A DNA stretch of 64,000 bases from Candidatus Poseidoniaceae archaeon. GTDB lineage: Archaea > Thermoplasmatota > Poseidoniia > Poseidoniales > Poseidoniaceae. The position numbers and the translations under genes were made by a program. Under the pieces are notes generated by a model. It saw only the letters and a list, made by a program, of their open reading frames with translations, did no database searches and was not told the origin of the DNA. The stretch covers positions 492,413-556,412 of the forward strand of contig JBJLBB010000001.1 of the NCBI GenBank assembly GCA_045568435.1, written 5' to 3'. Below, piece after piece: positions 1-64,000 of this stretch (positions are counted from its first letter, which is position 1; each line of letters begins with the position of its first letter).

Positions 1-1238
1 TCACCGCCGCCGTCTCCGCCACCACCGTTATCGTCGGGGCAACCGTCACTATCAGCATCGTTTTCTGCTGTTGAGGCTTCGTTAGGACAAGCATCGTTTG
101 AATCGGGAATACCATCACCATCGGTGTCATCACTTCCACCGCCACCGCCGCCACCGTTTTGTGCATCTGAACAACCCCAAGCATCGACTTCAGCACCAGG
201 TGCTGTCCCTGGACAATCATCCCAATCGTCTTCAACATCATCACAGTCTTCGTCTGGTTCACCCCAGTCAGAGGTAGTACAAGTTCTACCTGAGGTACTC
301 ATCATACCAAATCCACCAGAAGTTTCCATTGAAGAAGTAAAGGTGAGATTCTCATGGACCATTGAAAGAGTATCTTTAGCGAAGCAAGCAACACCGGATT
401 GTTCATCTGTAATTGTAGTAGTCATACCTGCAAAGTTCATTTCGAGCGTAGAGTTTCCAACGATACTTACACGATAGCATTCTTTTCCAGAAACTGTATC
501 AGAACCTGTAACTGTCATTTGATGATACTCATCGTAAGTTGTTCCAAAGAATTCTGGCATCGAAACTGAAAGATTCCAAAAATCTCCATTAGACCATACT
601 GGTGCTGATTGCTTATCAGTAGTATTTGCATTAGCGAACTGATATGTTGAAAGACTGGATGTGTACATTAAATTGCCTTTAGCATCATACTGTTCAGATG
701 CAGCATACCATCCAACTTCTGGAGAATACCATTGAACTGCATAACCTGCATCAATTTCCAGAACATATGCACCTCCACCTGCTTCAGTCATTGTAGCATT
801 GATTGAAACAAAGTAAACACCACCCATGTCTGTTTCCTCTTCACCAAGGAATATTGTATCACGAGTTTTACTTGGATTACTGACTCCTAAGTGAGTATTC
901 TCTTCATCCCAAACCGACATAGAGACTCCATCGCCAGATGCATGAGACAAGGTTAGCAGTAATGTTTGGCCTGATTCCAGCCAAATTTTGAACCAGTCAT
1001 GCTTATCATCCCACATATCGACTGTGCCTCTAACAACGTCTCCAGGATAGGTTTCTTGTCCAGAAGTATTGACATTATTCGGTTCTACTTCACTGATTAC
1101 ATCAACTCCCGATGCACCCGTGAATTGTGGTTCAAATGGACTTTCATCAAGCGATGATGATGTAACCAAAGGATACATGGCTGTCAAAAGCAAGATAGTA
1201 ATTACTGCTACTCTCATACACACTGGTAGTGAAAGCAT
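1..1238 (-). CDS. Secreted protein, partial (3' end beyond the window start). N-terminal signal peptide, PPC (pre-peptidase C-terminal-like) domain, C-terminal Asp-rich thrombospondin-type-3-like Ca-binding repeats. Not in the ORF track because no stop codon lies inside the window.
   Basis: Manual translation of the minus strand from the ATG at 1238 gives MLSLPVCMRVAVITILLLTAMYPLVTSSS..., then EPNNVNTSGQETYPGDVVRGTVDMWDDKHDWFKIWLESGQTLLLTLSHASGDGVSMSVWDEE (PPC-like EPN...D.D.Y/W...G..L...L...D.D..L.D signature), then DTDGDGIPDSNDACPNE...DADSDGCPDD near the window start. The plus-strand ORF 124..477 is its antisense artefact. Confidence 0.55.
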   Translation of the reverse strand, partial: MLSLPVCMRVAVITILLLTAMYPLVTSSSLDESPFEPQFTGASGVDVISEVEPNNVNTSGQETYPGDVVRGTVDMWDDKHDWFKIWLESGQTLLLTLSHASGDGVSMSVWDEENTHLGVSNPSKTRDTIFLGEEETDMGGVYFVSINATMTEAGGGAYVLEIDAGYAVQWYSPEVGWYAASEQYDAKGNLMYTSSLSTYQFANANTTDKQSAPVWSNGDFWNLSVSMPEFFGTTYDEYHQMTVTGSDTVSGKECYRVSIVGNSTLEMNFAGMTTTITDEQSGVACFAKDTLSMVHENLTFTSSMETSGGFGMMSTSGRTCTTSDWGEPDEDCDDVEDDWDDCPGTAPGAEVDAWGCSDAQNGGGGGGGSDDTDGDGIPDSNDACPNEASTAENDADSDGCPDDNGGGGDGGG

Positions 1239-1304
1239 CGTTTAATACTTAGGTTACACTATCGTAACTCTCAAGGAGTAACTATTTCCGCAGAAATTTA
1301 GTAT

Positions 1305-4300
1305 TCACTTTTTGTTATCGTGTAATTCTCTGGCTTGCTTAGCCCACTGGTCTCGCTTAACACGGCCTGGGAAGAACTCGATTGCTTTGTTGACTTCTTC
1401 TTCGATCTTAGACGTCATATTACCAACTTGTTCAAAGTTGTAAATTCCCAAAGCATTCAATTTTTCAGCAATAAAAGGCCCTATTCCTTTGATTTCTTGC
1501 AAATCGTCTTGCTCATCAATAGTGGCAACTCCAAGTGTGGAAAAGTCAATCGTCTTGGCTCGAGCTCTAACACGTTCTAATTCTTCTAACTTCTTGGCTC
1601 TCAACTTCTCTGTTTCTGCTTCTGTTTTTGCTTTTGCTTCTGCTTCTGCTTTTGCTTTTGCTTTTGCTTCTGCTTTTGCTTCTGTCATTGATTTGGCTTT
1701 TGCCTCTGCTTCAGCATTGGTTTTCTTACTTTCAGATTCGAGATTCTCCTGTTGCTTAACATATCCAGGGTCCGGCTTTACCTTAACATCCCAGATCAAG
1801 TAAACTGAATTTCTACCAATCTTGATAGCACCTTGGAATTCACCACCGCCGAGAGTTGGCTCTAAACTATCATCAAAGATTAGTTGGAACTTAATCACTC
1901 CTTCCTCGTCTGCTTCAAACATTCTTACTTCTTCATTTCCGTATGTCAGGTCTTCTGTCGTAAACTTGCGCTCGCCTTGTTGCACTGAGTAATCAACTGA
2001 TTGTATTTTCAAACCAGGAGTGATGTTGGTAATGGTAATCAATTCCTCGCTGTAGATTGTATCACCAGGGTTGACGTCATTGGCTGGTTTGAGGACGAAA
2101 GGATTGTCCTTTGTTCCTTCACCTTCAGCAAACTTAGGCCTTGAAGTGGTATTTTCTGGTTCTGCATCAAGAATTACTTCTTTATCGCTCGGGAAAAACA
2201 GTACAAATATCAATAATAATAGAAGAATGATAATCGGGAAACATATGTAACCCCACTTAAATTGGCTATCACCTTCATCTTCATCTTCTAAATCTATAAC
2301 TTCTTCAAGCACACTAATCGTGATGTTAAACGATTGGCCATGAGCAGAATTGTTTGCCCATATAGTGAACTGTGTAGCATCCATTGCTTCAGTTGGTGTA
2401 CCTGTTATACTTCCATCAAGGTGTGCGTCTCTAGCTGGACTCCATCCAAAGATTAGACCTGCAGGCAGTTCGCTACTAATCTCCCAAGTTGCAACTTCAC
2501 CTAGGCCAGAAACTGTCGGTAATTGAATACTAATTTCATTGCCTAAGGTAAGTGTCAATGTGTCTGAAGGGTATGTCATGGTAAATGGTAAGTCAAGGAT
2601 TGTATCAAGTGCGTCACAGATTCCATCGCCATCTTCATCGCCTGGAACACTGTTTTGAACGGAACTGTCAGTTCCACAATTTACTTCCATTTCGTCTGAC
2701 CAGTTGTCATTGTCATCATCAAGGTCCTCAACAAGAGGTGGCGTACTAGTGGATTCTCCGTTCAAAGTGTCTGGCATTCCGTCACCATCGCTGTCAATGG
2801 AACCTGCAGAGTCGAATGGGAATGCATCTGGTCCAACTGAACAACCACCATTGGCAGGCACTTCAGGCCCATCACAAACGCCATCACCATCGCTATCAGC
2901 GTTTGATGAGTCGGTTCCAGTATTGTTTTGGTCAACGTAAGTTGATGAGTTGGTTTCCACATCATTGAGTAGTCCATCACCATCAATATCTTCATCAAGT
3001 TCATCACAAATGGAATCACCATCAAGGTCTGTTATCAATGAATTAGCGTCAAGTGGGTCGGTTGCACAATTGACTTCTTCAGCATCGCTAAAGCCGTCTG
3101 AGTCATCATCCAAGTCTTCAACTAGGCCACCTGATGGATTGTAATCAAGTGGTAGTTGATTTGGCATACCATCCGAGTCTGAATCATCAAGAACGCCTAT
3201 TTGGATTACCATCACATCATTGAACAAACTGTTGTTAGCATAGATGGTGAAGTTTGTCAACAACATATCATCTGTTGGTGTTCCCCAAATGGTTCCATTG
3301 CTTGCTCCAATAAACATGCCATCAGGCAGGTCAGGACTAATTTCATAGACAGAGTCAGAGAGAGTTGATGTTGGTCCTATACTCAACATTTCTTCATTTA
3401 TCAGCAGGTAAATCGGACCAATCGAAAGGTCATAGTCTAAATCTTCAACAGTTACATTCACCTTAACGCTCATTGAACCTACATCATTAGTTGCAGTAAT
3501 TTCATACTCTGTGCGCACCTTGATTTCTGTGGCCGTACCGCTGAGTATTCCAGTACTTGTGTCAAAGAACAAACCAGCAGATGGTTCTGGGGTAATCGAC
3601 CATTGGGCAATTGCTCCACCTGTTGACTCAGGTACCATATTCAAGACACTCGAGTTGTTTAGCAGAACTTCATCCAAAGGCACGTATGCAATCATTGGCA
3701 CTTGGTCAAGAACGGTGATTTCAATTTGTGTCGTATCCGTTCCACCAGTATTGGTGGCAGATACGGTGTAGATTTCAGATGCCTTGACTTCGTCTGGTGT
3801 ACCAGATATCTCTCCAGTTAACACATCGAACATCAAACCAGAACTGAGTTCTGGCGTAATCGACCAAGTCACTACTGGTCCACCAAGGTTTGTCGGATTA
3901 AGTGGTAAATCACTGCTTACCGTATCATTTGTCATCTGAACACTTACCAGACTGTAAGAGATTTCCGGAACAATGTCAAGAATTGTGATGTTGATGTCAT
4001 GGGATGAATTACCACCAGTGTTGTTGGCCCAAATCTTGTAGAGTTGTATTGGTTGAATCGATGTTGGTGTCCCCCAAATCGTACCGTTGCTGGTTCCAAA
4101 AGATAATCCATTATCCAGTTCTGGATAGATGCTCCATATATCAACATCAGCAACAGTACCATTGGTTATAATTGGAGTCAATGCGGTCATTGGCTGACCA
4201 ATGGTAATGACTGAACTATCTGGATCATAATCGAGTTCAACTCCCGGCGCATTTACTGTGAAATTCAATGTGTGGTTTATTGCACCACCAGTGTTGTTAG

Positions 4301-7300
4301 CCCATACAGTTAGCATAGTTTGAGATGTGACATCAATAGGTGTGCCTGTGAACACACCATTAGTGAAGAAGAGTCCATTTGGCAGGACGCCTTCATACTC
4401 CCACGTCTCGACCATTCCACCAGTGACAGTTGGATGCAATGGTGTGATTGTCGTTCCAGTAACAAATATTTCATTCTCTCGACTGTAATCTAAGCCCACT
4501 CGTGGCTCATTGATGGTAATGTTGAAATTTTGGCTCACATTTCCACCCGTATTGTTAGCCCATACGGTGTATTGTGTTCGAGTCATGTTGATTATCGGAG
4601 TACCTGAGATTTCACCGGTTGCCGAGTCAAAGCTAAGACCGGTCCCGGTAAGTTCAGGTTCAATTTCCCAAGTTTCTACAATGCCGTTGGAGACTGGACT
4701 GATTGGTGTGGCCATCGGTTCAGCGCGTGTCAGATTGTAATTGTCTGCTGCGTAACTGAAGACGACTGGAACATCAGAGATTGTTATATTCAAGTAAACC
4801 GAAAGTTGGCCACCAGAATTATTACCCCAAATCAGATACTGAGTCTTACTTTGAACGTCAATTGGTGTACCCCAAATTGTTCCATTTCCAGGACCGAAAT
4901 TCAAACCGTTTGGTTCAGTTCCCACGAATTCCCACGATGTGATAGTACCACCAGTACTGATTGGTGAGAATGATGTCGCCGAGTTGTTGGTTAATTCAAC
5001 TTCTAGTGATGGATAGGTAAACGCTGGTGCGATGTCATCAACGGTCATCTCGATAGTAGTTGAAATGTCACCAGCAGAGTTGTTCCCCCAAACTGTGAAG
5101 GTAACTGTAGCAGTCACTGCAGTTGGTGTGCCGGTGATCTCACCAGTTGTATTATCAAATTCGATGCCGGCTGGCAAATCATCATATGAATCAATCGACC
5201 ATGATGTCGGTGCTCCGTCGGTATATGTTGGAGCCGCTGCGTTAACAATACTATTCTTAGTGAACGTATACGGTGAACCTGGATACGAAATTGAAGATGG
5301 TGCTTCATCTCGAACTGATATCGTAATTGTTGTCGAAATATCGTCGGCAGAATTGTTTGCCCATACGGTGAATGTAATGGCAGAATGTATTCCTGTTGGC
5401 GTACCAGTAATGACACCGTTTCCTGAGTTAAAGGAAAGTCCTGGTATCGAAGAAGAGAGAACAGGATAAATTTCCCATGTGCTTACTACTCCACCAACGT
5501 TGGTTGGTGTTTCTCCACTGACTGGGTCATTCTTAGTAAACGTGAACGGTGAACCAGCATACGAAATGTCGGCTGCTTCATCTTGAACAGTAATCGAAAT
5601 CGTAGTCGAAATATCGTCGGCAGAATTGTTTGCCCATACTGTAAAGGTGACTGCGGAAGTTACCGCAGTTGGTGTTCCGTAGATGGTTCCGTTGGACGGC
5701 CCAAACAAGAGGCCGCTTGGCAAGGTGGATGCTGCTGGATGAATAGCCCATGTGCTGACCGCTCCACCAGCGTTGGTTGGAGTTTCTCCAACGACTTCGG
5801 TGTTCTTGGTAAACGTAAACGGTGAATTCGCATACGAAATATCAGCCGCTTCATCTTGAACGTTGATTGTAATTGTTGTCGAATTGCTGCCCGCAGAATT
5901 GTTCGCCCAAACTGTGAATGTGGAAGACCAAGTCGCATACGGGATACCATAGATCTCTCCAGTCATATCGTTGAATTGGATTCCTGTTGGTAATGCTCCA
6001 TCTCTCACAAATAACGGTGTCCCTGTCGGTGCTCCACCGGTGTTGGTGAGGGTCACTCCGCTGATGGCGGAGTTTTTGGTGAACATGTATGATGATTGTA
6101 AGTACGAAATATCAGGCGCTTCATCTTGAACAGTAATCGAAATCGTGGTTGAAATATCATCAGCAGAATTGTTTGCCCATACGGTGAATATAATGGCAGA
6201 ATGTATTCCTGTTGGTGTACCAGTAATGACACCGTTTGCTGGATTAAAAGAAAGTCCTGGTATCGAAGAAGAGAGAACAGGATAAATTTCCCATGTGCTT
6301 ACTGCTCCACCAACGTTGGTTGGTGTTTCTCCACTGACTGGGTCATTCTTAGTAAACGTGAACGGTGAACCAGCATACGAAATGTCGGCTGCTTCATCTT
6401 GAACGGTAATCGAAATCGTAGTCGAAATATCATCAGCAGAATTATTCGCCCAAACTGTAAACATGACTGCGGAGGTTACCGCAGTTGGCGTACCAGTAAT
6501 GACACCGTTTGCTGGATTAAAAGAAAGTCCTGGTATCGATATCGAAATATCAGGGGTGATTTCCCAACCATCCGGAACGCCACCTGAGTTAGTTGGAGTT
6601 TCTCCACTGACTGGGTCATTCTTAGTAAACGTGAACGGTGAATTCGCATACGAAATATCGGCTGCTTCGTCTTGAACAGTGATCGAAATCGTAGTCGAAA
6701 CATCGTCGGCAGAATTGTTCGCCCAAACTGTGAATGTTGCGGTGGAAGTCACCGCTGTTGGTGTCCCGTAGATGGTTCCGTTGGATGGACCAAACAAGAG
6801 ACCGCTTGGCAAGGTGGATGCTGCTGGGTGAATCTCCCAGGTGCTAACCGCTCCACCAGCGTTGGTTGGCGTTTCTCCAACGACTTCGGTGTTCTTGGTG
6901 AACGTGAATGGTGAGCCGGCATACGAAATGTCAGGTGCTTCATCTTGTACCGTGATCGAAACCGTGGTTGAACTACTACCTGCTGAGTTAGTCGCTGTAA
7001 TCGTAACAGAAGCCGTTGCATAGACAGCTGTTGGGGTTCCAATTAAATACCCAGAGCCAGGAGGAAGAAAAATACCTGCTGGAAGCGTACCACTGGTGAC
7101 CGAATATGATGTGCTTGAGCCACCAAAATTGCTGGGAGCGTTAATTGTATGAGTTCCCTTGGTCCACAAGAACGGTGAACCTGGATAAGAAATATCAGGT
7201 GCTTCATCTTGAACGGTGATTTGGATTGTAGTGAAACCAGAGCCAGCTGGGTTGGTTGCTTGAATTACTATCGAGTGTACAGTACTCACCGCCGTAGGTG

Positions 7301-8987
7301 TTCCAACAAGTTCGCCTGTGGAGGAATCCAGCGTCACACCGTTGGGGAGTGTACCACTGATGACCGTCCATGAATCTGCGACTCCACCAATGTTGGTTGG
7401 CGTTGCTAAATTCACAGTACTGTTCTTGGTGAACGTGAATGGTGAGCCGGCATACGAAATATCAGGGGCTTCGAGGACCATGAGCGTAAAGGTCTCTGAT
7501 GTAGTGGTGCCAAAGGCAGTCACTGTGACCGTGTGAGTAGTATTAGCGTGGCCTTCAGTAGGTGTTCCCGAGATAGTTCCGTTGCGCCAGTTCATGGTCA
7601 AACCGTCTGGAAGTTCAGGTGATACCTCGAAAATCGGATTAGTCGCTAGACCTTGACCCGTGCCTTGGTGCGATGTTAACCGCAACTCTATTGATGGAGT
7701 AGATCTCGAATGAGCGACGAATAAATCGTCATTATCGTCAATATCAATTCCAATTGTCCAACCTGCATCATCAATTTGGGTGGCAGTTGACCACGTACCA
7801 GAAATGTAATTTGTATACATCAGCTTCTTTGGTTGTCCAACGTGATAAACAGCATGCAAATTATCGTTAGAATCAACGGCAATTGCTGGGTAAAAAGCAG
7901 GAGTCCCAAGCGAGTGCCCTGCCCAGTTGCCCAGTGTTCCTGAATATACATGAGAATAAGTATCGGCAGCACCAATAATATGAATCACATCCTGTGAGTC
8001 TATCACCATATCGAGATTCTTACCAGAGTTAGAACTTAAACCCGGTATAGTTTCATTTTGCCAAATGCCATTTATGCGACTAGAAATTTTTATTTCAAGA
8101 GGATTGCTATGATAAACTGAATGTATATTGCCATCACCGTCGATTACAACTTTGGGGCTATATCCATCATCTTCCACAGTGTTTGAAATTGTGTTATCAA
8201 TCCAGGTTCCAGTTTCATCGGTGTAATGAACTAGGTTGTGATTTGTGCCATCATGTGCTGTAGCAACTACATGGATTGCTCCAGTAGTTGGATGTAAAGT
8301 AATTGCAGTTCCTGTTATCCCTTCGGGACCGGAATACACTACTGCTGACCCCAACTGAACAACATCCCATGTGCCTGATGAATTTGTGAGATATTCAACC
8401 ATTTGACTCGTTTCATTGATGTAAGCAATGTGTAATGCTCCTTGAGAATCAATAACTAAAGATGGAAGAAAACCTGTATCTGCACCATTGTCTTGGAATA
8501 CATTATCTGAAATTATACCTTCAAATTGGTAACTTAATGCCAATGTACCAGTATTATCTGAATCGGTAAAACCGTAGGCAACTGCAACTTCTCCCTGATT
8601 GTCAGTATCAATAGCCACGTCGTAAGTAATGAGTCTGTTGCCGATCAGTAATTCAGTAGTATTTTCGACTCCAGAGACCCAAGGGTTCACGGGATGAGTA
8701 TGAGTATAGGACATGGTAATGTCTGAGATAGCACTACCTGCGTTCGCTTCCGTTGAGATTGTGTCGATAATGAGCGAACCACCTGAAGCATTCACATTGA
8801 CGATGAGGCTGACCGGAAAGACCGCTGCCTGCTCGCATTCGAGGGAGTAATGGTGAGCGTCGTGTTGCCTAGACGTCGTAGGGGTTACCAGAAAGCACAC
8901 ATGTGTTGCTAAGCGAAAGGCCAGGTGGTAGTCCTGTGTGGCCGCATGAAGTCGGTGCACCGAAGCCAGAGTCAAAGGTTGGAACAA
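1305..8987 (-). CDS. Giant cell-surface protein gene 1, C-terminal 2560-aa portion. Contains Asp-box/BNR-like propeller units, about 24 He_PIG-type Ig-like domains (about 10 near-identical tandem copies), a TSP3-like Ca-binding Asp-repeat region, one TM helix, and a conserved cytoplasmic tail (beta-rich domain, E/K/A-rich helix, C-terminal HhH module). The N-terminal about 40 residues of this ORF are out-of-frame read-through; the true upstream continuation is ORF 8869..11862 via a frameshift near 8875.
   Basis: About 24 occurrences of the LPxGLxFxxxTGxIxGTPT motif. Repeated ITVQDEAADISYAxSPFTFTKN...FTVWANNSADDISTT units. DSDGDGMPD/DTDGDGICD-type repeats. TM helix WGYICFPIIILLLLLIFVLFF. C-terminal ...DDLQEIKGIGPFIAEKLNALGIYNFEQVGNMT...FFPGRVKRDQWAKQARELHDNKK. 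Confidence 0.85.
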   Translation of the reverse strand: MFQPLTLASVHRLHAATQDYHLAFRLATHVCFLVTPTTSRQHDAHHYSLECEQAAVFPVSLIVNVNASGGSLIIDTISTEANAGSAISDITMSYTHTHPVNPWVSGVENTTELLIGNRLITYDVAIDTDNQGEVAVAYGFTDSDNTGTLALSYQFEGIISDNVFQDNGADTGFLPSLVIDSQGALHIAYINETSQMVEYLTNSSGTWDVVQLGSAVVYSGPEGITGTAITLHPTTGAIHVVATAHDGTNHNLVHYTDETGTWIDNTISNTVEDDGYSPKVVIDGDGNIHSVYHSNPLEIKISSRINGIWQNETIPGLSSNSGKNLDMVIDSQDVIHIIGAADTYSHVYSGTLGNWAGHSLGTPAFYPAIAVDSNDNLHAVYHVGQPKKLMYTNYISGTWSTATQIDDAGWTIGIDIDDNDDLFVAHSRSTPSIELRLTSHQGTGQGLATNPIFEVSPELPDGLTMNWRNGTISGTPTEGHANTTHTVTVTAFGTTTSETFTLMVLEAPDISYAGSPFTFTKNSTVNLATPTNIGGVADSWTVISGTLPNGVTLDSSTGELVGTPTAVSTVHSIVIQATNPAGSGFTTIQITVQDEAPDISYPGSPFLWTKGTHTINAPSNFGGSSTSYSVTSGTLPAGIFLPPGSGYLIGTPTAVYATASVTITATNSAGSSSTTVSITVQDEAPDISYAGSPFTFTKNTEVVGETPTNAGGAVSTWEIHPAASTLPSGLLFGPSNGTIYGTPTAVTSTATFTVWANNSADDVSTTISITVQDEAADISYANSPFTFTKNDPVSGETPTNSGGVPDGWEITPDISISIPGLSFNPANGVITGTPTAVTSAVMFTVWANNSADDISTTISITVQDEAADISYAGSPFTFTKNDPVSGETPTNVGGAVSTWEIYPVLSSSIPGLSFNPANGVITGTPTGIHSAIIFTVWANNSADDISTTISITVQDEAPDISYLQSSYMFTKNSAISGVTLTNTGGAPTGTPLFVRDGALPTGIQFNDMTGEIYGIPYATWSSTFTVWANNSAGSNSTTITINVQDEAADISYANSPFTFTKNTEVVGETPTNAGGAVSTWAIHPAASTLPSGLLFGPSNGTIYGTPTAVTSAVTFTVWANNSADDISTTISITVQDEAADISYAGSPFTFTKNDPVSGETPTNVGGVVSTWEIYPVLSSSIPGLSFNSGNGVITGTPTGIHSAITFTVWANNSADDISTTITISVRDEAPSSISYPGSPYTFTKNSIVNAAAPTYTDGAPTSWSIDSYDDLPAGIEFDNTTGEITGTPTAVTATVTFTVWGNNSAGDISTTIEMTVDDIAPAFTYPSLEVELTNNSATSFSPISTGGTITSWEFVGTEPNGLNFGPGNGTIWGTPIDVQSKTQYLIWGNNSGGQLSVYLNITISDVPVVFSYAADNYNLTRAEPMATPISPVSNGIVETWEIEPELTGTGLSFDSATGEISGTPIINMTRTQYTVWANNTGGNVSQNFNITINEPRVGLDYSRENEIFVTGTTITPLHPTVTGGMVETWEYEGVLPNGLFFTNGVFTGTPIDVTSQTMLTVWANNTGGAINHTLNFTVNAPGVELDYDPDSSVITIGQPMTALTPIITNGTVADVDIWSIYPELDNGLSFGTSNGTIWGTPTSIQPIQLYKIWANNTGGNSSHDINITILDIVPEISYSLVSVQMTNDTVSSDLPLNPTNLGGPVVTWSITPELSSGLMFDVLTGEISGTPDEVKASEIYTVSATNTGGTDTTQIEITVLDQVPMIAYVPLDEVLLNNSSVLNMVPESTGGAIAQWSITPEPSAGLFFDTSTGILSGTATEIKVRTEYEITATNDVGSMSVKVNVTVEDLDYDLSIGPIYLLINEEMLSIGPTSTLSDSVYEISPDLPDGMFIGASNGTIWGTPTDDMLLTNFTIYANNSLFNDVMVIQIGVLDDSDSDGMPNQLPLDYNPSGGLVEDLDDDSDGFSDAEEVNCATDPLDANSLITDLDGDSICDELDEDIDGDGLLNDVETNSSTYVDQNNTGTDSSNADSDGDGVCDGPEVPANGGCSVGPDAFPFDSAGSIDSDGDGMPDTLNGESTSTPPLVEDLDDDNDNWSDEMEVNCGTDSSVQNSVPGDEDGDGICDALDTILDLPFTMTYPSDTLTLTLGNEISIQLPTVSGLGEVATWEISSELPAGLIFGWSPARDAHLDGSITGTPTEAMDATQFTIWANNSAHGQSFNITISVLEEVIDLEDEDEGDSQFKWGYICFPIIILLLLLIFVLFFPSDKEVILDAEPENTTSRPKFAEGEGTKDNPFVLKPANDVNPGDTIYSEELITITNITPGLKIQSVDYSVQQGERKFTTEDLTYGNEEVRMFEADEEGVIKFQLIFDDSLEPTLGGGEFQGAIKIGRNSVYLIWDVKVKPDPGYVKQQENLESESKKTNAEAEAKAKSMTEAKAEAKAKAKAEAEAKAKTEAETEKLRAKKLEELERVRARAKTIDFSTLGVATIDEQDDLQEIKGIGPFIAEKLNALGIYNFEQVGNMTSKIEEEVNKAIEFFPGRVKRDQWAKQARELHDNKK
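1611..1690 (-). repeat. Hexanucleotide microsatellite-like tract (GCTTTT/GCTTCT units) encoding the (A/E/K)n helical linker in the cytoplasmic tail of giant gene 1.
   Basis: Direct reading: ...tctgcttctgtttttgcttttgcttctgcttctgcttttgcttttgcttttgcttctgcttttgcttctg... encoding AKAEAKAKAKAEAEAKAK on the minus strand. Confidence 0.85.
4500..7520 (-). repeat. Coding tandem repeat array in giant gene 1: about 10 near-identical ~290-300-bp units, each encoding one He_PIG-type Ig-like domain.
   Basis: The protein shows about 10 consecutive ~97-aa units beginning ITVQDEA[AP]DISYAxSPFTFTKN and ending FTVWANNSADDISTTIS, several identical over more than 80 residues. The same peptides recur in multiple plus-strand artefact ORFs (5032..5469, 6463..6675, 6841..7023, 7318..7536). 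Coordinates are approximate. Confidence 0.8.
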
Positions 8988-11862
8988 GCGAACTCATCGG
9001 CACATTTTGTCCGAGTCGCAGGGTGCTTGAAACCAAGTTTGTCGTGTTATCCCAAGCATGGTTACCTGAAACCGAAACAGGTGCGTGTTGGTCAGTACCG
9101 ATTCCACCATCACCCAACTGCCCATATAGATTCCATCCCCAGCAAGTCATGGAAGCATCGTCAAGGATGACGCAGGTGTGGTATTGTCCCAGAGAAATCG
9201 CAACGGCAGTCCAGCCGGCGGACAGGTTGACGTGAACGGGTGAGGCTTGGTCGGTGTTTGTTGGGCCGTCAAATCCCAATCCCCCTACAATATTCGACCC
9301 CCAACAATAAGTGGATTCGTTGTCAAGGATGGCGCAGGTGTGGTAATCTCCTGCATCAACTGCAACTGCACCCCGACCGGGGGGAAGATCGACGTAAACA
9401 GGAGATAGTTGATTGCTGGTTCCAGCACCGTTGCCCAACTGAGAATTAACATCCTTCCCCCAGCACATCAATGAACGATTGTCAAGAATGGCGCAACTGT
9501 GTTGAAAAGCAGCAACGATTGAAACGGCGGTTCGGCCGGTGGGAAGGTTGACGTAAACAGGTGATACTTGATCACTGCCTCCCGCACCTTCGCCCAACTG
9601 TCCTGAATCGTCCCTTCCCCAGCACATCAGGGAACCGGTGTCAAGAAGAGCACAGGTATGCTGATTTCCAACAGACACCGCAACGGCGGTTCGGCCATAT
9701 GGAAGGTTGACGTAAACAGGTGATTCTTCGTCATCTTTATTCAAATCACCATTACCAAGTTGACCGTCTGCGCCTAAGCCCCAACACATCAAAGAACCAG
9801 TATCAAGAATCGCACAGGAGTGCTTCCCACCCACGCTAAGCCCAACTGCAGACCGGCCGGTGGGAAGGTCGACCAAAACAGGTTCATCTTGGAAGGCGGT
9901 CGTTGTTGCACCGTTGCCCAACTGCCCATTTCCATCACCGCCCCAACACATCACTGAACCGGTGTCAAGAAGAGCACAGGTGTGGAAGTTTCCAGCAGAC
10001 ACTGCAACGGCCTTTTGGCCGGAAGGCAAATTCACCAAAACAGGTTCCTCTTGGGAGACGGTCGTTGTTGCACCGTTGCCCAACTGTCCTACGTGGTCAC
10101 GTCCCCAGCACATCAATGAACCGGTGTCAAGGATGGCGCAGGTGTGTTGAAGTCCAGCTGCCAGCTTGTTGTTGACGTATTCCAAAGATTGGAAATTACT
10201 GCTCCCTGAACCCCAATCATAGGACATCAAAGGTGGTGCGTTGACTGAAATTGTCAGTGTAGTGGTATCTGAACCATGTGCATTGTATGCTGTAATGGTG
10301 TAGACTGCCGATGAAGAGATTTCAGTTGGTGTCCCCGAGATAGTCCCGTCGGCTAAATTCAAACTCAACCCGTTTGGTAGGTCAGGGCTTACTGAATATC
10401 CAAAAGAATCTGTGCCGATGTAACCCAAAGTCTGTCCTGACCAATTGGTGAATGTTATATGTACGCTATCATCAATCTGGTTAACAGCAAGTGAGTTCTC
10501 CCAGCCGACAAATGCTGTGCCTTCTACAAGTGTAACACTCGACCAAGATAATGCAGAAGCACATGATGAAAAGCATTTGGCATACTTTATGTCGTAATTG
10601 GGAAGATTCGTGAAATATGATACATGTATACCATTATTGGAATCAACACCGATAGAGTTGGGGGCACCACCGACATTATCAATGGCCGTAGTCGACCACG
10701 AAGATGCTGATGTACATAATGATGCACACATGCTGTAAAAGGGATTTGCAAGGTCTTGGTCATAGAAGACCATGTGCAATACATCGTTTGAGTCAACGGT
10801 CAAAGAGTGCCATTTAATCGAATCCTCAGGAGCATTTAGGTTTGTAATGGTCCATGAAGAGGCTGTTGTACAGGATAAAGTACAGGTGGCATAATATTGG
10901 TTAGAATTGCCCGAGCCAGTTCCCTGTGTACCCGCACTGCTGTAAACAATGTGTAAATCATTATTAGAATCAATCGTCATCGAGGCATATTCGCCAATAT
11001 CGCCATTATCATCAACAGTAATGCTAGACCATGAAGAGGCTGTTGTGCACAATGAAGTACATGTAGCATATTTTAGAGCCTTATTGGCACTAGAGGAATC
11101 GTAGTAGGAAATGTGTAAGTTATCATTTGAATCAATTGCAATCGAGTTGTATTTTCCTACATCACCTGAGTTGTCAATGATAATACTTGACCATGATGAT
11201 GGAGTTCCACAGGAAGAAGCACAAGAAGAGTACATGAGGTTTTTGACGCCAGTTCCTTCAGGGTTAAGATAACCAAAGTAAGCAATGTGAATTACATTAT
11301 TTGAATCAATAGCAAGGGAGTTGTGGCCGCCAACATCATTAGCAGAAACAAGAGATGTTTCGACCCAAGACCCACTACTATCGGAAATATATTTTAGATT
11401 ACCATTCCCAGAATCATACATAGATATATGGCTATCTCCATTCGAATCAAGAGCAAGTGAGTGAGGATGGGAACCATAGACCTGTAGGTTTGAGAGGGTT
11501 TGAGGTTCAACAGCTCCACCAGAATTTATCGGAGTTATTGGGGTCATGGTTTGGTTGTTGGAAAGATCGAGTGTACTTGAGGAATAGGTAATCGAAGGTG
11601 CGCTTGAGTACATGGGATTGTTTAACTCTTCAAGTTCGCTTTCATCGTCTTCTACAAGCCAAGGGGCTTTGTTCAGTTCCACGAGGCCCACAGAAAGGGA
11701 CATGGAGACCATTAACACGGCAAGAAGGATTGATTTCATGGATTTTAATCCTAAACTACTTCTGGAATTTGCATCATATGTGACACTCATGCTCGCGCTA
11801 ACTACGAACTGCTTATCATAGTTAACCCTATAATTTCCTAAAATGCAGGTTAAATTTAGCAC
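8869..11862 (-). CDS. Giant cell-surface protein gene 1, N-terminal 997-aa portion: signal peptide, Asp-box/BNR-like beta-propeller units, about 8 RCC1 repeats. Probable true start is the ATG at 11739 (MKSILLAVLMVSMSLSVGLV...). It ends at a stop created by a 1-nt frameshift; the gene continues in ORF 1305..8987.
   Basis: Signal-peptide-like MKSILLAVLMVSMSLSV after an internal ATG. Repeated G.Y.SxAxDSNxxxHIxY...SSWS units containing SGSW/SGTW (Asp-box-like). Repeated xHTCAILDTGSLMCWGxDxxGQLGNG units (RCC1 signature). The track start at 11862 is GTG. Confidence 0.8.
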   Translation of the reverse strand: MLNLTCILGNYRVNYDKQFVVSASMSVTYDANSRSSLGLKSMKSILLAVLMVSMSLSVGLVELNKAPWLVEDDESELEELNNPMYSSAPSITYSSSTLDLSNNQTMTPITPINSGGAVEPQTLSNLQVYGSHPHSLALDSNGDSHISMYDSGNGNLKYISDSSGSWVETSLVSANDVGGHNSLAIDSNNVIHIAYFGYLNPEGTGVKNLMYSSCASSCGTPSSWSSIIIDNSGDVGKYNSIAIDSNDNLHISYYDSSSANKALKYATCTSLCTTASSWSSITVDDNGDIGEYASMTIDSNNDLHIVYSSAGTQGTGSGNSNQYYATCTLSCTTASSWTITNLNAPEDSIKWHSLTVDSNDVLHMVFYDQDLANPFYSMCASLCTSASSWSTTAIDNVGGAPNSIGVDSNNGIHVSYFTNLPNYDIKYAKCFSSCASALSWSSVTLVEGTAFVGWENSLAVNQIDDSVHITFTNWSGQTLGYIGTDSFGYSVSPDLPNGLSLNLADGTISGTPTEISSSAVYTITAYNAHGSDTTTLTISVNAPPLMSYDWGSGSSNFQSLEYVNNKLAAGLQHTCAILDTGSLMCWGRDHVGQLGNGATTTVSQEEPVLVNLPSGQKAVAVSAGNFHTCALLDTGSVMCWGGDGNGQLGNGATTTAFQDEPVLVDLPTGRSAVGLSVGGKHSCAILDTGSLMCWGLGADGQLGNGDLNKDDEESPVYVNLPYGRTAVAVSVGNQHTCALLDTGSLMCWGRDDSGQLGEGAGGSDQVSPVYVNLPTGRTAVSIVAAFQHSCAILDNRSLMCWGKDVNSQLGNGAGTSNQLSPVYVDLPPGRGAVAVDAGDYHTCAILDNESTYCWGSNIVGGLGFDGPTNTDQASPVHVNLSAGWTAVAISLGQYHTCVILDDASMTCWGWNLYGQLGDGGIGTDQHAPVSVSGNHAWDNTTNLVSSTLRLGQNVPMSSLVPTFDSGFGAPTSCGHTGLPPGLSLSNTCVLSGNPYDV

Positions 11863-12069
11863 TCTTTTTAGTTGATTTTGACTGTGAAATTGTGGGGATA
11901 GCGATAATATCTACCATCACAACAAGTGGTGGAATTATCGCCATGATTGTTTGGTACAATTTGGGGAGGAAATAAAATCTAAAACTTACGAGCCAGGATT
12001 TGTCAAAAAGGCCTTTACCATTTTAGGAGTTTACTTTTCTTGTTAGCCACATTAATCACATTTAGAGGG

Positions 12070-12813
12070 TTATGAATTAGATGTTTGTTCAGCCCACGAA
12101 TTGATAATGATACTCTCTGCATTTTGCAAATGTTCAGCAACTGTTCCTTGCTTTACACCTAAAGCATCGGCGATATCATTTTGGTTACAGGTCCGAGGAG
12201 CGTCATAGTAGCCCATTTTGACCGCGGTTTTAATTGCCAAATTACGCTTGTTAGGTAGTTTAGGAGCAGACATCCAATCACCGATAATAAGTTTGGAAAT
12301 CCGCATCTCCATTCTCTCGGGAATCAATAATTCTAATTTATCTTTGATTCTTTTCAACCCTTTAGGTGTGCCATGTATGGTCATAAGAAATCCGTTCTCT
12401 CTGGAAAGCGAGGTCGGCGGCATAATCCATGCCTCTTCCTCAGCCCCAATTATCCGCTGAATTGGTCCAGGTGTTTTCGCCTTCAGGTAGGCAAAATTAT
12501 CACCTTCTTGGAGAATTTTATCGATGATTAAACTATCTTTTAGATTATCCTTTATCGCCAATATATCAATTCCATCATGTTCGACTTTTACAATACAGTT
12601 AGGGATAGAATCAATCACACCAGTGCCGGTAACTAATTCTAATTTATTGAAGTAATCAGTAATCACATTACCGGGTAAATGCTTAGCGTTTTCATATGAA
12701 ATAAGTATCTGGAAATACCTCATGTCTCCGCTCGCTTTCACCCCGCCCATGGGCACACTCATCAATCTACACGATTTATGGCTTTGCTTCCGTGACACGA
12801 TATGAATTCCCAA
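12070..12813 (-). CDS. Bat-type HTH_10 family transcriptional regulator: uncharacterised N-terminal domain plus C-terminal HTH_10. Track start at 12813 is TTG; the ATG at 12762 (MSVPMGG...) is a more likely start.
   Basis: C-terminal ...KTAVKMGYYDAPRTCNQNDIADALGVKQGTVAEHLQNAES... matches the GYYDxPR...LAeeLGisqsTvsEHLrrAE signature of the bacterio-opsin-activator-type HTH (PF04967). It is a paralogue of CDS 27062..27724 over its whole length. Confidence 0.65.
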   Translation of the reverse strand: MGIHIVSRKQSHKSCRLMSVPMGGVKASGDMRYFQILISYENAKHLPGNVITDYFNKLELVTGTGVIDSIPNCIVKVEHDGIDILAIKDNLKDSLIIDKILQEGDNFAYLKAKTPGPIQRIIGAEEEAWIMPPTSLSRENGFLMTIHGTPKGLKRIKDKLELLIPERMEMRISKLIIGDWMSAPKLPNKRNLAIKTAVKMGYYDAPRTCNQNDIADALGVKQGTVAEHLQNAESIIINSWAEQTSNS

Positions 12814-12920
12814 TATCTTGGACTAAACAAACACCAGACTTACGGTTAGTGTTGCGGTTTGCCGGACAAATCTAACAGACATCATCTATTGGTGATGCCT
12901 TGAGCCACTACAAATTCAGA

Positions 12921-15900
12921 TCACTTTTTGTTATCGTGTAATTCTCTGGCTTGCTTAGCCCACTGGTCTCGCTTAACACGGCCTGGGAAGAACTCGATTG
13001 CTTTGTTGACTTCTTCTTCGATCTTAGACGTCATATTACCAACTTGTTCAAAGGTGTAGATACCAAGAGCATACAGTTTCTCAGCGATAAAAGGACCAAT
13101 TCCCTTGATGGTTTGCAGGTCATCTTTCTCATCAATAGTTGCCACACCAAGTGTTGCAAAGTCAATAGTTTCGGCCTTCTTAGCAATACGCTCCAACTCT
13201 TCAGCCTGCTTGAGAGCTTTTTCGTCCAATTTGACATCTTCACCAAGTAGAATCTTGGCTTGATTTACCCATTGGTCTCGCTTGACTCGTCCTGGGAAGA
13301 ACTCGATAGCCTCGTTGACTTGAGTCTCCAGTTTAGCAGTCATGTTAGCAATTTGTCGATAGGTTGTGATACCTAAGGCATTCAACTTCTCTTCGATAAA
13401 CGGACCGATTCCCTTGATTACCTGCAAATCATCCTTTACCATTACAACTGAAGCTTTACCAAATACTCTGGTTATTCCACCAACACCGGTTAAAGTATTG
13501 CCGTCTTTACCAGTCCAAGTGATTATTGTCGAGCCCTTGTCATCGGTAATTGCGGCACTTCCAGCATCAGCAAACTCCTTAGCATTAGCAACTTCCAATG
13601 TCTTAGCACCCTTCTTGACTTCACTTTTCAGTTTGGTCGAAGATGCTGTTCCTAGTACCTTGAAGTCAATGGTCTTCGCACGTGATTTAACACGCTCAAT
13701 TTCCTCTTCCTTCTTGGCTTCTTTAGTGGTTGCTGGTTTCTTCTTTGCTGCTGCTTTCTTGGCCTTTTCTGCATCAGCCTTAGCCTTCTTTTCTGCCTCT
13801 TCGGCTTCCTTCTTGGCTTTGGCTTCTGCTTCAGCGGCTGCTGCTGCATCTGCTTCTTTCTTGGCTTTCGCTTCTGCCTCTTTGGTAGCCTTAGCATCTG
13901 CTTCTTCCTTAGCCTTCTTCTCAGCCTCTTCGGCTTCTTTCTTGGCTTTCTTGTCAGCAGCGGCTTCCTTCTTAGCCTTGGCTTCAGCAGCCTTGGCATC
14001 TTTTTCTGCCTTCTTTTGAGCCTTCTCTTCAGCCTCTGCTATTGCGACTGCTGCTAGAGCTTCTTCCTCAGCCTTCTTGGCTGCTTCAGCCTCTTCCTCC
14101 TCAAGTCGAGCCTTCTCTTCAGCCTCTGCTGCAGCGGTTTCTTCGGCTTCCTTCTCAGCCTTCTTTTCTGCTTCTTTGGCCTCCTTAGCGGCTTGCTTTT
14201 CAGCCTCTGCTGCTTCCTTCTTAGATTGCTTTTCGGCTTCTTTCTCAGCCTTCTTACGCTCTGCTTCGAGTTTCTTTTGTTCCTTGACATAATCTGGGTC
14301 TGGTTTGACCTTGATATCCCACATGAAGTAGACAGACCTTCGTCCTACCTTGACTGCACCTTGGAATTCTCCACCAGCAAGTGTTGGTTTGAAACTATCA
14401 TCAAACAATAATCGGAATTTCATTACTCCATCATCATCAGCGACTATCATTCGAGTTCCTTCTTCACTTCCTGAATCATCTTGCATCAGGAATCTACGCT
14501 CGTTCTCGCGGTCAAAGTAGTCTTGAGACTTAACCTTCAAACCCGGAGTAATATCAGTAATTGTAATCAATTCTTTACTGACTACAACCGAACCAGGCTT
14601 AACTGTCTTGAGTGGTTTCAAGATGAATGGATTATCCTTAGTACCGACACCATCTGTAAACTTCGGCTTTGAAGTTGTATTTTCTGGTTCAGCATCATCA
14701 ACTAATGCAATTACTCTATCCCTTAGAAGGAATATAGGTATCAGTAGAAGTAGCAGTAATAAGAAGCAAAGTGGGAAACACCACCAAGCCATTCCTTCAT
14801 CATCCTCATTATCACCATCGCCTTGTAGTTGGTCACAAATATCACCATCTGTATTTTCTGGACTCGATGAATTATCATATGGATTAGACCCACAATCAAT
14901 TTCATCTTGGTCAAAGAAACCATCATTATCATCATCATGGTCTACAGTGATATTTCCTGTATAATTAGCAGGCAGACTATCTGGTAAAGAGTCATTATCG
15001 GTATCATTGAAAACGGTAATTGATAGAATAAATGAATGTTGATAATTACTATTGTTAGCCCAAACGGTAACATTAACTGGCTCTTCGGAGTAATTTGTAG
15101 GTGTACCTCTAATTCCACCATCGAGCATTGCATCTCTTGCTGGGCTCCAGCCAAATGTCAATCCTTCAGGGATTTCTCCATCGATTTCCCATGAAGCAAC
15201 TTCGCCTATTCCAGTAACGTTTGGTAAGAAATCAACCATTGTCTTGTTGACAAATAGGTCGACATATTGAGATTCATAAGTCATATTGAAATCAAGGTCA
15301 ATAATGTCATCTAATGCATCACAAATTCCATCCCCATCCATATCTGGAAGGAGATTGACAACCTTTGGATCAGTTCCGCACATTTCCTCAGTCAAGTCAA
15401 CAATGGTATCATTATCGTCATCTAAGTCTTCGATTAGACCTGTTGTTGAATTTCCATTGAGCTCATCAGGCATACCATCCCCGTCAGTATCAAGCGATGC
15501 TGCTGGGTCGTTAGGGAACGCGTCTGGGCCAGCGACACAAATTGCTACATCAGGAGTTGCAGGTCCGTCACAAACTCCGTCACCATCGGTGTCAGGGTTT
15601 GCAGGGTCTGTACCTGTATCTGAAGTTGAATTGTATATTCCAGTCTCGGTTTCAAAGATATTATCGATTCCATCACCGTCTTTGTCATCATCAAGTGCAT
15701 CACAAATTCCGTCACCGTCCATGTCACTAGGAACATCAGTTGCATTTAGTGGGTCAGACAAACAATCGTTCTCTAGGGTGTCTAGGAAACCATCGTTATC
15801 ATCATCATCATCTGCAATTAGACCACCATCACCATCAGGGTCATCGTCTGGGAAGGCGTCACCATCGGTGTTAACCGGCAGTGCTGGGTCAAGAGGATGT

Positions 15901-18900
15901 GAGTCAGGACCAGCGTAGCATACGCCGTCAACTGCATCAGGACCGTCACAGAATCCATCACCATCGGTGTCTGGATTGAGTGAATCAGTACCATTGGTTG
16001 CTTCATCAACATCCGGCATACCATCAGCGTCATCATCCAAATCTTCGATTAAATCAAATGGTGGCAAGCCAGTATCTGGATAATCATCCGGCAACTGGTC
16101 AGGCATACCATCTCCGTCGGTGTCTTCCAAAATCTCAAGCCAGAAAGTAGATTCTACACTTCTTGGCTCAGAAGTATTAGCCCAGAGAGTGAATGTGGTA
16201 TTGTCCATGGTCTCAAGTGGTGTTCCACTAATTATTCCGGTGTTGACATCTAAAGTCAAACCTGCAGGTAAGTCAGGAGATACTGCCCAAATAGCGCCAG
16301 GAACGGCGTTAGCAGGAGGTAGTGGAATCATCTCAGTATTATTGACAAGTACAGTTGGGCCAAGTGGACCGGTTCCAACTGGGTTGGAGTCAGGACCAGC
16401 GATACAAATTGGTAAGACCGAATTTGGACCATCACAAATACCATCATCATCGGTATCTGGGTCAAGTGGGTCTGTTCCCATATCACCAGAACCATTGAAT
16501 ATTCCAGTTCCAGTTTCAGCGACATCAGATGCCCCATCGCCATCATCATCCAAGTCTTCAACCAAGTCAAATGGTGCTTCACCAATTGTTGGATAATCAT
16601 CTGGTAATTCGTTTGGCAGACCGTCTCCGTCAGTATCTTCCAACACTTGCATGTTGAATGACCAACTCGAAGTGAAACCATCTGCAGTTACATTAGCAAA
16701 TAGCGTGTATGTGATATTATCTGTGACTTCTGTTGGTGTTCCAGAGATTACTCCAGTAACTGGATCTATTACGATTCCAGCAGGTAGTGCTGGATGAACT
16801 TCGTAAACCGCATCATCAACATCATACTTAGGCATCAAGTAGGTCATTGGTGTATTGTTGAGTAAGTATGCTGTACCATCAATTGCCGTACCAAGTTCAG
16901 TATCTGGACCTGCTACACAGATTGGTAATACGTCAATTGGACCATCACAAATACCGTCGTTATCGGTATCTGGGTCAAGTGGGTCGGTACCAGTATCTGT
17001 GTCGCCATTGTAGATTCCAGTATTGGTTTCGTTAACGTCCTCAATACCGTCACCATCATCGTCCAAGTCCTCAACAAGAGGAGGCACGCTGTTGGATGGT
17101 GGATTCAGAGTATCTGGGTCACCATCACCGTCAGTATCAGTATCAGCCGATGGGTCAAGTGGGAAAGCATCTGGACCAGCAACACAGTCTGGCTCAAAGG
17201 CAACTGGACCATCACACATACCGTCACCATCAGTGTCCGGATTAGTTGGGTCGGTACCATCTTCTGCTTCATCAACATCAGAGTTACCGTCATTATCATC
17301 ATCCATATCCTCAATCAAGCCAGGTGAGTCAGGATTGGTTGGGTCGTAATCATCTGGCAGCTCATTTGGCATACCATCGCCGTCACTGTCCTCAAGAATC
17401 TCAATTGTGAAATCCCAAGACAGCGAAGTTCCGTCAGTGTGGTTAGACCAGACAGTGAATGTTGTGTTAGTCAAGGTTTCAGTTGGCATACCGGTAATAT
17501 CACCAGTGTTTGGATCGATTGACAAACTCGCCGGTAGGTCAGGTGAAATCTCGAAAGTTCCACCAGGCACTACCAAGTAAGGTGCAAGGTCGTTGATGGC
17601 AGTATTGTTGACTCCAACCAAGGTTGGTGGTGGTGTGTTACCATTTGGTGATGGGTCAGGACCGGCAATACAAATTGGTGGTACTGCATTTGGACCATCA
17701 CAAATTCCATCATCATCAGTGTCAGGGTCAAGTGGGTCAGTTCCAGTATCTTGTCCATTGATGTAGATGCCAGTATCAGTCTCAACGGTGTCAAGTAAGC
17801 CATCTCCGTCATCATCATCATCAGCAATCAAGCCGGAAGTAGGTGGATTGGCTGGGTTGTAGGCTGGTGGCAAGTCATTTGCCAGGCCATCGCCATCAGT
17901 ATCGAGTAGACTTTCAAGACTGAAAGTAAAGGTTTCAGTTGCGCCACTACTATGGGTTGCAGTAACGGTAAATGTATCACTCATTGGACTGTCAACCGTA
18001 CCGGTAATCTCACCAGTTGCACTATCTTGCAATAGAGTGTTTGGCAAAGTTGGTGAAATGCTCCATGTGGTTGTGCCATCCCAGAATGCAGGATGGAAGC
18101 CGATTGCATCAATCGGTTGGTCTTCCACTACAGTGTGTGGATAAGCATTGTCCACGCTGAAGTACAATTCGTGCGTGGTCGAATAACCGCTTTGGTTGGC
18201 GTAAATAGTGTAGGTTTGATTGGTCGCATAGACCGAAGGTGTGCCGCTAATCGTACCGCCTGAGATACTCATACCTGCAGGTAGTGGTGGTTCGGTCTCC
18301 CATGATACTGGTGGAGTGTAATTTGAGTAAGTAATCACTGAAGGTTGATATCCAGCAACTCTTGGGTATGGGCAATTTGGACTTCCTTGCCCAGTTTCCG
18401 ACCACCGAGTTCCAATATCATAATACAGAACATCATCAATTACAAATGAAAAGCGCTTACCTGGACTTACACCATAATTAATGATATAACTAGAGCATGA
18501 TGAAGTGGCAGTAGGATGTGTAGGCATATCAGTATAATGATTTGATACAAAATATAGTGACTCGTTTGATATATCATAAGCCCAAAGATGACCATTATTT
18601 GCAGTATAGTAACCCGGACTCCCTCCTTGTTGGAATGAGTTATCGTGTGCATGTCCTGAAAAATAAATAGTATCACCGACAACCAAACTCATTTCACTCC
18701 CCGGGTCGAACCCGGTAAACGGATTACCTGGTAAGTCCGTTATCATCCATGCTGTTTCGTTTGTGGTGTTGTAAGCCCAAAGTTCCTCAGCGTTGCTATC
18801 GTCATCAAAACCAAAATAAATTACATCATTAACTATGAGGCGCATGTTATTAGTGGGAAAGCCACAACCACTATTGTAAAGACACGGGAAATTCGGCACT

Positions 18901-21782
18901 TGCCATGCTGATTCATTTTCAGTATTAATTGCCCAAATTTGTTGGGACATGTGATTTTGACCTGTACCCATTCCTATGTAATTGGTTCCAATTGTATAGA
19001 TAGTTGAACCAATAACTCCAATGTATTGCATTCGATTATAATTCTGATAAGAAAGAGTGTCTGACTGGTCTACATCGGTAACTACCCAATGAGTATAATT
19101 TGATGTATCATAAGCAAAGATTTTTCGATCAGCAAGGTTTGTTCCTGTTGTTGTTATAGCATCGAAGTAAATTGTATCACCTATAACTACACTGAAATCA
19201 TCACCTGGTCTAGAAGATGAAGAAGAACCAGAAGCTGCAATACCTGGATTAATATCAGCGGCTAACCAAGTTGTTTGGTTGGTTGCAGTATATGCCCAGA
19301 GTGCTTCGCTATGAGGATAAGGCCATGATGTATCTTCACGGGCACCAAAATAGAGCGTGTCGCCGACAACTTGCGTCATGTATTGTCCTGGGTATGCACC
19401 ATTTCCATTATCAAAGATATCAGTTACATTCCATGCTGTTCCATTTTGTGGATTAAAGCCCCATATTTCAACATTATTTGCAGTGTCGTTTTTAGCATCA
19501 AAATACAACACTCCATCCATAACTTCTGTAAAATATGCTCCTATCATTGATGCAAATGCAGTCGGATTGATATCTTTAACAAACCAAGTTGTGTTTGTCA
19601 ATATGTCGTGTGCCCATAATTCTCTTCCATGAACCCCATCGTCTGCATCGAATATAATCGTATTATCAATCAAAACTGACATTCTTTCACCTGGTACACT
19701 GTCACCATTGGAATTAATATCTGCTACAAGCCATGACATGCCTGTATCAATGCTATATGCATAGAGTTCATGACCTGCCGAACCACTTGCTACTATTCCA
19801 TCCATGTATATTGTATTACCATGATGTATTGCCATATGTTCTCCGCAATCACAGAATATGTCTTGATTATCCCACCAGATTGAACCATTTCCTGTTACAT
19901 TTACTGGTGCTGTTTGATGTCCATCTTGCGAGGTGTAGGATAGAGAGATTGGGGTCATTGCTTCACCAAGTTGCAGTTCAGCACCATCAACTGTTGAGGT
20001 GATTTCACCAAAAGTAAATGTTGACAACCAAATATCTGCCTCATAGGTAATTCCGTTAATGACGGCGGAGATGGTGTAGGTCGTGTTTACTGAGTCTACT
20101 GTTGGTGTACCGCTGATTGTACATGTTCCAGAATCGATGTTGAGTCCTGTAGGTAGGCTTGGTGAAGCAACACAACTTGTTGCACTGGTGATTGGACTTG
20201 AATATTCGACTCCTGAACCTGAACCACTACCTGAACCACTATCCGGCCCTTGCTGATACAGTGAAACCAAAGTCATTTGTGAGTTTAATTCAAAGCCATG
20301 TAAAATCTCTACATCACCATTTGAATCAACAACTACTGCGGTTTCATAACCATATCCTGTCGTACCGGTTGGCCCTGGATTATTGTATTGTGCGGTTTGC
20401 CAAGACCCAGAAACATCGTTCACATAGAGCAAGTGCCTGGCGTCTTGGAATTGATGTGAAATGTGTATATTATCATCGGTATCAATAAATATCGAGGATA
20501 AAGCTCCGCATGAGTGTGTACCGCTTTGAAAGCCAACTGAGCATGGGAAGGTACTGGAGGAGGTTGATGTCCAAGTCCCTCCAGAATTATTCGAATAGAT
20601 AAGATCGCTGTTGCTTTGATGAACAGAATGGACCACATCTGTAGAATCGATATTCACTGACACGTATCTAGCACCGTAGGAACCAAAGACGGTTGAACCA
20701 ATCTGCGTTGAAACCCAACTTCCACCTTCATTTGTGGTATGGTTCAATCTGTTATTCTGGCCATCACGCATAGTGTAGAGGACATGCGCAGCATCATCCG
20801 AATCAAGAATCAGGTCAAACGATGTATCGGACAAATGATAGCTACTGTAGGTTTGTTGGAGAATTGTTGATGACCATGAGCCACCCGAATTATCCGCTAT
20901 CTCCAATTTTGCAGTTGAACGGCCGCAGTCATATACGTAAGCGATGTATGCATTATTGTTTGAATCAACATCAATTGAGGTTCCACAATGGTAGTTATAG
21001 CCCCAAAAACGAAGGAAATCTGATGCAACAGACGTTGCCCACGAGCCAGCAACATTGTTGGTGTACATGACTTCTTTATTGGTGAAATTAAGATAGGAAA
21101 TGTGGATCTTATCGTTGGAATCTATGACTATGGAAGGGTCATATTGGGATTCTCCTGTCGCTAAAACCTCACTTGACCAAGTTCCTGAAGCGTCATTGGT
21201 GTATATTAGGCTCAACGAATCTGGGTCGAAAAAGACTGCATGGATGACATCATTGGAATCAATATCTGCTTCTAAATCTTGTATTCTTGCGTTTGTTCCA
21301 CCCGCAAAGATCGTTTCAATGGTTCCATTTGCTGGTGGCAATGGAGCGTTAAACGTAATATCGGTCATTACTTCACCGGTCTCAAGGTCAACACCTTCGA
21401 CGCTCGACGTGAGAATAGGGTTTGAAGAGGATAACCAAACACTTGTCTGGAAGGTTGTTCCACTGATTACTGCAGTAATTGTGTAGGTTGTGTTACTGGT
21501 TACTACTGTTGGTGTGCCGCTAATTGTGCACGTGCTGCTGTCGATGTTCAAACCGCTAGGCAACGAAGGTGTTGCAACGCAGGAGGTTGCACCGGCGACA
21601 TTAGTGATCAATCCAGTGCTGGAATCCCAGGTGTTGCTGCCGGAAACCGCATACGGGTGAACCCTGGTCGGTGTTGGCCAACACCATCGCCCAACTGTCC
21701 GTAGCTCGTTCCGTCCCCAGCACTTCATCTCGTTGTTATCAAGAATCACGCAGGTGTGGCCCGACGCCAGCAGAAACCGCAA
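12921..21782 (-). CDS. Giant cell-surface protein gene 2, C-terminal 2953-aa portion. Contains the RCC1 tail, He_PIG Ig-like domains, Asp-box units, ELW-type propeller repeats, 4-5 blocks of TSP3-like Ca-binding Asp repeats, one TM helix, a conserved cytoplasmic beta-rich domain, a long E/K/A-rich helix (about 230 aa) and two tandem C-terminal HhH modules. It begins mid-RCC1-repeat; the true upstream continuation is ORFs 21903..22244 and 22184..25615 via several indels.
   Basis: Starts with ...SGHTCVILDNNEMKCWG (an interior RCC1 unit; track start is TTG). Multiple LPxGLxxDxxTGxISGTPT motifs. Repeated DTDGDGxxD / DPDTDDDGICDGP units. TM helix AWWCFPLCFLLLLLLLIPIFLL. KKAEKEAEEAEKKAK...-type region. 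Two copies of DDLQxIKGIGPFIxEKLxALGIxTxxQxxNMT...EAIEFFPGRVKRDQW. Confidence 0.85.
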   Translation of the reverse strand: MRFLLASGHTCVILDNNEMKCWGRNELRTVGRWCWPTPTRVHPYAVSGSNTWDSSTGLITNVAGATSCVATPSLPSGLNIDSSTCTISGTPTVVTSNTTYTITAVISGTTFQTSVWLSSSNPILTSSVEGVDLETGEVMTDITFNAPLPPANGTIETIFAGGTNARIQDLEADIDSNDVIHAVFFDPDSLSLIYTNDASGTWSSEVLATGESQYDPSIVIDSNDKIHISYLNFTNKEVMYTNNVAGSWATSVASDFLRFWGYNYHCGTSIDVDSNNNAYIAYVYDCGRSTAKLEIADNSGGSWSSTILQQTYSSYHLSDTSFDLILDSDDAAHVLYTMRDGQNNRLNHTTNEGGSWVSTQIGSTVFGSYGARYVSVNIDSTDVVHSVHQSNSDLIYSNNSGGTWTSTSSSTFPCSVGFQSGTHSCGALSSIFIDTDDNIHISHQFQDARHLLYVNDVSGSWQTAQYNNPGPTGTTGYGYETAVVVDSNGDVEILHGFELNSQMTLVSLYQQGPDSGSGSGSGSGVEYSSPITSATSCVASPSLPTGLNIDSGTCTISGTPTVDSVNTTYTISAVINGITYEADIWLSTFTFGEITSTVDGAELQLGEAMTPISLSYTSQDGHQTAPVNVTGNGSIWWDNQDIFCDCGEHMAIHHGNTIYMDGIVASGSAGHELYAYSIDTGMSWLVADINSNGDSVPGERMSVLIDNTIIFDADDGVHGRELWAHDILTNTTWFVKDINPTAFASMIGAYFTEVMDGVLYFDAKNDTANNVEIWGFNPQNGTAWNVTDIFDNGNGAYPGQYMTQVVGDTLYFGAREDTSWPYPHSEALWAYTATNQTTWLAADINPGIAASGSSSSSRPGDDFSVVIGDTIYFDAITTTGTNLADRKIFAYDTSNYTHWVVTDVDQSDTLSYQNYNRMQYIGVIGSTIYTIGTNYIGMGTGQNHMSQQIWAINTENESAWQVPNFPCLYNSGCGFPTNNMRLIVNDVIYFGFDDDSNAEELWAYNTTNETAWMITDLPGNPFTGFDPGSEMSLVVGDTIYFSGHAHDNSFQQGGSPGYYTANNGHLWAYDISNESLYFVSNHYTDMPTHPTATSSCSSYIINYGVSPGKRFSFVIDDVLYYDIGTRWSETGQGSPNCPYPRVAGYQPSVITYSNYTPPVSWETEPPLPAGMSISGGTISGTPSVYATNQTYTIYANQSGYSTTHELYFSVDNAYPHTVVEDQPIDAIGFHPAFWDGTTTWSISPTLPNTLLQDSATGEITGTVDSPMSDTFTVTATHSSGATETFTFSLESLLDTDGDGLANDLPPAYNPANPPTSGLIADDDDDGDGLLDTVETDTGIYINGQDTGTDPLDPDTDDDGICDGPNAVPPICIAGPDPSPNGNTPPPTLVGVNNTAINDLAPYLVVPGGTFEISPDLPASLSIDPNTGDITGMPTETLTNTTFTVWSNHTDGTSLSWDFTIEILEDSDGDGMPNELPDDYDPTNPDSPGLIEDMDDDNDGNSDVDEAEDGTDPTNPDTDGDGMCDGPVAFEPDCVAGPDAFPLDPSADTDTDGDGDPDTLNPPSNSVPPLVEDLDDDGDGIEDVNETNTGIYNGDTDTGTDPLDPDTDNDGICDGPIDVLPICVAGPDTELGTAIDGTAYLLNNTPMTYLMPKYDVDDAVYEVHPALPAGIVIDPVTGVISGTPTEVTDNITYTLFANVTADGFTSSWSFNMQVLEDTDGDGLPNELPDDYPTIGEAPFDLVEDLDDDGDGASDVAETGTGIFNGSGDMGTDPLDPDTDDDGICDGPNSVLPICIAGPDSNPVGTGPLGPTVLVNNTEMIPLPPANAVPGAIWAVSPDLPAGLTLDVNTGIISGTPLETMDNTTFTLWANTSEPRSVESTFWLEILEDTDGDGMPDQLPDDYPDTGLPPFDLIEDLDDDADGMPDVDEATNGTDSLNPDTDGDGFCDGPDAVDGVCYAGPDSHPLDPALPVNTDGDAFPDDDPDGDGGLIADDDDDNDGFLDTLENDCLSDPLNATDVPSDMDGDGICDALDDDKDGDGIDNIFETETGIYNSTSDTGTDPANPDTDGDGVCDGPATPDVAICVAGPDAFPNDPAASLDTDGDGMPDELNGNSTTGLIEDLDDDNDTIVDLTEEMCGTDPKVVNLLPDMDGDGICDALDDIIDLDFNMTYESQYVDLFVNKTMVDFLPNVTGIGEVASWEIDGEIPEGLTFGWSPARDAMLDGGIRGTPTNYSEEPVNVTVWANNSNYQHSFILSITVFNDTDNDSLPDSLPANYTGNITVDHDDDNDGFFDQDEIDCGSNPYDNSSSPENTDGDICDQLQGDGDNEDDEGMAWWCFPLCFLLLLLLLIPIFLLRDRVIALVDDAEPENTTSKPKFTDGVGTKDNPFILKPLKTVKPGSVVVSKELITITDITPGLKVKSQDYFDRENERRFLMQDDSGSEEGTRMIVADDDGVMKFRLLFDDSFKPTLAGGEFQGAVKVGRRSVYFMWDIKVKPDPDYVKEQKKLEAERKKAEKEAEKQSKKEAAEAEKQAAKEAKEAEKKAEKEAEETAAAEAEEKARLEEEEAEAAKKAEEEALAAVAIAEAEEKAQKKAEKDAKAAEAKAKKEAAADKKAKKEAEEAEKKAKEEADAKATKEAEAKAKKEADAAAAAEAEAKAKKEAEEAEKKAKADAEKAKKAAAKKKPATTKEAKKEEEIERVKSRAKTIDFKVLGTASSTKLKSEVKKGAKTLEVANAKEFADAGSAAITDDKGSTIITWTGKDGNTLTGVGGITRVFGKASVVMVKDDLQVIKGIGPFIEEKLNALGITTYRQIANMTAKLETQVNEAIEFFPGRVKRDQWVNQAKILLGEDVKLDEKALKQAEELERIAKKAETIDFATLGVATIDEKDDLQTIKGIGPFIAEKLYALGIYTFEQVGNMTSKIEEEVNKAIEFFPGRVKRDQWAKQARELHDNKK
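13740..14290 (-). repeat. Low-complexity GCT/TCT/CTT-rich tract encoding the about 230-aa E/K/A-rich linker of giant gene 2.
   Basis: Long run of gcttct/ggcttt/cttctt motifs; protein KKAEKEAEEAEKKAKEEADAKATKEAEAKAKKEAD...; antisense artefact ORFs 13366..14019 and 14077..14292 are A/S/F-rich. Confidence 0.8.
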
Positions 21783-21902
21783 CGGCCGTGCGGCCTGTGC
21801 CTAGGTCAATCGCTGTGGAAGGTGCGTTGGTGGCGGTGTTAGTTCCACCATCGCCCAACTCGTCCGTAGATGTCCCGTCCCCAACACTTCAATTCGCCGT
21901 TA

Positions 21903-22244
21903 TCAAGAATGGCGCAGGTGTGGTCCTCTCCAGCAGACACTGCAACGGCAGTGCGGCCGGCACCGAGGTCGACCGCTGTGGAAGAAGGTATGTGTCCAGG
22001 TGTGTCGTGTAATGCCTCCTACCCAATCGCCCCACTGTCCGTACCTGTCATATCCCCAGCACTTCAGGTCGCCGTTGTCAAGAATCGCGCAGGCGTGATA
22101 CGAACCTGCTGAAACCGCAAGCGCAGTTCGGCCTGAACCGAGGTCAATCGGTGTGGAGAGGAGGAGTTGATTCCGCTGGAATGTTAGTGCCGATGGAGGG
22201 GATATACAATGCCCAACTCTCCCGCGAAGTTCTGCCCCCAGCAC
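21903..22244 (-). CDS. Out-of-frame RCC1-repeat fragment of giant gene 2, probably part of one originally continuous reading frame.
   Basis: Contains STPIDLGSGRTALAVSAGSYHACAILDNGDLKCWGYDRYGQ, a canonical RCC1 unit. Its N- and C-terminal ends are read-through garbage in the wrong frame. Confidence 0.6.
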   Translation of the reverse strand: MLGAELRGRVGHCISPPSALTFQRNQLLLSTPIDLGSGRTALAVSAGSYHACAILDNGDLKCWGYDRYGQWGDWVGGITRHTWTHTFFHSGRPRCRPHCRCSVCWRGPHLRHS

Positions 22245-25200
22245 TTCAGGTCGCCATTGTCAAGAATCGCACAGACGTGCATAAACCCGCCATCTACTGC
22301 AACGGCCGTGCGGCCCGGGCCGAGGTCAATCGGTGTAGAGGGAGGAGTGTACTCGTCGTTGCTGGTACCAATACCCAACTGACCATAGTCGCCCCTTCCC
22401 CAGCACTTCAGGTCACCGTTATCGAGAATAGCGCAGGTGCGATAATAATCTGCAGAAATGGCAACGGCCGTTCGGCCCGTGCCAAAGTCTATTGAAACAG
22501 GTGAAAGTTGGTTTGCGGAGCTCATATCGTCACCCAACTGTCCGTATTGGTCGCTTCCCCAACACTTCATGTCACCGTTGTCAAGGATGGCGCAGTTGTG
22601 AGTTGACCCAGTTGAAATGGCAACGGCCGTTCGGCCCGTGCCGAGGTCAATCGCTGTGGATGAAGGAGTGTTTTGGGCAAAGAGAGAGGTTGCACCATTG
22701 CCCAACTGTCCTTGTTGATTAAATCCCCAGCACTTGGCATCGCCGTTGTCGAGAATAGCGCAAGTGTGGAGTTCTCCAACACCGACCTTGTTGTTCGCAT
22801 AAGCAGAGGCGGAGGAACTCGAAGAGCCGCTGCTTGAGCCGCTGCTCAGTACAGTTGAGGAATCCCAGGTGTTGCTACCAGTAACCAAAACAGGTGTGAT
22901 TTGGCCTACGGAGGAGGCGGAACCTTGGCCCAACTGCCCACGATCCTGTCTCCCCCAGCACTTCGCATCGCTGTTGTCAAGGATGGCGCAGGTGTAGTAA
23001 GTTCCAGCAGAAACCGCAACGGCCGTCCGGCCCGTGCCGAGGTCAATTGCTGTGGAGGAAGGTGCTGTTGTGTACGTGGAAGTTGTATGTTGTGTTCCAC
23101 CGTCGCCCAACTGTCCGTAGTTATCCCATCCCCAACACTTCAAGTCGCCGTTGTCAAGGATGGCGCAGGTATGGTGAAGTCCAGTAGAAACCGCAACGGC
23201 TGTGCGACCAGTACCGAGGTCAATCGCTGTGGACGAAGGGGCGTTGGTGTCCGTGTTGGTTCCACCGTCGCCCAACTGTCCCTTGTAGTCTCGCCCCCAA
23301 CACTTCAGGTCGCCGTTGTCAAGGATAGCACAGGTGTGGAAGTTTCCAGCAGACACCGCAATGGCCGTGCGGCCCAGGCCGAGATCAATCGGTGTGGATG
23401 AAGGGGCGTTGGTGGCAATGTTGCTTCCACCATTGCCCAACTGTCCATAGTTATCGGCCCCCCAACACTTCAGGTCGCCGTTGTCGAGAATTGCGCAGGT
23501 GTGGCTCGAACCAGCAGATACAGCAATGGCCGTTCGGCCCATGCCGAGATCTATCGGTGTGGATGAAGGTGCGAGGATGTCCGTGTTGGTTGCACCGTAG
23601 CCGTGGGCGGAATCTATTCCCCAACATTTCAAGTCGCCGTTGTCGAGGATGGCGCAGGTGTGGTAATCTCCAGCAGATGCCGCAACTGCCGTTCGGCCTG
23701 AGCCGAGATTAATCGGTGTGGATGAAGGAGCGTTGAGGTCGTTCGCAGTAGGATCAGCGCTGGACCATGCTGGCCCGCCATCGCCCAACTGTCCTTTCCA
23801 GTCATATCCCCAACACTTCATGTCGCCGTTGTCGAGAATGGCGCAGGTGTGTTGGAGACCTGTGACCACCTGCAAAGCCGTTCGGCCCGTGCCGAGATCA
23901 ATCGCAGTGGATGAAGGTGCGAGGATGTCCGTGTTGAATCCACCGTCGCCCAACTGTCCCTTGTGGTCATTCCCCCAACACTTCAGGTCGCCGTTGTCAG
24001 TAATAGCGCAGGTGTGACTGCTGTGTTTTGCATCAAGCTTGTTGTTCGCATAAGCAGAGGCGGAGGAACTCGAAGAGCCGCTGCCTGAGCCGCTGCCTGA
24101 GCCGCTTACTGCACTGGAGTCATATTGGAAGGTGATGTTGGTCATGGCCTGCCCAACTGTAAGGTCTGCACCTTCTGAACTGGCAATTAAGTCAGTAGCA
24201 GAACTGCCGCTATTAGAGCCGGTTGAATTGTCCCATGTAAAACCGCCATCAACAATTCCAGGAACCGATGAATCGCTTTGACCAGGTCCATTACCTAGGG
24301 CACCATTGTGATCATGTCCAAAGCATGTCAAGGAACTATCGTCAAGAATGGCGCAAGTGTGGTCGCTTCCAGCAGAGATGGCTAATGCTGTTCTGCCAAC
24401 TCCGAGGTCAACCCACGCAGGAGAATAAGCGGGTTGTGTTGTCGGGGCACCGGTACCAAGTCTGCCATAACCGTTAGCGCCCCAGCAATATAATGAGCCG
24501 TTGTCAACAATAGCACAGGTGTGAAAATCTCCAGCAGATACTGCAACTGGTGTGCTACCTGCTCCCAGATCAACCCAACTTGGTGTACCAATTGTTTGCA
24601 TAGAGCCTCCTGAACCATTACCCAACTGACCATACGAGTTATGTCCCCAACAGTAGAGTGAACCGTTGTCATAAATTGCGCACATGTGTTGGCTTCCCAG
24701 AGATATTTGCGCAGCAGTTCTACCGGCTCCAAGGTCTACCCAGAGCGGAGCATACTCATTGGCTTGGGGGCCTGATGAGTGAAAAGGGCCGCCGCGGCCA
24801 AGCTGACCATATGCGTCGCTGCCCCAGCAGTAAAGCGAACCATTATTGAGAATCGAACAAACGTTCATGCTACCAACACCGACTGCTACTGCGGCATTTC
24901 CGCCCAAGTCAACCCAGCCTGGAGACGTTTGAAGTCCCAGATGTTGATTTCCATAGCCCAGTTGTCCATGAGTATTACTGCCCCAGCAATAGAGTGAACT
25001 ATTATCAGCAATAGCACAAGTTGTACCGTAGGCAGCAGCAATTCTTGTCGCAGTCCTACCCACTCCTAAATCCACCCACACCGGAGTAGTTTGTGTTTGA
25101 GTTTGTTGTCCATTGCCTAGTTGACCATATGTATTCTCTCCCCAACACATCAGTGAGCCGTTGCTCAGAGTAGCACAAGTATGACGATATCCGTTTACGA

Positions 25201-25615
25201 CCTCATTAACAGTTGTACCAGTGCCAAGGTCAACCCATACCGGAGTATGGGCATTTGTGGTGGTGCCATCACCAACTTGTCCGCGATTATTCAGCCCCCA
25301 GCACAATAGCGTGCCGTTGTCCAGAATCGCACATGTATGAAGTCCTGATGCGTCAAGTTGGTAACTATGCCTAATCTCAGTACTAGGTGAATTGCTTGAG
25401 CCACCTGTCTCCATAGCCGATGAATAATCATCAAATGAATCATTACCGGTTCTTGGACTATTTATCAGGTCTAAGTACCCGACTTGAGTCATGATTATCA
25501 TAATAATAATCAAAAACGCTGATTTTACAGTTTTTCCATGGCTTGCGCTACGCTGCATGATAGATGTTTTTACAGCAAGTGGATATAAGTTAACCCGTTC
25601 ATGAAAGGAACTCAA
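22184..25615 (-). CDS. Giant cell-surface protein gene 2, N-terminal 1143-aa portion: signal/anchor peptide then about 20 RCC1 repeats with GSGSGSG linkers. By manual translation the track start is TTG (computed at 25616); the internal ATG at 25559 (MQRSASHGKTVKSAFLIIIMIIMTQVGYL) is a more likely start.
   Basis: Hydrophobic N-terminus. About 20 copies of xHTCAILDNGDLKCWGxxxxGQLGDGGTxxxxxPxxxxIDLGxGRTAVAVSAG. Terminates at a stop produced by a 16-nt insertion-like lesion. Confidence 0.8.
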   Translation of the reverse strand: MSSFHERVNLYPLAVKTSIMQRSASHGKTVKSAFLIIIMIIMTQVGYLDLINSPRTGNDSFDDYSSAMETGGSSNSPSTEIRHSYQLDASGLHTCAILDNGTLLCWGLNNRGQVGDGTTTNAHTPVWVDLGTGTTVNEVVNGYRHTCATLSNGSLMCWGENTYGQLGNGQQTQTQTTPVWVDLGVGRTATRIAAAYGTTCAIADNSSLYCWGSNTHGQLGYGNQHLGLQTSPGWVDLGGNAAVAVGVGSMNVCSILNNGSLYCWGSDAYGQLGRGGPFHSSGPQANEYAPLWVDLGAGRTAAQISLGSQHMCAIYDNGSLYCWGHNSYGQLGNGSGGSMQTIGTPSWVDLGAGSTPVAVSAGDFHTCAIVDNGSLYCWGANGYGRLGTGAPTTQPAYSPAWVDLGVGRTALAISAGSDHTCAILDDSSLTCFGHDHNGALGNGPGQSDSSVPGIVDGGFTWDNSTGSNSGSSATDLIASSEGADLTVGQAMTNITFQYDSSAVSGSGSGSGSGSSSSSASAYANNKLDAKHSSHTCAITDNGDLKCWGNDHKGQLGDGGFNTDILAPSSTAIDLGTGRTALQVVTGLQHTCAILDNGDMKCWGYDWKGQLGDGGPAWSSADPTANDLNAPSSTPINLGSGRTAVAASAGDYHTCAILDNGDLKCWGIDSAHGYGATNTDILAPSSTPIDLGMGRTAIAVSAGSSHTCAILDNGDLKCWGADNYGQLGNGGSNIATNAPSSTPIDLGLGRTAIAVSAGNFHTCAILDNGDLKCWGRDYKGQLGDGGTNTDTNAPSSTAIDLGTGRTAVAVSTGLHHTCAILDNGDLKCWGWDNYGQLGDGGTQHTTSTYTTAPSSTAIDLGTGRTAVAVSAGTYYTCAILDNSDAKCWGRQDRGQLGQGSASSVGQITPVLVTGSNTWDSSTVLSSGSSSGSSSSSASAYANNKVGVGELHTCAILDNGDAKCWGFNQQGQLGNGATSLFAQNTPSSTAIDLGTGRTAVAISTGSTHNCAILDNGDMKCWGSDQYGQLGDDMSSANQLSPVSIDFGTGRTAVAISADYYRTCAILDNGDLKCWGRGDYGQLGIGTSNDEYTPPSTPIDLGPGRTAVAVDGGFMHVCAILDNGDLKCWGQNFAGELGIVYPLHRH

Positions 25616-26913
25616 GCGGAATCATACATGTTAATAGCAGTTTCCAGACGTCTTGCTTCTTCTTCAAGTTCAGCCCTTTTCTTCTTATCCATGTTGACAT
25701 CTTTGAGTTGCTCTTGAATAGCATCAAGTTGCTTCTTCGCTTCTTCACGTTCTTCAAGGTGCTTTTGTTCTTCCTTCTCCATCTTCTTAGATGCTGCAGC
25801 CTGCTTTCTAGTTGATGCTTGAGTGTAAACACTTTCTGTTAACTCAACAGATGTTGGATATGGAATATTGATTCCTTCATCGCTAAACGTACTGTCGATC
25901 GTTCTTAAGAGCCAATCTCTTGCTAGCCACTCATCTGAGTAGTCATTGACCCAACCAAATAGGCGGAACACTTTAGCAAAGTCACCAAGTTCAGTCAACA
26001 AAACCTGCGGTTTTGGCTCATCAATAACGTATTCACAATCCCTGGCAATCTTGACCATCGTTAGCTTAACGTGTTCGGTGCTCTCACGGTAATCAACACC
26101 CACATCGATAACAATAGAGATACGTCGAGCCATTCCATCACCGCCACCACGAGCATGGTTAACTATCGTGGAGGAAACTAATGTGTTGTTTGGAATGACC
26201 ACCAGGCGCTCATCTCGGTCAAGAACCTTGGTTGAAAGAATACCTGTTCCGACAACTGAACCCCAAGTGCCATCAACTTCAATTCGATCACCGATTTCAA
26301 ACGGACGGTCAATTGCAAGTAAGAAAGAGTTGATGATGTTACCAAGAGTTTGTTGTACTGCAAGTCCGATAATTAAGGAGAATACCGCTAATGAAGCAAG
26401 TACTCCAAATAATTCAACTCCAATTTCCGTAAGGGCAAGGTAAAGACCTCCAAACCATACTGTGAATCTTAATGTAAAGGTAATCAGAGGATTACTACCA
26501 GATACTGTAACGCTTGACTTCTCTGTGAACCGGTCCATTATCATAGGAATAATATGTTTAATCGAAACACTGGCAATTGAAGTAGCCAGCAATATGTAAA
26601 TGGCTGAAAAAATAGGATCTAATGTGTCATTGAATGAATATCCTTCAAATACCCATAATAGAGTTAGTTGAGCAGCACCAACATAGAGGAAAAAGTATGC
26701 CCTTGTCGCTACTGGACGGTGTAATTTGTCATCCCACGCGGTGTCAGTAGACATCACAATACGGCCCCAAGGCCTTACAATACCAAACTTTACGACTTGA
26801 AAAGCAATGAAAGTAAGAATAATACTAATTCCGAATTTAAAGAATGAATTTAATTCATCTACCGCATCTAATTGTTCGTTGACCGTATTCATGAAATCAT
26901 CAATAGCACTCAT
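25612..26913 (-). CDS. mscS: Small-conductance mechanosensitive channel (MscS family) with a C-terminal charged coiled-coil extension.
   Basis: Three N-terminal TM helices and a conserved MscS core (...LAVQQTLGNIINSFLLAIDRPFEIGDRIEVDGTWGSVVGTGILSTKVLDRDERLVVIPNNTL...). ATG at 26913 verified. Confidence 0.85.
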   Translation of the reverse strand: MSAIDDFMNTVNEQLDAVDELNSFFKFGISIILTFIAFQVVKFGIVRPWGRIVMSTDTAWDDKLHRPVATRAYFFLYVGAAQLTLLWVFEGYSFNDTLDPIFSAIYILLATSIASVSIKHIIPMIMDRFTEKSSVTVSGSNPLITFTLRFTVWFGGLYLALTEIGVELFGVLASLAVFSLIIGLAVQQTLGNIINSFLLAIDRPFEIGDRIEVDGTWGSVVGTGILSTKVLDRDERLVVIPNNTLVSSTIVNHARGGGDGMARRISIVIDVGVDYRESTEHVKLTMVKIARDCEYVIDEPKPQVLLTELGDFAKVFRLFGWVNDYSDEWLARDWLLRTIDSTFSDEGINIPYPTSVELTESVYTQASTRKQAAASKKMEKEEQKHLEEREEAKKQLDAIQEQLKDVNMDKKKRAELEEEARRLETAINMYDSA

Positions 26914-27061
26914 AAGAAACCCTACTCAGTAATTGCGCCACTTGTGATTGTCTTTTGACCTTTACTCCGATATCAATTATACAAAAAATATTTTTTACGT
27001 AAGAAATTTTGATACATTACATTGATATGTATGAGTTGAGACCCGTTCATGAGAGGTTATC
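26914..27061. promoter_or_regulatory. AT-rich divergent intergenic region between mscS (minus) and the HTH_10 regulator (plus); presumably holds both promoters (archaeal BRE/TATA).
   Basis: 148-bp non-coding, AT-rich (...tatacaaaaaatattttttacgtaagaaattttgatacattacattgatatgtatgag...) between divergently oriented starts. No specific TATA box assigned. Confidence 0.3.
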
Positions 27062-27724
27062 ATGTCGCAGCAAGTTCTCCGCTTTTTACAGATGAAGGTG
27101 ACGATGGAACAAGCCAAAGACTCACCTGGTAGTATCTTAACCAAATACTTTCAAAAAGTAGAATTGGTTTCTGCCGTATCATGGTTTGGAAATTATCCTG
27201 AATATCTGTTGAGATTGGAATTGTATAATGAAATGGATTTAGAGAATTTTTCGATAGATGGTATATTTGAGATTGTCAAGGTCATTTCAAACGGAAGTGA
27301 CTCTGCAATTGTAATCGGTAGACTTCTTGGACCAATACTTCTCTTGATTCACCAAATAGAGGAATGTTGGATTCAAACTCCTTCCACTCTAAGTAATATT
27401 AATGGTTTATTCATCACAGTTCATGGAACAACTGAAGGCCTCAAGAAATTTAGAGATGGTGTGAAAAGACTATTGCCAGATTCAGTAAAAATGAGAATTA
27501 CAAAGAATCTGAAAGCCGACTGGATAGCAGCTCCTCAACTACCAGAAAGACGTCGAGAAGTGATCGACCTTGCAGTTAGAAGAGGATACTACAAGACCCC
27601 TCGTAAGTGTACACAAAGAGAACTAGCCGATGAATTGGGAGTTAGACAAGGGACTGTAGCAGAGCACTTACAATCAGCAGAAGGAATGATCATAGAATCA
27701 TGGTCTGAGCAATCCAGAGCTTAA
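27062..27724 (+). CDS. Bat-type HTH_10 family transcriptional regulator, paralogue of 12070..12813.
   Basis: C-terminal ...LAVRRGYYKTPRKCTQRELADELGVRQGTVAEHLQSAEGMI... (HTH_10 signature). The N-terminal domain aligns with the other regulator (LTKYFQKVELVS vs ITDYFNKLELVT; ITVHGTTEGLKKFRDGVKRLLPDSVKMRITKNL vs MTIHGTPKGLKRIKDKLELLIPERMEMRISKLI). Confidence 0.7.
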   Translation: MSQQVLRFLQMKVTMEQAKDSPGSILTKYFQKVELVSAVSWFGNYPEYLLRLELYNEMDLENFSIDGIFEIVKVISNGSDSAIVIGRLLGPILLLIHQIEECWIQTPSTLSNINGLFITVHGTTEGLKKFRDGVKRLLPDSVKMRITKNLKADWIAAPQLPERRREVIDLAVRRGYYKTPRKCTQRELADELGVRQGTVAEHLQSAEGMIIESWSEQSRA

Positions 27725-28561
27725 TCAAGCCAGATTACCTGACTGGAAATCCATTACGGCTTGATGAATCTCTTGGCGTGTATTCATCACAAAAGGCCCA
27801 TACCTAGCGATTGGTTCATTTATTTCAGGACCTGCAAGAATCAAAAACTCCGCTCCATCTTTTGAAGAAATCTCAAGTTCATCTCCTTCATCGAGAATAA
27901 TCAGTTGTCCATCCTCAATTACTTTACCAGATACTTCGCCTTGACCTCCAAACATGTATATCATCCCGTTGAGGTCCGATGAAATCTTATGTGTTAAATT
28001 TGAATCTTCTTTCATGCGATAATGAATGAACTGAATAGGGATTACTGTGTCGATTACAGCCTTAGCGCCCATCGCCTCACCTGCAACCACTTTCGCCCAA
28101 ACTTTACCATCAACCGATTCAACAACAGGCAATTCATCTGAAGGAATGTCTTGATATCGAGGTTGCATCATCTTATCTTTCGCAGGCAAGTTCACCCATA
28201 TTTGGAAACCATGCATAACTCCGCCTGAATCATAAAAATCTGGATGAGGCAATTCAGAATGAATAATACCTCGACCCGCAGTCATCCATTGTACATCACC
28301 AGGATTCAAGTCACCAGAATTACCTGCAGAATCAGCATGTTGCATCGAACCTTCAAGCATGTAAGTCACAGTTTCAAAGCCTCTATGTGGGTGAGATGGT
28401 GCACCAATTGCTTGTTTGGGCCCATAATTTACTGGACCCATCTCATCAAGAAGTAAAAATGGACTCATCAAAGAACCCATGGCAACAGGCCTCCTTACTT
28501 TGAAGCCACCACCTTCGAGTACTGTATGAGTTGGAATCACTGATTTTACCGAACGCTGCAA
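27725..28561 (-). CDS. Pirin-family (bicupin) protein.
   Basis: HPHRGFETVTYMLEGSMQHADSAGNSGDLNPGDVQWMTAGRGIIHSE: the pirin N-terminal cupin metal-binding motif. Confidence 0.8.
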   Translation of the reverse strand: MQRSVKSVIPTHTVLEGGGFKVRRPVAMGSLMSPFLLLDEMGPVNYGPKQAIGAPSHPHRGFETVTYMLEGSMQHADSAGNSGDLNPGDVQWMTAGRGIIHSELPHPDFYDSGGVMHGFQIWVNLPAKDKMMQPRYQDIPSDELPVVESVDGKVWAKVVAGEAMGAKAVIDTVIPIQFIHYRMKEDSNLTHKISSDLNGMIYMFGGQGEVSGKVIEDGQLIILDEGDELEISSKDGAEFLILAGPEINEPIARYGPFVMNTRQEIHQAVMDFQSGNLA

Positions 28562-28668
28562 ACTCTCACCAATACAATTGGAGGGTTGAATGTATTCAAA
28601 GTCTTGCTACCGTCCACGATACTATCGCATTACCAAATCTTAACAAGGATGGCACTAGAGTCAGTATC

Positions 28669-28944
28669 ATGTCTGAAGAAGTCATACTACAACATGCTAA
28701 AGATGCTGGAACTGATTTTTTAATGTATACAGGGAATTTCTGTGGTTATTGTGAAGCAGCAAAACGATTATTCAAAAATAAAAATTTATCATACGTCGAA
28801 TATAATTTTGAACATCATTCTGGTTTGCGTCAAGAAGTAGTAGCAGCAACAGGTCACCGAACCGTACCAGTAATCTTCGATTTGAGGGACGGCAATGTGA
28901 TGTATATTGGCGGATTTGATGAAACCAATAAATATCTAAATTAA
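28669..28944 (+). CDS. Glutaredoxin (thioredoxin fold). The track ORF 28531..28944 overlaps the pirin start; the ATG at 28669 (MSEEVILQ...) gives a typical ~91-aa Grx.
   Basis: CGYC active site (YTGNFCGYCEAAKRLF) and ...RTVPVIFDLRDGNVMYIGGFDET (the glutaredoxin TVP...GG.D motif). Confidence 0.7.
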   Translation: MSEEVILQHAKDAGTDFLMYTGNFCGYCEAAKRLFKNKNLSYVEYNFEHHSGLRQEVVAATGHRTVPVIFDLRDGNVMYIGGFDETNKYLN

Positions 28945-29543
28945 TCGAAAGTTTCCAACCATTCTTTGATTGAATCATGATGCTCAAGAGGTATCATGTG
29001 ACCTTTTTTATGCTCTATTAATTCTACTGACCAGCCACCCGCTTCAAATAAATGAGCAACAGACCAACCATCTTCAATTGGAACTCTGACATCTTTTTCA
29101 CCATGCATCCAAAACATTCTCTTTGGGTCTAATTCTTCTAGTCTCATACGAAGTTCCATCGGACGAACCAGTCTAGTTCCAATGCATATGATTCCAACTA
29201 TCCTATCTGCAATGGGTAAGTGCATCAATTCTTGAGCCATAGCTCCTCCTTGAGAAAAGCCACCGACAACCAATGGGCCCATAGGTGCTTGTTCAGAAAT
29301 TATCTTTTCAAGTTGTGAAAGACTTGAATCAACATCAATCAATTCTCTTCTTGACAAATTTAATCTGCGTGTGGAATCGATATCATAGTCTTCATATCGC
29401 CACCAAGTCAAACCTCTCATCGGATGATTATACCTTGCTTCAGGTACGATTAAAGTCCAACCATCTGGAAGAATCTTTTCAGCAAAAGGACGCATCATAC
29501 TTGCATCGCCAGTCATGCCATGCATCATGATCAGAGTTGGCAA
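28941..29543 (-). CDS. Alpha/beta-hydrolase, phospholipase/carboxylesterase family.
   Basis: VVGGFSQGGAMA nucleophile-elbow (GxSxG) context; 200-aa size; overall layout typical of the PF02230-like esterase family. Confidence 0.6.
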   Translation of the reverse strand: MPTLIMMHGMTGDASMMRPFAEKILPDGWTLIVPEARYNHPMRGLTWWRYEDYDIDSTRRLNLSRRELIDVDSSLSQLEKIISEQAPMGPLVVGGFSQGGAMAQELMHLPIADRIVGIICIGTRLVRPMELRMRLEELDPKRMFWMHGEKDVRVPIEDGWSVAHLFEAGGWSVELIEHKKGHMIPLEHHDSIKEWLETFD

Positions 29544-29552
29544 GAAAACACC

Positions 29553-30512
29553 TCACAGTGTCCAAGAACGTACTAGAGCCCCAGCAACTTTGAGGTGAAC
29601 AAATGAAGTTTCACCTTGTAATGTTAGAGTTATTCTGTGCTCGCCTGTCTTTGAAGGGATGGTACCAAATGAGCCTTTTTCAGTTGCTCCATTACCCCAT
29701 GCTCTAGATAACGGCGATGTGCCATCTTGCTGGTCGCTTATTGTCAAAGTTCCAGATCCTCCTTTATCGTCGATTTCTACATCCAAATACCAGACTAATG
29801 TATCCCATGCCTCGTTAGATGAGTATCCTTCATCAAAGAATGTGTCATATATTTCTTGGTCATTTTCTTCATACATGTTATCATGTAAATCTCCAGCACG
29901 ATAGAAGAAAACATCGCCAGAGTATCCAGTATCTTTCAAATTAAGTGACATGCGAAGATTATCAACTCCTTCATCAGTTGTCCAAGTTAGAGTTTTGACA
30001 AATCCTTGTCTACCACTAAAGACATAATCAAGCATATGTCCTTCACTGGAGGTTGCAGAAACTGTTACTTCTCCATTGTAGACGTTATCGGTTTGTGCGC
30101 TCCAATCTTGTCCAAGTAATCTGAAATTCCAAGTTGAGCCAACCTCCCAAGGGAAATTGAAAACTGGTTGTGGCTCACCATTCTCATAAACTGAAAGACC
30201 ATCCATAGTGACTCTACCAAGGAATGGATTGTGATTGATAACGGCGTGACGCTGAGCTTCACCTTCTGATGAGATACCAAGCATGAATAGTCCGTCGTCT
30301 TCACGGATATCTGCTACGACTAATCTTGCACTATCTTCTCCGAACTCAGGAGTGATAAATGTATAGAGCCATTGGTCGCCAATTTGCCAATCTGGCAAGG
30401 CTAATTCATCCTCAGTAGTATCGCCGATACCAGATGAAGAATTACCTTCATCTGTGACACATCCAGCAAGGCTGACTGTCAACATCAATAGCGACAGCAA
30501 GTAGGCACGCAT
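29553..30512 (-). CDS. Hypothetical secreted/lipoprotein.
   Basis: N-terminus MRAYLLSLLMLTVSLAGCVTDEG (signal peptide with lipobox-like LAGC). No recognisable catalytic motif. Confidence 0.5.
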   Translation of the reverse strand: MRAYLLSLLMLTVSLAGCVTDEGNSSSGIGDTTEDELALPDWQIGDQWLYTFITPEFGEDSARLVVADIREDDGLFMLGISSEGEAQRHAVINHNPFLGRVTMDGLSVYENGEPQPVFNFPWEVGSTWNFRLLGQDWSAQTDNVYNGEVTVSATSSEGHMLDYVFSGRQGFVKTLTWTTDEGVDNLRMSLNLKDTGYSGDVFFYRAGDLHDNMYEENDQEIYDTFFDEGYSSNEAWDTLVWYLDVEIDDKGGSGTLTISDQQDGTSPLSRAWGNGATEKGSFGTIPSKTGEHRITLTLQGETSFVHLKVAGALVRSWTL

Positions 30513-30572
30513 GGTAGAGCGTGTATGACTTCTTTTGAAAGCCTAACGCTTCCAAGACCGTCTTGAATCTAT

Positions 30573-32684
30573 TCAAAGCAATCCATTTTCGCTCATCTTA
30601 CCTGTACCGGCAAGAACTACTGCGACGATGGACATCAACTTGATTAGAATGTTTAGAGAAGGACCGGAGGTATCCTTGAATGGGTCTCCGATAGTATCTC
30701 CAATAACGGCTGCATTGTGAGCCTCATCGCCCTTCTTTGCACCATCGATGTGACCTTGTTCGATCGCTTTCTTGGCATTGTCCCAAGCACCACCAGCATT
30801 AGCCATGAATAGTGCCATTAGAACACCTGTGACTAAAGATCCTGCTAGCATTCCACCAAGAGCGACTTCTCCCAAAATAAAGCCGACTACAACAGGAGCA
30901 GCTATTGCAACTACACCTGGGCCAACCATTTCACGAAGAGCGGCTTGAGTTGAAATATCTACACACTTCTTAGAGTCTGGCTTGACTCCTTCCTTGCCTT
31001 CTAGAAGGCCAGGGATTTCCTTGAATTGTCTACGGATTTCTACTACCATTTCTCCAGCAGCCTTACCAACTGAAGTCATTGTCATAGCAGCGACAACAAA
31101 CGGTAGTCCACCGCCGATAAGTAATCCGACTACAACCATTGGATTGGTCAATTCAAGTTCAAGGCCAGTACCAACAGCGGTTGTATATGCTGCAAATAGA
31201 GCGAGTGAAGTTAGAGCAGCAGAACCTATTGCGAATCCTTTTCCAACCGCAGCAGTTGTGTTACCGATTGAATCGAGTTCATCGGTGATTGCACGTACTT
31301 CATCACCAAGACTACACATCTCAGCAATTCCACCAGCGTTGTCTGCAACTGGTCCGTAAGCATCAACAGTCATTGTGACACCAACAGTTGCTAGCATACC
31401 CATAGCAGCCATAGCAATACAATATAGTCCAAGACCTGCAATATCAGTTTGTCCACCAAATTCATTAGCACCTAGAATACCAAGTGCAATCAAAAGGATA
31501 GGAATGAATGTTGACATCATACCAACAGACAATCCTGCGATAGCATTGGTTGCTGGTCCTGTCTTAGACATTTCTCCAATGTGAGGAATTGCCTTTGTCT
31601 TGATTCCAAATACCGGTTCAATACCAGTATAGTATTCTGTTACCAGACCAATTAGAATTCCAACAACGCTTCCAAGTACTACAGAGTGCATTACCCAATA
31701 CTCGACATCGATTATGTTTTGTTGGATTGCAGCATAACCGCCAATAGCGAATAGTATTGCGCCAATGAAAGTAGTATTTCTTAGAGCAGCCGCTGGGTCT
31801 TTGCCATTCTTCAGGAAAGCCATTGAAAATACACCGATAATAGAAGCAGTGTATCCAATGAATCCAAGAAGGATTGGTAGAAGAACATAATCTGCAGCGT
31901 TAGGAATATCAAATTCGTTAGCAATTATCATTGCAGCAATTATTGAACCGACAAAGGATTCGAAGATATCTGCGCCCATTCCAGCAACGTCACCGACGTT
32001 GTCACCTACGTTATCAGCGATAACACCAGGGTTTCTTGGGTCATCTTCAGGAATACCTGCTTCGACCTTACCGACTAAGTCAGCACCTACATCAGCAGCC
32101 TTGGTGTAAATACCGCCACCAACACGAGCGAAAAGGGCGATTGAAGATGCACCCATTCCAAACCCTGCTGCTGCTTGAATATCAACAAGTCCAGTTCCAG
32201 AGGATGCTGCATCACCTGCACCAAGCCACCAAGCGATAAGTGAGATACCAAGAAGACCAAGTCCTCCTACTGAAAGACCCATAACTGCACCACCATTGTA
32301 AGAAACCGCTAAAGCAGCAGGTTGTCCACCTTCCTTAGCAGCCATTGCTGTTCTTCCGTTAGCAGAAGTTGCAGCACGCATACCAGAGAATCCAGCAATA
32401 ACTGATGCGAGAGCACCAGCAAAGAATGCAATTGTGGTGTCAGCCTCTCCACCGTTGAGGAACCACAGAAGGAGTCCGACAACTACTACGAAGATACCAA
32501 GTACACGGTACTCAGCCTTAAGGAAGGCCATTGCACCATCTTGTATTTCGGTTGTAATCTCGGCAACTTTTTCGTTGTCTATTTCTACTTTGTTTACGCG
32601 CATGTACAACATAAAAGCGATCAAAAGTCCTACAAGACCGGCTCCAGCTGCGATTAAGGGTATATTTTCCATCATAAAGAACAC
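30573..32684 (-). CDS. hppA: Membrane-bound proton/sodium-translocating inorganic pyrophosphatase (H+-PPase).
   Basis: Diagnostic motifs [19 protein letters not shown] and [27 protein letters not shown]; about 16 TM segments; 703 aa. Confidence 0.92.
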
Positions 32685-32833
32685 CTATTGAGTCGGCGAC
32701 CAAAGAACCCCTCATAAGTGGTTCGTAGGTTTTTATGACAAAACTGTTCATTGATATACCAACAGTTCCAAGCCGATATGTTTTTCATGGTTTTAATGAC
32801 ATTATTCAAGAATGATGGCTTCGAGGGTTAGCC

Positions 32834-33169
32834 ATGGCGATTAGTGCTGAACAGGTCTTGGCTGAGATCGGACCGGTTCAAGAAGTCCTTGATGCGCACG
32901 ATGGAGTCGTGACGGTCTTAGACACTTCAGACGGCAATATTATGCTCTCTTTAGACGGTGGATGTACAGGATGTTCATCCACTCCAATGACCGCTATGCA
33001 GATATTTTATGCATTGATGAAACTGGATAATGTTAACGATGTTATTTTTGTAAATGGCGAATTACCTGAGTATATGAGAGACTTCATCAATAAAAAAATG
33101 GCCAAAGAAGCCGCTTCAACTGAAAATTCATCATCTGATGAAGGCCAACCTCGTGGAGAAATCATCTGA
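32834..33169 (+). CDS. NifU-like (Nfu C-terminal domain) Fe-S cluster scaffold-type small protein.
   Basis: LSLDGGCTGCSSTPMTAMQ: GGCxGC motif in an Nfu-like context; 111 aa. Confidence 0.55.
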   Translation: MAISAEQVLAEIGPVQEVLDAHDGVVTVLDTSDGNIMLSLDGGCTGCSSTPMTAMQIFYALMKLDNVNDVIFVNGELPEYMRDFINKKMAKEAASTENSSSDEGQPRGEII

Positions 33170-33505
33170 TTACTCTTCTTCGGATTTTTTCCCAATACTG
33201 TGAGGATTTGCTCCAAAGGAAACATTTGTTCCTCTAATGTTTAATCTAGCAGAAATTGCTAAGATGATACAAACTAATGAAAGCGGCTTAGGAAGATAGT
33301 TAGAGCCCCAAAGAGAACCACCTGAAAGCGATAACCACCAAAGTACACCTGCAGCGAGTACAAGTGTCAATGCAATGGTGTTTTGTGCCATTAATTCAGC
33401 TTTTTCCGAGCGTGAAAAGGTGGCGATGAAAGTAAAAAGAATGGCAGATATACCACATAATGCCTCTGCAAGGTGTTCTATGAAAACTGGGTCGACACCT
33501 GCCAT
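33170..33505 (-). CDS. Hypothetical small membrane protein.
   Basis: Three predicted TM helices (ISAILFTFIATF; IALTLVLAAGVLWWLSL; LSLVCIILAISA). No motifs. Confidence 0.35.
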   Translation of the reverse strand: MAGVDPVFIEHLAEALCGISAILFTFIATFSRSEKAELMAQNTIALTLVLAAGVLWWLSLSGGSLWGSNYLPKPLSLVCIILAISARLNIRGTNVSFGANPHSIGKKSEEE

Positions 33506-33579
33506 AGTATTGCCAGCAGGTCGTGGTTCTTAAGCAATCGAGGGGCAAGGTTTGAGAAGTACCAGTTCTCGTTTAGTTC

Positions 33580-35517
33580 ATGGCTGGTGGCGCGTTTGTA
33601 CTCCCTAAGCCGCGCCCAAGGGGGCCACCATATTTTTCTAGAAACCAAGTGGCCCAAGCACTACATCAAGTAGCAGTGCTTTTGGAGTTAAACGGGGCTA
33701 ATGTATTTCGAGTCCGTTCATATCAAAATGCAAGTAGAATGCTTGGTGGCCTAACCCAAGACCTTGGAGAGTTAGTTGCCAGTGGCGAATTATTCGAACT
33801 CAAAGGAATCGGCAAAGGACTCGGATCTGCTCTTTCACAAGCAATTGGCGAAGGTCGATGGCCCGATGATTGGATTGCATTACACCAAGATACACCTGAA
33901 GGAATGATCGAAATGTTGGGTATTCCTGGCCTTGGCCCAAAAAGAATCAAAATTATGAATCAAGAACTTGGTGTTGATTCAATAGCAACTCTAAGAGAAG
34001 CAGCAGAAGATGATTCTATCGCTGGACTGAAAGGTTTTGGTGCTAAATCACAACAGAGAATGTTGGATGGTATTGAATTATTGGCAAGGTTTAGGTCGAG
34101 AAGAAGATTGGATATCGGGCTGAAATATGGTGAGGCTTTTGAACAAAGAATTGCAAACATACCGGGTGTTCAAAAGGCTCAACTTGCAGGCAGTGCAAGA
34201 AGAAGAAAAGACACTATTGGAGACTTAGACCTTGTTGTGGGTGTTGAGGATAAAGACAAGGAAAGTGTATCCAATGCAATTTTACAGTTACCCGGAATTG
34301 CTGATATCAAAGGCGCAGGAGATTCTAAAATCAGTCTAATCTTAGACACGAGTATATTTGATGAAAACTTCTCTATTGGCCATATCGACACCAATGTACT
34401 GGACGCAATCGGTGGTGATGACTACGAGCAACTCGAGGCTGGTGGAACTATTGATGCTCAAGTTCGTTTGGTTAGTCTCGAGGTTTTCCCATTCACCTTA
34501 GCATACTTCACAGGCAGTAAAGAACACAACATAGCAATGCGACAAAGAGCAATCGACAGAGGCCTACGCCTTAGTGAATTTGGACTGATTCCTGAAAAGG
34601 ATGCAGGTGATTTGAAAGGTATGGCAGCAGCCGAATTTTCTCTTTCCGCAGTTGACGAAAATGAGATTTATCAACATCTCGAACTTGACTGGGTAACTCC
34701 AGAACTTCGTGAAGATACAGGAGAAATTCTTGCAGCTGAAAGTGCAAATCTACCACAACTAATCGTTCAGAGTGACATCAAAGGTTCCCTTCACAACCAC
34801 ACCACACTGTCTGATGGCGAAGCAAGTTTGGAGCAAATGGCTGATGCAGCGAGAAAGATTGGATGGAATTGGCTTGGTCTTGCTGACCACTCCCCGACAT
34901 TGAAAATTGCTAATGGTGCAAGTGCTGAAGACCTATTAGCACAAGGTCAATTAATCAAGAGATATAATTCTGAGTGGGCTGAACAAGGAGTAGATTTCAG
35001 ACTATTTCACGGAGTCGAATCCGATATACTTGAAGGTGGCAAGTTAGACCATCCAGACGATGTCTTAGCAGAGTTAGACTATACTGTTGCTTCTGTTCAT
35101 GCGATGAATAAATGGAAAGGTCGTGATGAGCAAACCAATACTGAAGAATTGATGAAATGTATTGACCATCCTTCAACCACAATTCTCGGCCATCCAACTG
35201 GACGCATCTTACAAGGTAGGGACGGTTATGAAGTAGATATGTTTGCAATAATTGAATACATGGCGGAATATAATAAAAATGGGGAAATGAAAGCCGTTGA
35301 ACTCAATGCGAGTCCTTACCGCCTTGACCTTGATTGGCGATTATGTAAATTCGCTAAGACAAATGAAGTTCCTGTAATCATTAATCCTGATGCCCACTCG
35401 ATTAGAGGACTTGGCGATATTGCTTATGGAGTAATGGCTGCAAGAAAAGGCTGGTTAGAATCAGGAGATGTACTAAATTCCCTTAGTGGAGAAGATTTAG
35501 CAAACCGTCTAAAATAG
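33580..35517 (+). CDS. polX: Family X DNA polymerase (PolX) with C-terminal PHP phosphoesterase domain.
   Basis: N-terminal HhH region (...VRSYQNASRML...GIGKGLGSALSQAI...), pol-beta-like nucleotidyltransferase motif GSARRRKDTIGDLDLVV, PHP motifs LHNHTTLSDGEAS...LGLADHSP...HPTGR. Confidence 0.88.
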   Translation: MAGGAFVLPKPRPRGPPYFSRNQVAQALHQVAVLLELNGANVFRVRSYQNASRMLGGLTQDLGELVASGELFELKGIGKGLGSALSQAIGEGRWPDDWIALHQDTPEGMIEMLGIPGLGPKRIKIMNQELGVDSIATLREAAEDDSIAGLKGFGAKSQQRMLDGIELLARFRSRRRLDIGLKYGEAFEQRIANIPGVQKAQLAGSARRRKDTIGDLDLVVGVEDKDKESVSNAILQLPGIADIKGAGDSKISLILDTSIFDENFSIGHIDTNVLDAIGGDDYEQLEAGGTIDAQVRLVSLEVFPFTLAYFTGSKEHNIAMRQRAIDRGLRLSEFGLIPEKDAGDLKGMAAAEFSLSAVDENEIYQHLELDWVTPELREDTGEILAAESANLPQLIVQSDIKGSLHNHTTLSDGEASLEQMADAARKIGWNWLGLADHSPTLKIANGASAEDLLAQGQLIKRYNSEWAEQGVDFRLFHGVESDILEGGKLDHPDDVLAELDYTVASVHAMNKWKGRDEQTNTEELMKCIDHPSTTILGHPTGRILQGRDGYEVDMFAIIEYMAEYNKNGEMKAVELNASPYRLDLDWRLCKFAKTNEVPVIINPDAHSIRGLGDIAYGVMAARKGWLESGDVLNSLSGEDLANRLK

Positions 35518-35552
35518 AATACCTTCATCATGGTCGGCGATTTGCGTACATC

Positions 35553-35750
35553 ATGCGCCTTCTTAGGACCATGATTATGGGGAGTATGATGGTATTACCT
35601 GGCTTGTTCTTGGCACTTCTTATCTGGTACATTGCAGGGAAACCTGAAACAGAGCCTCTAGAATCTCTAATCTGTAATGTAATTCCTCTAACATCAATCG
35701 GCCTTGGTCTGTTTTTCGGTTGGAAAACTGGCGGAGAATATGCAAATTAG
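35553..35750 (+). CDS. Hypothetical small two-TM membrane protein immediately downstream of polX.
   Basis: MRLLRTMIMGSMMVLPGLFLALLIWYIAGKPETEPLESLICNVIPLTSIGLGLFFGWKTGG: two hydrophobic helices; in the same orientation between polX and nth. Confidence 0.35.
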   Translation: MRLLRTMIMGSMMVLPGLFLALLIWYIAGKPETEPLESLICNVIPLTSIGLGLFFGWKTGGEYAN

Positions 35751-36070
35751 GCCTGATTATTATGTCAACCCAATACTCGATTGAAGATTGGGAATCAATC
35801 GTCAAACATTTCAAAACCTTATTCGATGGAATGGGTGAAATCGATCATACCAATAAATCGATTAGATTTTCATCGGTTAAACCTGATGTCATGACAAGTA
35901 TATCGATCAATAAAGACGGAAGTTTTGATGCTTCAATGCCTTTACATGGTGCTGAAGGAATTGTTGAGAAAGTATCATTTAGCAAATCAAATGTAATTAT
36001 GACAGGACAAAATTTGAACTATACATATCGAATTCCACCTGAAATATTAAGCAAGAGGATTAGTGATTGA
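35720..36070 (+). CDS. Hypothetical protein. The likely start is the ATG near 35762 (MSTQYSIEDWE...); its end overlaps the nth start.
   Basis: Open frame only; sits inside the polX-nth cluster. Confidence 0.4.
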   Translation: MENWRRICKLGLIIMSTQYSIEDWESIVKHFKTLFDGMGEIDHTNKSIRFSSVKPDVMTSISINKDGSFDASMPLHGAEGIVEKVSFSKSNVIMTGQNLNYTYRIPPEILSKRISD

Positions 36071-36722
36071 TTTGAAGCGTTCACAAAAAGCTGAAAAAAT
36101 CGTTGAGATGCTGGAAGAATTTTACCCTGAAACTCCCGTCCCTTTAGACCATCAAAATACATTCCAACTATTGGTAGCGGTTTTGATGAGCGCTCAAACA
36201 ACTGACTTGAAGGTCAATCAAGTGACACCTGCACTTTTCAAAAAAGCACCTGATGCAAAATCGATGGTTAAATTATCTGTTGAAACGATTCTAAATGATA
36301 TCCGCCAAGTCGGCTTAGCGCCTACTAAAGCAAAGAATATTCATCGTTTGTCCGAAATGCTGGTCGAACAATATGATGGTGAAGTTCCAAAAGGTTTTGA
36401 ACCCTTAGAGGCATTACCAGGTGTTGGACATAAGACTGCAGGAGTTGTGATGGCACAAGCATTTGGAGTGCCTGCATTCCCAGTTGATACTCATATCCAT
36501 AGACTTGCAGCAAGATGGGGCTTATCTAATGGCAAGAATGTCGAAAAAACTGAGAAAGACCTGAAGGCTGTCTTTCCAAAACATCTGTGGAATAAGTTGC
36601 ATTTACAGATTATTTTCTTTGGCAGAGAATACTGCCCAGCAAGAAATCATGACTTAACAAAGTGTCCTATCTGTTCTTGGACAGCCACTAAAAAGCGTAT
36701 ATTAGAAGAATCTAAACGATGA
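36063..36722 (+). CDS. nth: Endonuclease III (HhH-GPD DNA glycosylase/AP lyase).
   Basis: HhH-GPD core LPGVGHKTAGVVMAQAFGVPAFPVDTHIHRLAARWGL and a C-terminal Cys cluster (CPARNHDLTKCPICSW). Confidence 0.85.
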   Translation: MIDLKRSQKAEKIVEMLEEFYPETPVPLDHQNTFQLLVAVLMSAQTTDLKVNQVTPALFKKAPDAKSMVKLSVETILNDIRQVGLAPTKAKNIHRLSEMLVEQYDGEVPKGFEPLEALPGVGHKTAGVVMAQAFGVPAFPVDTHIHRLAARWGLSNGKNVEKTEKDLKAVFPKHLWNKLHLQIIFFGREYCPARNHDLTKCPICSWTATKKRILEESKR

Positions 36723-37163
36723 TTAGAACAATCCAATATTACTTGATGCCAAGTTGGTTATGACGAGTATTCCACCAATAATAACCGATATACGTAGTGC
36801 TGTGTGATGAGCGTTCCCGTCATATCCTTCGCGAATAAATGCATAGCCAATCATACCAAGAGCTGCTGATTGCATCATTGCTCCTAAGGCACCCAAGGTT
36901 CCCACTAGAGAATTATGACTTGTAAGAGCATCTGTATATTTTTCAGCATCATCATAATCACTCACTACTGGCTCTCCTGTGAGGTTTGGAATCTCGGTTA
37001 GAATCGCTGCCGCTACAACCAGAATAACGCCCACCATCAACCATCTTTGGAATGAATAGGCCCCGTATTTGTCAAGGAATTTCGGTTGTGGTTGGTACGC
37101 TGCCATAGGCTGCATAGGTTGAGGTTGCTGGGCTACTACTGGGGGAGAGGGTGCTGGTTGCAT
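36723..37163 (-). CDS. Hypothetical membrane protein with Pro/Gln-rich N-terminus, downstream of flaJ.
   Basis: MQPAPSPPVVAQQPQPMQPMAAYQPQP... followed by 3 TM helices. Confidence 0.4.
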   Translation of the reverse strand: MQPAPSPPVVAQQPQPMQPMAAYQPQPKFLDKYGAYSFQRWLMVGVILVVAAAILTEIPNLTGEPVVSDYDDAEKYTDALTSHNSLVGTLGALGAMMQSAALGMIGYAFIREGYDGNAHHTALRISVIIGGILVITNLASSNIGLF

Positions 37164-37204
37164 AATTTGTGATTATACAACTCAATCTATCAAGGTTTTC
37201 AAAT

Positions 37205-39013
37205 CTAAACCGAGAATATAGAGGATGCTGAGTCAAGTATCACTGACGTAAGTAATGAGGTAAGGCCAGCGATCCAAAGGAGATTAATCGACTGTCCTAG
37301 AGCACTGGTTTTACCTCCACCTCTAAGCCTAGTAGCAATCATTGATACCGCTATTACTTGAACCAAAATTAGTATAGACACTACTATCTTGAACATCCTA
37401 ATGTTTTCACCCACAGAACTAGAATCTTCCATCACAGGTAAAGCGACACCACCACCGAAATCCGAGAGTGCTGAGACATCAGTATCAGCAAGACCACTCG
37501 CAACACCAGCAATGGCATCACCCAATTGAAGAACAATCGAAATGGTAACGTTGAGACTGGTTACGCTTGCAATCAACAATCCTATTGCTACACCCCACAT
37601 GGTGTTTGCTGAAAGTGCACGTCGACGTCTTAGAGAAAGCAGACTACCTACTGAACGAGATACCATTTCAGCAGTTTCAGCAGGCCGCCCAGATGACTGA
37701 GAACCTTCGATGTAAATACGCATATATCTTGATATGACGGATGAATTGGTATCTGCATTGAAATAATCCCATGCACGGTCAGAATCAATACGGGTTGAAA
37801 GTCTCTTTTCCAATCTATCAATTGAATTGTCTAACATACCAAAATCAATTCCTCTTAGTGCCTTGATAGTAGCAGAAGGTTCGGCAGAACGTGCTTGAGC
37901 AGTACCGCCTAATGCTCTAATGAAATCAGGATATGTTTCATCGCGACGTAAAACTTGTTTCTCTTCACGACTTACCATCAATGAAGGGAAAATTAGTGGC
38001 GTTAGCGGTATAGCAACGATTAGAAGACCATATTTATCCCATTGGTCTGACAAAGCATCCCAAGCAGAAATTACTGAGATGAACATCACTAATGCTAAGA
38101 AGATAGATATGCCACCTGAAATCAAAAAAGACCTTCTGAAATTAATCCTAAATGGTGTATCCATCTCATCTCTGGCAAATGTTTGATCTTCGGGGATAGT
38201 TGCCCTAAATGCAAATACTGCACCAATCTGAACTATGATAAATATCAAACCTGTCAAAAGTAAGAAACGTATTCTACTAAAAACTTCAATAGGTGTAGAG
38301 TCTGAAGAACCTACCTCGAATAAGACCAAATGAATTCCAGCAATTACCAATGCGAAAAGGCCTGCAGAAACCAATGACACATAAATTTCCTTTAGAGTAT
38401 CCACGGATTCTAATCTTGTATCATATAATGTAGTATATTGCTCAGCAACTGTTTCTTGTTCAGCGCGCATGAATTCATCAATAGGCTGGCCTGCTTCGAT
38501 AGAGAACGCCATTCGGTCGAGGAAATCGGTCCATAATGGACTTGGACTTTGTTGAGCAACAATTCTTGCAGCCTCAGGTAAAGAAGTATGCCACTTATCT
38601 ACAAGTGTCTCAATTCTCTTTACTTCCGATGCCAATTCCCCATAATCGCTCATCTGTTTTAGAATATCAAATATTGATTTGGCGCCGACTTCACCTAGTG
38701 ATAAAATCCCCATACGTGTGATGAACATATGCATCTCTTTTTCAATACGAGTAGCTGAACGTTGTACTTCCAAAAATGGAAAAGATAGCGCCGCTAATGC
38801 TGTAATTAATGGGAATACTAGAATCATCAAAATTCCAGCAAAACCTTGGAATAGGGCACCTTCACCTAAACCTCCTGTAAGATAAATTAGAATTATTGCA
38901 GTGATAAGACCAATTAGGCCTGCACCGCCAACAAAAACAACCAAGAAACGTATAATTGGCATTTCTAAGCGACGAATGGCCACTTGCCAAATTGGCATTC
39001 TTTCCATGTTCAT
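37205..39013 (-). CDS. flaJ: Archaellum assembly polytopic membrane protein FlaJ (ArlJ).
   Basis: 602-aa multi-TM protein with two cytoplasmic domains, TadB/TadC-like; last gene of a flaB...flaH-flaI-flaJ array. Confidence 0.8.
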   Translation of the reverse strand: MNMERMPIWQVAIRRLEMPIIRFLVVFVGGAGLIGLITAIILIYLTGGLGEGALFQGFAGILMILVFPLITALAALSFPFLEVQRSATRIEKEMHMFITRMGILSLGEVGAKSIFDILKQMSDYGELASEVKRIETLVDKWHTSLPEAARIVAQQSPSPLWTDFLDRMAFSIEAGQPIDEFMRAEQETVAEQYTTLYDTRLESVDTLKEIYVSLVSAGLFALVIAGIHLVLFEVGSSDSTPIEVFSRIRFLLLTGLIFIIVQIGAVFAFRATIPEDQTFARDEMDTPFRINFRRSFLISGGISIFLALVMFISVISAWDALSDQWDKYGLLIVAIPLTPLIFPSLMVSREEKQVLRRDETYPDFIRALGGTAQARSAEPSATIKALRGIDFGMLDNSIDRLEKRLSTRIDSDRAWDYFNADTNSSVISRYMRIYIEGSQSSGRPAETAEMVSRSVGSLLSLRRRRALSANTMWGVAIGLLIASVTSLNVTISIVLQLGDAIAGVASGLADTDVSALSDFGGGVALPVMEDSSSVGENIRMFKIVVSILILVQVIAVSMIATRLRGGGKTSALGQSINLLWIAGLTSLLTSVILDSASSIFSV

Positions 39014-39018
39014 ACCTC

Positions 39019-40752
39019 CTAACTATGATTGACTCCAGTCCATGAGTCAATTGCTCTATCAAAGGATTCAAAGCCATTATTATAATAAATTCCAAGCAAA
39101 TCAAAGACATCATCATAGTGAGTTAAATCTCTATCTGCCATCTTTTGAAGTGATGCTGCTCTGTTAAGCATCTCATCATAGATGTCACGCTTGTTAGCAA
39201 AACCAGCCATAGCAGCAATTTTGTTTTCCAAAAGGTGACTTTGGAACATACCACGGAAATAGTGCTTATCCTTGACAGGGTCCCATTCGAACATACCACG
39301 AGTCAACACACCATCGCTATGTTTGTTGTAACCAATTACTTCGTCAATACCTGTGACACGTCTGGCGATTCCTCCCCCAGGTGCCTCAACTACTTCTTGG
39401 AAAATTGCGAAATTCAAGTTATCGAAGAAACGAATTGGAACATTGATTGGGTCACCAGTAAATCTTTGAATCATTTTTACGATTGAAGATGCGTGGAATG
39501 TAGCGATAACCGGGTGACCAGTCTGCATCGCTTGGAATGCTGTTGCACCCTCAACACCACGTATCTCACCGATAATGATGTATCTTGGACGACTTCTTAG
39601 AGCGGCTTTCAGCAAGTCGAACATCTCAACTCTTGATTCTTCATTCTTAGAATCACGAGTAACAAGTCGTTGCCATATCTTGTGACGTACTTTAACTTCA
39701 GGAGTATCTTCTGCTGAGTATATCTTGACATTGTGGTCAATGAATGGTAAAATTGCATTTAACGTCGTAGTTTTACCAGATGCTGTTTCTCCAGATACCA
39801 GAACTGACATACCATATTCTAAGCAGATCCATATGTATGCTGCTACTTGAGTAGAAATAGTACCCCATTTGATCAGTTGGATAATTGAAATTGTTTCTTC
39901 CGCGAATTTACGGATAGTGAATGACGGACCTAACATAGATACATCGTCTGAGAAAATGATATTGATACGTGAACCGTCCAACAATGCACCATCAATAATT
40001 GGTTTGTTGTCTGAAACTGGACGTCCGATACGTTCGGACATTGCTCTTAGATATCTTGAGAGAATCTCTCTCTCACGGAATCGAATATTAGAAGTGACCA
40101 TTCCAAACACTTTGTGGTCCATATGAATATGCTTTAGGCCGATTGAGTGTATATCTTCCAGCATCTCATCAGAAAGAAGGGGCTCAAGTGGACCATTTTT
40201 AATTAAATCTCTAATTACAATATATTGTAATCTATCTCTTTGTTCTGGTGAAACAACAAGTCTCTTATCGTCCATACCAATCATTTCCCAAAACCTTCCT
40301 TGGCGGCGGACTGTTGAGCCAACCTCGCTGTCTAGCATTGTGAATCTGTCAACCATTTGTTCCAGAATATTCTCAAATTCTCCATCTGTGGTAAAAGTAG
40401 GAGCAGTTGGTGCTTCTTGAAGTAATGTCTCCACTAATTCACGTCTAATGTTTTCTTCTTCCTCGCTTAATTGAGGTTCAAGACCAAACCAAAGAATTTC
40501 TCCACCAGCTCCATCTTCATCTTCAGGAGGTTCGTAAATGTGAATGAAAATTGGTTCTTTAGCAGAGTAAATTAGATTATATGGCCTCTCTTTCTTAGCA
40601 TCACGGTCTAATGGACCATAATAAATCGGCCTAGAGCCGTATCTTGATTCAAAGTCACGAACCCAATCTCCAACGTGTGGAAAAGCAGCCATTACGCTGT
40701 TGAGGTCGCCCTTTGCAAAACGTGGTTCATCTGCCATTGAATCCCTCCTCAA
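39019..40752 (-). CDS. flaI: Archaellum ATPase FlaI (ArlI), type II/IV secretion-family ATPase.
   Basis: Walker A LVSGETASGKTTTLNAIL plus downstream Asp/His boxes; 577 aa; between flaH and flaJ. Confidence 0.9.
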   Translation of the reverse strand: MRRDSMADEPRFAKGDLNSVMAAFPHVGDWVRDFESRYGSRPIYYGPLDRDAKKERPYNLIYSAKEPIFIHIYEPPEDEDGAGGEILWFGLEPQLSEEEENIRRELVETLLQEAPTAPTFTTDGEFENILEQMVDRFTMLDSEVGSTVRRQGRFWEMIGMDDKRLVVSPEQRDRLQYIVIRDLIKNGPLEPLLSDEMLEDIHSIGLKHIHMDHKVFGMVTSNIRFREREILSRYLRAMSERIGRPVSDNKPIIDGALLDGSRINIIFSDDVSMLGPSFTIRKFAEETISIIQLIKWGTISTQVAAYIWICLEYGMSVLVSGETASGKTTTLNAILPFIDHNVKIYSAEDTPEVKVRHKIWQRLVTRDSKNEESRVEMFDLLKAALRSRPRYIIIGEIRGVEGATAFQAMQTGHPVIATFHASSIVKMIQRFTGDPINVPIRFFDNLNFAIFQEVVEAPGGGIARRVTGIDEVIGYNKHSDGVLTRGMFEWDPVKDKHYFRGMFQSHLLENKIAAMAGFANKRDIYDEMLNRAASLQKMADRDLTHYDDVFDLLGIYYNNGFESFDRAIDSWTGVNHS

Positions 40753-41483
40753 CTTACCGCCGTAATATCAACGATGAAGCCCATACTAGGCTCAACACGC
40801 CATCCAACAGATGTTTGAACCGGACCTGCGGCTCTTAAGAATCTGGTAACTACAATACTTCTCTTTAGGTCTCCACCTATGAGATTAGTCGATAAATCCA
40901 ATACAACTTCAGAAGATGCTCTCATTGAATGAAGCAACTTATGGTCCATTTCATCAGGGTCAACGCACAACATAATTGAACGACCTTCAGATGAAACCTT
41001 ACGTAATCTTTGCATCATTTCAAACCTCTGATTTTCATCAAGCGAGTCTGGCATCAATGCACTTGCAGAATCAAGAATAATTACGTCTGCTTGCTTTATT
41101 GCATCACTGTTAAGCACTTGCTCTAAACCAACTTCAGCTTTGGATTCTGCAATAGTCCCAAATCGGCTGAAAATCATCAACTGTCCATCTCTGAGATATT
41201 CAGTAACTCCATATCCAATCGATTCCATCTGTTCAATCCATCCTCTAGTGGTAAGTTCTGTAGTTATGACAAGAATTTTTGTACCATTCTCTAACATACC
41301 ATGAACGAGTCTTTGGGCAATCAGAGATTTACCAGCACCGACAACTCCTTGAACAACATACAAAGAACGATTTGGAAGTCTTAGACCCATTGTATCTGCA
41401 AGTGAATCGGTTTCTACATCAAATGGAAAACCATCCTCAACAGGCTTGTGAGGGATAAATAGTGGGTCTTCTTCAGACTTCAT
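40749..41483 (-). CDS. flaH: Archaellum protein FlaH (ArlH), KaiC/RecA-like ATP-binding protein.
   Basis: Walker A VVQGVVGAGKSLIAQ; 244 aa; 4-nt overlap with the flaI start. Confidence 0.8.
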   Translation of the reverse strand: MKSEEDPLFIPHKPVEDGFPFDVETDSLADTMGLRLPNRSLYVVQGVVGAGKSLIAQRLVHGMLENGTKILVITTELTTRGWIEQMESIGYGVTEYLRDGQLMIFSRFGTIAESKAEVGLEQVLNSDAIKQADVIILDSASALMPDSLDENQRFEMMQRLRKVSSEGRSIMLCVDPDEMDHKLLHSMRASSEVVLDLSTNLIGGDLKRSIVVTRFLRAAGPVQTSVGWRVEPSMGFIVDITAVS

Positions 41484-41982
41484 TAACTCTCACCTCTTGA
41501 TTGATTACTGTTTGTCCAGAATATCCGCCAACCGATATTGATTCAGCGAAGATAGAAAACGAGATTTCAGTATCGTCAACTAATCCCCAGGTACCTGAAA
41601 CTTCGACTTCAAGAAGTTGTCCTGAAGCCCAAATTACGCCCGATGGTAAAATAGTTGTAGATGTATCAACATCTGCTATAATTTCACCATTCAATTGGAT
41701 AAATAATGAGGATTCATCAAGTTCATACTGACCTGTATTTTGAAGATAGAAAGTTATCTTCTCATCAGCAGGATTCGAAGTATCATATTCAATATTAGAT
41801 AAATCTCCTGCGAATTTCATTTCAGTATTGAAATCAGCCTCATCTCCACGCCGTTGTTGGTCAAAACTAGTCGCCATTTCTCCCCATTGGGAGATCAATA
41901 CGGCAGAGACACTACCTGAAACCAGAAGTGCGGTTGCAAGCAAAATGAATGATGAAGCTCCTCCGTCTGCCATTGATAACAC
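41473..41982 (-). CDS. flaG: Archaellum protein FlaG-like (ArlG).
   Basis: 169 aa; N-terminal TM (SSFILLATALLVSGSVSAVLI) then a beta-rich domain; position between the flaF-like gene and flaH. The F-versus-G assignment rests on gene order only. Confidence 0.5.
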   Translation of the reverse strand: MLSMADGGASSFILLATALLVSGSVSAVLISQWGEMATSFDQQRRGDEADFNTEMKFAGDLSNIEYDTSNPADEKITFYLQNTGQYELDESSLFIQLNGEIIADVDTSTTILPSGVIWASGQLLEVEVSGTWGLVDDTEISFSIFAESISVGGYSGQTVINQEVRVNEV

Positions 41983-41983
41983 C

Positions 41984-42637
41984 TCAGTCTAAAGCCCTCG
42001 CTAGGTTATATCCATGAGAAGAAACCGCCATTGTAGTAAATGTCGAAGACCCAAATCCTCTCCATTCAATGTTGATGGTTTCTCCTGAATACCAATTTGA
42101 TGTTGCTCCTGGCACTAATACGTCCATTGTTCTAGCATTACTGCCATCTACGAATAGCCATACATCCTCTTGCGGAAGTACAACTGGTCCATTATTTGTC
42201 ACATTGGTATGGATAACTGTACCTAAAGTGGCTTGTAAGTTTGCTACTGTAACTCCTACAGGTGGGCTGTCTACCTGAATAGCCGGCGCTGGGGAAGAGT
42301 AATTCCCATGACTGGTGATTGTCACGGCGTTAATTTCCCCTGTTGCCGGAATTACGGTAAAATCGGCAGTAAAACCACCGGCTACTCCAGTACTCAATGT
42401 ACCATTGACATAGCCAGCACCACCATCTACGATTGTGATACTAATTACAGCTCCTTCCCAAATTGTCGCATCATCAATAGTGAATGATGGTAACGGGTCA
42501 TTGGCCGAATCAAGAGCATCTAATGATGAGTCCATCCTAACATCTAATGTAGTAATTGCTAAAGCAAAAACCACCATTAGGGATGTACCCACTATTAGCC
42601 CTCCTATTCCGACCGATGCGCCCATTTCACTCTTCAC
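41984..42637 (-). CDS. flaF: Archaellum protein FlaF-like (ArlF).
   Basis: 217 aa; N-terminal TM (VGIGGLIVGTSLMVVFALAITT) then a beta-sandwich-like domain; position after the FlaC/D/E-like gene. Confidence 0.5.
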   Translation of the reverse strand: MKSEMGASVGIGGLIVGTSLMVVFALAITTLDVRMDSSLDALDSANDPLPSFTIDDATIWEGAVISITIVDGGAGYVNGTLSTGVAGGFTADFTVIPATGEINAVTITSHGNYSSPAPAIQVDSPPVGVTVANLQATLGTVIHTNVTNNGPVVLPQEDVWLFVDGSNARTMDVLVPGATSNWYSGETINIEWRGFGSSTFTTMAVSSHGYNLARALD

Positions 42638-43484
42638 CTCGAAGATTCTTTACTTCGCGCCATGATGTTACTAATGCAGATAAAGTAAGCAACTCTCTAT
42701 GTGAGAGGTGATCTTCCAATGCATCTTCAGTTTCACCAGGGGAAGCAAGTTGAACAATTGCTAAAACCGCATTACCTTCTTCACTAGATAGCATACCTGA
42801 ATTGGTTGCCTTCTGCGTAAAACTGACTGCTGCCATTCCAGACATATTGTCTAGAAGTAATGCTGCAATTGTTGGTGCTCCAACCTGATTTGCCTGAGTC
42901 GTAGGTCCCGATGAAGGGGCGACTAGGAAAGGATTAGCTGCTAATGCCTGTGCTTCGTAAAGTTCGACCAATGGTGCTTCATCATCACCTTTGAGGCGTT
43001 CAACGCCCCCAGTAGTGATCACTTCTCCATCAGATGTGACTATACGGTCTCCGATATGTCCGTTCTCTCCTTCATCGTCTGAAATAATCTCTCCATCATC
43101 ACCAATTTTTGGTGCGTTTGGATTAATAGAGATTCCTTCTTCAATACGAACTTCGACCATTCTCAGTACATCCTCAACCATGTCGAGGCGACTGCTGATC
43201 AGTCTTTCAAGTCCTGAAGTATCAACTTGAGCATTGACAGTAGCAGGCTGTGCTGAAACAGGATTCATGCTAGAAGCAACTGTTGGAACACTACCAATAC
43301 TGTTCAATTTCGCTCTTGTCGGACCCGGGGAAATCGTCCATGCATCTTCTTCGCTTAGTTCACCCTCTTCTGGAAGAGGTACTTGTTCGATGGCCACGTT
43401 GGCCATTATTTTCAAGCGTTCTTCACTAAGTTCGGCGTCTGCATCTCTGATATTTCCCGAGTTATTTCCAAATGGCCAAGCCAT
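42627..43484 (-). CDS. FlaC/D/E-like archaellum accessory protein (putative).
   Basis: 285-aa acidic soluble protein immediately downstream of the archaellin genes, where euryarchaeal operons encode FlaC/D/E. No strong motif recognised. Confidence 0.4.
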   Translation of the reverse strand: MAWPFGNNSGNIRDADAELSEERLKIMANVAIEQVPLPEEGELSEEDAWTISPGPTRAKLNSIGSVPTVASSMNPVSAQPATVNAQVDTSGLERLISSRLDMVEDVLRMVEVRIEEGISINPNAPKIGDDGEIISDDEGENGHIGDRIVTSDGEVITTGGVERLKGDDEAPLVELYEAQALAANPFLVAPSSGPTTQANQVGAPTIAALLLDNMSGMAAVSFTQKATNSGMLSSEEGNAVLAIVQLASPGETEDALEDHLSHRELLTLSALVTSWREVKNLRGEE

Positions 43485-43495
43485 TGTAATACCTC

Positions 43496-43529
43496 CTTGC
43501 TGTCAAGAATATAATTCTTTAACAGCAAG
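43496..43529 (-). terminator. Stem-loop between flaB2 and downstream accessory genes; candidate attenuator/terminator giving high archaellin:accessory transcript ratios.
   Basis: On the coding strand: TGA-ttttt-CTTGCTGT-(18-nt loop)-ACAGCAAG-GAGGT-n6-ATG. A perfect 8-bp inverted repeat (plus-strand 43496-43503 and 43522-43529) preceded by a T-run and followed by a Shine-Dalgarno-like GGAGGT. Confidence 0.35.
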
Positions 43530-43534
43530 AAAAA

Positions 43535-44110
43535 TCAGATGACTGGGCTTCCAGTTTGGGCGTTGGCAGGTACAGACAATGTTTCGAAGGTGGTTCCACC
43601 GCTCTCAACGTGTATGTATAACTGAGCCTCTTGTCCTGCGATAAGGTTTGCATTGCAAACACCTTGTGCATCGATCAATATCTTGTATGAGTTAGAGACA
43701 AGCATTGGAGATACACCTGCACCGAAAGCAGAAACGGATTGACGTTGGACTTGAGCTGCCCCAAATCCTCCAGCACCCACACTGTCTTCATATCCAGCAC
43801 CATTTGCACAATACAATTGCCATGAAACAGTAGCTGCAGGAATTGAACTACTACCAGCAGCTAGTCTAACATATAGAACATAATCATTGTTACCATCAAC
43901 ATAACCTTGCATTACAGATAATTTACCAGACAATTCGTCCGAGGTTTGATCACCTGTATTTTGAGCATTTTGTTGGAGTTTTTCAGCGGTTTGGATAATT
44001 ACTGCAGAAGCAACTGCAGCAACCAATATTAGAGAGATAAATACAATCATAGCTCCAATACCAATAGCGCCCCATGTGTCTTCTTCTTGGGAAGTGTTTT
44101 CTGTTCTCAC
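43535..44110 (-). CDS. flaB: Archaellin (FlaB/ArlB) 2.
   Basis: N-terminus ...WGAIGIGAMIVFISLILVAAVASAVIIQTAEKLQQNAQN: class III (prepilin-like) signal peptide with the conserved archaellin hydrophobic N-domain. Confidence 0.9.
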   Translation of the reverse strand: MRTENTSQEEDTWGAIGIGAMIVFISLILVAAVASAVIIQTAEKLQQNAQNTGDQTSDELSGKLSVMQGYVDGNNDYVLYVRLAAGSSSIPAATVSWQLYCANGAGYEDSVGAGGFGAAQVQRQSVSAFGAGVSPMLVSNSYKILIDAQGVCNANLIAGQEAQLYIHVESGGTTFETLSVPANAQTGSPVI

Positions 44111-44673
44111 ACTACCACCGTCCCTTGAGCTGTGGATGAACCATAGGTAAGTACCTCGTAAGTGAATCCAGAGTTACCAGCTGCCAAAGTCAAGTAATGA
44201 TTTTGGTTTGTAGTTGGTGCACAATTTGCTGCTACAAGTGTGGTTTGATACACTTGTCCAGGAGTACCGGTTGTACCACCGTTAGCTGAAACTGCTGCAG
44301 TATTGGTACCAGCAGAAGCAAATGTTCCTGCATCGGCACCAACGCCACCAGCTTGACAGGTTATTGACCATTCAATATTTGCCCAAGGTATTGTTTCAGA
44401 CCCAGGAGCTAATTCCCATGTCATCTGCAGATTACCACCAGCATTGATTACAATATTCAATGGCATTACTTTGGATGCCATTTGGTCTTGTGTTTGTTCG
44501 CCTGCTGTCTGGGCGTTTTGTTGCAACTTCTCAGCGGTCTGAATAATGACCGCTGAGGCCACCGCTGCGACTAGGATTAGCGCAATGAATACAATCATCG
44601 CACCAATTCCCATAGCAGCGAGGGTCTCGCTATTTTGGTTTTCTATTTCATTTTTATTTTTCATATTTTTCAC
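44107..44673 (-). CDS. flaB: Archaellin (FlaB/ArlB) 1.
   Basis: N-terminus ...LAAMGIGAMIVFIALILVAAVASAVIIQTAEKLQQNAQT, near-identical to flaB2 over the N-domain. GGTGA Shine-Dalgarno 7 nt upstream of the ATG. Confidence 0.9.
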   Translation of the reverse strand: MKNMKNKNEIENQNSETLAAMGIGAMIVFIALILVAAVASAVIIQTAEKLQQNAQTAGEQTQDQMASKVMPLNIVINAGGNLQMTWELAPGSETIPWANIEWSITCQAGGVGADAGTFASAGTNTAAVSANGGTTGTPGQVYQTTLVAANCAPTTNQNHYLTLAAGNSGFTYEVLTYGSSTAQGTVVV

Positions 44674-44727
44674 CTTTTTTGTTTTTTACTCGTCCTCCCG
44701 CTCCTGCGGGTGGAATGTGATTGGGGC

Positions 44728-45927
44728 TTAGGAGTGACCTCCTCTGCCCATGTCGATGGTCAGTTGCATTCTAATTACTGCAACCTCATCGGGGGATAGA
44801 CGTTCCACAAAGGGAACTTTAGCTGTAGTATAACCCGGAGGTAACCACGGCGTGAGTACGACATCTACTAATGGCTCCATAGAACGATTTTGTGCCCGGA
44901 TTGTAACTATTATCTCTCCAGAGCGCATTTCATAACCAGTAGAAACGGCTAACTTACGAGACAATGGTATTTCATCAGCACCAAACCTTTCAGCAGACTT
45001 AATATCAAATCTTAGTGGAAGATTGCCACCTGGAGCAATTATTGGTAGGTCGACTGAATTCGGTTCAGAATACCATCCCTCTGGTACTGGAGGGGATAGG
45101 CGCATTGCAGGCATTGCAATAGGGCCGTCATTTATCAATCTGACAAGTAAAACTCCTGTGTCGCCTCCAGCAGGCCATCGTGTATCTACTCCAAGCCAGA
45201 AATGCCTGAAAAAGAATGGATTGAGAGTCGAAGTATTACCACCTATCAAATCATCAACAAGGTATTCAACTTCGTTTGCCGCTTGACTAACGTCTCCTAT
45301 TTCAGCAGCGGAAGTAGCGTTTCTTAACCTCAAAAGAATATTTTCAACTTCATCTTTCTCGACTTTCTTTTCCTTTAGCAGACGGTGCAACATAGCAATG
45401 CTGCGCCTTAGATAAAGGACATCTTCCTCGAGAGTAACAAGTGCCTGTTCGGCTTTGTGAACACTCTTCTTGGCGCGACTCAATTTGTGCATAGAGAGGA
45501 ATTTTTTGGCTTCCATTATATCTATCTCTGTTGCAGCGAGTGAGTTGGTATCATCTTGGATAACACTTTGAACTATATGTTCAAGATTATTGGAAGCATT
45601 ACGTATTCGTTCGTTGGAGTTCTCCGGGGCAGAGGCTGTTGGTCCGATTTCTTGGTGCAGATTTTCTTCTGTCACTGCATCCTCTTCGACAGTTTCTTCG
45701 ACGGCGGGTTCTTCTGCTTCAGGAGATTCGTATAACTGATTGAACTCGGTAGCATCTTCATCGATTTCATCCTCGGCAGAAGTACTCGGCAAAGAATTAG
45801 TGTCTATATCTGTAGATGCCGTGTCCCCTTCTTCAGCCACTTCTTCTACTATATTCTGCTCCTCCTCTTGACCAGGAATTATGATGTCGTCAATATCTAT
45901 CTCAACGATTTCGTCTTCAGGCATCAT
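44728..45927 (-). CDS. Hypothetical acidic protein with a central coiled coil, immediately upstream of the archaellin genes.
   Basis: 399 aa; N-terminal third highly acidic (EEEQNIVEEVAEEGD...); predicted coiled coil (KKSVHKAEQALVTLEEDVLYLRRSIAMLHRLLKEKKVEKDEV); start overlaps the end of the 1670-aa gene (45917..45927). Confidence 0.6.
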   Translation of the reverse strand: MMPEDEIVEIDIDDIIIPGQEEEQNIVEEVAEEGDTASTDIDTNSLPSTSAEDEIDEDATEFNQLYESPEAEEPAVEETVEEDAVTEENLHQEIGPTASAPENSNERIRNASNNLEHIVQSVIQDDTNSLAATEIDIMEAKKFLSMHKLSRAKKSVHKAEQALVTLEEDVLYLRRSIAMLHRLLKEKKVEKDEVENILLRLRNATSAAEIGDVSQAANEVEYLVDDLIGGNTSTLNPFFFRHFWLGVDTRWPAGGDTGVLLVRLINDGPIAMPAMRLSPPVPEGWYSEPNSVDLPIIAPGGNLPLRFDIKSAERFGADEIPLSRKLAVSTGYEMRSGEIIVTIRAQNRSMEPLVDVVLTPWLPPGYTTAKVPFVERLSPDEVAVIRMQLTIDMGRGGHS

Positions 45928-48900
45928 CTCTCACCTCCTCATCACCAAGTATTGCATCGATATGCAAGTTATCTAGCATATTAGAATCGGATGCTGTGAT
46001 AGTTTCATCGAATATTTCACTAAGGTCGATTCCTTCATTGGCCAAATCATTGAGTAATCGTGCAGGGTCACTGAGATCTCTTTCAATACGTGTTGCTTTG
46101 ACTTCAATATCGGTCAGCCTTCCATATAAGCCACCATAAAGGCTGTCTGCCCTCTTGACTAGAACCCAAACCCCAATAGTCACTATACCTACATAGCCAC
46201 CTAAAGAGATGAGGTTGGCCTTATTCATCTCGAGTTGAGGGGGAATTCCAAGGACGACTCCTAGCATTCCAAGGAGAGGTAGAGAGAGAATTATTCTTAG
46301 TTGTCTACGGCTATCAGCAAGGGCTTGGAAATGGTCTGCATAAAGGGTTGAAACACCCTTACGTGCTCTTTGATAATCTTCATGTATCAATCTAAATTCA
46401 TCAGTGCTACTCCAAGCCATCTTCCAAACCATCAAGGCAGCAACTAACAATATGAATGGTCCCCAGAATAGAATATTGATCAAGTGGAAGGCGAATCCTA
46501 ATCCTAAGATTCCGGAGTAAACTGCGAATAATCTAAACTTCTCATTCTGACCGGTTAGACGGCCAAGAATTAGAGATAGAAGTGTGAAAACGACAAATGC
46601 TACGAAACTTGAGGATTGGTCTGGAGACCAAGAGTATACTTCATCTTCATAAACTAATTTATCATTACCAGCTACATTCTTTGATAGGAATAGGGGGTCT
46701 ATCTGGACAATACAAGTCCCATCTATTGATTGTGCCCACCAATCTATCTTTTCAGTAGTCAAATTCCATTGAACTGTAGTTTCCTCATCTGGTCCTAGTT
46801 GAGTAATCGGCATAGGGACTGTATTGATAGTAGAACCAGAACAAGTTGCTTCTACTGCAAATATTAGTGCTTGAGAAGTCCCTTCATTTCTTATTGTAGC
46901 ACTTAATACTGAATCAGTACCTTCTTGTAATGTTCCTTCACTAATCCAAACTCGCTTGACTGCAGGGTCTGCATAAACGTCTAATTCAAATCTAAATGTT
47001 TCATTGAATGATTCGGTATATCCTGCATTCTCATCTGGATGGAATAATTTGAACTTTAAGTCCCAACCATCTTCTGTAATCAAGTTGGGCTTATCAGGCA
47101 TATCGACTGAAATTCTAATCAAATTAGGATTCCAAGCAGTGGAAACTGGGAGAGTGTATCTATTGCCACCAGTTGTTTCACCACAATCTACATTGATTAG
47201 CGGTAGTGAATAGGATGTGACTGAACCATTTACTTCATCTATCAATAGAGTAAATGTCCAAGGATAGTTGGCTTCATCTAAACCATTGGCATCAAAGTCA
47301 AACAGTCTTGTGGCAGAACATAATTCAAACTCATATGCCACTGAAGTCGAAGGACCCCTTGGTATGTGAGAGTAAAGCATGTTCACTTCGACTGGTCCGC
47401 CATCTTGTGGAGGTTGCAACACATAATCGCTTATCTTGAAGAATCTAGACATTACCAATGTAGTGTTTAGATATTCAACGCCCTCTACTGAAGTGTCTTG
47501 TGGAGTTAAAGTTACAACCAAGTTAGAGGTTAAATCAAGGTCTGGAGTTATGTCTGTAGCACGGATTAAAAATTCAAAACTAACATTCGAATTACGCGGT
47601 AGAGTAATTTGAGATGGACCTAGTGCTAAAATCCAATCATCGCTGTAAATATCTGAGCTTGGTTCATCATCAAGGTCGAAACCGGATTTGAATATTTTAT
47701 ACTCCACATCGACTGTAACATCTTTATTTCCAACATTGACTATTGTCGCTTCCCATGTCCTGTTACTTTCTCTACTGAATTCCATCTCATAGGGCCAATC
47801 TCTAACCTCGAGCATAAACATTGGAGAAATAACCAACTTCACATTGGCTATTCCGGCTGTTAAGTCAGTAGAAGGATATGCCAGTCTAATTGTTAGATTA
47901 TGAATAGAACCATCGTCAAGCCCTTCGACCTCTGATATTTCAGGGACCGTGACTGTGACGCTACCTTGAATCACTTGATCTTTGATTAAAGTCATCGATT
48001 GTGACTCAGGAACTACTTCCCAGCCACCCTCTACGCTTGCTATGACATCGAAGTTTTCTGCTAAATTTCCAAGATTTGTGACTGTGAAATTTACTACTTG
48101 CTCTTGACCTGGTAGTATCCCCATTTGTTGTGGTGCATCGATTAGAAGAGAACGTTGTTCACTAACATTTGCAACAATATCAGCAGATAAATTCACCCCA
48201 GTATCTGTTGAAACCCAAACTGTGGCCATGTAAAAGGAATCTGAATCGGCATCAGCTGCCGCACTCATACGAATCTTGATAGAATCTTGAGACCCAGGGG
48301 CAATTATAATTTGGTTAGGTGATTCAAGACTGAAATCTACTGCTCCTGATTGAGATTCATCTAACCATATCGAGTATGTTGTAGGAGCATTACCAGTATT
48401 TGTCACATAAACTCTGGTTAGTGGAGTTTCCATTTGTGAAGTATTAATTGGGACTGTTTGATTGGTGGGGGAGAGTGTTGCGTTAATGAAAGGACCGACC
48501 CTAATATCAACGGTTTCCACACCGATTAACATGCCCGTATCCTTATCTTCAATCTTGATGTTAATTGGCTGAATAGTATAGGCTTCAGCGAATGGGTCTG
48601 TTGTTACTGTAAGTCTAAAATTCGTAATGTGAGAATTACCCGATGATACACCATCTGCAACATCAGCAGGAAGGTTATCGATTGTGTTAGAAGTTGTAGT
48701 CGTAGTATTGAGTGAAGCGACCCAGCCATTTGGCAAGTCGTCTAGAATAGAAAGTTGATAAGATGTTAGGTCATTACCAGTATTTGCAAAAGCTAAATCA
48801 TGCCATTTCGGTTCGCCAAGTGGTACGTCGAATGGACCTATGTCGATTATCTCTGCATCTCGTATTGAAGGGATTATGATAGTCATATTTCTAGTCACAT

Positions 48901-50929
48901 CAGAAACTAAAACATTAGGAATTGTTGGACCATTAAGCGTTGGAGTAGCAGTCAAAGGTATGGTTAATGTACCTGCTAGAGGATAATCGTCGTAAGGACC
49001 TTGGATACCTAAAGAAGTAGTACTGCTATCTCCTAGTGACATCCCGGTAAACGACCAAGGGCTTAGGTTAGTAGACCACCTTTTAGCCTCTGAAAAGCCG
49101 CCACTATTCAAGGGCTCAAAGGAGAGATTACCTACAGTTAATACCGAATCCACAGTATTGGATAGAACGCCGTCAAGATTATGACGCACTTCCACTGAGA
49201 GAGGCAACAGGTAATCCCAGCCTAAACCATTCTTAGCATCAATAACTTCTTGTGCAGTTAATTCTAATTGTTCACCATTGAGACCAGGGTCTACGACGAT
49301 TACTGGCCTAACTTCAATTTGACTTGTCGATGTGGAAGGTAGCCCACCATTACTTGACATTGCTTGAACCCAGACATTTAACACATCTCCAGCACGATTG
49401 TATTCAGACAAGTCCAATGGCTTTTGAATTGGAGGCACTGTAATAGAAACTTCGAAGGTAATAACTTCTGAATCATTTACTAATCCAGTGAATGGAGTAG
49501 AAAGTTCAACAGACCAATTACTAGCATTTACTGAAAGTCCGGCAGATAGAGAAAAAGTACCCGGCACGTTACCTGTGTTAGTGAGTGTAGCAGTGAAATT
49601 GACTTCCTTTCCTGGTGTCACCGATGTTGTAGTGGCTGGCATTGTAATAGTTGCTTCAAATAATTCTCCTGCCATTACTCTGGCGGTAGAAGTAAGTGTG
49701 TAACTGCCGCCAACAGACACCAAATCTACAGTAATTGTATCTATTTGAGACCTTAGAGCGTTAGATGGGACGGTCACTGGTACCAAAATGGTTGCACTAG
49801 CACCTGGGGCAAATACATTGGTCGAAGGGCTTGGTGAATGAGGTTGGTTCCAACCTAGGACGCTAGAAACGGCAATAGAAAATGAATCGCTGTTTAGCCC
49901 TTTATTTGTTACAATGAAAGTTAGAGTAGTGGTCAATCCTGGCTCGGTAGTCCTGTCAGCAGGAGTGGATAAAACAGAGATATAATCGGAGAATTCGACA
50001 TCTCTTTGTTGCACTATATCGGAATCTGTCCAGCCTCCTGTTCCGTTGTAAATCACTTTGGCAGTAAGTGACCAAACACCAGCCATAGAACCACCATTGA
50101 AGGAAGTGGAAAGATTTTCACTAACCGCAGGAACGTAAAGAGAGCCCGGGCTTAGTATAATTTCACCAGACCAAAATGTCTTGACATTACTTGGGTCTGC
50201 AACGTTGATAAATTCCAGTTCGAATACTGCTGAAATATCCTTTATTCCATTATTGATGACAGTTGCATTGAAAACTTGGGCGCTGTTAGCAATTCTAGCA
50301 ATCGAAGACCCGCCAGTAGGCAAAGGCACAGAATCGCCAAGGGCGTCACCCTTCATGAAAGGAGGAGAAGAAACATTGAAGTCGAGGCGCTTCTCATCAT
50401 TAGCGGAATTTGGATCAGGGCTTTGCGGCACTACTCTCGCGAACAGTGTTTGTAAATCACCTGGAGAAGCAGTCCAAGCAATTAGCACTGGATTGGATGA
50501 CGACGTCATTGGAATATTACCTAAATTAACAGTCTTGACAATCGTTTCACCTGCCAGAGGGGTGCCTCTGTGTACTAGGGAAACCGATGTCGCCCCATCT
50601 ACTGAACCTGAATTAGAAACCACAATTCTTGCAACATGGGTCGCGTTTTCAACTTCCATACTTGTTCCGTAATCAACAGAACCTGCACCATCCAAAGTGA
50701 ATAGTGAAACGCTGAAGTCTGCAGTGGAGCGAGCCGATGTACCTTCCCCAGCGCTAACTATTGGAGACATAGCTGGGGCCAAGAATAACATTATCATGAT
50801 AATGCCAAGAGACATTTGTGAAAGTTTTTCACGCAGATGCGCCACCTCCTGGTGCTTCGAAATTATCGATTCTAACCTTCTTTCCTTGTCGCTTCCATTG
50901 AGCCAATAACTGGTCAAGTAGCCTTCCAT
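45917..50929 (-). CDS. Giant (about 1630-1670 aa) surface protein: signal peptide, long beta-rich ectodomain (Ig/CARDB-like repeats), C-terminal polytopic (about 6 TM) membrane anchor, cytoplasmic acidic tail. Probable true start is the ATG at 50815 (MSLGIIMIMLFLAPAMSPIVSAGEG).
   Basis: Signal peptide after an internal ATG (verified at 50813-50815). Extended T/S/N/V-rich ectodomain. C-terminal hydrophobic segments SSFVAFVVFTLLSLILGRL, LFAVYSGILGLGFAFHLINILFWGPFILLVAALMVW, IILSLPLLGMLGVVLGI, LISLGGYVGIVTIGVWVLV. Confidence 0.8.
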   Translation of the reverse strand: MEGYLTSYWLNGSDKERRLESIISKHQEVAHLREKLSQMSLGIIMIMLFLAPAMSPIVSAGEGTSARSTADFSVSLFTLDGAGSVDYGTSMEVENATHVARIVVSNSGSVDGATSVSLVHRGTPLAGETIVKTVNLGNIPMTSSSNPVLIAWTASPGDLQTLFARVVPQSPDPNSANDEKRLDFNVSSPPFMKGDALGDSVPLPTGGSSIARIANSAQVFNATVINNGIKDISAVFELEFINVADPSNVKTFWSGEIILSPGSLYVPAVSENLSTSFNGGSMAGVWSLTAKVIYNGTGGWTDSDIVQQRDVEFSDYISVLSTPADRTTEPGLTTTLTFIVTNKGLNSDSFSIAVSSVLGWNQPHSPSPSTNVFAPGASATILVPVTVPSNALRSQIDTITVDLVSVGGSYTLTSTARVMAGELFEATITMPATTTSVTPGKEVNFTATLTNTGNVPGTFSLSAGLSVNASNWSVELSTPFTGLVNDSEVITFEVSITVPPIQKPLDLSEYNRAGDVLNVWVQAMSSNGGLPSTSTSQIEVRPVIVVDPGLNGEQLELTAQEVIDAKNGLGWDYLLPLSVEVRHNLDGVLSNTVDSVLTVGNLSFEPLNSGGFSEAKRWSTNLSPWSFTGMSLGDSSTTSLGIQGPYDDYPLAGTLTIPLTATPTLNGPTIPNVLVSDVTRNMTIIIPSIRDAEIIDIGPFDVPLGEPKWHDLAFANTGNDLTSYQLSILDDLPNGWVASLNTTTTTSNTIDNLPADVADGVSSGNSHITNFRLTVTTDPFAEAYTIQPINIKIEDKDTGMLIGVETVDIRVGPFINATLSPTNQTVPINTSQMETPLTRVYVTNTGNAPTTYSIWLDESQSGAVDFSLESPNQIIIAPGSQDSIKIRMSAAADADSDSFYMATVWVSTDTGVNLSADIVANVSEQRSLLIDAPQQMGILPGQEQVVNFTVTNLGNLAENFDVIASVEGGWEVVPESQSMTLIKDQVIQGSVTVTVPEISEVEGLDDGSIHNLTIRLAYPSTDLTAGIANVKLVISPMFMLEVRDWPYEMEFSRESNRTWEATIVNVGNKDVTVDVEYKIFKSGFDLDDEPSSDIYSDDWILALGPSQITLPRNSNVSFEFLIRATDITPDLDLTSNLVVTLTPQDTSVEGVEYLNTTLVMSRFFKISDYVLQPPQDGGPVEVNMLYSHIPRGPSTSVAYEFELCSATRLFDFDANGLDEANYPWTFTLLIDEVNGSVTSYSLPLINVDCGETTGGNRYTLPVSTAWNPNLIRISVDMPDKPNLITEDGWDLKFKLFHPDENAGYTESFNETFRFELDVYADPAVKRVWISEGTLQEGTDSVLSATIRNEGTSQALIFAVEATCSGSTINTVPMPITQLGPDEETTVQWNLTTEKIDWWAQSIDGTCIVQIDPLFLSKNVAGNDKLVYEDEVYSWSPDQSSSFVAFVVFTLLSLILGRLTGQNEKFRLFAVYSGILGLGFAFHLINILFWGPFILLVAALMVWKMAWSSTDEFRLIHEDYQRARKGVSTLYADHFQALADSRRQLRIILSLPLLGMLGVVLGIPPQLEMNKANLISLGGYVGIVTIGVWVLVKRADSLYGGLYGRLTDIEVKATRIERDLSDPARLLNDLANEGIDLSEIFDETITASDSNMLDNLHIDAILGDEEVRDDA

Positions 50930-51308
50930 GTTCGATGTCGGTAATTCCTAGCCTTCGGCGCTCTTCCCAAAGCAGTAGTTGCTCTGTTTTGGTCAATAGT
51001 GCATCTCTAAGATATAGTTCGAGAGTTCTGCGATAGGCGTCTCTATCTGAAATTGCATAAACAATTACATCGCCAGGAAGTTGGTCGGCACGGTTTTGAA
51101 TGATATTGCCAAGGGTTAGAGCCTCGTCATATGAGAGGTTGCGCTTATCCAAGTCTGCTTGGATTGAACTGGCTATTTGCTGGAGTTCATACTTGCCTGG
51201 AGCACGCTGAACTTGCTTCAACAAGCGGCGGGCCTTTCGAGACATACGTAGACCTACCATGGCAAGTCCTTGAACAAGGCAGTTATTCAAAGAATCGGTT
51301 GCTACCAC
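50829..51308 (-). CDS. Hypothetical protein, first gene of the minus-strand run leading into the archaellum operon.
   Basis: 159-aa basic/helical ORF; stop 14 nt before the probable start of the 1670-aa gene; no motif recognised. Confidence 0.45.
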   Translation of the reverse strand: MVATDSLNNCLVQGLAMVGLRMSRKARRLLKQVQRAPGKYELQQIASSIQADLDKRNLSYDEALTLGNIIQNRADQLPGDVIVYAISDRDAYRRTLELYLRDALLTKTEQLLLWEERRRLGITDIEHGRLLDQLLAQWKRQGKKVRIDNFEAPGGGASA

Positions 51309-51463
51309 ATCGGCTACCCAATATGCGCTTGTTTTTATTCAAATTGCATATTCGATTTACTAAGAGCCTAAATAACGATTGAATTTTACAAAAACTATGA
51401 AAATAACGAATCAAACTGAAAAAACTTGTATCTCGAAATAATGCAACCTTTGATGAGTGATAA
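51309..51463. promoter_or_regulatory. AT-rich divergent promoter region between the 159-aa gene (minus) and bcp (plus).
   Basis: 155-bp non-coding AT-rich sequence (...ttttattcaaattgcatattcgatttactaagagcctaaataacgattgaattttacaaaaactatgaaaataacg...). Confidence 0.3.
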
Positions 51464-51961
51464 ATGCCACGAATATCTATGTCCGAAGTAACAACCTTGC
51501 AAGTTGACCAGCCTGCACCTCGATTTTCATGCCTTGATTCCGCTGGAGAAAACCATGACTTAGAGGCGTATATGTCTGAAGGAAAAACCGTTATTTTGTA
51601 TTTCTACCCTCGTGACTCAACTCCTGGATGTACAGTACAAGCATGTGACTTTAGAGATTCTATGGCTAGGCTGAATAAAGGAGACTATGTGGTTCTTGGA
51701 GTTTCCAAAGATTCTGCTAAATCTCATGATAAATTTATTTCCAAGAAAGAATTGAATTTCCCACTTCTCATGGATGAAGATGGCGCACTACACGAGGCTT
51801 ACGGAACTTGGAGATTAAAGAAAAATTACGGTAGAGAGTATATGGGATGCGCCCGTTCTACCTTTGTGATAAACTCTGAAGGAAATATCTCATGGGTTAG
51901 ATACAACGTGAAAGCCAAGGGTCACGTAGATATGTTGATGCGAGAACTTAGTGTTGAGTGA
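51464..51961 (+). CDS. bcp: Peroxiredoxin, Bcp-type thiol peroxidase.
   Basis: FYPRDSTPGCTVQACDFRD: peroxidatic Cys in the T/SxxC motif plus a resolving Cys 5 residues later, typical of Bcp/PrxQ. Confidence 0.85.
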   Translation: MPRISMSEVTTLQVDQPAPRFSCLDSAGENHDLEAYMSEGKTVILYFYPRDSTPGCTVQACDFRDSMARLNKGDYVVLGVSKDSAKSHDKFISKKELNFPLLMDEDGALHEAYGTWRLKKNYGREYMGCARSTFVINSEGNISWVRYNVKAKGHVDMLMRELSVE

Positions 51962-52454
51962 GAGTGAAAATATGGGTGAAGATAACCCAGTTCCTAAAAA
52001 TAGGATACCATTAGCAAACAATAGCGTTGCTTGGTCACCTTGCATGATTGGAGAAAATCTAACTCATGGTCATGATTGTTCAATTGGAGCTATGGCGCAT
52101 ATCGGGAGAAATGTCACTATGGGAGATAAATGTCGTATCCAAGGTGGAGCATACATTGCCGATGATTGCTCATTAGGAAACTCTGTATTCATTGGTCCAA
52201 ATGCAACACTCCTCAATGACAAATACCCTCCATCGGGTGATTCGAAATATTGGTCGCCTGTCAAGATAGAAGACAATGCAGTCATTGGAGGAGGGGCGAC
52301 TGTGATTGCTGGATGTATAGTTGGCATTGATGCTGTTCTTGGCGCAGGCTCCGTCCTTACCAGAGATGTTCCAGCAGGTGAAGTTTGGGCTGGAAATCCT
52401 GCTAAATTCATGATGAGTCGGAAACAATATGATTCAAAAAGAGGAAACTCATAA
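51951..52454 (+). CDS. Hexapeptide-repeat (left-handed beta-helix) acyl/acetyltransferase.
   Basis: Tandem [LIV]-G-x-x-x-x hexapeptides (IGRNVTMGDKCRIQGGAYIADDCSLGNSVFIGPNATLL...IGGGATVIAGCIVGIDAVLGAGSVL...VWAGNPAK). Confidence 0.75.
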   Translation: MLSESENMGEDNPVPKNRIPLANNSVAWSPCMIGENLTHGHDCSIGAMAHIGRNVTMGDKCRIQGGAYIADDCSLGNSVFIGPNATLLNDKYPPSGDSKYWSPVKIEDNAVIGGGATVIAGCIVGIDAVLGAGSVLTRDVPAGEVWAGNPAKFMMSRKQYDSKRGNS

Positions 52455-52474
52455 CTAGATTAAAAGGTGATTAA

Positions 52475-53278
52475 ATGGATAGAAAAGGAATAGTAGCAGA
52501 CTTTCTTCAGCGTTGTATTGATTATTCGGAAGCATCGATTTCTCGTAAAGAGAAAAGAGGCGATACCGAAGAGATTGAATCATGGAAGACATATCAAGAA
52601 TTCACCAAGCACGCACTGATGGAAGTTCATACTGGGAAACTAGATTCTTGGTTTGAAAATGAAAAGCCTGCTGAATTAAAACAACCAAAAAGAATCGATG
52701 TCCTTGATTTAGAACATCGAGAAAGAGCTACTTGGCTCTCTGGAATTCTTTCTCCACGTCCTTTGGTATTGGTTTCAACAAAGAATAGTGAGGGCTTAGG
52801 CAATCTAGCACCGCTGACATCTGCGATGGCTGTTTCAACAAAGCCACCTTTGATGATCGTATCGCTGAGTCAAGGGAAAAATGGCCGCCAACGAGATACA
52901 ATGAATAATCTTCGTGAAACTAAGAAGGCTATCTTGCACATGATGCCCAGTACTCTTGAAGCAGTAGATTGGGTTGATGATGCAGGCTCTCCAATTCCAC
53001 CGAGTGAAAGTGAATGGGATTTGACAGGACTCGAGGCAGACGAAGATGAACCAATGTTGGTAAAGCAAGCAGTTGCTGCCATTGAAGTCGAATACCTCGA
53101 AGAGGTTAAACTACCTGATGCAGTCGCTAAATTAGTTGTACTCAAAGTCACACATATCTGGACTTCTCTAGACCAGGCACCATTATCTGGATTGGATATT
53201 TTGTGTCAGCACGGCCTAGATAGATTGACTCCATCACCAGAAAATTGGGGTAAAACAATCGACAAGCACTATGGCTGA
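52475..53278 (+). CDS. Flavin reductase-like (FMN-binding split-barrel) domain protein with a C-terminal extension.
   Basis: Region RPLVLVSTKNSEGLGNLAPLTSAMAVSTKPPLMIVSLSQGKNGRQRDTMNNLRETKKAILH resembles the PF01613 flavin reductase-like core. Confidence 0.5.
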   Translation: MDRKGIVADFLQRCIDYSEASISRKEKRGDTEEIESWKTYQEFTKHALMEVHTGKLDSWFENEKPAELKQPKRIDVLDLEHRERATWLSGILSPRPLVLVSTKNSEGLGNLAPLTSAMAVSTKPPLMIVSLSQGKNGRQRDTMNNLRETKKAILHMMPSTLEAVDWVDDAGSPIPPSESEWDLTGLEADEDEPMLVKQAVAAIEVEYLEEVKLPDAVAKLVVLKVTHIWTSLDQAPLSGLDILCQHGLDRLTPSPENWGKTIDKHYG

Positions 53279-53279
53279 A

Positions 53280-54272
53280 TCAATTTTCTGTCAATTCCTT
53301 CCACATCATTTGGAGGCCTTGTTGTAAATCAACAGTTGGTTGCCATCCAAGGATACGTTTTGAATCCTCAATATCGGGCAAGCGTCTTTTGGAATCACCG
53401 AAGTATCCTGTACCAAATTCAATATCAAAGTCATCTTTAGCAGAAGCAATTACTACTTTTTCAGCCAATTGTGAGATGGTTGTTTCTTCGGTAGAACCAA
53501 TGTTGAAAGCGACGCCTGAAAGGACACTACCATCGATTCCTTGGTCTAATAAGCCGGCTTTTACAAAGCCGTCAGTAATATCATCTATCCAAGTAAAAGA
53601 ACGGGTTTGTAAGCCATCACCATGAACGACTATTGTTTCCTTGTTGAGTAATTTATTGAAAAATATCGAAACTACTTGACCGTAATCATCACCCATCAAT
53701 CGAGGCCCATATGCATTAAATGGCCTTACAATCCTAACATCAAGGCCTTCTCTTGCTGCGTGTTGACAAGCAACTTCATCGAGGTACTTACTGGCACCAT
53801 AAGAATGCCTTTGGTGTTTAGCAGGGTCGGTGAATTGCATCATATTTCCATCTCGAATCGGTTGCTCAGGTGCTTCACCAAAGGCTTCAGGAGATGAGGC
53901 CAAGACATATCTTGCATCATGAGCCATCGCTAATTCCAAAGTCCTAAGAGTACCATTGATATTTACATCGATAACTGAATGTGCCGCTTCGTGGAACCAT
54001 TTTGTTCCATTAACCGCTGCTAAATGAAAGACTAAATCCAATCCTCCAAGTGTTTCAACCGCACTATCTAAAGCCTCAACTTCTCTAACATCAGCGTGAA
54101 GAAATGTGAAGTTTTCATCATCTTGAATCAGTGATAAGTTTTCTAAATTTCCACGAAAAAGAGAATCTAAAGCAACTACCTTATGCCCTAGTTCAATTAA
54201 TGAGTGACATAATGAAGAGCCAAGAAAACCAGCACCGCCGGTGACAAGTATCCTAAGTTCAGCCATATTCAC
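53280..54272 (-). CDS. NAD-dependent sugar-nucleotide epimerase/dehydratase (short-chain dehydrogenase/reductase family; UDP-glucuronate decarboxylase / UDP-glucose 4-epimerase-like).
   Basis: Rossmann motif ILVTGGAGFLGSSLCHSL and catalytic YGASKYLDE (YxxxK). Confidence 0.85.
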   Translation of the reverse strand: MNMAELRILVTGGAGFLGSSLCHSLIELGHKVVALDSLFRGNLENLSLIQDDENFTFLHADVREVEALDSAVETLGGLDLVFHLAAVNGTKWFHEAAHSVIDVNINGTLRTLELAMAHDARYVLASSPEAFGEAPEQPIRDGNMMQFTDPAKHQRHSYGASKYLDEVACQHAAREGLDVRIVRPFNAYGPRLMGDDYGQVVSIFFNKLLNKETIVVHGDGLQTRSFTWIDDITDGFVKAGLLDQGIDGSVLSGVAFNIGSTEETTISQLAEKVVIASAKDDFDIEFGTGYFGDSKRRLPDIEDSKRILGWQPTVDLQQGLQMMWKELTEN

Positions 54273-54274
54273 AC

Positions 54275-56137
54275 CTAGTTTGAATTACGTTCGAGGATTT
54301 TTACTGTGACCACTCCGTCTTTACGATTCATCTCGATGAAGTCTCCATCATTTATTTCCAAGCATGGGTCTTGGTCAAAACCATGGCCATAAGGAACATC
54401 TAACAGTGAACAAGCTGGAAGGGTTAGAGGACAAACATCTCTATTGATTATCGCTTTAGGACCTTTTCCAGTATATACAAGACCCATTAGAACAAATGGT
54501 GCTACAGTAGAGCCTGAACCTTTTGGATAGATTAGAATTGTATCTTCGATCGCTCTACCATCCAAAGGATGACCTGTTTCTTCAATCACTCCGCTATCTC
54601 GATTAACATATCCAAGATAAGTAATTGGAACATCACTAACCATCGCTCTACCGGTGACTGTGAAATCACTTTGACTTTCTAATCCTGCACCAATTACACT
54701 GTTAAGGCCACTCTTATGGGTCTTTGCAGACTTGTGTTGAGGTTGAGATTTAGTCTCCAAAATCGGAGTTGGTCCCGCTGAAAGAGATGGGTCAAAAGCA
54801 TGAGCAACACAATCTTGAATCGTCATAACACTGGTTGGTAAACGATTCAGCCCACTGGTTAGATAATGTTCTGCTTTTAGTGAATTGGTCAGTAAATGAT
54901 TGTAATGCTCACGGTTATAGGGGGTTACTTCAGGACATGTATCTCGTAAAATTACTGCACCTGCGTCTTCAAGAATATCGAGGCTACCATCGCCTTTGGC
55001 TAAATCAAAATTGGCTTGGCTGGTAAATACCCACAGCCTTTCATTAGGAATTTTCTGACCCATTTCAGCATATGAGCGAACTGCTGAAGCTGTTCTTCGA
55101 ATCTCTTCAGCACTTGCTTGAGGACATCCAATCACTATCAAATCGACTTGACCCTTAGGGGCTAATTCCTCATATCTTGATTGCAATTCTTTCTCGCCAA
55201 AAATAAGTTCGCCTTGCCAGCCACCTTCGGGGGCTGACCAAGAACCATTTTCAGCGATTTTCAGCGGAGGGTCTGCCGAATGACCTTGAGCCCAAAGCAT
55301 AGGTGTTCCATAGTTAGCTGCTGCTGATGTTAGTGCTTTTTTAGAAGCAAAAGAAGCATGAGAAGGTAGACCATGAATCAAAGGCATAGGACCCCAAGGA
55401 AGTTTCCAGTTCGGCAAAACTTGCTTGCCAATCCAATCTCCAAGAATTGACCAGTCAGAAAGACTGTTTAATTCGCAGGTAACTTCAACAATAATATTTG
55501 GAATACGATTCTCTTCAAGATGTAGCCCCCACCTTGGAGCATAACCTGTTAGTGCTGTTGCCAGAGCGGAAAGGCCAGACTCCCGATTGGTGATAAGTGA
55601 AGTCCATGAATTTGAAAAGCACACTGCATTAGATTCTGCCCAAGATGCTATTCCTGATTGAGATTCAATTCCTCTATCATATGGGGTACATGATAGCGTA
55701 GTCTCGATACCAAGTTGTTCATATGCGTGAATAATTTCAAATTGTTGTTCTAAGAAATTAGGCCATGCTATATCCATCTCTTTCATTCTTTCTTTATCGC
55801 AACCAGCGGAATTTAAGGTTGTAGGGATGACAACCTTTCCGTCATTATCGCCAGATAAATCAGAAAGAAATCGGCGTAAGCCATGTCCGCCGGTAATCAC
55901 TGAAACTCCTGAAACGTGGGCATTATCAACTTCAATAAAGCCATCAGAGTTTGCAGTATGAGCCAAATCTACAACCAATCTTGCGGCTTTTTGCCTAGTT
56001 GGCCCTTCTTCTCCACGTAGTTGTGCAGAAAGTCTTGGGGGCATGTCCATGTTTGCGGGGATAAGTCTAGATTGATGAATCCACCCCTTGACCAATTCAT
56101 CTAAAGTCGAAATATCGACCGAAGGTTTTGATACCAT
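54275..56137 (-). CDS. Aconitase X family protein: fused large (DUF521-like) and small swivel (DUF126-like) domains. Substrate unknown (mevalonate-5-phosphate or hydroxyproline dehydratase-like).
   Basis: 620 aa; the C-terminal about 130 aa (...GHPLDGRAIEDTILIYPKGSGSTVAPFVLMGLVYTGKGPKAIINRDVCPLTLPA...) look like the AcnX small-subunit swivel domain following an about 400-aa catalytic domain. Assigned by recollection of family features, not by search. Confidence 0.4.
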   Translation of the reverse strand: MVSKPSVDISTLDELVKGWIHQSRLIPANMDMPPRLSAQLRGEEGPTRQKAARLVVDLAHTANSDGFIEVDNAHVSGVSVITGGHGLRRFLSDLSGDNDGKVVIPTTLNSAGCDKERMKEMDIAWPNFLEQQFEIIHAYEQLGIETTLSCTPYDRGIESQSGIASWAESNAVCFSNSWTSLITNRESGLSALATALTGYAPRWGLHLEENRIPNIIVEVTCELNSLSDWSILGDWIGKQVLPNWKLPWGPMPLIHGLPSHASFASKKALTSAAANYGTPMLWAQGHSADPPLKIAENGSWSAPEGGWQGELIFGEKELQSRYEELAPKGQVDLIVIGCPQASAEEIRRTASAVRSYAEMGQKIPNERLWVFTSQANFDLAKGDGSLDILEDAGAVILRDTCPEVTPYNREHYNHLLTNSLKAEHYLTSGLNRLPTSVMTIQDCVAHAFDPSLSAGPTPILETKSQPQHKSAKTHKSGLNSVIGAGLESQSDFTVTGRAMVSDVPITYLGYVNRDSGVIEETGHPLDGRAIEDTILIYPKGSGSTVAPFVLMGLVYTGKGPKAIINRDVCPLTLPACSLLDVPYGHGFDQDPCLEINDGDFIEMNRKDGVVTVKILERNSN

Positions 56138-58404
56138 TGAGGGTGTTAGTCGATTTCATGACTAACCCTCACACACAGGATAGACAAGCCCCTATTGCAG
56201 GTGAACCTGCTACTGCTCAGCCATACAAGAATATCCCTCCACTCAAGGGTAACAGAGCAAACCTTTCACAACCGAGTGAAAATCAACAGTCAAGTGATAA
56301 GACAAACGGAAAGCCTCGTCGAAAATATCTAGTATTCTTTCAAGTAATCATACTAGTTTTAGCATTGGCTATGTCAACTTATTCCATTCTACTTGCCGAC
56401 TCACTTGAAGGCAAAGAAGGCAATTCCATCGGTGAAGGAAATGAAGTCTTAGTAAGAACTGAAGGAAGGGATGCCGACCATATTTGTTCCGAAGGTGGCG
56501 CTGATATTTTCATTGGAAATGATAGCAATAAAAATGGTATTCTAGATGAATCTGAGGTCACTTCAACAACTAGGATTTGTCATGGCCAAGAAGGTTTGTC
56601 AGGACCGCAAGGAGCAACTGGCCCAAATGGGTTTAGTGGTGTTAGTAGTATGATTGAAACTCAAGAGATTGAATATGGAAATATGACCTGTAATTATGGA
56701 GGGTTATTGATACAAAGCGGACTGGATAATAATTCAAATGACATATTAGAACAGGAAGAGATTACCGATCAAGAATTCTTATGTGATGGTTCGATTGGTA
56801 GCGATGGAATAAATGGAGTAAATGGAACTCAAGGTGCTCCGGCTCTGGTGAAAAAGAGTAATCCTCCCGCTTATCTTTGTTCAAATGGCGTAATACTCGA
56901 ATTTGGTGTTGATGATGGCATTGGTCAGGCGGTTGCCATGGATGGAATACTACAGCCTGAAGAAGTACGTGAGAATTTGAAAATCTGTTCTCAACCACTC
57001 AATAGTGGATTGATCAGTGATTTTTCATTAGGTGTGACTAACGGAGTGAACACAGCTTGTGATTCGATGAATTGGATGGAGAGTAAATCGATGTTACTTA
57101 GTGCAGGTAGTGATGGAGCAAATGGGTGTGAATTATGGACCAGTATGGCAACTTTATCCTCTACTTCTATGTTGATTGATATCAATCCATCAGGTGATTC
57201 CACCCCTGGTTTATGGATGGGCATGCAAGAGATAATCGGTGATGAAAATGATTTGGTCTTCTTTGATGCTGATGATGGAATAAATGGCAGAGAGATGTGG
57301 GTCAGTGATGGAACTGTTAGTGGAACACAACGAATCACTTCGCTAAATGGTGCAGGTGATGGCTTGAAAATTAGTTCTAAGATGTCACCTTGGATGAATG
57401 GAATCGTATTTAGTGATGCGGAAAATAATTTTATTTGGAGTAATGGAAGTATAACTGTAGAATTATTTGATGCTCCTTTCTTTTCCAACAGTATGCAAGT
57501 AATTCTTGATTCAACAGCATCTGATATTACTGTTCATTCTCTTACTAAATTATGGCCGGTTGAGACTGGTTTATGGTTTTCAGCAGCCACAATTGCTGAA
57601 GATTTCGAAATGCATTATATCTCAAATAATGGAGTTTTAACTTCTTGGAACCTTAACTCACTCGAAGGAAGTTTACCTGATTCATTCTTATCCCAAGGCC
57701 CCAATAATTTCGTAATTGCAGAAGACGGCAATAATGGACGCCAATTAGCCCGTTTAAATTGGGATGGAACGCATAATTGGTTGACTTCTTTGACCCTACA
57801 AAGCAATGGTGCTTCTGCAACTAATGTAGGTTCTAATTTAGGATTAAATATAATTGGTGATAATGTCATTTTTGATGCTCAGACCAGTGGAGTAGATACA
57901 ACTCTATGGGGATTTAATATCACAACTAATGTTGCTCAAGAACTGTCCGCATCGATCCTTGCACCTGGTGATAAAACCGGTGCAGTATCACTTGATGGGA
58001 AAATTTGGTTCGATTGTGTGACCTCAATGACAGCCACTGAATTATGCTACAGTGATGGAACTATTGCGGGAAGTAAACTAGCCTATGAATTCCAACCAGG
58101 CATCAGTAGTTCAGATATTCGAGAAATTGTTGTTGTCAACCAGCAATTATTGATAATCGCAGATGGTGAACAAGACGGAATTGATTCTGGACACTGCTTA
58201 TGGACATTAAATAGTCAAAGTTTGGAGGCGAGTATAGCCTATGACCCGTGGCAAGGAATAGGAAATAATTCACAATCTGGAACATATGGTGAAATAGAAA
58301 CCTCAAATGAAATCCTTTTCTTTATTGGCAATAATGGCCTTAACGGCCATGAAATCCACTCTTGGAGTCCTTTAGGGTTGACTGGGGACTGGCTGATTTG
58401 GTGA
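56128..58404 (+). CDS. Secreted/membrane-anchored protein: N-terminal TM/signal anchor, collagen-like Gly-X-Y triplets, ELWxxDG-type beta-propeller repeats.
   Basis: TM YLVFFQVIILVLALAMSTYSILLA; GQEGLSGPQGATGPNGFSGV and GSIGSDGINGVNGTQGAP triplet runs; repeated ...GCELWTSM..., ...NGREMWVSDGT..., ...NGHEIHSWSP... motifs like those in giant gene 2 (GRELWAHD, EELWAY). Confidence 0.7.
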   Translation: MIPLRVLVDFMTNPHTQDRQAPIAGEPATAQPYKNIPPLKGNRANLSQPSENQQSSDKTNGKPRRKYLVFFQVIILVLALAMSTYSILLADSLEGKEGNSIGEGNEVLVRTEGRDADHICSEGGADIFIGNDSNKNGILDESEVTSTTRICHGQEGLSGPQGATGPNGFSGVSSMIETQEIEYGNMTCNYGGLLIQSGLDNNSNDILEQEEITDQEFLCDGSIGSDGINGVNGTQGAPALVKKSNPPAYLCSNGVILEFGVDDGIGQAVAMDGILQPEEVRENLKICSQPLNSGLISDFSLGVTNGVNTACDSMNWMESKSMLLSAGSDGANGCELWTSMATLSSTSMLIDINPSGDSTPGLWMGMQEIIGDENDLVFFDADDGINGREMWVSDGTVSGTQRITSLNGAGDGLKISSKMSPWMNGIVFSDAENNFIWSNGSITVELFDAPFFSNSMQVILDSTASDITVHSLTKLWPVETGLWFSAATIAEDFEMHYISNNGVLTSWNLNSLEGSLPDSFLSQGPNNFVIAEDGNNGRQLARLNWDGTHNWLTSLTLQSNGASATNVGSNLGLNIIGDNVIFDAQTSGVDTTLWGFNITTNVAQELSASILAPGDKTGAVSLDGKIWFDCVTSMTATELCYSDGTIAGSKLAYEFQPGISSSDIREIVVVNQQLLIIADGEQDGIDSGHCLWTLNSQSLEASIAYDPWQGIGNNSQSGTYGEIETSNEILFFIGNNGLNGHEIHSWSPLGLTGDWLIW

Positions 58405-59235
58405 TGAACCGTTGTTACGGTCTATACAGTAAGGGCAAGAGACTCCAATCTCATAATGTTCTGATTGTTGGTCTTTCACAGATAATGGATTTCTACAGGC
58501 AAAACATTGTGCTACTTCTGTCTCCTTCAATTCAGGGTTTACCGCCACTCTGTGGTCAAAAACAAAACAATCGCCGTCCCAATAATCTCCGCCGACTTCC
58601 TCGAAGTAGCCAAGAATTCCGCCCTTTAACTGTTTGACATTCGAAAATCCTGCATCCATCATTACGACGCTGGCTTTCTCACAGCGAATACCACCTGTGC
58701 AGAACATTACAACTGGAGTGTCTTTCAAGTCATCTGACATCTCACTCACCGCTCTAGGAAAATCTCGAAACGATTTGATGTCTAGTTCAACCGCATTTTG
58801 AAAAGTTCCTATTCGACATTCATAATCATTCCTTGTATCCAATACTAGAACTTCTTTACCAGCATCTAGCCAACTCTTGAATTCGCTCGGAGTTATCTCT
58901 TCACCAGTATGTACTGCAGGCTTTATGTGGTCAAGTCCAATGGAAATAATTTCTTTCTTCAAACGAACATTCATTCGATTAAATGGCTGATATTGAGTGT
59001 TCGAGATTTTCAATGTGATGTTTCTAAATCTCTCATCTTGGTCGAGGTATTGGATAAATAAGTCAATCGAGTCTTGTTGCCCTGCTAAAAAGAAATTGAT
59101 TCCTTCATTGGAAAGCAATATAGTTCCTTTAAGATTTAACTTTGCACAAACATCCCTGAAGGGTTGTCTTAATTCATCTCTATCTGGAAGGTCAACAAAT
59201 CGATACCCTGCGATATTGATGATGTTTCCGACCAT
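58372..59235 (-). CDS. trhO: Rhodanese-domain tRNA uridine(34) hydroxylase (TrhO/YceA family).
   Basis: N-terminal UPF0176 domain, rhodanese domain with active-site loop MFCTGGIRCEKAS, C-terminal Cys pairs (CFACRNPL...CPYC). Confidence 0.75.
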   Translation of the reverse strand: MVGNIINIAGYRFVDLPDRDELRQPFRDVCAKLNLKGTILLSNEGINFFLAGQQDSIDLFIQYLDQDERFRNITLKISNTQYQPFNRMNVRLKKEIISIGLDHIKPAVHTGEEITPSEFKSWLDAGKEVLVLDTRNDYECRIGTFQNAVELDIKSFRDFPRAVSEMSDDLKDTPVVMFCTGGIRCEKASVVMMDAGFSNVKQLKGGILGYFEEVGGDYWDGDCFVFDHRVAVNPELKETEVAQCFACRNPLSVKDQQSEHYEIGVSCPYCIDRNNGSSPNQPVPSQP

Positions 59236-59279
59236 GATTGAGCGTGAAACATCTAACTTTTGATTCCATCGTTAATCTT

Positions 59280-61055
59280 TCATTTACGCCAATCATGTTT
59301 GGATGCAAGCGGCCTGCGCCACCCTTGACCAAATGCTCGACTAGAAACTCTTGGAGCTGGAGACATTTGCCAACGCTTGTGTTCATTGCGTTCTAATCGG
59401 GATAAAACCTCTAGAACTGTTTCGCGTTCAAGGCCATGTTGAACCATCTGCTCAGCGTCCATAGATTGTTCGATATGCAATCTCAAAATCTCATCGAGAA
59501 CTGGATATGGTGGCAAGGTGTCCTCGTCTTTTTGGTCGGGTGCTAACTCTGCCGATGGTGGCTTTGTCATTGTGGAGGAATTGACTGGAGGGTTTTGTTT
59601 CATGTCTTGGGCTCTATTATTGAACTCTTCACAAATGGCATAGACTTGCATTTTGTAAAGGTCACCAAGTGGAGAATAACCACCGGCCATGTCTCCATAC
59701 AAGGTGCAGTAACCTTGGGCTAATTCAGATTTATTTCCAGTGGCTATTGCCATTCTACCTTGGGCATTAGCATATGCCATTACAATCATTCCACGTAATC
59801 TAGACTGGACATTCTCTGCAGCAACACTGTTACCTTCGCTTAGCATCGAACCGATTTGTTGTTCTAAAGTTGTATGAAGGTCGTCGATAGGTTCGACTTT
59901 GAATTCAATACCCAAAGATTCAGCGGTATATTTTGCATCATCGATAGAATGCTGAGAAGAAAAACGACTTGGCATAGCGATACCAAGTACATTTTCAGGA
60001 CCCACTGCAGCAGCGGCTACACAAGCAGCAGCGGCTGAATCAATTCCACCAGATAGACCAAGAACTATCTTAGAAATATTTGACTTCCTACAATAATCTG
60101 CCAAACCTGTTACTACAGCATCGGTGATATCTTCGATAATATCAGAACTATCTTCATGCCCGTCATCTTGTGGTGAAAGGAATTTCAACTGTGACTTTCC
60201 AACGCTCAAAGCATCTTTGTGTGAGGATTTTATCCATTGTGAATTAGATGAATCATCAATATCAACCAATAGGACTCCTTCCTGCCATGATGGTGCAATA
60301 ACCACTGAACCATCTGGCCATGCTGCAAGGGAGCATCCATCGAATAGAAGGTCATCATTCCCTCCTACTTGATTAGCAAGAAGGAATGGATGTCCAAGTA
60401 TTTTGGCGGCTGTTCGACAGACTTGGATCCTTGTACTGACTTTATCGGCGTGATAAGGTGAAGCAGATAGATTGACAGTTGCGTCCAATTCCACGCCTTG
60501 ACGACCCCATTCGGCTAGATTTTCAATCGGGTCAGAGCCATATGCTGATGGAGTCAAGCCTGCAGCTTGCCATGCATCTTCACAAATTGTGACTCCTAAA
60601 TCTAAATCCCCAATAGTTCGACAAATACCTGAACGATTGGATGCTTGGAAATATCTCGTTTCATCAAATACATCATAAGAAGGCAATAATTGCTTTCTTG
60701 TTACAACTCTATTGGTCTGTTCGCCACTAGGATGTGAAGATAGTGGGCCTGCCCTAACAACTCCATTACCTGGGAGTTTTCTCTCACTATCAGGGGATAC
60801 TGGAGTGCCGACTAAAACTGGTATTTCCACAGTGAGTGAACTCGCTTGTTGTTGTGACATTCGAACAAAATCAGGCTGAAGTAATAGGTCTCTAGGTGGA
60901 TAGCCACTAACTGCTAATTCGGTGGTAATCGCCATCAATGCACCGTTATCTTTGGCTAATGAGGCAAGGCTTTCCAATCTCGCAGAATTACCGGATAAAT
61001 CTCCAATTGTGGAGTCCACTTGTAGCAGACCGATAATACGCGACAATTCTCTCAC
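59280..61055 (-). CDS. nadE: Glutamine-dependent NAD+ synthetase (N-terminal nitrilase/CN-hydrolase domain plus C-terminal NAD synthetase PP-loop domain).
   Basis: PP-loop LGLSGGIDSAAAACVAAAAVG (SGGxDS); N-terminal about 280-aa CN-hydrolase domain; 591 aa. Confidence 0.88.
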   Translation of the reverse strand: MRELSRIIGLLQVDSTIGDLSGNSARLESLASLAKDNGALMAITTELAVSGYPPRDLLLQPDFVRMSQQQASSLTVEIPVLVGTPVSPDSERKLPGNGVVRAGPLSSHPSGEQTNRVVTRKQLLPSYDVFDETRYFQASNRSGICRTIGDLDLGVTICEDAWQAAGLTPSAYGSDPIENLAEWGRQGVELDATVNLSASPYHADKVSTRIQVCRTAAKILGHPFLLANQVGGNDDLLFDGCSLAAWPDGSVVIAPSWQEGVLLVDIDDSSNSQWIKSSHKDALSVGKSQLKFLSPQDDGHEDSSDIIEDITDAVVTGLADYCRKSNISKIVLGLSGGIDSAAAACVAAAAVGPENVLGIAMPSRFSSQHSIDDAKYTAESLGIEFKVEPIDDLHTTLEQQIGSMLSEGNSVAAENVQSRLRGMIVMAYANAQGRMAIATGNKSELAQGYCTLYGDMAGGYSPLGDLYKMQVYAICEEFNNRAQDMKQNPPVNSSTMTKPPSAELAPDQKDEDTLPPYPVLDEILRLHIEQSMDAEQMVQHGLERETVLEVLSRLERNEHKRWQMSPAPRVSSRAFGQGWRRPLASKHDWRK

Positions 61056-61059
61056 CTAT

Positions 61060-64000
61060 TCAACTAAACTGGACTATTTCGCCGTCTTCGTTCTTGTACC
61101 ACCATTCATCGGTTGCTTTGTCATGATACCACCAATAACCGTCTGAGCCTTTGACCCACTCAGATTCTTCAGTGGCACCATCGCTTGATTCCGTAGAATC
61201 GCTTACTCCAAGAGCGGATGCTGCTGCTGAAAGAGAAGCCGCAGGAGCGATACTTCCAGTCTGATACTCTTTTTCTGGAGCATCGACTTGACCGTATTGG
61301 TCGTCTTCGTATTCATCATCTTCGATTTCCGAAGAATATTCATCCCAATCATACTCGGAACGTGAACCTCTTCGAGTTGTTGCTTTCTTCGCCCACAATA
61401 ATGCGGTCATGATAATTGAGATTACAATGAGTAAGACTGCTGAACCAATTATTGGGTTTACATCGCCAAATAGTTTCTCAGTAAATGATTGATCTCTTGC
61501 TGGCCTAACATCAATTGTTGGACCTTTTGCAGTTTCACCATTTTCTAATTCAACTTCTATCCATTGAACCCCTCTTGTAGTTGGTGCCCAATCTAAGGCA
61601 ATCAAGCCAACTCCACCGGCTGGAACTTCTACATTTGGTCTTTGGATTACTTCTGATGAACCATCGATTCTGGTAACCGAAATTACTGCATCTACATTAC
61701 CATCCAATGAACCAATATTGTTTACTAGAACCTTTACCGAGGTTGATTGGTCAACTTCAACCAGTAGACGTGTGTATGAAACTGACGATGCCTCTAAAGA
61801 AAATTCTGGCTTAAGCCATTCCAAATCCCACTGCCCAACCAACGAACCTGCAGGAGTTGCCCCCATTCCAAGTACATCGTTATCCGCTAGGTCTCTACCA
61901 TCGATTTTAATGAATAAAATCATTTGTCTTTCTAACATTGAAGATGTGATATCCGATAGGTCGACTTGAGCAAATACTTCCAGTTGTAAACCATCGATTT
62001 CATCTCCTTCAAGACTCATTGTTTCGACACCATTTCTTAGATAATCACCGGTTTCAGCGTCTTCCACCCACCAAACTAACTGGAGAGAATCAACATCTAA
62101 TCCACCTTCTTCATCTAAGGCAATTCTAACTTCATATGCCTCTGCTTTCAGTTGTGAACCTGGTCTTGGATTGAGAATTTCAACAGGCTCAGGTCCGGTT
62201 CCATCGATTAGAATCCAACGAACACTAGATTGGTCTGTAACATCTACTCCTTGACCAGTGACACAGTTAATCCCCCAAGTCAAAGCAATCTTACCAGAGG
62301 TTTCAGGTGCTTGAAGACCAGTTGACCAAAGGCCATCAACAGAAGTAACCAAAGTAGATTGTCCATTGAATAATAATTCGACATCACAATCGAAAGTTGG
62401 TTTAGTGGATGTTTCAATAAATAATACTTCACCGCCAACTTCAAAGGTACTACTTGGACCCATACGAGCACCATCTGAGACGATTGAACCTTGGTTCAAA
62501 TAAAGTGTAACTGTTTCATCTGGTATCGCCATTTCTGCAGAGAATCTCCATCTCAATTCAGGGAAGGATTTGGTTGCAATTTGACCCGCTCTGTCAACAA
62601 CCTTGAGGCTCGGCTCCCTCCTGGTATCACCCAGGTCAGGTAATGACCATTCTAAGTGGAACTCTATCCTTAGTGTCAACTCGGTTTCATATGGACCGGC
62701 AGGACCATCTGCGCCCATCATGTCACAGTCATCAACTATCAAGTGAATGCTGGTAGTGGTACAGTTTCCTGTGTAAAAGTCCCATGAAATAGGTAGTTTA
62801 TCACTGCCTTGCTTAGAAGCTAGTTCTACAGTAACAGTGGACAAATCTGAACCTCCATTCGGTTCACTCATAGAAACTTCAAAGGCATAATCCATATGAG
62901 GATGGAGCCAATTCTTCTTGCCACCGTCCCAAGAGAAAGAGTTTGATGCAATAGAAGGTGGACCATCGGCATTGAGTTGATACATGAATAGATGCTTTCC
63001 TTCTTCATCTGTGCCATTATCTTCCAATGGATGACCTGCAGCATCGCTTCCGGTCAAATAAACCGCTACTTTATCGCCGGTACTTCCTCCAGCATCATCA
63101 AGCAAGAGAGTGTATTGACCTACAAGTGCAGTCATATCATTAGGCATCAATAGCGAGAATGGTTCGAACTCACCTGGATTTGGCATTCCACTGAAATCAT
63201 AGTCATTCACCCATTCTCTCCAAACCATCGCTTCAACATTTGAAGGTAGTGTTGGTTGGTCTGTAATCTGTAATTGAATGGTTTGAGTCGATGAAGGAGT
63301 TCTGTGATCATAAGGTGCGACATTAGACCAGTATACCGACGGACTAACAGAGTCTGCGAAGAATACTCGCTCAAATATAGCATCTGATGTAGTGCCTGAG
63401 CCGTTTAGAGGTGTGACCTCAATTTTCCAATTAAGAACGCCATTGGTAAATGGAACTACATCGGTGAAATTCCAAGTATCTCCATCTAATGACGTGGTAT
63501 TTGCTACAAGAGTGGAACCGTGGAATAACTCGACAATAGCCTCACCAGGGGCAAATGATTCACCGCTATCTATTCCTTCAAATCCAACATCAACTGAAAT
63601 ATCTAATTGTTGTCCTGCTGGAAGGTAATACTCATCACTTGGCAATTCGCCCATAGATGTTGTGAATGTGACGCTCTTTAATTCTAAATCATTCTCATAT
63701 GCAACAGATGTACCACCTATTGAACCCCATGAATGGGTTGCTGGGATTGATATTACTCCGTTTGCTAGAACCATACGCGTAGATGCTATCATGTATGTTT
63801 CGTCATCCCAACCTGGTTCAATTCTAAACTTGATAGCAACATCTACATCATCTCCTGATTCGGTGACACTAAGCCATGAATCTGGATGAAGTTCTACAAG
63901 ATGAGAGTCGCCTTGTCCAACTGGAGTGCCTCCACCAATTGGGAGTAACCATGTGGCGTGAGTATCCATACCCACTATGTCTAGACGAGCCAATGCGGCT
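61060..64000 (-). CDS. Large cell-surface protein, probably partial (the reading frame stays open to the window end; the track start at 63993 is TTG). Beta-rich ectodomain, single C-terminal TM helix, acidic cytoplasmic tail ending in a Trp-rich motif.
   Basis: No signal peptide at the apparent N-terminus and the frame is open upstream to position 64000. TM IIGSAVLLIVISIIMTALLW followed by KKATTRRGSR (positive-inside). Tail ...WVKGSDGYWWYHDKATDEWWYKNEDGEIVQFS. Confidence 0.75.
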   Translation of the reverse strand, partial: AALARLDIVGMDTHATWLLPIGGGTPVGQGDSHLVELHPDSWLSVTESGDDVDVAIKFRIEPGWDDETYMIASTRMVLANGVISIPATHSWGSIGGTSVAYENDLELKSVTFTTSMGELPSDEYYLPAGQQLDISVDVGFEGIDSGESFAPGEAIVELFHGSTLVANTTSLDGDTWNFTDVVPFTNGVLNWKIEVTPLNGSGTTSDAIFERVFFADSVSPSVYWSNVAPYDHRTPSSTQTIQLQITDQPTLPSNVEAMVWREWVNDYDFSGMPNPGEFEPFSLLMPNDMTALVGQYTLLLDDAGGSTGDKVAVYLTGSDAAGHPLEDNGTDEEGKHLFMYQLNADGPPSIASNSFSWDGGKKNWLHPHMDYAFEVSMSEPNGGSDLSTVTVELASKQGSDKLPISWDFYTGNCTTTSIHLIVDDCDMMGADGPAGPYETELTLRIEFHLEWSLPDLGDTRREPSLKVVDRAGQIATKSFPELRWRFSAEMAIPDETVTLYLNQGSIVSDGARMGPSSTFEVGGEVLFIETSTKPTFDCDVELLFNGQSTLVTSVDGLWSTGLQAPETSGKIALTWGINCVTGQGVDVTDQSSVRWILIDGTGPEPVEILNPRPGSQLKAEAYEVRIALDEEGGLDVDSLQLVWWVEDAETGDYLRNGVETMSLEGDEIDGLQLEVFAQVDLSDITSSMLERQMILFIKIDGRDLADNDVLGMGATPAGSLVGQWDLEWLKPEFSLEASSVSYTRLLVEVDQSTSVKVLVNNIGSLDGNVDAVISVTRIDGSSEVIQRPNVEVPAGGVGLIALDWAPTTRGVQWIEVELENGETAKGPTIDVRPARDQSFTEKLFGDVNPIIGSAVLLIVISIIMTALLWAKKATTRRGSRSEYDWDEYSSEIEDDEYEDDQYGQVDAPEKEYQTGSIAPAASLSAAASALGVSDSTESSDGATEESEWVKGSDGYWWYHDKATDEWWYKNEDGEIVQFS

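Follow-up and report, generated by a model that had tools for sequence, protein, structure and literature searches.

A tandem pair of giant, predicted type-I surface proteins with a structured, probably cytoplasmic tail in a Marine Group II archaeon

Results

Two giant genes with clustered frame breaks

The window analyzed is a 64,000-nucleotide stretch of DNA from a Poseidoniaceae archaeon, a lineage that corresponds to Marine Group II a. Two giant genes lie on its minus strand, separated by a regulator gene and each interrupted by a cluster of single-base insertions:

1305 to 11739, minus strand: gene 1 (G1), 3476 aa after removal of 4 inserted bases
8811 to 8889, minus strand: G1 insertion cluster, 4 single-base insertions (~8814, ~8830, ~8873 and ~8886) within a He_PIG domain
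12070 to 12813, minus strand: HTH_10 transcription-regulator gene between the giant genes (PF04967, 53.4 bits)
12921 to 25558, minus strand: gene 2 (G2), 4209 aa after removal of 8 inserted bases
21648 to 22204, minus strand: G2 insertion cluster, 8 single-base insertions (~21651 to 22201) in the third RCC1 propeller

The stop codons are at 1305 (G1) and 12921 (G2). The open reading frames (ORFs) reach up to 11862 and 25615, respectively, and translation probably starts at the ATG codons at 11739 and 25558. The initial annotation had placed the genes at 1305-11862 and 12921-25616, which is essentially correct, and its estimate that both regions cover 36% of the window was borne out. The sizes it gave (about 3500 and 4200 aa) are close to those of the repaired products, but it did not mention that both genes are frame-broken as written. 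As recorded, G1 consists of two ORFs in different frames (8869-11862, 997 aa, and 1305-8987, 2560 aa), and G2 consists of ORFs 22184-25615 (1143 aa) and 12921-21782 (2953 aa), between which RCC1 repeats run on through all three frames. Frameshift-aware alignment to the orthologue at locus L001 restored 'VLSGTPTTLGNTTLTITPSNASGSG..VSLIVNVNASGG' in G1, and the corresponding alignment to the L018 orthologue yielded an unbroken RCC1 array in G2. Both repaired genes are stop-free. All 12 lesions are insertions, and homopolymer runs are not the site of most of them. Neighboring genes also code for large Ig-like surface proteins.

Colinear blocks of the two proteins share 35-75% amino acid identity, in line with the tandem paralogous pair of the initial annotation. 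Judged by this comparison, G1 and G2 are true paralogues in tandem that were duplicated anciently. Since the identity is only 35-75%, the pair is not an assembly duplicate of a single locus, an objection that the annotation itself had raised. Contrary to what had been stated, the two layouts are related but not identical: colinearity is seen in the C-terminal halves, the order of the N-terminal modules differs, and the order originally given fits G1 only. G1 begins with a BNR_4-like propeller, whereas G2 begins with three RCC1 propellers, followed by a BNR_4-like propeller.

Domain content

The modules of G1, from the N terminus, are as follows:

11674 to 11739, minus strand: signal peptide (MKSILLAVLMVSMSLSVGLVEL), read from the sequence and conserved in the NAT37 paralogue
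10420 to 11484, minus strand: propeller A with 'IDSNDxxH' blades, related to BNR_4 via homologues
9049 to 10212, minus strand: seven-blade RCC1 propeller (WD40_RLD, 281 bits, cutoff 150; RCC1_2, 7 stretches)
7686 to 8633, minus strand: propeller B with 'DS..H' blades as in propeller A (blade motif count; colinear with the G2 propeller)
3189 to 7685, minus strand: array of 17 He_PIG Ig-like domains (own-profile count)
2598 to 3188, minus strand: TSP3-like Ca-binding Asp repeats (6 DxDxDGxxD motifs; TSP3_bac, 28.6 bits)
2181 to 2249, minus strand: transmembrane (TM) helix whose outer edge carries the conserved W-C-[FL]-P motif
1761 to 2168, minus strand: Ig-like domain of ASH/PapD-like fold next to the membrane, probably cytoplasmic
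1560 to 1748, minus strand: E/K/A-rich helical spacer (composition; TolA-like match)
1308 to 1553, minus strand: COG3743-type HhH/H3TH domain at the C terminus (PDB and NCBIfam matches)

The modules of G2 are as follows:

21636 to 25366, minus strand: three seven-blade RCC1 propellers (aa 65-445, 505-900 and 920-1305)
20226 to 21338, minus strand: BNR_4-like propeller; its blades are of the DSN type and its Asp-boxes are degenerate ('SGxW')
18351 to 19943, minus strand: ELWxxDGT-repeat propeller (TIGR04534, 72.7 bits, 4 stretches, aa 1870-2400)
14796 to 17912, minus strand: five TSP3-like Asp-rich blocks alternating with He_PIG domains (22 DxDxDGxxD motifs)
14721 to 14792, minus strand: TM helix
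14271 to 14708, minus strand: probably cytoplasmic ASH/PapD-like Ig domain (60% identity to its G1 counterpart)
13701 to 14270, minus strand: E/K/A-rich helical spacer (~190 aa)
12924 to 13688, minus strand: two HhH/H3TH domains, with a small beta-barrel insert (~70 aa) before the first

Most domain labels of the initial annotation were recovered by profile searches. RCC1 (PF00415, PF13540, PF25390) was found in both genes above the Pfam gathering thresholds, as seven-blade sets of ~50-55 aa. In the intact ORF of G2, WD40_RLD scored 554 bits and RCC1_2 matched 18 stretches; after frame repair, 20 CWG..GQLG motifs were present, corresponding to three sets of seven. The GC content of this region is 0.57, compared to 0.42 in the window background. 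For He_PIG (PF05345; >24 bits and repeated ~90-aa units), we obtained 346.9 bits over 16 stretches in the C-terminal ORF of G1 and 146.6 bits over 7 stretches in G2, where our own profile counted 8 domains. The same profile counted 21 copies in G1, 17 of them consecutive, as expected from the amplified array that had been noted; within this array lies a tandem repeat with a 273-nt unit present in 6.3 copies (5253-6972; TRF). The extra ELW propeller reported for G2 exceeded the TIGR04534 cutoff (65 bits) and is absent from G1, and the L017 orthologue contains canonical ELWKSDGT repeats. Furthermore, the five Asp-rich blocks of G2, more than in G1, agree with the "4-5 TSP3 blocks" annotated. The TSP3 assignment as such (PF18884/PF02412; at least 25 bits, the DxDxDGxxD Ca-binding motif and paired Cys) held for the G1 segment, which scored 28.6 bits with TSP3_bac (22.8 for the whole G1 ORF), but G2 reached only 15.5 and 14.7 bits, although the motif occurs there 22 times.

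Two labels did not hold. For BNR, we looked for a match to PF02012, PF13088 or PF15892 (BNR_4) together with SxDxGxTW Asp-boxes between the blades. The three propellers gave no match to the Pfam BNR models at E values up to 10, G1 propeller A and the G2 propeller gave none to the BNR models in NCBIfam, and the only Asp-box-like motif was the degenerate 'SGxW'. Their relation to BNR_4 is transitive only, because the homologues (836 for G1 propeller A, with a precomputed PF15892 match in about one-fourth of the 120 listed) and not these propellers carry that domain. DUF4332 (PF14229), the label given to the tail end, scored 21.4 bits in G2 against a cutoff of 23.2 and was not reported for G1. 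The tail end appears to be better described as a COG3743-type helix-hairpin-helix (HhH) domain, defined by a profile score above cutoff and a GIG hairpin motif: the G2 tail scored 36.0 bits with HHH_5 (PF14520; cutoff 27) and 35.5 bits with Cdd1 (PF11731; cutoff 25.5). The single G1 copy remained below cutoff (Cdd1, 21.2 bits), yet it shares 75% identity with the last copy in G2, and it matched the PDB entries 9wqv_a (E 7.9e-12) and 8yy9_O (E 5.1e-11) as well as the NCBIfam model of the NuoE C-terminal extension (E 1.7e-20). The beta-barrel insert of G2 was modeled by AF2 with a pLDDT of ~90, and its Foldseek matches were weak.

Membrane topology and the tail

By inspection, each protein starts with a hydrophobic signal and has one TM helix, which is followed by basic residues. 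The ectodomains are acidic and comprise 3100-3550 residues with 1.7-2.3% K+R, 32-74 Cys residues and 1.6-1.8 N-glycosylation sequons per 100 aa; the tails are rich in Lys and Glu and contain 15-20% K+R and no Cys. The W-C-[FL]-P motif on the outer side of the TM helix is invariant. We infer a type-I topology (N terminus out, tail in), the marks of which are a cleavable N-terminal signal, a single TM helix and a positive-inside charge bias, for both proteins. A cytoplasmic tail is supported by the fusion of the same HhH module to the cytoplasm-facing bacterial proteins NuoE, S2, L21, PhaH and RC-LH1 protein-O, but a conserved N-T-T sequon just beyond the TM helix counts against it. An archaeosortase or exosortase sorting signal (PGF-CTERM, PEP-CTERM), which would place a short motif, a TM helix and a basic cluster right at the C terminus, was considered and rejected: the W-C-[FL]-P motif does precede the TM helix, but 290-600 structured residues come after it.

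The single TM helix and the conserved tail of the initial annotation were confirmed, but it had missed that the first tail domain has an ASH/PapD-like Ig fold. No Pfam model matched this domain, and its sequence identity to the ASH/PapD-like/MSP-type domains of CFAP65, Hydin, CEP192 and OCRL is only 9-15%. Apart from a second tier among probable fiber proteins of marine phages, its family is confined to Poseidoniales tails. Because these probable phage homologues would be extracellular, the Ig fold alone does not fix the compartment.

Orthologues and distribution of the family

Large intact orthologous ORFs were found at six loci (L001, L007, L010, L011, L013 and L018). The L001 orthologue of G1 is an intact ORF of 3640 aa (26-10948), and L011 has a single giant gene with a complete product of 2788 aa. 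Five MAGs contain two tail-bearing genes each, and the G1-type and G2-type tails fall into separate groups. The same tandem order with the intervening HTH_10 gene was present on an independent 377-kb contig. At L017, an ORF of equal length (247 aa; 11857-12600) occupies the position equivalent to that of the HTH_10 gene, in a region with 87% nucleotide identity to the window. The NAT37 contig also carries a tandem pair, there without an HTH_10 gene.

The tail family yielded 400 matches, all taxon-named ones being from Poseidoniaceae, Poseidonia or unclassified Thermoplasmatota/Euryarchaeota, and the domain profile search yielded 385 cluster representatives. The family appears to be restricted to Poseidoniales. 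Its members vary strongly between genera, from 2788 to more than 6500 aa, with propellers gained or lost.

Discussion

Marine Group II (MGII) archaea are among the commonest archaea of surface ocean water and are uncultured. Their attachment to particles and phytoplankton is an ecological question on which the pair described here bears. We consider it probable that G1 and G2 encode giant type-I surface proteins that serve in Ca-dependent attachment and/or as a cell coat and are tethered inside by their tails, and that the insertions are errors. The starting points of this reading are the observed gene structure, paralogy, domain content, tail Ig fold, family conservation and purifying selection on G1; the topology, the adhesion role, the tail partner and the nature of the insertions are inferred from them.

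The signal peptide would send the ectodomain of 3100-3550 residues to the cell surface. There, ligand-binding beta-propellers (of the RCC1-like and BNR_4-like types and, in G2, also ELWxxDGT) would be strung together on a stalk formed by He_PIG Ig domains together with TSP3-like repeats that bind Ca, with the single TM helix as the membrane anchor of each protein. In the conserved tail, the ASH/PapD-like Ig domain would lie at the membrane, followed by the E/K/A helical spacer (~60 or ~190 residues) and one or two HhH domains. The ectodomain may bind particles, algal surfaces or polymers in a Ca-dependent manner and/or build a cell coat, and the tail may tie the protein to a partner inside the cell, with nucleic acid as the default guess for the HhH domain. 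The structured cytoplasmic module is the non-textbook part, implying that these adhesin-like giants act inside the membrane too. The family is probably among the main factors that define the cell surface, because G1 and G2 occupy more than one-third of the 64-kb stretch, the family appears to be confined to Poseidoniales, and purifying selection was detected where tested.

A mainly structural role, as an S-layer-like glycocalyx coat of the wall-less Thermoplasmatota cell with the tail fixing the coat to the interior, seems to us rather unlikely. Very large, membrane-anchored, acidic ectodomains with N-glycosylation sequons would suit such a coat, as would the two copies per genome kept in several MAGs and the large Ig-like surface proteins encoded by the neighbors. 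However, no lattice-forming domain was recognized, and the shift in domain content and size between genera fits a ligand-facing or antigenically variable protein better than a lattice.

The 12 frame-breaking insertions are most likely consensus sequence errors, because orthologues in other Poseidoniaceae MAGs are intact and dN/dS in the downstream part of G1 is ~0.2 (0.23 for the C-terminal 1352 codons compared to L002), which shows purifying selection there. That both genes are true pseudogenes, with genuine mutations and loss of the giant proteins in this lineage, is unlikely. It is true that the frames are broken in the sequence as provided, that the G2 orthologue in the FRAM MAG also contains a frameshift (a single one, at a different site), and that strain-to-strain loss or variation is common for giant surface genes, as exemplified by L011 with its single gene. 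Pseudogenes are nevertheless hard to reconcile with lesions that are all +1 and packed within ~75 nt (G1) and ~550 nt (G2), with no nonsense or deletion lesions elsewhere in the 23 kb of both genes. Moreover, the ORFs 3' of the breaks are still open over 2560 and 2953 codons, several MAGs have intact orthologues, the low dN/dS speaks against decay, and the remaining ORFs of the window are dense and seemingly intact.

In these small planktonic archaea without a wall, the tail could couple the giant adhesins to the nucleoid or another structure containing nucleic acid or, after cleavage at the invariant W-C-x-P/TM site, could carry an attachment signal to DNA; we regard this as quite unlikely. 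The tail spacers would be rigid helices of 9-28 nm if fully helical. If true, this would connect particle attachment with the chromosome through an outside-in link that was not recognized before, and it would give a function to the enigmatic COG3743 domain that in alphaproteobacteria is fused to NuoE, S2, L21, PhaH and RC-LH1 protein-O. Very unlikely is the view of the pair as inward-signaling receptors, in which ligand binding or mechanical load would cause Notch-like regulated cleavage at the same site and free the HhH tail to act on DNA, with the HTH_10 regulator in the circuit. The invariant W-C-[FL]-P motif, the DNA-binding type of the HhH domains and the HTH_10 gene amid the pair, which is kept in the FRAM MAG, would fit receptors, but no protease or sortase gene was identified beside the giant genes, and the NAT37 pair does without HTH_10. 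Finally, an assembly artefact, whether by duplication of a single locus or by a wrong join, is effectively refuted: repeat-rich genes are at risk of misassembly and the error clusters hint at local consensus trouble, but the low protein identity, the unlike domain sets, the recurrence of the tandem order with HTH_10 on the 377-kb contig and the NAT37 pair all contradict it.

G1 and G2 can be compared to known systems. In Pfam, NCBIfam and the portions of the literature that were searched, no family combining such an ectodomain with such a tail was found described, which agrees with the initial annotation. Among giant proteins, those of Omnitrophota (membrane-anchored, Dockerin/TSP3 type) and Oscillospiraceae (RCC1 type) come to mind (bioRxiv 10.1101/2023.11.21.568195). 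They share with the pair very long ORFs, repeated Ig-like, TSP3 and RCC1 modules, a predicted extracellular location and repeats that fragment assemblies. The pair differs in being smaller (3.5-4.2 kaa; relatives, >6.5 kaa) and archaeal, in combining several propeller types per chain, and in its structured, conserved tail of 290-600 residues, probably cytoplasmic, of which the passages searched in that report make no mention for those giants. The RCC1-type Oscillospiraceae giants are described there as having no TM anchors, whereas the pair has a TM helix. In MGII genomes, 'thrombospondin' or 'adhesion-domain' hypothetical proteins were described previously (Rinke et al. 2019, PMC6461757; Orsi et al. 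2015, PMC4511931), from the same lineage and with the same TSP3-based inference of Ca-dependent adhesion. These two papers give domain presence only, and the passages searched do not mention giant size, a tandem pair, the full architecture or a cytoplasmic module.

In NCBI, family members are labeled 'putative Ig domain-containing protein' or 'hypothetical protein', and JGI labels the tails 'flap endonuclease-1-like 5' DNA nuclease' (COG3743), which is misleading for the tail of a membrane protein. Comparative studies probably undercount the family, because its members are fragmented, frame-broken or mislabeled 'FEN-1-like nuclease' in public data.

The alphaproteobacterial extensions of NuoE, the ribosomal proteins S2 and L21, phasin PhaH and protein-O resemble the tails in that an Ala/Lys/Glu-rich linker precedes the same HhH domain. 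The RC-LH1 protein-O of Dinoroseobacter shibae consists of a TM segment, a long linker and a COG3743-type HhH domain (PMC12079452). The bacterial hosts are unrelated small proteins, whereas here the module follows an Ig domain and ends a giant archaeal ectodomain protein. Unlike in the bacterial extensions, the HhH domain of G2 is doubled and accompanied by the beta-barrel insert.

Clustered single-base insertions interrupt both giant genes

The minus strand of 1305-25616 is nearly all coding, yet the ORF listing revealed no two intact ORFs there. The two adjacent minus-strand giant genes described in the initial annotation are both present, but neither is a single intact ORF as recorded. In the three-frame translation, a He_PIG domain at the gene 1 (G1) junction and RCC1 repeats at the gene 2 (G2) junction carry on across changing frames. 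Using frameshift-aware protein-to-DNA alignment, guided by orthologues from related genomes, we mapped the breaks to single-base insertions.

Giant genes, recorded ORFs and mapped insertions
1305-11739, minus strand: G1, recorded as ORFs 8869-11862 (997 aa) and 1305-8987 (2560 aa)
~8814, 8830, 8873 and 8886, minus strand: four insertions in G1, all breaking one He_PIG domain
12921-25558, minus strand: G2, recorded as ORFs 22184-25615 (1143 aa) and 12921-21782 (2953 aa)
Between ~21651 and 22201, minus strand: eight insertions in G2, breaking the third RCC1 propeller

Deletion of the 12 bases yielded stop-free frames of 3476 aa for G1 (from the ATG at 11739) and 4209 aa for G2 (from the ATG at 25558), in agreement with the initially estimated sizes of about 3500 and 4200 aa. 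The share of the window occupied by the two genes, about 36%, was likewise reproduced.

Several observations make it very probable that the breaks are local consensus errors. All 12 are +1 insertions, they are confined to clusters of ~75 nt (G1) and ~550 nt (G2), and the majority lie outside homopolymers; no further lesions were found in the 23 kb of G1 and G2. Downstream of the breaks, 2560 (G1) and 2953 (G2) codons are still open, and the remainder of the window consists of tightly packed, apparently intact ORFs. Large orthologous ORFs are intact in other Poseidoniaceae MAGs (3640 aa at locus L001; 2788 aa, complete, at L011), and more than 3200 aa are open at each of the loci L007, L010, L013 and L018. 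Furthermore, comparison of the last 1352 codons of G1 with the closest relative (L002, 95% nucleotide identity) gave a dN/dS of 0.23. The same observations speak against the alternative that G1 and G2 are true pseudogenes. The G2 orthologue in the FRAM MAG is also split, into ORFs of 1982 and 1939 aa, by one extra base at ~5974 of its locus (L017); this base lies within a He_PIG domain, at a site unlike those in the window. We rejected programmed frameshifting and phase variation: the 4 and 8 insertions are spread across 75 and 550 nt, lie mainly outside homopolymers and show no slippery-site pattern.

The GC content is 0.57 in the G2 RCC1 arrays (22001-24000) versus about 0.42 for the window, and the G2 insertion cluster borders this GC-rich, internally repetitive stretch.

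The ectodomains are related but differ in N-terminal order

Domain order of the two predicted proteins
G1: signal peptide, BNR_4-like propeller, He_PIG, one RCC1 propeller, He_PIG, second BNR_4-like propeller, 17 He_PIG, TSP3, He_PIG, transmembrane (TM) helix, tail
G2: signal peptide, three RCC1 propellers, He_PIG, BNR_4-like propeller, He_PIG, ELW propeller, two He_PIG, five TSP3 blocks alternating with He_PIG, TM helix, tail

Although initially called identical, the two layouts are related rather than the same: they are colinear starting with the last RCC1 propeller and differ in N-terminal order. Pfam searches confirmed RCC1 (WD40_RLD; 281 bits in G1, 554 bits in G2) and He_PIG (347 and 147 bits) in both genes. 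The features that had been noted as gene-specific were also recovered: the He_PIG array amplified in G1 comprises 17 consecutive domains, the TSP3 blocks of G2, put at four to five, number five, and the extra ELWxxDGT propeller was detected by NCBIfam in G2 only (72.7 bits versus a cutoff of 65). For TSP3 itself, the isolated G1 block passed the TSP3_bac cutoff (28.6 versus 25), while G2 scored 15.5 despite its 22 DxDxDGxxD motifs.

The direct BNR label was not supported by any HMM: BNR models did not match the three "IDSNDxxH" propellers. Homologues of these propellers include bacterial proteins, and about a quarter of the 120 matches listed carry PF15892 (BNR_4). "BNR-like" therefore denotes transitive similarity only. 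A search of propeller A against PDB sequences returned nothing useful, the sole match being lysostaphin (E 0.09).

The pair arose by an apparently old duplication

Identity between G1 and G2 is 35% across the RCC1-He_PIG-propeller-He_PIG stretch, 55% in the final TSP3/He_PIG block, 60% in the first domain of the tail and 75% in the C-terminal 113 residues. A tail query retrieved 400 proteins, most of them fragments from contig ends; all taxon-named matches were to MAGs of Poseidoniaceae, Poseidonia or unclassified Thermoplasmatota/Euryarchaeota. When one genome per species was scanned with a 4-sequence alignment, 21 loci were found. In each of five MAGs two genes encode such a tail, and the tails sort into G1-type and G2-type groups. 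Contig CASIAI010000002.1 (377 kb) carries both giant genes in the order of the window, with a 247-aa ORF between them at the place of the window's HTH_10 gene; the DNA of this locus is 84-87% identical to the window. A NAT37 contig bears a tandem giant pair without the HTH_10 regulator, the second member of which appears open for more than 6500 codons, and UBA9354 has a single giant gene (that of L011), adjoining the same MscS gene.

The presence of the pair in several MAGs and the two tail groups indicate an old duplication rather than an assembly artefact. An assembly duplication of one locus, which had been named as a possible refutation, is ruled out by the 35-75% identity of the paralogues and by the tandem order found again on independent contigs, and the tandem pair of paralogues is upheld.

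Between G1 and L002, dS was 0.05 in the ectodomain (2262-5373) and 0.56 in the tail (1305-2261), and the two genes share 89% identity in their last 255 nt (1305-1560 and 12921-13176), a pattern suggestive of recombination or gene conversion affecting the tails.

On NZXL01000050.1, a He_PIG-rich member (L019 ~4400-12971 plus L010 1-10816) has apparently 2862 + 3604 open codons; the fetched loci are separated by a 242-nt gap, and the protein would exceed 6500 aa if the frame is continuous.

A conserved module follows the TM helix

Beyond the TM helix, the G1 tail is 291 residues long and the G2 tail 599. At the outer edge of the helix (2181-2249 and 14721-14792), W-C-[FL]-P is invariant in 8 of 8 aligned family members, and basic residues follow the helix. 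Just inside it, an E-P-E-N-T-T motif is near-invariant among the same eight. Neither motif matches known sorting signals, and the length of the tail beyond the helix led us to reject an archaeosortase-type signal.

A profile of the tail Ig domain found only 385 members among 1.84 billion cluster representatives; the best-scoring matches were mostly tails of TM-anchored proteins, the longest of 2859 aa, whose ectodomains have the same RCC1/He_PIG/TSP3 makeup. The Ig domain is followed in the tail by an E/K/A-rich segment (~60 residues in G1, ~190 in G2) resembling a TolA spacer, and the tail ends with a helix-hairpin-helix (HhH) domain, single in G1 and double in G2. The proposed DUF4332 fell just short of its cutoff (21.4 versus 23.2); HHH_5 and Cdd1 passed in the G2 tail instead. 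Ahead of the first G2 HhH, a beta-barrel of ~70 residues is confidently predicted (13400-13688, aa ~3970-4040; pLDDT ~90), also in orthologues; Foldseek against PDB gave weak matches only, to N-domains of phage tailspikes and to the N-barrel of F1-ATPase (E at least 0.017).

The same linker-plus-HhH module is fused to alphaproteobacterial NuoE, S2, L21 and PhaH, and matches PDB chains 9wqv_a and 8yy9_O; the paper on 8yy9 calls the function of the HhH domain obscure (PMC12079452). Many database proteins of the tail family end at contig edges or begin within the low-complexity KAEA region. JGI labels several tail fragments (P0002, P0005, P0010 and others) "predicted flap endonuclease-1-like 5' DNA nuclease" (COG3743), which is COG3743 naming and no evidence of nuclease activity.

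Lys and Arg make up 1.7-2.3% of the ectodomains versus 15-20% of the tails. Cys residues number 32 and 74 in the ectodomains and are absent from the tails, and the density of N-x-S/T sequons in the ectodomains is 1.6-1.8 per 100 residues. From this contrast, from the positive residues past the TM helix and from the occurrence of the same HhH module on bacterial proteins that face the cytoplasm, we infer N-out, C-in as the best reading of the orientation.

Predicted role and relatives of the module

No enzymatic element was recognized in G1 or G2. In the ectodomain, Ig domains and Ca-binding repeats seem to form a stalk bearing several propellers, an architecture shared with adhesins and variable surface coats. 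Reports on MGII genomes link "thrombospondin" and Ca-dependent adhesion domains to particle association (PMC6461757; PMC4511931). On the strength of this architecture and precedent, we favor a role in Ca-dependent adhesion and/or coat formation: the ectodomain would act at the surface and the tail would serve as a tether inside the cell, with nucleic acid as the default guess for the partner of the HhH domain. Less probably, the proteins form a purely structural coat; that they act as a cleaved signaling receptor is improbable.

Giant surface proteins of modular build have been described before (bioRxiv 10.1101/2023.11.21.568195), and the MGII literature, in the portions covered, makes only general mention of thrombospondin/adhesion domains. 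The initial view that the combination of ectodomain and cytoplasmic module matches no described family held: in Pfam, NCBIfam and the literature, we found no description of the conserved Ig-helix-HhH module, of its occurrence on giant archaeal ectodomains or of the conserved G1/G2 pair, the three elements that appear to be new here.

Homologues of the tail Ig domain (G1 aa 3186-3335; 1761-2168) include a second tier, with E 1e-11 to 1e-30, in proteins of 1200-1900 aa. Two of them, P0330 and P0337, have no TM helix and carry the domain near the N-terminus, followed in P0330 by Asp-box repeats; some others contain 2-5 copies. One (L022, 4904-9184) is located on a co-directional contig of 14 kb that also gave a weak Phage_cement_2 match, and the best match in BFVD (E 4.5e-9) was a Synechococcus phage S-CBWM1 protein named "BNR repeat domain protein". 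The domain seems to be common to archaeal tails and marine phage fiber-like proteins.

Neighboring genes

No tRNA genes were found in the window. Three further predicted secreted or envelope proteins are encoded there:

1-1240 (-): beginning of a secreted protein whose orthologue in L001 is a weak-TSP3 protein of 1110 aa
45917-50929 (-): 1670-aa Ig-like (HYDIN/CARDB-type) predicted envelope protein with C-terminal TM helices
61060-63993 (-): predicted envelope protein exceeding 977 aa, with a TM helix, an acidic tail and no Pfam match

Two HTH_10 (bacterio-opsin-activator-type) regulator genes flank G2, at 12070-12813 (-) and 27062-27724 (+). The former, located between the giant genes, is absent from the NAT37 pair; in the FRAM MAG, an ORF of equal length occupies the corresponding site.

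What the first reader, a model, noticed from the sequence alone, without database searches (positions are those of the whole stretch)
1305..2230. Conserved cytoplasmic tail on the giant surface proteins: beta-rich domain, E/K/A single-alpha-helix spacer, C-terminal helix-hairpin-helix module
After the single TM helix both giants keep about 150 aa of a conserved beta-rich domain (DAEPENTTS[RK]PKF..GTKDNPF[VI]LKP...VY[LF][IM]WD[VI]KVKPDP). This is followed by an alternating E/K/A tract typical of ER/K single alpha helices (rigid spacers), then a module DDLQxIKGIGPFIxEKLNALGIxxFxQVxNMT...AIEFFPGRVKRDQW with a G-I-G hairpin typical of HhH nucleic-acid-binding folds (one copy in gene 1, two in gene 2). 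A giant extracellular sensor/adhesin wired through one TM to a possible intracellular nucleic-acid-binding module is an unusual architecture. It suggests surface-to-nucleoid signalling or tethering, a membrane-anchored one-component logic with a giant ectodomain. This is speculative.
Basis: inference. Interest (0 to 1): 0.75.

Follow-up and report, generated by a model that had tools for sequence, protein, structure and literature searches.

The report
Nucleoid-tether-like tail on archaeal giant surface proteins
Two giant cell-surface proteins of a marine Group II archaeon end, inside the cell, in a conserved three-part tail whose last domain is related to a bacterial domain reported to fasten storage granules to the chromosome, so these surface proteins are probably fastened to the cell's DNA rather than sending a gene-specific signal.

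Summary
Window 1305-2255 (minus strand) encodes a TM helix, a 134-aa beta domain, a 71-aa E/K/A tract and an 82-aa C-terminal module. Gene 2 (12921-14789) has the same tail with a longer spacer, an extra small domain and two modules. The organism is a Poseidoniaceae (Marine Group II) archaeon.

The tail is a portable cassette. It occurs in 18 loci of Poseidoniales MAGs and in most of 115 representative protein clusters, nearly always as TM, beta domain, charged tract, then 1-3 terminal modules.

The beta domain folds confidently (pLDDT 93) as a PapD/ASH-like Ig sandwich. It has no Pfam family, but it has clear homologues in phage tail-fibre-like proteins.

Best reading: a spacer-mounted nucleoid tether, not a sequence-specific signalling device. 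DNA binding and topology are inferred, not shown. This is a new variant of a known kind.

The parts
1305..8987 (-). Gene 1, main open frame (2560 codons) of a giant surface protein. The ectodomain has 13 He_PIG Ig repeats and TSP3-type repeats.
8869..11862 (-). Probable N-terminal part of gene 1: a signal-peptide-like start (MKSILLAVLMVSMSLSVGLV), RCC1 propeller repeats and a He_PIG domain. It is separated from the main frame by two frame switches near 8870-8990.
2193..2255 (-). Single transmembrane helix of gene 1 (WGYICFPIIILLLLLIFVLFF), with an acidic stretch on its N-terminal side.
1767..2168 (-). Membrane-proximal beta domain of gene 1 (DAEPENTTS...VKVKPDP, 134 aa). It is a PapD/ASH-like Ig sandwich and a new family with no Pfam model.
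1554..1766 (-). E/K/A-rich charged tract of gene 1 (71 aa, about 10.7 nm if fully helical), a probable extended helical spacer. Part of it (1609-1711) is encoded by a 6/12-nt tandem DNA repeat.
   Evidence: matches to the TolA and zuotin charged tracts
1308..1553 (-). C-terminal PhaH/COG3743-type HhH module of gene 1 (TIDFSTLG...ELHDNKK, 82 aa).
1425..1508 (-). Canonical helix-hairpin-helix motif DDLQEIKGIGPFIAEKLNALGIYNFEQV.
12921..21782 (-). Gene 2, main open frame (2953 codons). It probably continues upstream into ORF 22184-25615 through several frame switches within the RCC1 repeats.
14724..14789 (-). Transmembrane helix of gene 2, followed by RDR.
14295..14696 (-). Beta domain of gene 2, 60% identical to that of gene 1.
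13674..14294 (-). E/K/A tract of gene 2 (207 aa, about 31 nm if fully helical).
13434..13673 (-). Extra ~80-aa domain of gene 2 (TIDFKVLG...WTGKDGNTLTGVGGITRVFGKASVVMVK), fold and function unknown. It recurs in all two-module tails.
13236..13433 (-). HhH module A of gene 2.
12924..13169 (-). HhH module B of gene 2, 87.5% identical to the gene 1 module. A 22-aa linker helix (13170-13235) precedes it.

Best explanation
The region encodes the cytoplasmic tail of a type-I, single-pass giant surface protein of a Poseidoniaceae (Marine Group II) archaeon.

The tail is a conserved, portable cassette with three parts:
1. A membrane-proximal Ig-like beta sandwich. It is a previously unmodelled family with a PapD/ASH-like fold and probably serves as a protein-protein or oligomerisation platform.
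2. A variable-length, probably helical E/K/A spacer, encoded partly by slippage-prone short DNA repeats.
3. One to three terminal (HhH)2-like modules of the PhaH/COG3743 family.

Most likely mechanism: as reported for Caulobacter PhaH, the HhH module binds DNA without sequence specificity. The spacer would span the 10-30 nm from membrane to nucleoid. The tail would then fasten the giant surface protein, and with it the membrane, to the chromosome. The nucleoid would serve as a scaffold for anchoring, spacing or partitioning these proteins.

What is shown: the anatomy, its conservation, the predicted folds, and the homology to the PhaH, NuoE, S2, L21 and Urf1 C-terminal domains.

What is inferred: the cytoplasmic location, the helical state of the spacer, DNA binding by this archaeal module, and the biological purpose.
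For: - Anatomy and coordinates.
- Organism: 18 related loci, all in Poseidoniales or euryarchaeal MAGs; the best is 96% identical over the beta domain.
- The same order of TM, beta domain, charged tract and module(s) is seen in those loci.
- An exhaustive phmmer search finds 115 representative clusters. 43 of 57 have a TM-like segment within 75 aa upstream. 45 of 63 with enough downstream sequence carry 1 (28), 2 (16) or 3 (1) modules. The last module reaches within 3 residues of the C-terminus in 46 of 49.
- The tail is much more conserved than the ectodomains (60-87.5% versus 25-36%).
- Module alone: NuoE PRK12373 E 1.7e-16 and 1.9e-17; S2 and L21 1e-10 to 1e-13; PhaH NF045508 E 1.8e-8 and 1.4e-9, all aligned to the last ~64 positions of those models. 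Urf1/protein-O match at E~1e-11 for the single sequence and ~5e-33 for a profile that itself included those two bacterial sequences, so the profile value is circular and only the single-sequence value is independent.
- PhaH's C-terminal HhH domain binds DNA non-specifically and positions PHB granules on the nucleoid (review PMC13052382; PMC12678847).
- A soluble relative combines the module with a SAP DNA-binding motif (P0254: precomputed Pfam PF02037, sequence).
- Topology: signal-peptide-like N-termini; extracellular-type ectodomain families; N-glycosylation sequons enriched in the ectodomains (47 versus 32.6+-4.9; 48 versus 28.1+-4.6); Cys 6 and 35 in the ectodomains versus 0 in the tails; a more acidic N-side TM flank; and all known bacterial carriers of the module are cytoplasmic or cytoplasm-facing (PMC12079452).
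Against: - No DNA-binding data exist for this archaeal module, and the PhaH result is known here only through a review, because the primary paper is not held.
- The module core is slightly acidic (net -1 to -2) and the beta domain strongly acidic (net -14).
- The closest structural neighbours include protein-binding (HhH)2 domains (NusA AR1/AR2) and an rRNA-contacting ribosomal protein (mL85).
- Module model confidence is only moderate (pLDDT 75.6, pTM 0.62), and all Foldseek E-values are >=0.26.
- Two recent structural papers call the function of the homologous bacterial domain 'obscure', and it was not resolved in their maps (PMC12079452, PMC13066640).
- Why ribosomal proteins or complex I would be tethered to DNA is not obvious.
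- The beta domain has homologues in virion (extracellular) proteins, and some family members carry a He_PIG-like domain after the TM. Domain types alone therefore do not prove an intracellular location.
- The tail contains conserved N-x-T sequons (ENTT, NMT).
Confidence: 0.5

Rival explanations
1. The module is a protein-protein (or ribosome/RNA) docking tag rather than a DNA binder. It would attach its carrier to a shared cytoplasmic partner or to other copies of itself, as NusA AR1/AR2 and SAM-like domains do. That would cluster the giant proteins or couple them to ribosomes or the insertion machinery.
For: - The module is fused to ribosomal proteins S2 and L21 and to NuoE in Alphaproteobacteria.
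- Its net charge is slightly negative.
- It often occurs in tandem.
Against: - It is homologous to the PhaH HhH domain, for which non-specific DNA binding is reported.
- The HhH motif is of the DNA-backbone-binding type seen in pol beta, Dpo4 and RadA.
- The second, hairpin-like loop carries the invariant basic motif GR..RD.W..QA.
- A relative is fused to a SAP DNA-binding motif.
Confidence: 0.25
2. One reading: a membrane-tethered one-component system. The giant ectodomain senses a surface cue, and the HhH module, perhaps after regulated proteolysis, controls specific genes.
For: - The architecture resembles an outside sensor, one TM helix and an inside DNA-binding-type domain.
- An MscS channel gene lies next to tail-bearing giants in the window and in L020, which could hint at mechanosensing.
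Against: - HhH domains bind the DNA backbone without sequence specificity, and the PhaH homologue is described as non-specific.
- The terminal module is 87.5% identical on two paralogues with very different ectodomains, and the same domain sits on NuoE, S2, L21 and a phasin.
- No wHTH or other sequence-specific DNA-binding domain is detected.
- Spacer length varies from 7 to 295 aa.
- Separate HTH_10 regulators are encoded beside several of these genes.
Confidence: 0.08
3. The tail lies outside the cell, or the hydrophobic segment is not a stop-transfer anchor. The HhH module would then bind extracellular DNA, as ComEA does, and the beta domain would act as an extracellular adhesin domain.
For: - The beta domain is homologous to a domain of phage baseplate/tail-fibre-block proteins.
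- A He_PIG-like domain follows the TM in P0164 and P0165.
- The tail has conserved N-x-T sequons.
- ComEA is a membrane-anchored extracellular (HhH)2 DNA receptor (own knowledge; a weak ComEA profile hit appears).
Against: With a signal-peptide-like N-terminus and a single internal TM helix, an extracellular tail would force the 2,200-4,000-aa ectodomain into the cytoplasm. That ectodomain is sequon-enriched, Cys-containing and built of He_PIG, TSP3 and RCC1 repeats. The tails contain no Cys. Basic residues directly follow the TM helix in most family members. All bacterial carriers of the module are cytoplasmic.
Confidence: 0.04
4. The tail has no specific function. It is a low-complexity 'stuffer' carried on decaying pseudogenes, given the frame switches in both genes.
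For: - Both giants are interrupted by frame switches.
- The E/K/A tract is a slippage-prone DNA repeat of variable length.
Against: - Both tail reading frames are intact.
- The tail is the best-conserved part of the proteins.
- It is kept in at least 45 clusters at 50% identity and in 18 MAG loci.
- The two globular parts fold with pLDDT 93 and 76.
- The closest relative, L001, has an uninterrupted 2,293-codon frame over the same region.
Confidence: 0.05

Closest known systems
Caulobacter crescentus phasin PhaH (NCBIfam NF045508; Salinas et al. 2023, cited through review PMC13052382)
   Same: Both have a C-terminal HhH domain of the same sequence family (module versus model positions 168-231 of 234, E 1.8e-8 and 1.4e-9), placed at the very end of the protein behind a linker. 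Both follow the same logic: a cargo-binding part, a spacer, and a non-specific DNA-binding end that uses the nucleoid as a scaffold.
   Different: The PhaH cargo is a cytoplasmic PHB granule bound by the N-terminal part of a 234-aa soluble bacterial protein. Here the 'cargo' is a 2,500-4,000-aa archaeal transmembrane surface protein, the tail also has an Ig-like domain, and the module can be duplicated. DNA binding has not been tested for the archaeal module.
[quoted passage not shown]
   Same: The module is the same, with about 38-40% identity and invariant DDL..I.G.G...G...Q...E..GR..RD.W..QA. It has the same placement at the extreme C-terminus after an Ala/Glu/Lys(/Pro)-rich linker. JGI names the archaeal relatives 'predicted flap endonuclease-1-like 5' DNA nuclease'.
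   Different: Those are bacterial, soluble or multi-pass membrane components of energy-conversion or translation complexes. Their C-terminal domain was not resolved by cryo-EM and its function was called obscure (PMC12079452, PMC13066640). No nuclease domain is present here, so the 'nuclease' name does not apply.
ASH / PapD-like / MSP Ig domains (CFAP65, Hydin, CEP192 SPD-2, OCRL ASH, VAP MSP)
   Different: Sequence identity is only 8-16%, and there is no match to any Pfam Ig family, including PF22544. Its true sequence relatives are a domain in phage tail-fibre-like giants (hhalign 99.9%).
TolA domain II and the zuotin charged helix (EAK-type tracts); ER/K single alpha helices
   Same: A long Ala/Glu/Lys tract with an excess of i to i+3 and i to i+4 opposite charges and almost no Pro or Gly. 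The presumed role is a rod-like spacer.
   Different: It is richer in Ala than classical ER/K helices, the helical and monomeric state was not tested, and the length is highly variable between homologues.
Membrane-tethered one-component regulators (ToxR, CadC) and ComEA (own knowledge)
   Same: One TM helix links an outside domain to a DNA-binding-type domain (ToxR/CadC). ComEA is a membrane-anchored (HhH)2 domain.
   Different: ToxR and CadC have an N-terminal, sequence-specific winged-helix domain, and ComEA's HhH lies outside the cell. Here the HhH is C-terminal, non-specific in type, probably inside the cell and spacer-mounted.

Membership tests
PhaH/COG3743-type C-terminal HhH (H3TH) domain | Sequence match to the family's profiles (C-terminal ~65 aa of PhaH, NuoE, S2, L21 and Urf1) | tested here: met
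   The module alone gives NuoE E 1.7e-16 and 1.9e-17, S2 1e-12 to 4e-13, L21 1e-10 to 1e-13, and PhaH 1.8e-8 and 1.4e-9. Urf1/protein-O match at E~1e-11. Scores fall below the whole-protein cut-offs because those models cover the full-length proteins.
PhaH/COG3743-type C-terminal HhH (H3TH) domain | Canonical helix-hairpin-helix motif (h..h.GhG...A..h) | tested here: met
   The motif is LQEIKGIGPFIAEKLNALGI. G26 and G28 are invariant across archaeal and bacterial members. There are weak profile hits to Dbh/Dpo4, pol beta and RadA HhH and to Pfam HhH-clan families.
PhaH/COG3743-type C-terminal HhH (H3TH) domain | Compact five-helix (HhH)2-like fold | tested here: met
   [not shown]
PhaH/COG3743-type C-terminal HhH (H3TH) domain | Located at the extreme C-terminus behind a low-complexity charged linker | tested here: met
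   The last module reaches within 3 residues of the C-terminus in 46 of 49 representatives. The alignment to NuoE includes the linker.
PhaH/COG3743-type C-terminal HhH (H3TH) domain | Non-specific DNA binding and nucleoid association | not testable with these tools
   Reported for PhaH only (PMC13052382). Testing needs EMSA or localisation of the archaeal module.
FEN-1-like 5' nuclease (the name JGI and COG give to relatives) | PIN-like 5' nuclease catalytic domain | tested here: not met
   No 5'-3' exonuclease or XPG family hit appears in the tails or the full proteins. Only the HhH/H3TH-like piece is present.
   It is not listed for the tails at E<=1 or for the module alone at E<=10.
ER/K single alpha helix | E/K/R-dominated composition, dense i to i+4 salt-bridge pattern, no hydrophobic seam, monomeric helix | tested here: inconclusive
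   E+K is 42-53% and Ala 24-33%. Opposite-charge i+3/i+4 pairs number 22 versus 15.5+-3.1 and 86 versus 67.6+-6.3 in shuffles. There is one Pro or Gly per tract. The helical and monomeric state was not computed because no structure-prediction jobs remained.
ASH/PapD-like/MSP Ig-like domains | Seven-to-ten-stranded Ig-like sandwich superposable on ASH/PapD-like domains | tested here: met
   [not shown]
ASH/PapD-like/MSP Ig-like domains | Sequence membership in a described family (for example PF22544 HYDIN/CFA65/VesB-like Ig, PF00635 MSP) | tested here: not met
   The beta domain matches no Pfam family at E<=10.
ToxR-like membrane-tethered one-component regulators | Sequence-specific (winged-helix/OmpR-type) DNA-binding domain on the cytoplasmic side | tested here: not met
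   Only sub-threshold HhH-clan matches appear in the tail.
PEP-CTERM / PGF-CTERM sorting signals | Motif immediately before a TM helix that lies at the extreme C-terminus and is followed by a few basic residues | tested here: not met
   The 'PEPEN' motif lies after the TM helix, and 290-600 residues follow it.

The most novel reading that the evidence does not exclude
The PhaH/COG3743 HhH module is a general 'nucleoid-hitchhiking tag'. In Poseidoniales it would create a continuous physical link from an extracellular substrate, through a giant adhesin and one TM helix, along a 10-30 nm rod, to the chromosome. That would be a prokaryotic counterpart of integrin-cytoskeleton or LINC-type coupling. 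It could position or partition surface proteins, hold the nucleoid at the membrane, or transmit mechanical load, possibly together with the MscS channels encoded next to some of these genes. The same tag would imply that alphaproteobacterial complex I, RC-LH1 and ribosomes are also organised on the nucleoid.
Probability: 0.15. Interest if true: 0.85.

Novelty: new variant of a known kind. Interest (0 to 1): 0.6.

Why it matters
Marine Group II archaea are among the most abundant planktonic archaea and remain uncultured. Their giant surface proteins are usually discussed only as adhesins.

A conserved intracellular cassette on these proteins gives a concrete, cheaply testable hypothesis about how an archaeal cell organises or anchors its largest surface proteins. 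The cassette ends in a domain whose only characterised relative tethers cargo to the nucleoid.

It also links three loose ends. One is the 'obscure' C-terminal domain noted in two recent RC-LH1 structures. Another is the odd extensions of alphaproteobacterial NuoE, S2 and L21. The third is the PhaH nucleoid tether. All three appear to be one mobile module that is also present in archaea.

The work also defines a new Ig-like domain family shared with phage tail-fibre-like proteins.

Tried and rejected
- DUF4332: not matched.
- 'FEN-1-like nuclease' label: no nuclease domain is present.
- PEP-CTERM/PGF-CTERM sorting signal: wrong order and position.
- First beta-domain alignment with fragments (A1): unusable for locus search.
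- Word-indexed search with the beta domain: only 4 fragments. The exhaustive search was needed.
- Both word-indexed module searches listed only short, mostly fragmentary archaeal hits, so bacterial fusion partners could not be tabulated from them.
Only the TM-less relatives hit a phage.
- AFDB Foldseek library: unavailable.
- Literature: nothing found on MGII giant-protein tails. COG3743 appears only as a name. There was nothing on NuoE extensions of this type. The mL85 papers give only an rRNA-end contact. The primary PhaH paper is not held.
- Extra domain of gene 2: no convincing Pfam, PHROG or PDB match.
- Synteny: the HTH_10 and MscS neighbours recur but are not universal, so they are not treated as parts of the system.
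- Plus-strand ORFs 1335-1580 and 1489-1803 are antisense read-throughs of the repeat-encoded tract and have no support.
Full report
**Observation**

The finding lies on the minus strand, at the 3' end of a 2560-codon open frame (1305-8987). Translation reproduces the quoted motifs. From N- to C-terminus it shows:
- an acidic stretch;
- one hydrophobic helix, WGYICFPIIILLLLLIFVLFF (2193-2255);
- a 134-aa beta-rich segment, DAEPENTTS...VKVKPDP (1767-2168);
- a 71-aa Ala/Glu/Lys tract (1554-1766);
- an 82-aa terminal module, TIDFSTLG...DDLQEIKGIGPFIAEKLNALGI...FFPGRVKRDQWAKQARELHDNKK (1308-1553).

The second giant (12921-21782) has the same order, with a 207-aa tract, an extra ~80-aa domain and two modules. 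HMMs built from family alignments find these elements only in these two genes of the window. Between the paralogues the beta domain is 60% identical and the terminal module 87.5%, against 25-36% for the ectodomains. The tail is therefore the conserved part.

**Organism and gene structure**

A scan of one genome per species with the beta domain returned 18 loci. All are from Poseidoniales, 'Methanobacteriota' or uncultured euryarchaeote MAGs. Contig CASIAI010000002.1 (Candidatus Poseidoniaceae) carries the counterparts of both genes, with 96% beta-domain identity for gene 1.

Both giants are interrupted upstream by frame switches:
- Gene 1 continues into ORF 8869-11862 through two switches near 8870-8990.
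- Gene 2 continues into ORF 22184-25615 through several switches inside RCC1 repeats.

The upstream ORFs start with signal-peptide-like hydrophobic segments. The ectodomains are made of RCC1 propellers, many He_PIG Ig repeats and TSP3-type repeats.

**The tail is a portable cassette**

In all 18 loci the frame reads TM, beta domain, charged tract, then one module (short tails, ~290 aa) or extra domain plus two modules (long tails, 530-610 aa).

An exhaustive phmmer search of 1.84 billion representatives with the beta domain gave 115 clusters, 71 of them at E<=1e-10. Among these:
- 43 of 57 with enough upstream sequence have a TM-like segment within 75 residues.
- 45 of 63 with at least 130 residues downstream carry the module, once (28), twice (16) or three times (1).
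- The last module reaches within 3 residues of the C-terminus in 46 of 49.
- The distance from beta domain to first module ranges from 7 to 295 residues.

The ectodomains attached to the cassette differ: He_PIG, TSP3, RCC1, Laminin_G_3 and RibLong.

Variants exist. P0164 and P0165 insert a He_PIG-like domain between the TM helix and the beta domain. P0202 and P0205 replace the module with a long Ser/Glu/Asp/Lys tract that has a Lys-rich end.

**Beta domain**

The weakest hits of the exhaustive search lack a TM helix and look like phage fibre proteins. Profile-profile comparison shows they are true homologues (hhalign 99.9%, E 1.7e-34 over 120 columns). One group matches PHROG virion structural proteins. 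It also matches gp119 of Synechococcus phage S-CBWM1, which lies between baseplate and tail-fibre genes. The domain is thus a new Ig-like family used both on virions and in these tails. Its fold says 'binding platform', not 'inside' or 'outside'.

**Spacer**

The tracts are 24-33% Ala, 21-27% Lys and 21-26% Glu, with one Pro or Gly each. Opposite-charge i+3/i+4 pairs exceed shuffles by 2-3 SD: 22 versus 15.5+-3.1, and 86 versus 67.6+-6.3. They match TolA (NCBIfam TIGR02794) and zuotin in a PDB sequence search. If helical they would span about 10.7 nm and 31 nm.

In gene 1 the tract is encoded by a 6/12-nt tandem repeat (1609-1711), which fits the large length variation among homologues. 'ER/K single alpha helix' is plausible but not verified.

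**Module**

Pfam gives only sub-threshold HhH-clan matches: Cdd1, DNA_pol_lambd_f, HHH_5, IMS_HHH, HHH_8 and HHH_2. DUF4332 is not matched.

NCBIfam places the isolated module on the last ~64 positions of:
- alphaproteobacterial NuoE (E 1.7e-16 and 1.9e-17);
- S2 and L21 (1e-10 to 1e-13);
- phasin PhaH (1.8e-8 and 1.4e-9).

The PDB sequence search finds Rhodovulum Urf1/protein-3h (9wqv_a) and Dinoroseobacter protein-O (8yy9_O) at E~1e-11. In both papers this C-terminal domain was invisible in the map and its function was called obscure or unknown (PMC12079452, PMC13066640).

JGI names the archaeal relatives 'predicted flap endonuclease-1-like 5' DNA nuclease'. [quoted passage not shown] No nuclease domain is present.

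The HhH assignment therefore holds, at moderate structural confidence. Columns invariant between archaeal and bacterial members are DDL..I.G.G, G, Q, and E...GR..RD.W..QA.

**Functional anchor**

A 2025 review states that Caulobacter PhaH binds PHB granules with its N-terminal part and binds DNA non-specifically with its C-terminal helix-hairpin-helix domain. This distributes granules along the nucleoid, and granules become disorganised when phaH is deleted (PMC13052382; see also PMC12678847). The primary paper (Salinas et al. 2023, pmid 37487601) is not held.

Because the window's module is homologous to exactly that part of the PhaH model, the best-supported mechanism is a non-specific DNA (nucleoid) tether mounted on a spacer. 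A soluble relative that combines the module with a SAP motif points the same way (P0254).

**Topology**

Several lines place the tail in the cytoplasm:
- signal-peptide-like N-termini;
- extracellular-type repeats in the ectodomain;
- N-glycosylation sequons enriched in the ectodomains (47 versus 32.6+-4.9; 48 versus 28.1+-4.6) but not in the tails;
- Cys counts of 6 and 35 in the ectodomains against 0 in the tails;
- a more acidic N-side TM flank, -2.96 versus -0.58;
- basic residues directly after the helix in most members;
- the cytoplasmic location of all bacterial carriers of the module.

This is inference. The phage relatives of the beta domain and the post-TM He_PIG-like domain in P0164/P0165 are reasons for caution.

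**Mechanism and rivals**

I assign about 0.5 to the nucleoid-tether reading: the anatomy is shown, DNA binding and purpose are inferred. The rivals are:
- about 0.25 for a protein or ribosome docking tag, suggested by the NusA-AR and mL85 neighbours, the S2/L21/NuoE fusions and the slightly acidic charge;
- about 0.04 for an extracellular tail;
- about 0.05 for no function or gene decay.

**Comparison and novelty**

The module is a member of a known but barely characterised family (PhaH/COG3743). The beta domain is a new sequence family of a known fold. The spacer is of a known type.

In the literature I could search I found no description of this combination: a conserved intracellular cassette on archaeal single-pass giant surface proteins. 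I rate it a new variant of a known kind (cargo, spacer, HhH nucleoid tether), with interest 0.6. The finding is unexpected and cheap to test in vitro, but its function rests on homology to one bacterial protein known here second-hand.

**Context noted**

The two giants are separated by an HTH_10 regulator gene (12070-12813). An MscS channel gene (25612-26913) sits at the 5' end of gene 2. HTH_10 genes recur next to tail-bearing giants in L013, L021 and L023, and an MscS orthologue (50% identity) recurs in L020. Neither neighbour is universal.

Noticed in passing
window 8870-8990 and 21650-22300 (minus strand): Both giant genes are interrupted by frame switches. He_PIG and RCC1 repeat sequence continues in another frame, so gene 1 probably spans 1305-11862 and gene 2 spans 12921-25615. 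The cause is either sequencing indels or real decay.
   Followed up: partly
window 13434-13673 (minus strand): Gene 2 has an extra ~80-aa domain (…KGAKTLEVANAKEFADAGSAAITDDKGSTIITWTGKDGNTLTGVGGITRVFGKASVVMV) directly before module A. It is present in all long tails and in fragments such as P0109. There is no convincing Pfam, PHROG or PDB match (DUF6438 at E 0.006 only).
   Followed up: partly
P0193, P0204, P0216, P0222, P0226, P0236; L019 9001-12630 (Synechococcus phage S-CBWM1 gp119): The tail's beta domain is homologous (hhalign 99.9%) to a domain near the N-terminus of TM-less giant proteins that resemble phage fibre proteins. One relative is a cyanophage gene between the baseplate-wedge and tail-fibre genes.
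   Followed up: partly
P0164 (aa ~215-330) and P0165: In two family members a He_PIG-like Ig domain sits between the TM helix and the beta domain, on the presumed cytoplasmic side. That is unusual for this normally extracellular repeat.
   Followed up: no
P0202, P0205: These tail variants keep the TM helix and beta domain but replace the HhH module with a 180-250-aa Ser/Glu/Asp/Lys tract ending in Lys-rich runs. This may be an alternative polyanion-binding end.
   Followed up: no
P0254; also P0069, P0098, P0118, P0269: The module also occurs in small proteins: alone, in tandem, behind an N-terminal TM helix (P0269), or fused to a C-terminal SAP DNA-binding motif (P0254, Pfam PF02037).
   Followed up: no
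window 25612-26913; L020 8573-9916: An MscS-type mechanosensitive channel gene abuts a tail-bearing giant gene in the window and, as a 50%-identical orthologue, next to the divergent giant P0198. This is only two cases.
   Followed up: partly
window 12070-12813; L013 7857-8597; L021 4367-4948; L023 1-467: An HTH_10 (Bat-type) regulator gene recurs beside tail-bearing giant genes in several contigs.
   Followed up: partly
window 1609-1711; 13799-13917; 14139-14242: The E/K/A tracts are encoded by short tandem DNA repeats (periods 6/12, 24/48 and 33 nt). This is a likely source of the large spacer-length variation between homologues.
   Followed up: partly
window 45917-50929, 37205-40752, 33580-35517, 30573-32684: There is another large protein with HYDIN/CFA65/VesB-like Ig domains but no tail. 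Other genes nearby are T2SSE/T2SSF-type (pilus or archaellum assembly-like) genes, a PolX with HhH and PHP domains, and an H+-pyrophosphatase.
   Followed up: no
[not shown]
   Followed up: partly
window 1-1215 (minus strand): A gene starting near 1215 with a signal-peptide-like N-terminus (MRVAVITILLLTAMYPLVTSSS) runs off the window start. The DNA downstream of the tail is conserved in L001, L003-L006 and L015.
   Followed up: no

Follow-up and report, generated by a model that had tools for sequence, protein, structure and literature searches.

Apparent frameshifts in a giant predicted surface-protein gene of a Poseidoniaceae archaeon: a probable consensus artefact

Introduction

Does a giant gene that appears broken in a genome assembled from a metagenome reflect a lesion in the organism or an error in the assembled sequence? 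The question is raised by a locus in the 64,000-nt stretch of DNA from a Candidatus Poseidoniaceae archaeon analysed here (hereafter the window), in which two long, overlapping ORFs occupy different frames. A preliminary description, based on the letters of the sequence and its ORFs, regarded them as one gene interrupted by one extra base, due to a sequencing error, a recent pseudogenising mutation or an event resembling phase variation.

Results

Two overlapping ORFs and one giant gene

The upstream ORF of giant gene 1 (8869..11862, minus strand) comprises 997 codons from a GTG and ends with ...GLPPGLSLSNTCVLSGNPYDV*. The downstream ORF (1305..8987, minus strand; 2560 codons) reads the shared nucleotides in the +1 frame, as ...LVTPTTSRQHD, and the two overlap at positions 8869-8987, all as first described. 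Translation of the upstream ORF probably starts at ATG 11790, which gives the NCBI protein MFL2984249.1 (973 aa), or at ATG 11739, which gives MKSILLAVLMVSMSLSVG, a signal peptide-like sequence. The 973-aa product stands as an accepted protein at NCBI, an observation that counts against an artefact.

Propeller-like repeats and one He_PIG domain come first in the upstream ORF; seven RCC1 blades follow, and then half of the He_PIG domain located at the junction, its first. Its RCC1-like propeller (PF25390/PF00415/PF13540) scored above threshold (WD40_RLD, 281 bits; RCC1_2, seven matches). The downstream ORF begins with a second propeller-like region, followed by 16 He_PIG domains and TSP3-like Asp-rich repeats, and it ends with a transmembrane helix, a coiled-coil tail and a C-terminal helix-hairpin-helix-like domain.

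Comparison with orthologues, as suggested in the preliminary description, showed that other Poseidoniaceae MAGs read through the break site in frame. This holds for five orthologues (L003, L007, L002, L006 and L023) and for four proteins (P0003, P0004, P0007 and P0008). Thus, the two ORFs derive from one ancestral gene, as had been proposed; judged from their sequences, they are the halves of a single gene. Gene 1 is best explained as a single gene of about 3,480-3,490 codons from a Poseidoniaceae (Marine Group II) archaeon, and its predicted product as a giant secreted, membrane-anchored surface protein. The order of its parts is signal peptide, propeller-like repeats, He_PIG, RCC1 propeller and He_PIG in the first half, and propeller-like repeats, 16 He_PIG domains, TSP3-like repeats, transmembrane helix and cytoplasmic tail in the second.

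Four extra bases inside an Ig-like domain

The break had been placed exactly at the RCC1-to-Ig junction. It is located inside an Ig-like (He_PIG) domain (8787..8958, minus strand; APTSC...GLPPGLSLSNTCVLSGTPTTLGNTTLTITPSNAAGSGLSVSLIVNVNA when read with four bases removed), which begins ~45 residues past the last RCC1 blade. The single extra base had been assigned to plus-strand ggggttacc at 8871-8879, with the TT at 8875-8876. These positions are 10 nt too low, as GGTAACCCC lies at 8881-8889 and the TT at 8885-8886. Removing one A from coding-strand GGTAACCCC does yield ...CVLSGTPTTS, but this repair, which had been thought to restore the motif, leaves the domain scrambled past TPTT.

The extra base of the dinucleotide run is the first of four separate +1 insertions within 73 nt, at ~8886, 8873, 8833 and 8814; the insertion itself was thus correctly spotted, but it is not a single one. 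Past TPTT, the conserved sequence shifts to the third frame (LGNTTLTITPSNA, 8872-8834), returns to the first frame at AGSGLS (8832-8815) and is in the frame of the 2560-codon ORF only from 8813. Genuine coding in the latter frame is therefore restricted to 8885-8874 (TPTT) and to the sequence from 8813 downwards, and the part of the ORF at 8987-8886 is an out-of-frame read-through of the upstream part. A model with three shifts (A to B to C to B) gave way to the four-shift one, since the homologues show AGSGLS in the first frame.

All four sites are described here on the minus strand. The first extra base (8885..8886) is found in the coding sequence GGT[A]ACC. At this position homologues have GGA-ACA or GGT-AAA, which makes T and A the two alleles of the third position of the Gly codon. 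Because of this extra base only, the out-of-frame TAG that closes the 997-codon ORF (8869..8871) is reached. The second (8873..8874) gives ACG[T]CTA, where homologues have ACG and an independent assembly of the same population, L001, has ACT. The third, whose placement is ambiguous within 8830..8833, gives GCG[A]GCAGGC, and the homologues read GCA-GCA-GG or GCG-AAA-GG. The fourth (8814..8816; TCC[G]GTC) is ambiguous within CCG, and homologues have GTC preceded by TCG, TCA or TCT.

Removal of the four bases produces one ORF of 3,493 codons from ATG 11790, and the junction domain then aligns without gaps to nine homologous modules. We searched for the four extra bases in 10 homologous modules from nine other contigs and found none of them shared; the alignment over those modules is also gap-free after their removal. 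The hmmscan scores for He_PIG (PF05345; gathering cut-off 24 bits) follow the same order. The sequence as it stands scored 19.5 bits, and one correction raised the score to 22.8 bits, with the alignment ending at profile position 70. Only the multiply corrected reading exceeded the threshold, with 30.0 bits over profile positions 37-95. Correction of all four sites is the only reading to give ...SGTPTTLGNTTLTITPSNAxGxGLSVSLIVNVNASGG, present in all homologues. The He_PIG score and the homologue alignment thus rule out the single-base repair.

Each extra base comes directly after a third codon position, and at all four sites it is the alternative allele, among homologues, of that preceding position, although for three of the four sites the alternative alleles were taken in part from homologues more distant than the population itself. 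A random insertion would match by chance with a frequency of 0.28 per site, giving p ~0.006 for four matches. The alleles of L001 are directly visible at 8874 and 8815.

Comparison with assemblies of the same population and related species

The Tara-Oceans MAG L001 (GCA_002701025.1, contig PADQ01000027.1) was assembled independently from the same population, and in the flanks it is identical to the window at ~99.9% of positions (one difference in 1.1 kb, and four in the 2.5 kb downstream). In contrast to this agreement elsewhere, a cassette of 257 nt (8814..9070, minus strand) differs between the two by eight SNPs, five indels and 17 N calls; the Ns of L001 lie at 5681-5862 of its contig. L001 lacks three of the four gene 1 insertions and reads TPTTLGNTTLTITPSNAKGNGLSVSLIVNV in frame, but other extra bases, GCCA[G]CA and GGT[AA]ACT, are found in its copy of these ~250 nt. 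In the pipeline behind L001, Minimus2 was used to merge contigs sharing 95% identity or more (PMC5769542).

MAGs of related species also show their own indels in the gene 1 homologue. L008 has CCA[G]AA where homologues vary, L005 a -1 change at a variable site, and L007 a C5 run shortened to C4. When JGI metagenome contigs were searched with a degenerate 35-mer for further members of this population, L023 was the only contig retrieved. It carries an intact but more distant orthologue (75% nt identity) and thus provides no further allele data.

A second insertion cluster in the paralogue

We mapped the frameshifts of the paralogous gene 2 by frameshift-aware dynamic-programming alignment, plain tblastn being too noisy because of the repeats. 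Eight +1 insertions are clustered in the last RCC1 blades (21651..22210, minus strand), at ~22210, 22158, 22007, 21865, 21765, 21707, 21679 and 21651, and this cluster separates the ORF 22184..25615 from the ORF 12921..21782. Removal of the eight bases gives one ORF of 4,228 codons. All 12 frame changes in the two genes are +1 insertions, although for one gene 2 break the choice of template decides between two +1 and a single -1. None of the 12 lies in a homopolymer of more than two bases. The flanking 997, 2560, 1143 and 2953 codons are entirely open. Long ORFs make up ~95% of the remaining window, in which no further gene looks broken.

Confusion between the two paralogues within the window was considered as a cause and rejected, as they have little similarity at the megablast level, namely a 255-nt 3' end (89%) and one 112-nt stretch (79%).

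Discussion

Most likely origin of the extra bases

The sequences show the four and the eight extra bases, each of them confined to this assembly, their occurrence at polymorphic sites and the recovery of full-length ORFs on their removal. The extra bases are probably consensus artefacts that arose where two variants were collapsed, and we infer that the consensus step created them. As the four extra bases of gene 1 most likely come from an assembler merging two variants, the frameshift is probably an ordinary assembly error, and of the explanations first offered a sequencing or assembly error is strongly favoured. The split of gene 1 would then be absent from the organism's own DNA. An assembler or polisher probably built a consensus over a ~250-nt cassette for which two or more ~10%-divergent variants were present, either near-identical paralogous modules or alleles of different strains. 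Where these differed at third-codon positions, both allelic bases would have been retained in tandem at four sites, each adding +1, and the same process would have occurred eight times in the last RCC1 blades of gene 2.

Three features of the locus are those of such an artefact. The indels are absent from all homologues, and their removal restores both a gap-free alignment and an open frame. They occur at polymorphic positions, with the inserted base corresponding to the alternative allele. Finally, L001 is discordant or ambiguous across the 257 nt and concordant elsewhere. For gene 1 two assemblies of the population could be compared, for gene 2 one only. It counts against an artefact that pure de Bruijn short-read assembly does not normally invent bases. 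Long-read metagenome assemblers collapse close strains, and indels are one of the main causes of broken ORFs (PMC8302730).

Alternative explanations

The four insertions could be real in this strain, gene 1 being, like its paralogue, a recently inactivated pseudogene. We consider this unlikely. The insertions are present in the deposited sequence, both paralogues are affected, giant surface genes are often dispensable and variable, and broken copies are also found in related MAGs. However, a genuine lesion would have to confine four independent +1 changes to 73 nt of gene 1 (10.5 kb) and eight to 560 nt of gene 2 (12.7 kb), with no stop or indel elsewhere in either. Chance clustering of this kind in gene 1 alone has a probability of ~(73/10500)^3, roughly 3e-7. 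In addition, all 12 changes are insertions with no deletion, every base inserted in gene 1 matches an alternative allele, and three of these insertions are missing from the 99.9%-identical population sampled by L001. We know of no mutational process that produces such a pattern. Looking for the mixed disabling mutations along the gene that mark pseudogene decay, we found only +1 changes in two clusters. The pseudogenising mutation offered in the preliminary description thus survives, but as a very odd multi-insertion lesion.

In a quite improbable variant of this scenario, the insertions are real and the ~250-nt Ig-module cassette beside the RCC1 propeller is a recombination or mutation hot spot in the giant adhesin genes of Poseidoniaceae. 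If so, the extra bases there would be templated traces of mosaic exchange, either between diverged alleles or between paralogous modules, and populations would contain copies of both paralogues that are switched off, which would amount to on/off variation of archaeal surface proteins.

It is slightly less probable still that the RCC1 part and the Ig-repeat part are now separately expressed, with the scrambled stretch as a decaying linker. The downstream ORFs remain open for 2,560 and 2,953 codons, and gene callers place a GTG start at VNASGG in L001. Yet the downstream part has no signal peptide, despite ~2,300 residues of extracellular type before its single transmembrane helix. The break also falls midway through a folded Ig-like domain, so that the upstream product would terminate in an incomplete domain, and orthologues are continuous across the site.

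Phase variation, in which a reversible single-base slip in a short run would toggle an adhesin, is highly improbable, although it had been named as one option. The product is a predicted surface protein, the first extra base is part of an AA dinucleotide, and the number of A residues at that site differs in L001. But neither a homopolymer nor a short tandem repeat is present, no run at the 12 sites exceeding 2 nt, and a repeat scan at the shift sites retrieved nothing relevant. Moreover, frame restoration takes four separate changes; a single length change leaves the Ig domain scrambled (22.8 vs 30.0 bits). Programmed +1 ribosomal frameshifting or transcriptional slippage joining the ORFs can practically be dismissed, as it has nothing more than the ORF overlap in its favour, would require four successive shifts without a slippery or shifty-stop motif, is not conserved (the junction is in one frame in the orthologues), and has no relevant element in an Rfam scan, whose sole match was RNaseP_nuc (11 bits, E 0.59).

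Implications

Given the preferred explanation, a consensus artefact, genes 1 and 2 should be annotated as single genes of ~3,490 and ~4,230 codons rather than each as an RCC1 protein and an orphan Ig-repeat protein. In such MAGs, microdiverse loci would inflate the number of pseudogenes counted. If the insertions were real, they would represent an unusual mutational signature, which the present evidence makes unlikely. A modest but genuine biological signal is that the cassette at the RCC1/Ig boundary is ~10% divergent between otherwise ~99.9% identical genomes, which points to allele or paralogue exchange in giant surface proteins.

Comparison with known systems

The locus resembles known indel artefacts of MAG consensus building and polishing. 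As in those, the indels are limited to a locally polymorphic stretch with clean surroundings, the inserted base is the other allele, and independent assemblies of the same population have different indels and ambiguity codes. It differs from them in that the usual long-read errors occur in homopolymers, whereas the insertions in genes 1 and 2 do not. Simple-sequence-repeat contingency loci of phase-variable adhesins share with gene 1 a surface-protein gene turned off by a 1-nt length change; here, in contrast, a repeat tract is lacking, and several changes at separate positions are needed. In frameshifted surface-protein pseudogenes too, two adjacent ORFs on the same strand jointly cover one orthologous protein, but decay normally scatters stops and indels of both signs, unlike the 12 +1 changes in two tight clusters found here. 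Finally, gene 1 has the domain families and the domain order of the giant He_PIG/RCC1/TSP3 adhesin-like proteins of Marine Group II. The junction module is 70-83% identical to those of the orthologues compared (CM001443.1 from MG-II, and the FRAM and W_MB9 MAGs). The frame is interrupted in the window, whereas in L003 and L007, two of the orthologues, it stays open across the site, for >2,890 codons.

The break in gene 1

The upstream ORF of gene 1, a giant surface-protein gene (8869..11862, minus strand; 997 codons, ending in ...GLPPGLSLSNTCVLSGNPYDV*), and its downstream ORF (1305..8987, minus strand; 2560 codons) do overlap, and over the shared bases the downstream one is in the +1 frame (...LVTPTTSRQHD...). 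In the Pfam analysis, the upstream ORF matched He_PIG, seven RCC1 blades and an RCC1-like propeller, and the downstream ORF matched 16 He_PIG domains and TSP3-like repeats. By inspection, the N-terminus (MKSILLAVLMVSMSLSVG) is signal-peptide-like, and the C-terminal part has a single transmembrane helix, a tail rich in Lys, Glu and Ala, and an end that resembles a helix-hairpin-helix. NCBI lists the upstream ORF in a 973-aa version (MFL2984249.1), encoded on a 622,029-bp MAG contig. Database matches assign gene 1 to Candidatus Poseidoniaceae (Marine Group II), and its neighbours, which code for an HTH_10 regulator, FlaI/FlaJ-like T2SSE/F proteins, AcnX, an H+-PPase and PolX, point to an archaeon.

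The preliminary description had proposed that a single +1 insertion splits one gene exactly at the RCC1-to-Ig-like junction. It was right that the two ORFs are one gene, and the coding-strand motif on which it relied, GGTAACCCC, is present, but at 8881-8889 (plus-strand TT at 8885-8886), 10 nt higher than proposed. The break does not mark a domain boundary but falls within the He_PIG domain located after the RCC1 propeller, and one lesion is not enough. In the three-frame translation, the Ig-like domain resumes after ...CVLSG as TPTT in the frame of the 2560-codon ORF, continues as LGNTTLTITPSNA in the third frame, returns to the frame of the 997-codon ORF with AGSGLS and, from 8813 onward, reads VSLIVNVNASGG... 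in the 2560-codon frame. The intact homologous proteins P0003, P0007 and P0008 have the same Ig-like sequence in one frame (...SNTCVLSGTPTT[LV][GD][NS]TTLTITPSNA[EAK]G[SN]GLSV[SG]L[IT]VNVNASGG...). Frameshift-aware alignment placed four +1 insertions at 8886, 8873, 8833 and 8814, and once these bases are deleted a single open frame of 3,493 codons runs from the ATG at 11790 (3,476 codons from an alternative ATG at 11739). The hmmscan score of the junction He_PIG domain, for which the cut-off was 24 bits, is 19.5 bits as deposited, 22.8 bits after the single correction, with an alignment ending at the TPT motif, and 30.0 bits after the multiple correction (profile positions 37-95).

The extra bases and the microdiverse cassette

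We aligned the window with ten homologous modules, which were taken from nine other contigs. The four extra bases are exclusive to the window in this set, and without them its module aligns gap-free to the others. Each comes immediately after a third codon position at which the homologues differ, and corresponds to an alternative allele there: GGT|A (GGT/GGA), ACG|T (ACG/ACT), GCG|A (GCG/GCA) and TCC|G (TCx/TCG). Random insertion in the same stretch would match an allele with a probability of 0.28, which gives p ~0.006 for four out of four.

Contig L001 (PADQ01000027.1, GCA_002701025.1) represents the same population as the window, from which it differs by one SNP in the upstream 1.1 kb and four differences in the downstream 2.5 kb. 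Within the cassette at 8814-9070 (minus strand), L001 shows eight SNPs, five indels and 17 Ns. The L001 junction reads TPTTLGNTTLTITPSNAKGNGLSVSLIVNV in frame, and L001 has extra bases of its own, GCCA[G]CA and GGT[AA]ACT, at two further variable sites; the second resembles a merger of AAA and ACT. The L001 pipeline used Minimus2 to merge contigs at least 95% identical (PMC5769542), and the Ns probably mark points where merged variants disagree.

Identity between the two assemblies is mosaic, at ~99.9% over 6311-8813 and 9071-10200, with ~10% divergence over 8814-9070 and ~15% over 10204-10402, no alignment over 10402-11514 and 90.7% identity over 11514-13832. This pattern suggests that the giant genes and their surroundings undergo cassette-like recombination. 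The 1.6-kb ENA contig L024 (NODE_2061, coding for P0008) has the Ig module twice (1-212 and 1221-1514), upstream (SGKPTTLGNTTLTITPSNAKGNGLSVSLIVSV) and downstream of an RCC1 array. Its upstream copy carries the K/AKGNG allele of L001, and hence paralogous copies could be donors of variant alleles.

Gene 2 and the rest of the window

The paralogous giant gene 2 (ORFs 22184..25615 and 12921..21782, minus strand) harbours eight +1 insertions at 21651-22210 (minus strand), in its last RCC1 blades, and removing them gives a single ORF of 4,228 codons. All 12 events in the two genes are +1 insertions, with one gene 2 break readable, depending on the template, as a single -1 or as two +1, and none lies at a homopolymer longer than 2 nt. 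The other ~23 kb of both genes contain no stop and no shift. Apart from a stop-rich gap at 21800-22184, no sizeable part of the window lacks a long ORF; outside the two genes, ~95% of the window is under long ORFs. Two of its plus-strand ORFs, 35678-36070 and 36051-36722, overlap by 20 nt and could be either two genes or a further split one.

Most of gene 1 has no megablast-level similarity to gene 2, whereas their final 255 nt (1305-1560 and 12921-13176) are 89% identical and encode ...IKGIGPFIAEKL.ALGIY.FEQVGNMTSKIEEEVNKAIEFFPGRVKRDQWAKQARELHDNKK. This helix-hairpin-helix-like domain at the cytoplasmic C-terminus, of which gene 2 has two copies, appears to be conserved or homogenised.

Origin of the insertions

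From these comparisons, the insertions most probably stem from a consensus error during assembly, at a microdiverse cassette. We consider them artefacts because they are unique to the window assembly and match alternative alleles, because the independent assembly L001 disagrees at the same place, and because gene 2 repeats the pattern, with one sign only, no homopolymers and clean sequence elsewhere. A genuine multi-insertion lesion is improbable: random decay would confine four events to 73 nt in a gene of 10.5 kb with a probability of ~3e-7, and it would not yield insertions only.

The comparison with orthologues, which the preliminary description had recommended, supports one ancestral gene. 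A scan of GTDB species-representative genomes identified 21 loci encoding relatives, including 19 in Poseidoniales or related archaeal MAGs, and most of the 21 have the junction within a single frame. Two loci remain open across it for as far as the retrieved DNA extends (L003, 2,891 codons; L007, 2,986 codons), and L002 (CM001443.1), L006 and L023, the sole JGI metagenome contig found, are likewise unbroken there. On this sequence evidence, the frameshift is not conserved, which excludes programmed recoding. Neither an Rfam element nor a repeat tract was found.

Related MAGs have their own indels in this giant-gene family, several of them where homologues differ: CCA[G]AA in L008, a -1 in NDN[N/T][Q/K]Q in L005, C5 to C4 near the N-terminus in L007 and about 10 frame changes in L004. 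The tandem He_PIG array (~273-nt units) of related FRAM MAGs shows repeated frame changes (L004, 8418-9701; L005, 8955-10174; L008, 7758-8575), with some consecutive breaks 272-274 nt apart, about one repeat unit, and others ~230 nt or more; these look like assembly trouble in a repeat array rather than biology. ENA contigs end in a sequencing-adapter sequence, GTCTCGTGGGCTCGGAGATGTGTATAAGAGACAG, which we take to be a Nextera adapter (start of L024; C-termini of P0004, P0008 and P0007). Its translation gives peptides including CLLYTSPSPRDPH and VSYTHLTLPTTD, and the termini of these three proteins are therefore not biological.

The finding is biologically ordinary, and its useful products are corrected gene models and a pointer to a small hypervariable module. 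Overlap or partial-order-alignment consensus may turn heterozygous or variant sites into tandem insertions of both alleles. Assemblers for long-read metagenomes merge closely related strains, and indels rank among the main reasons why ORFs are broken (PMC8302730).
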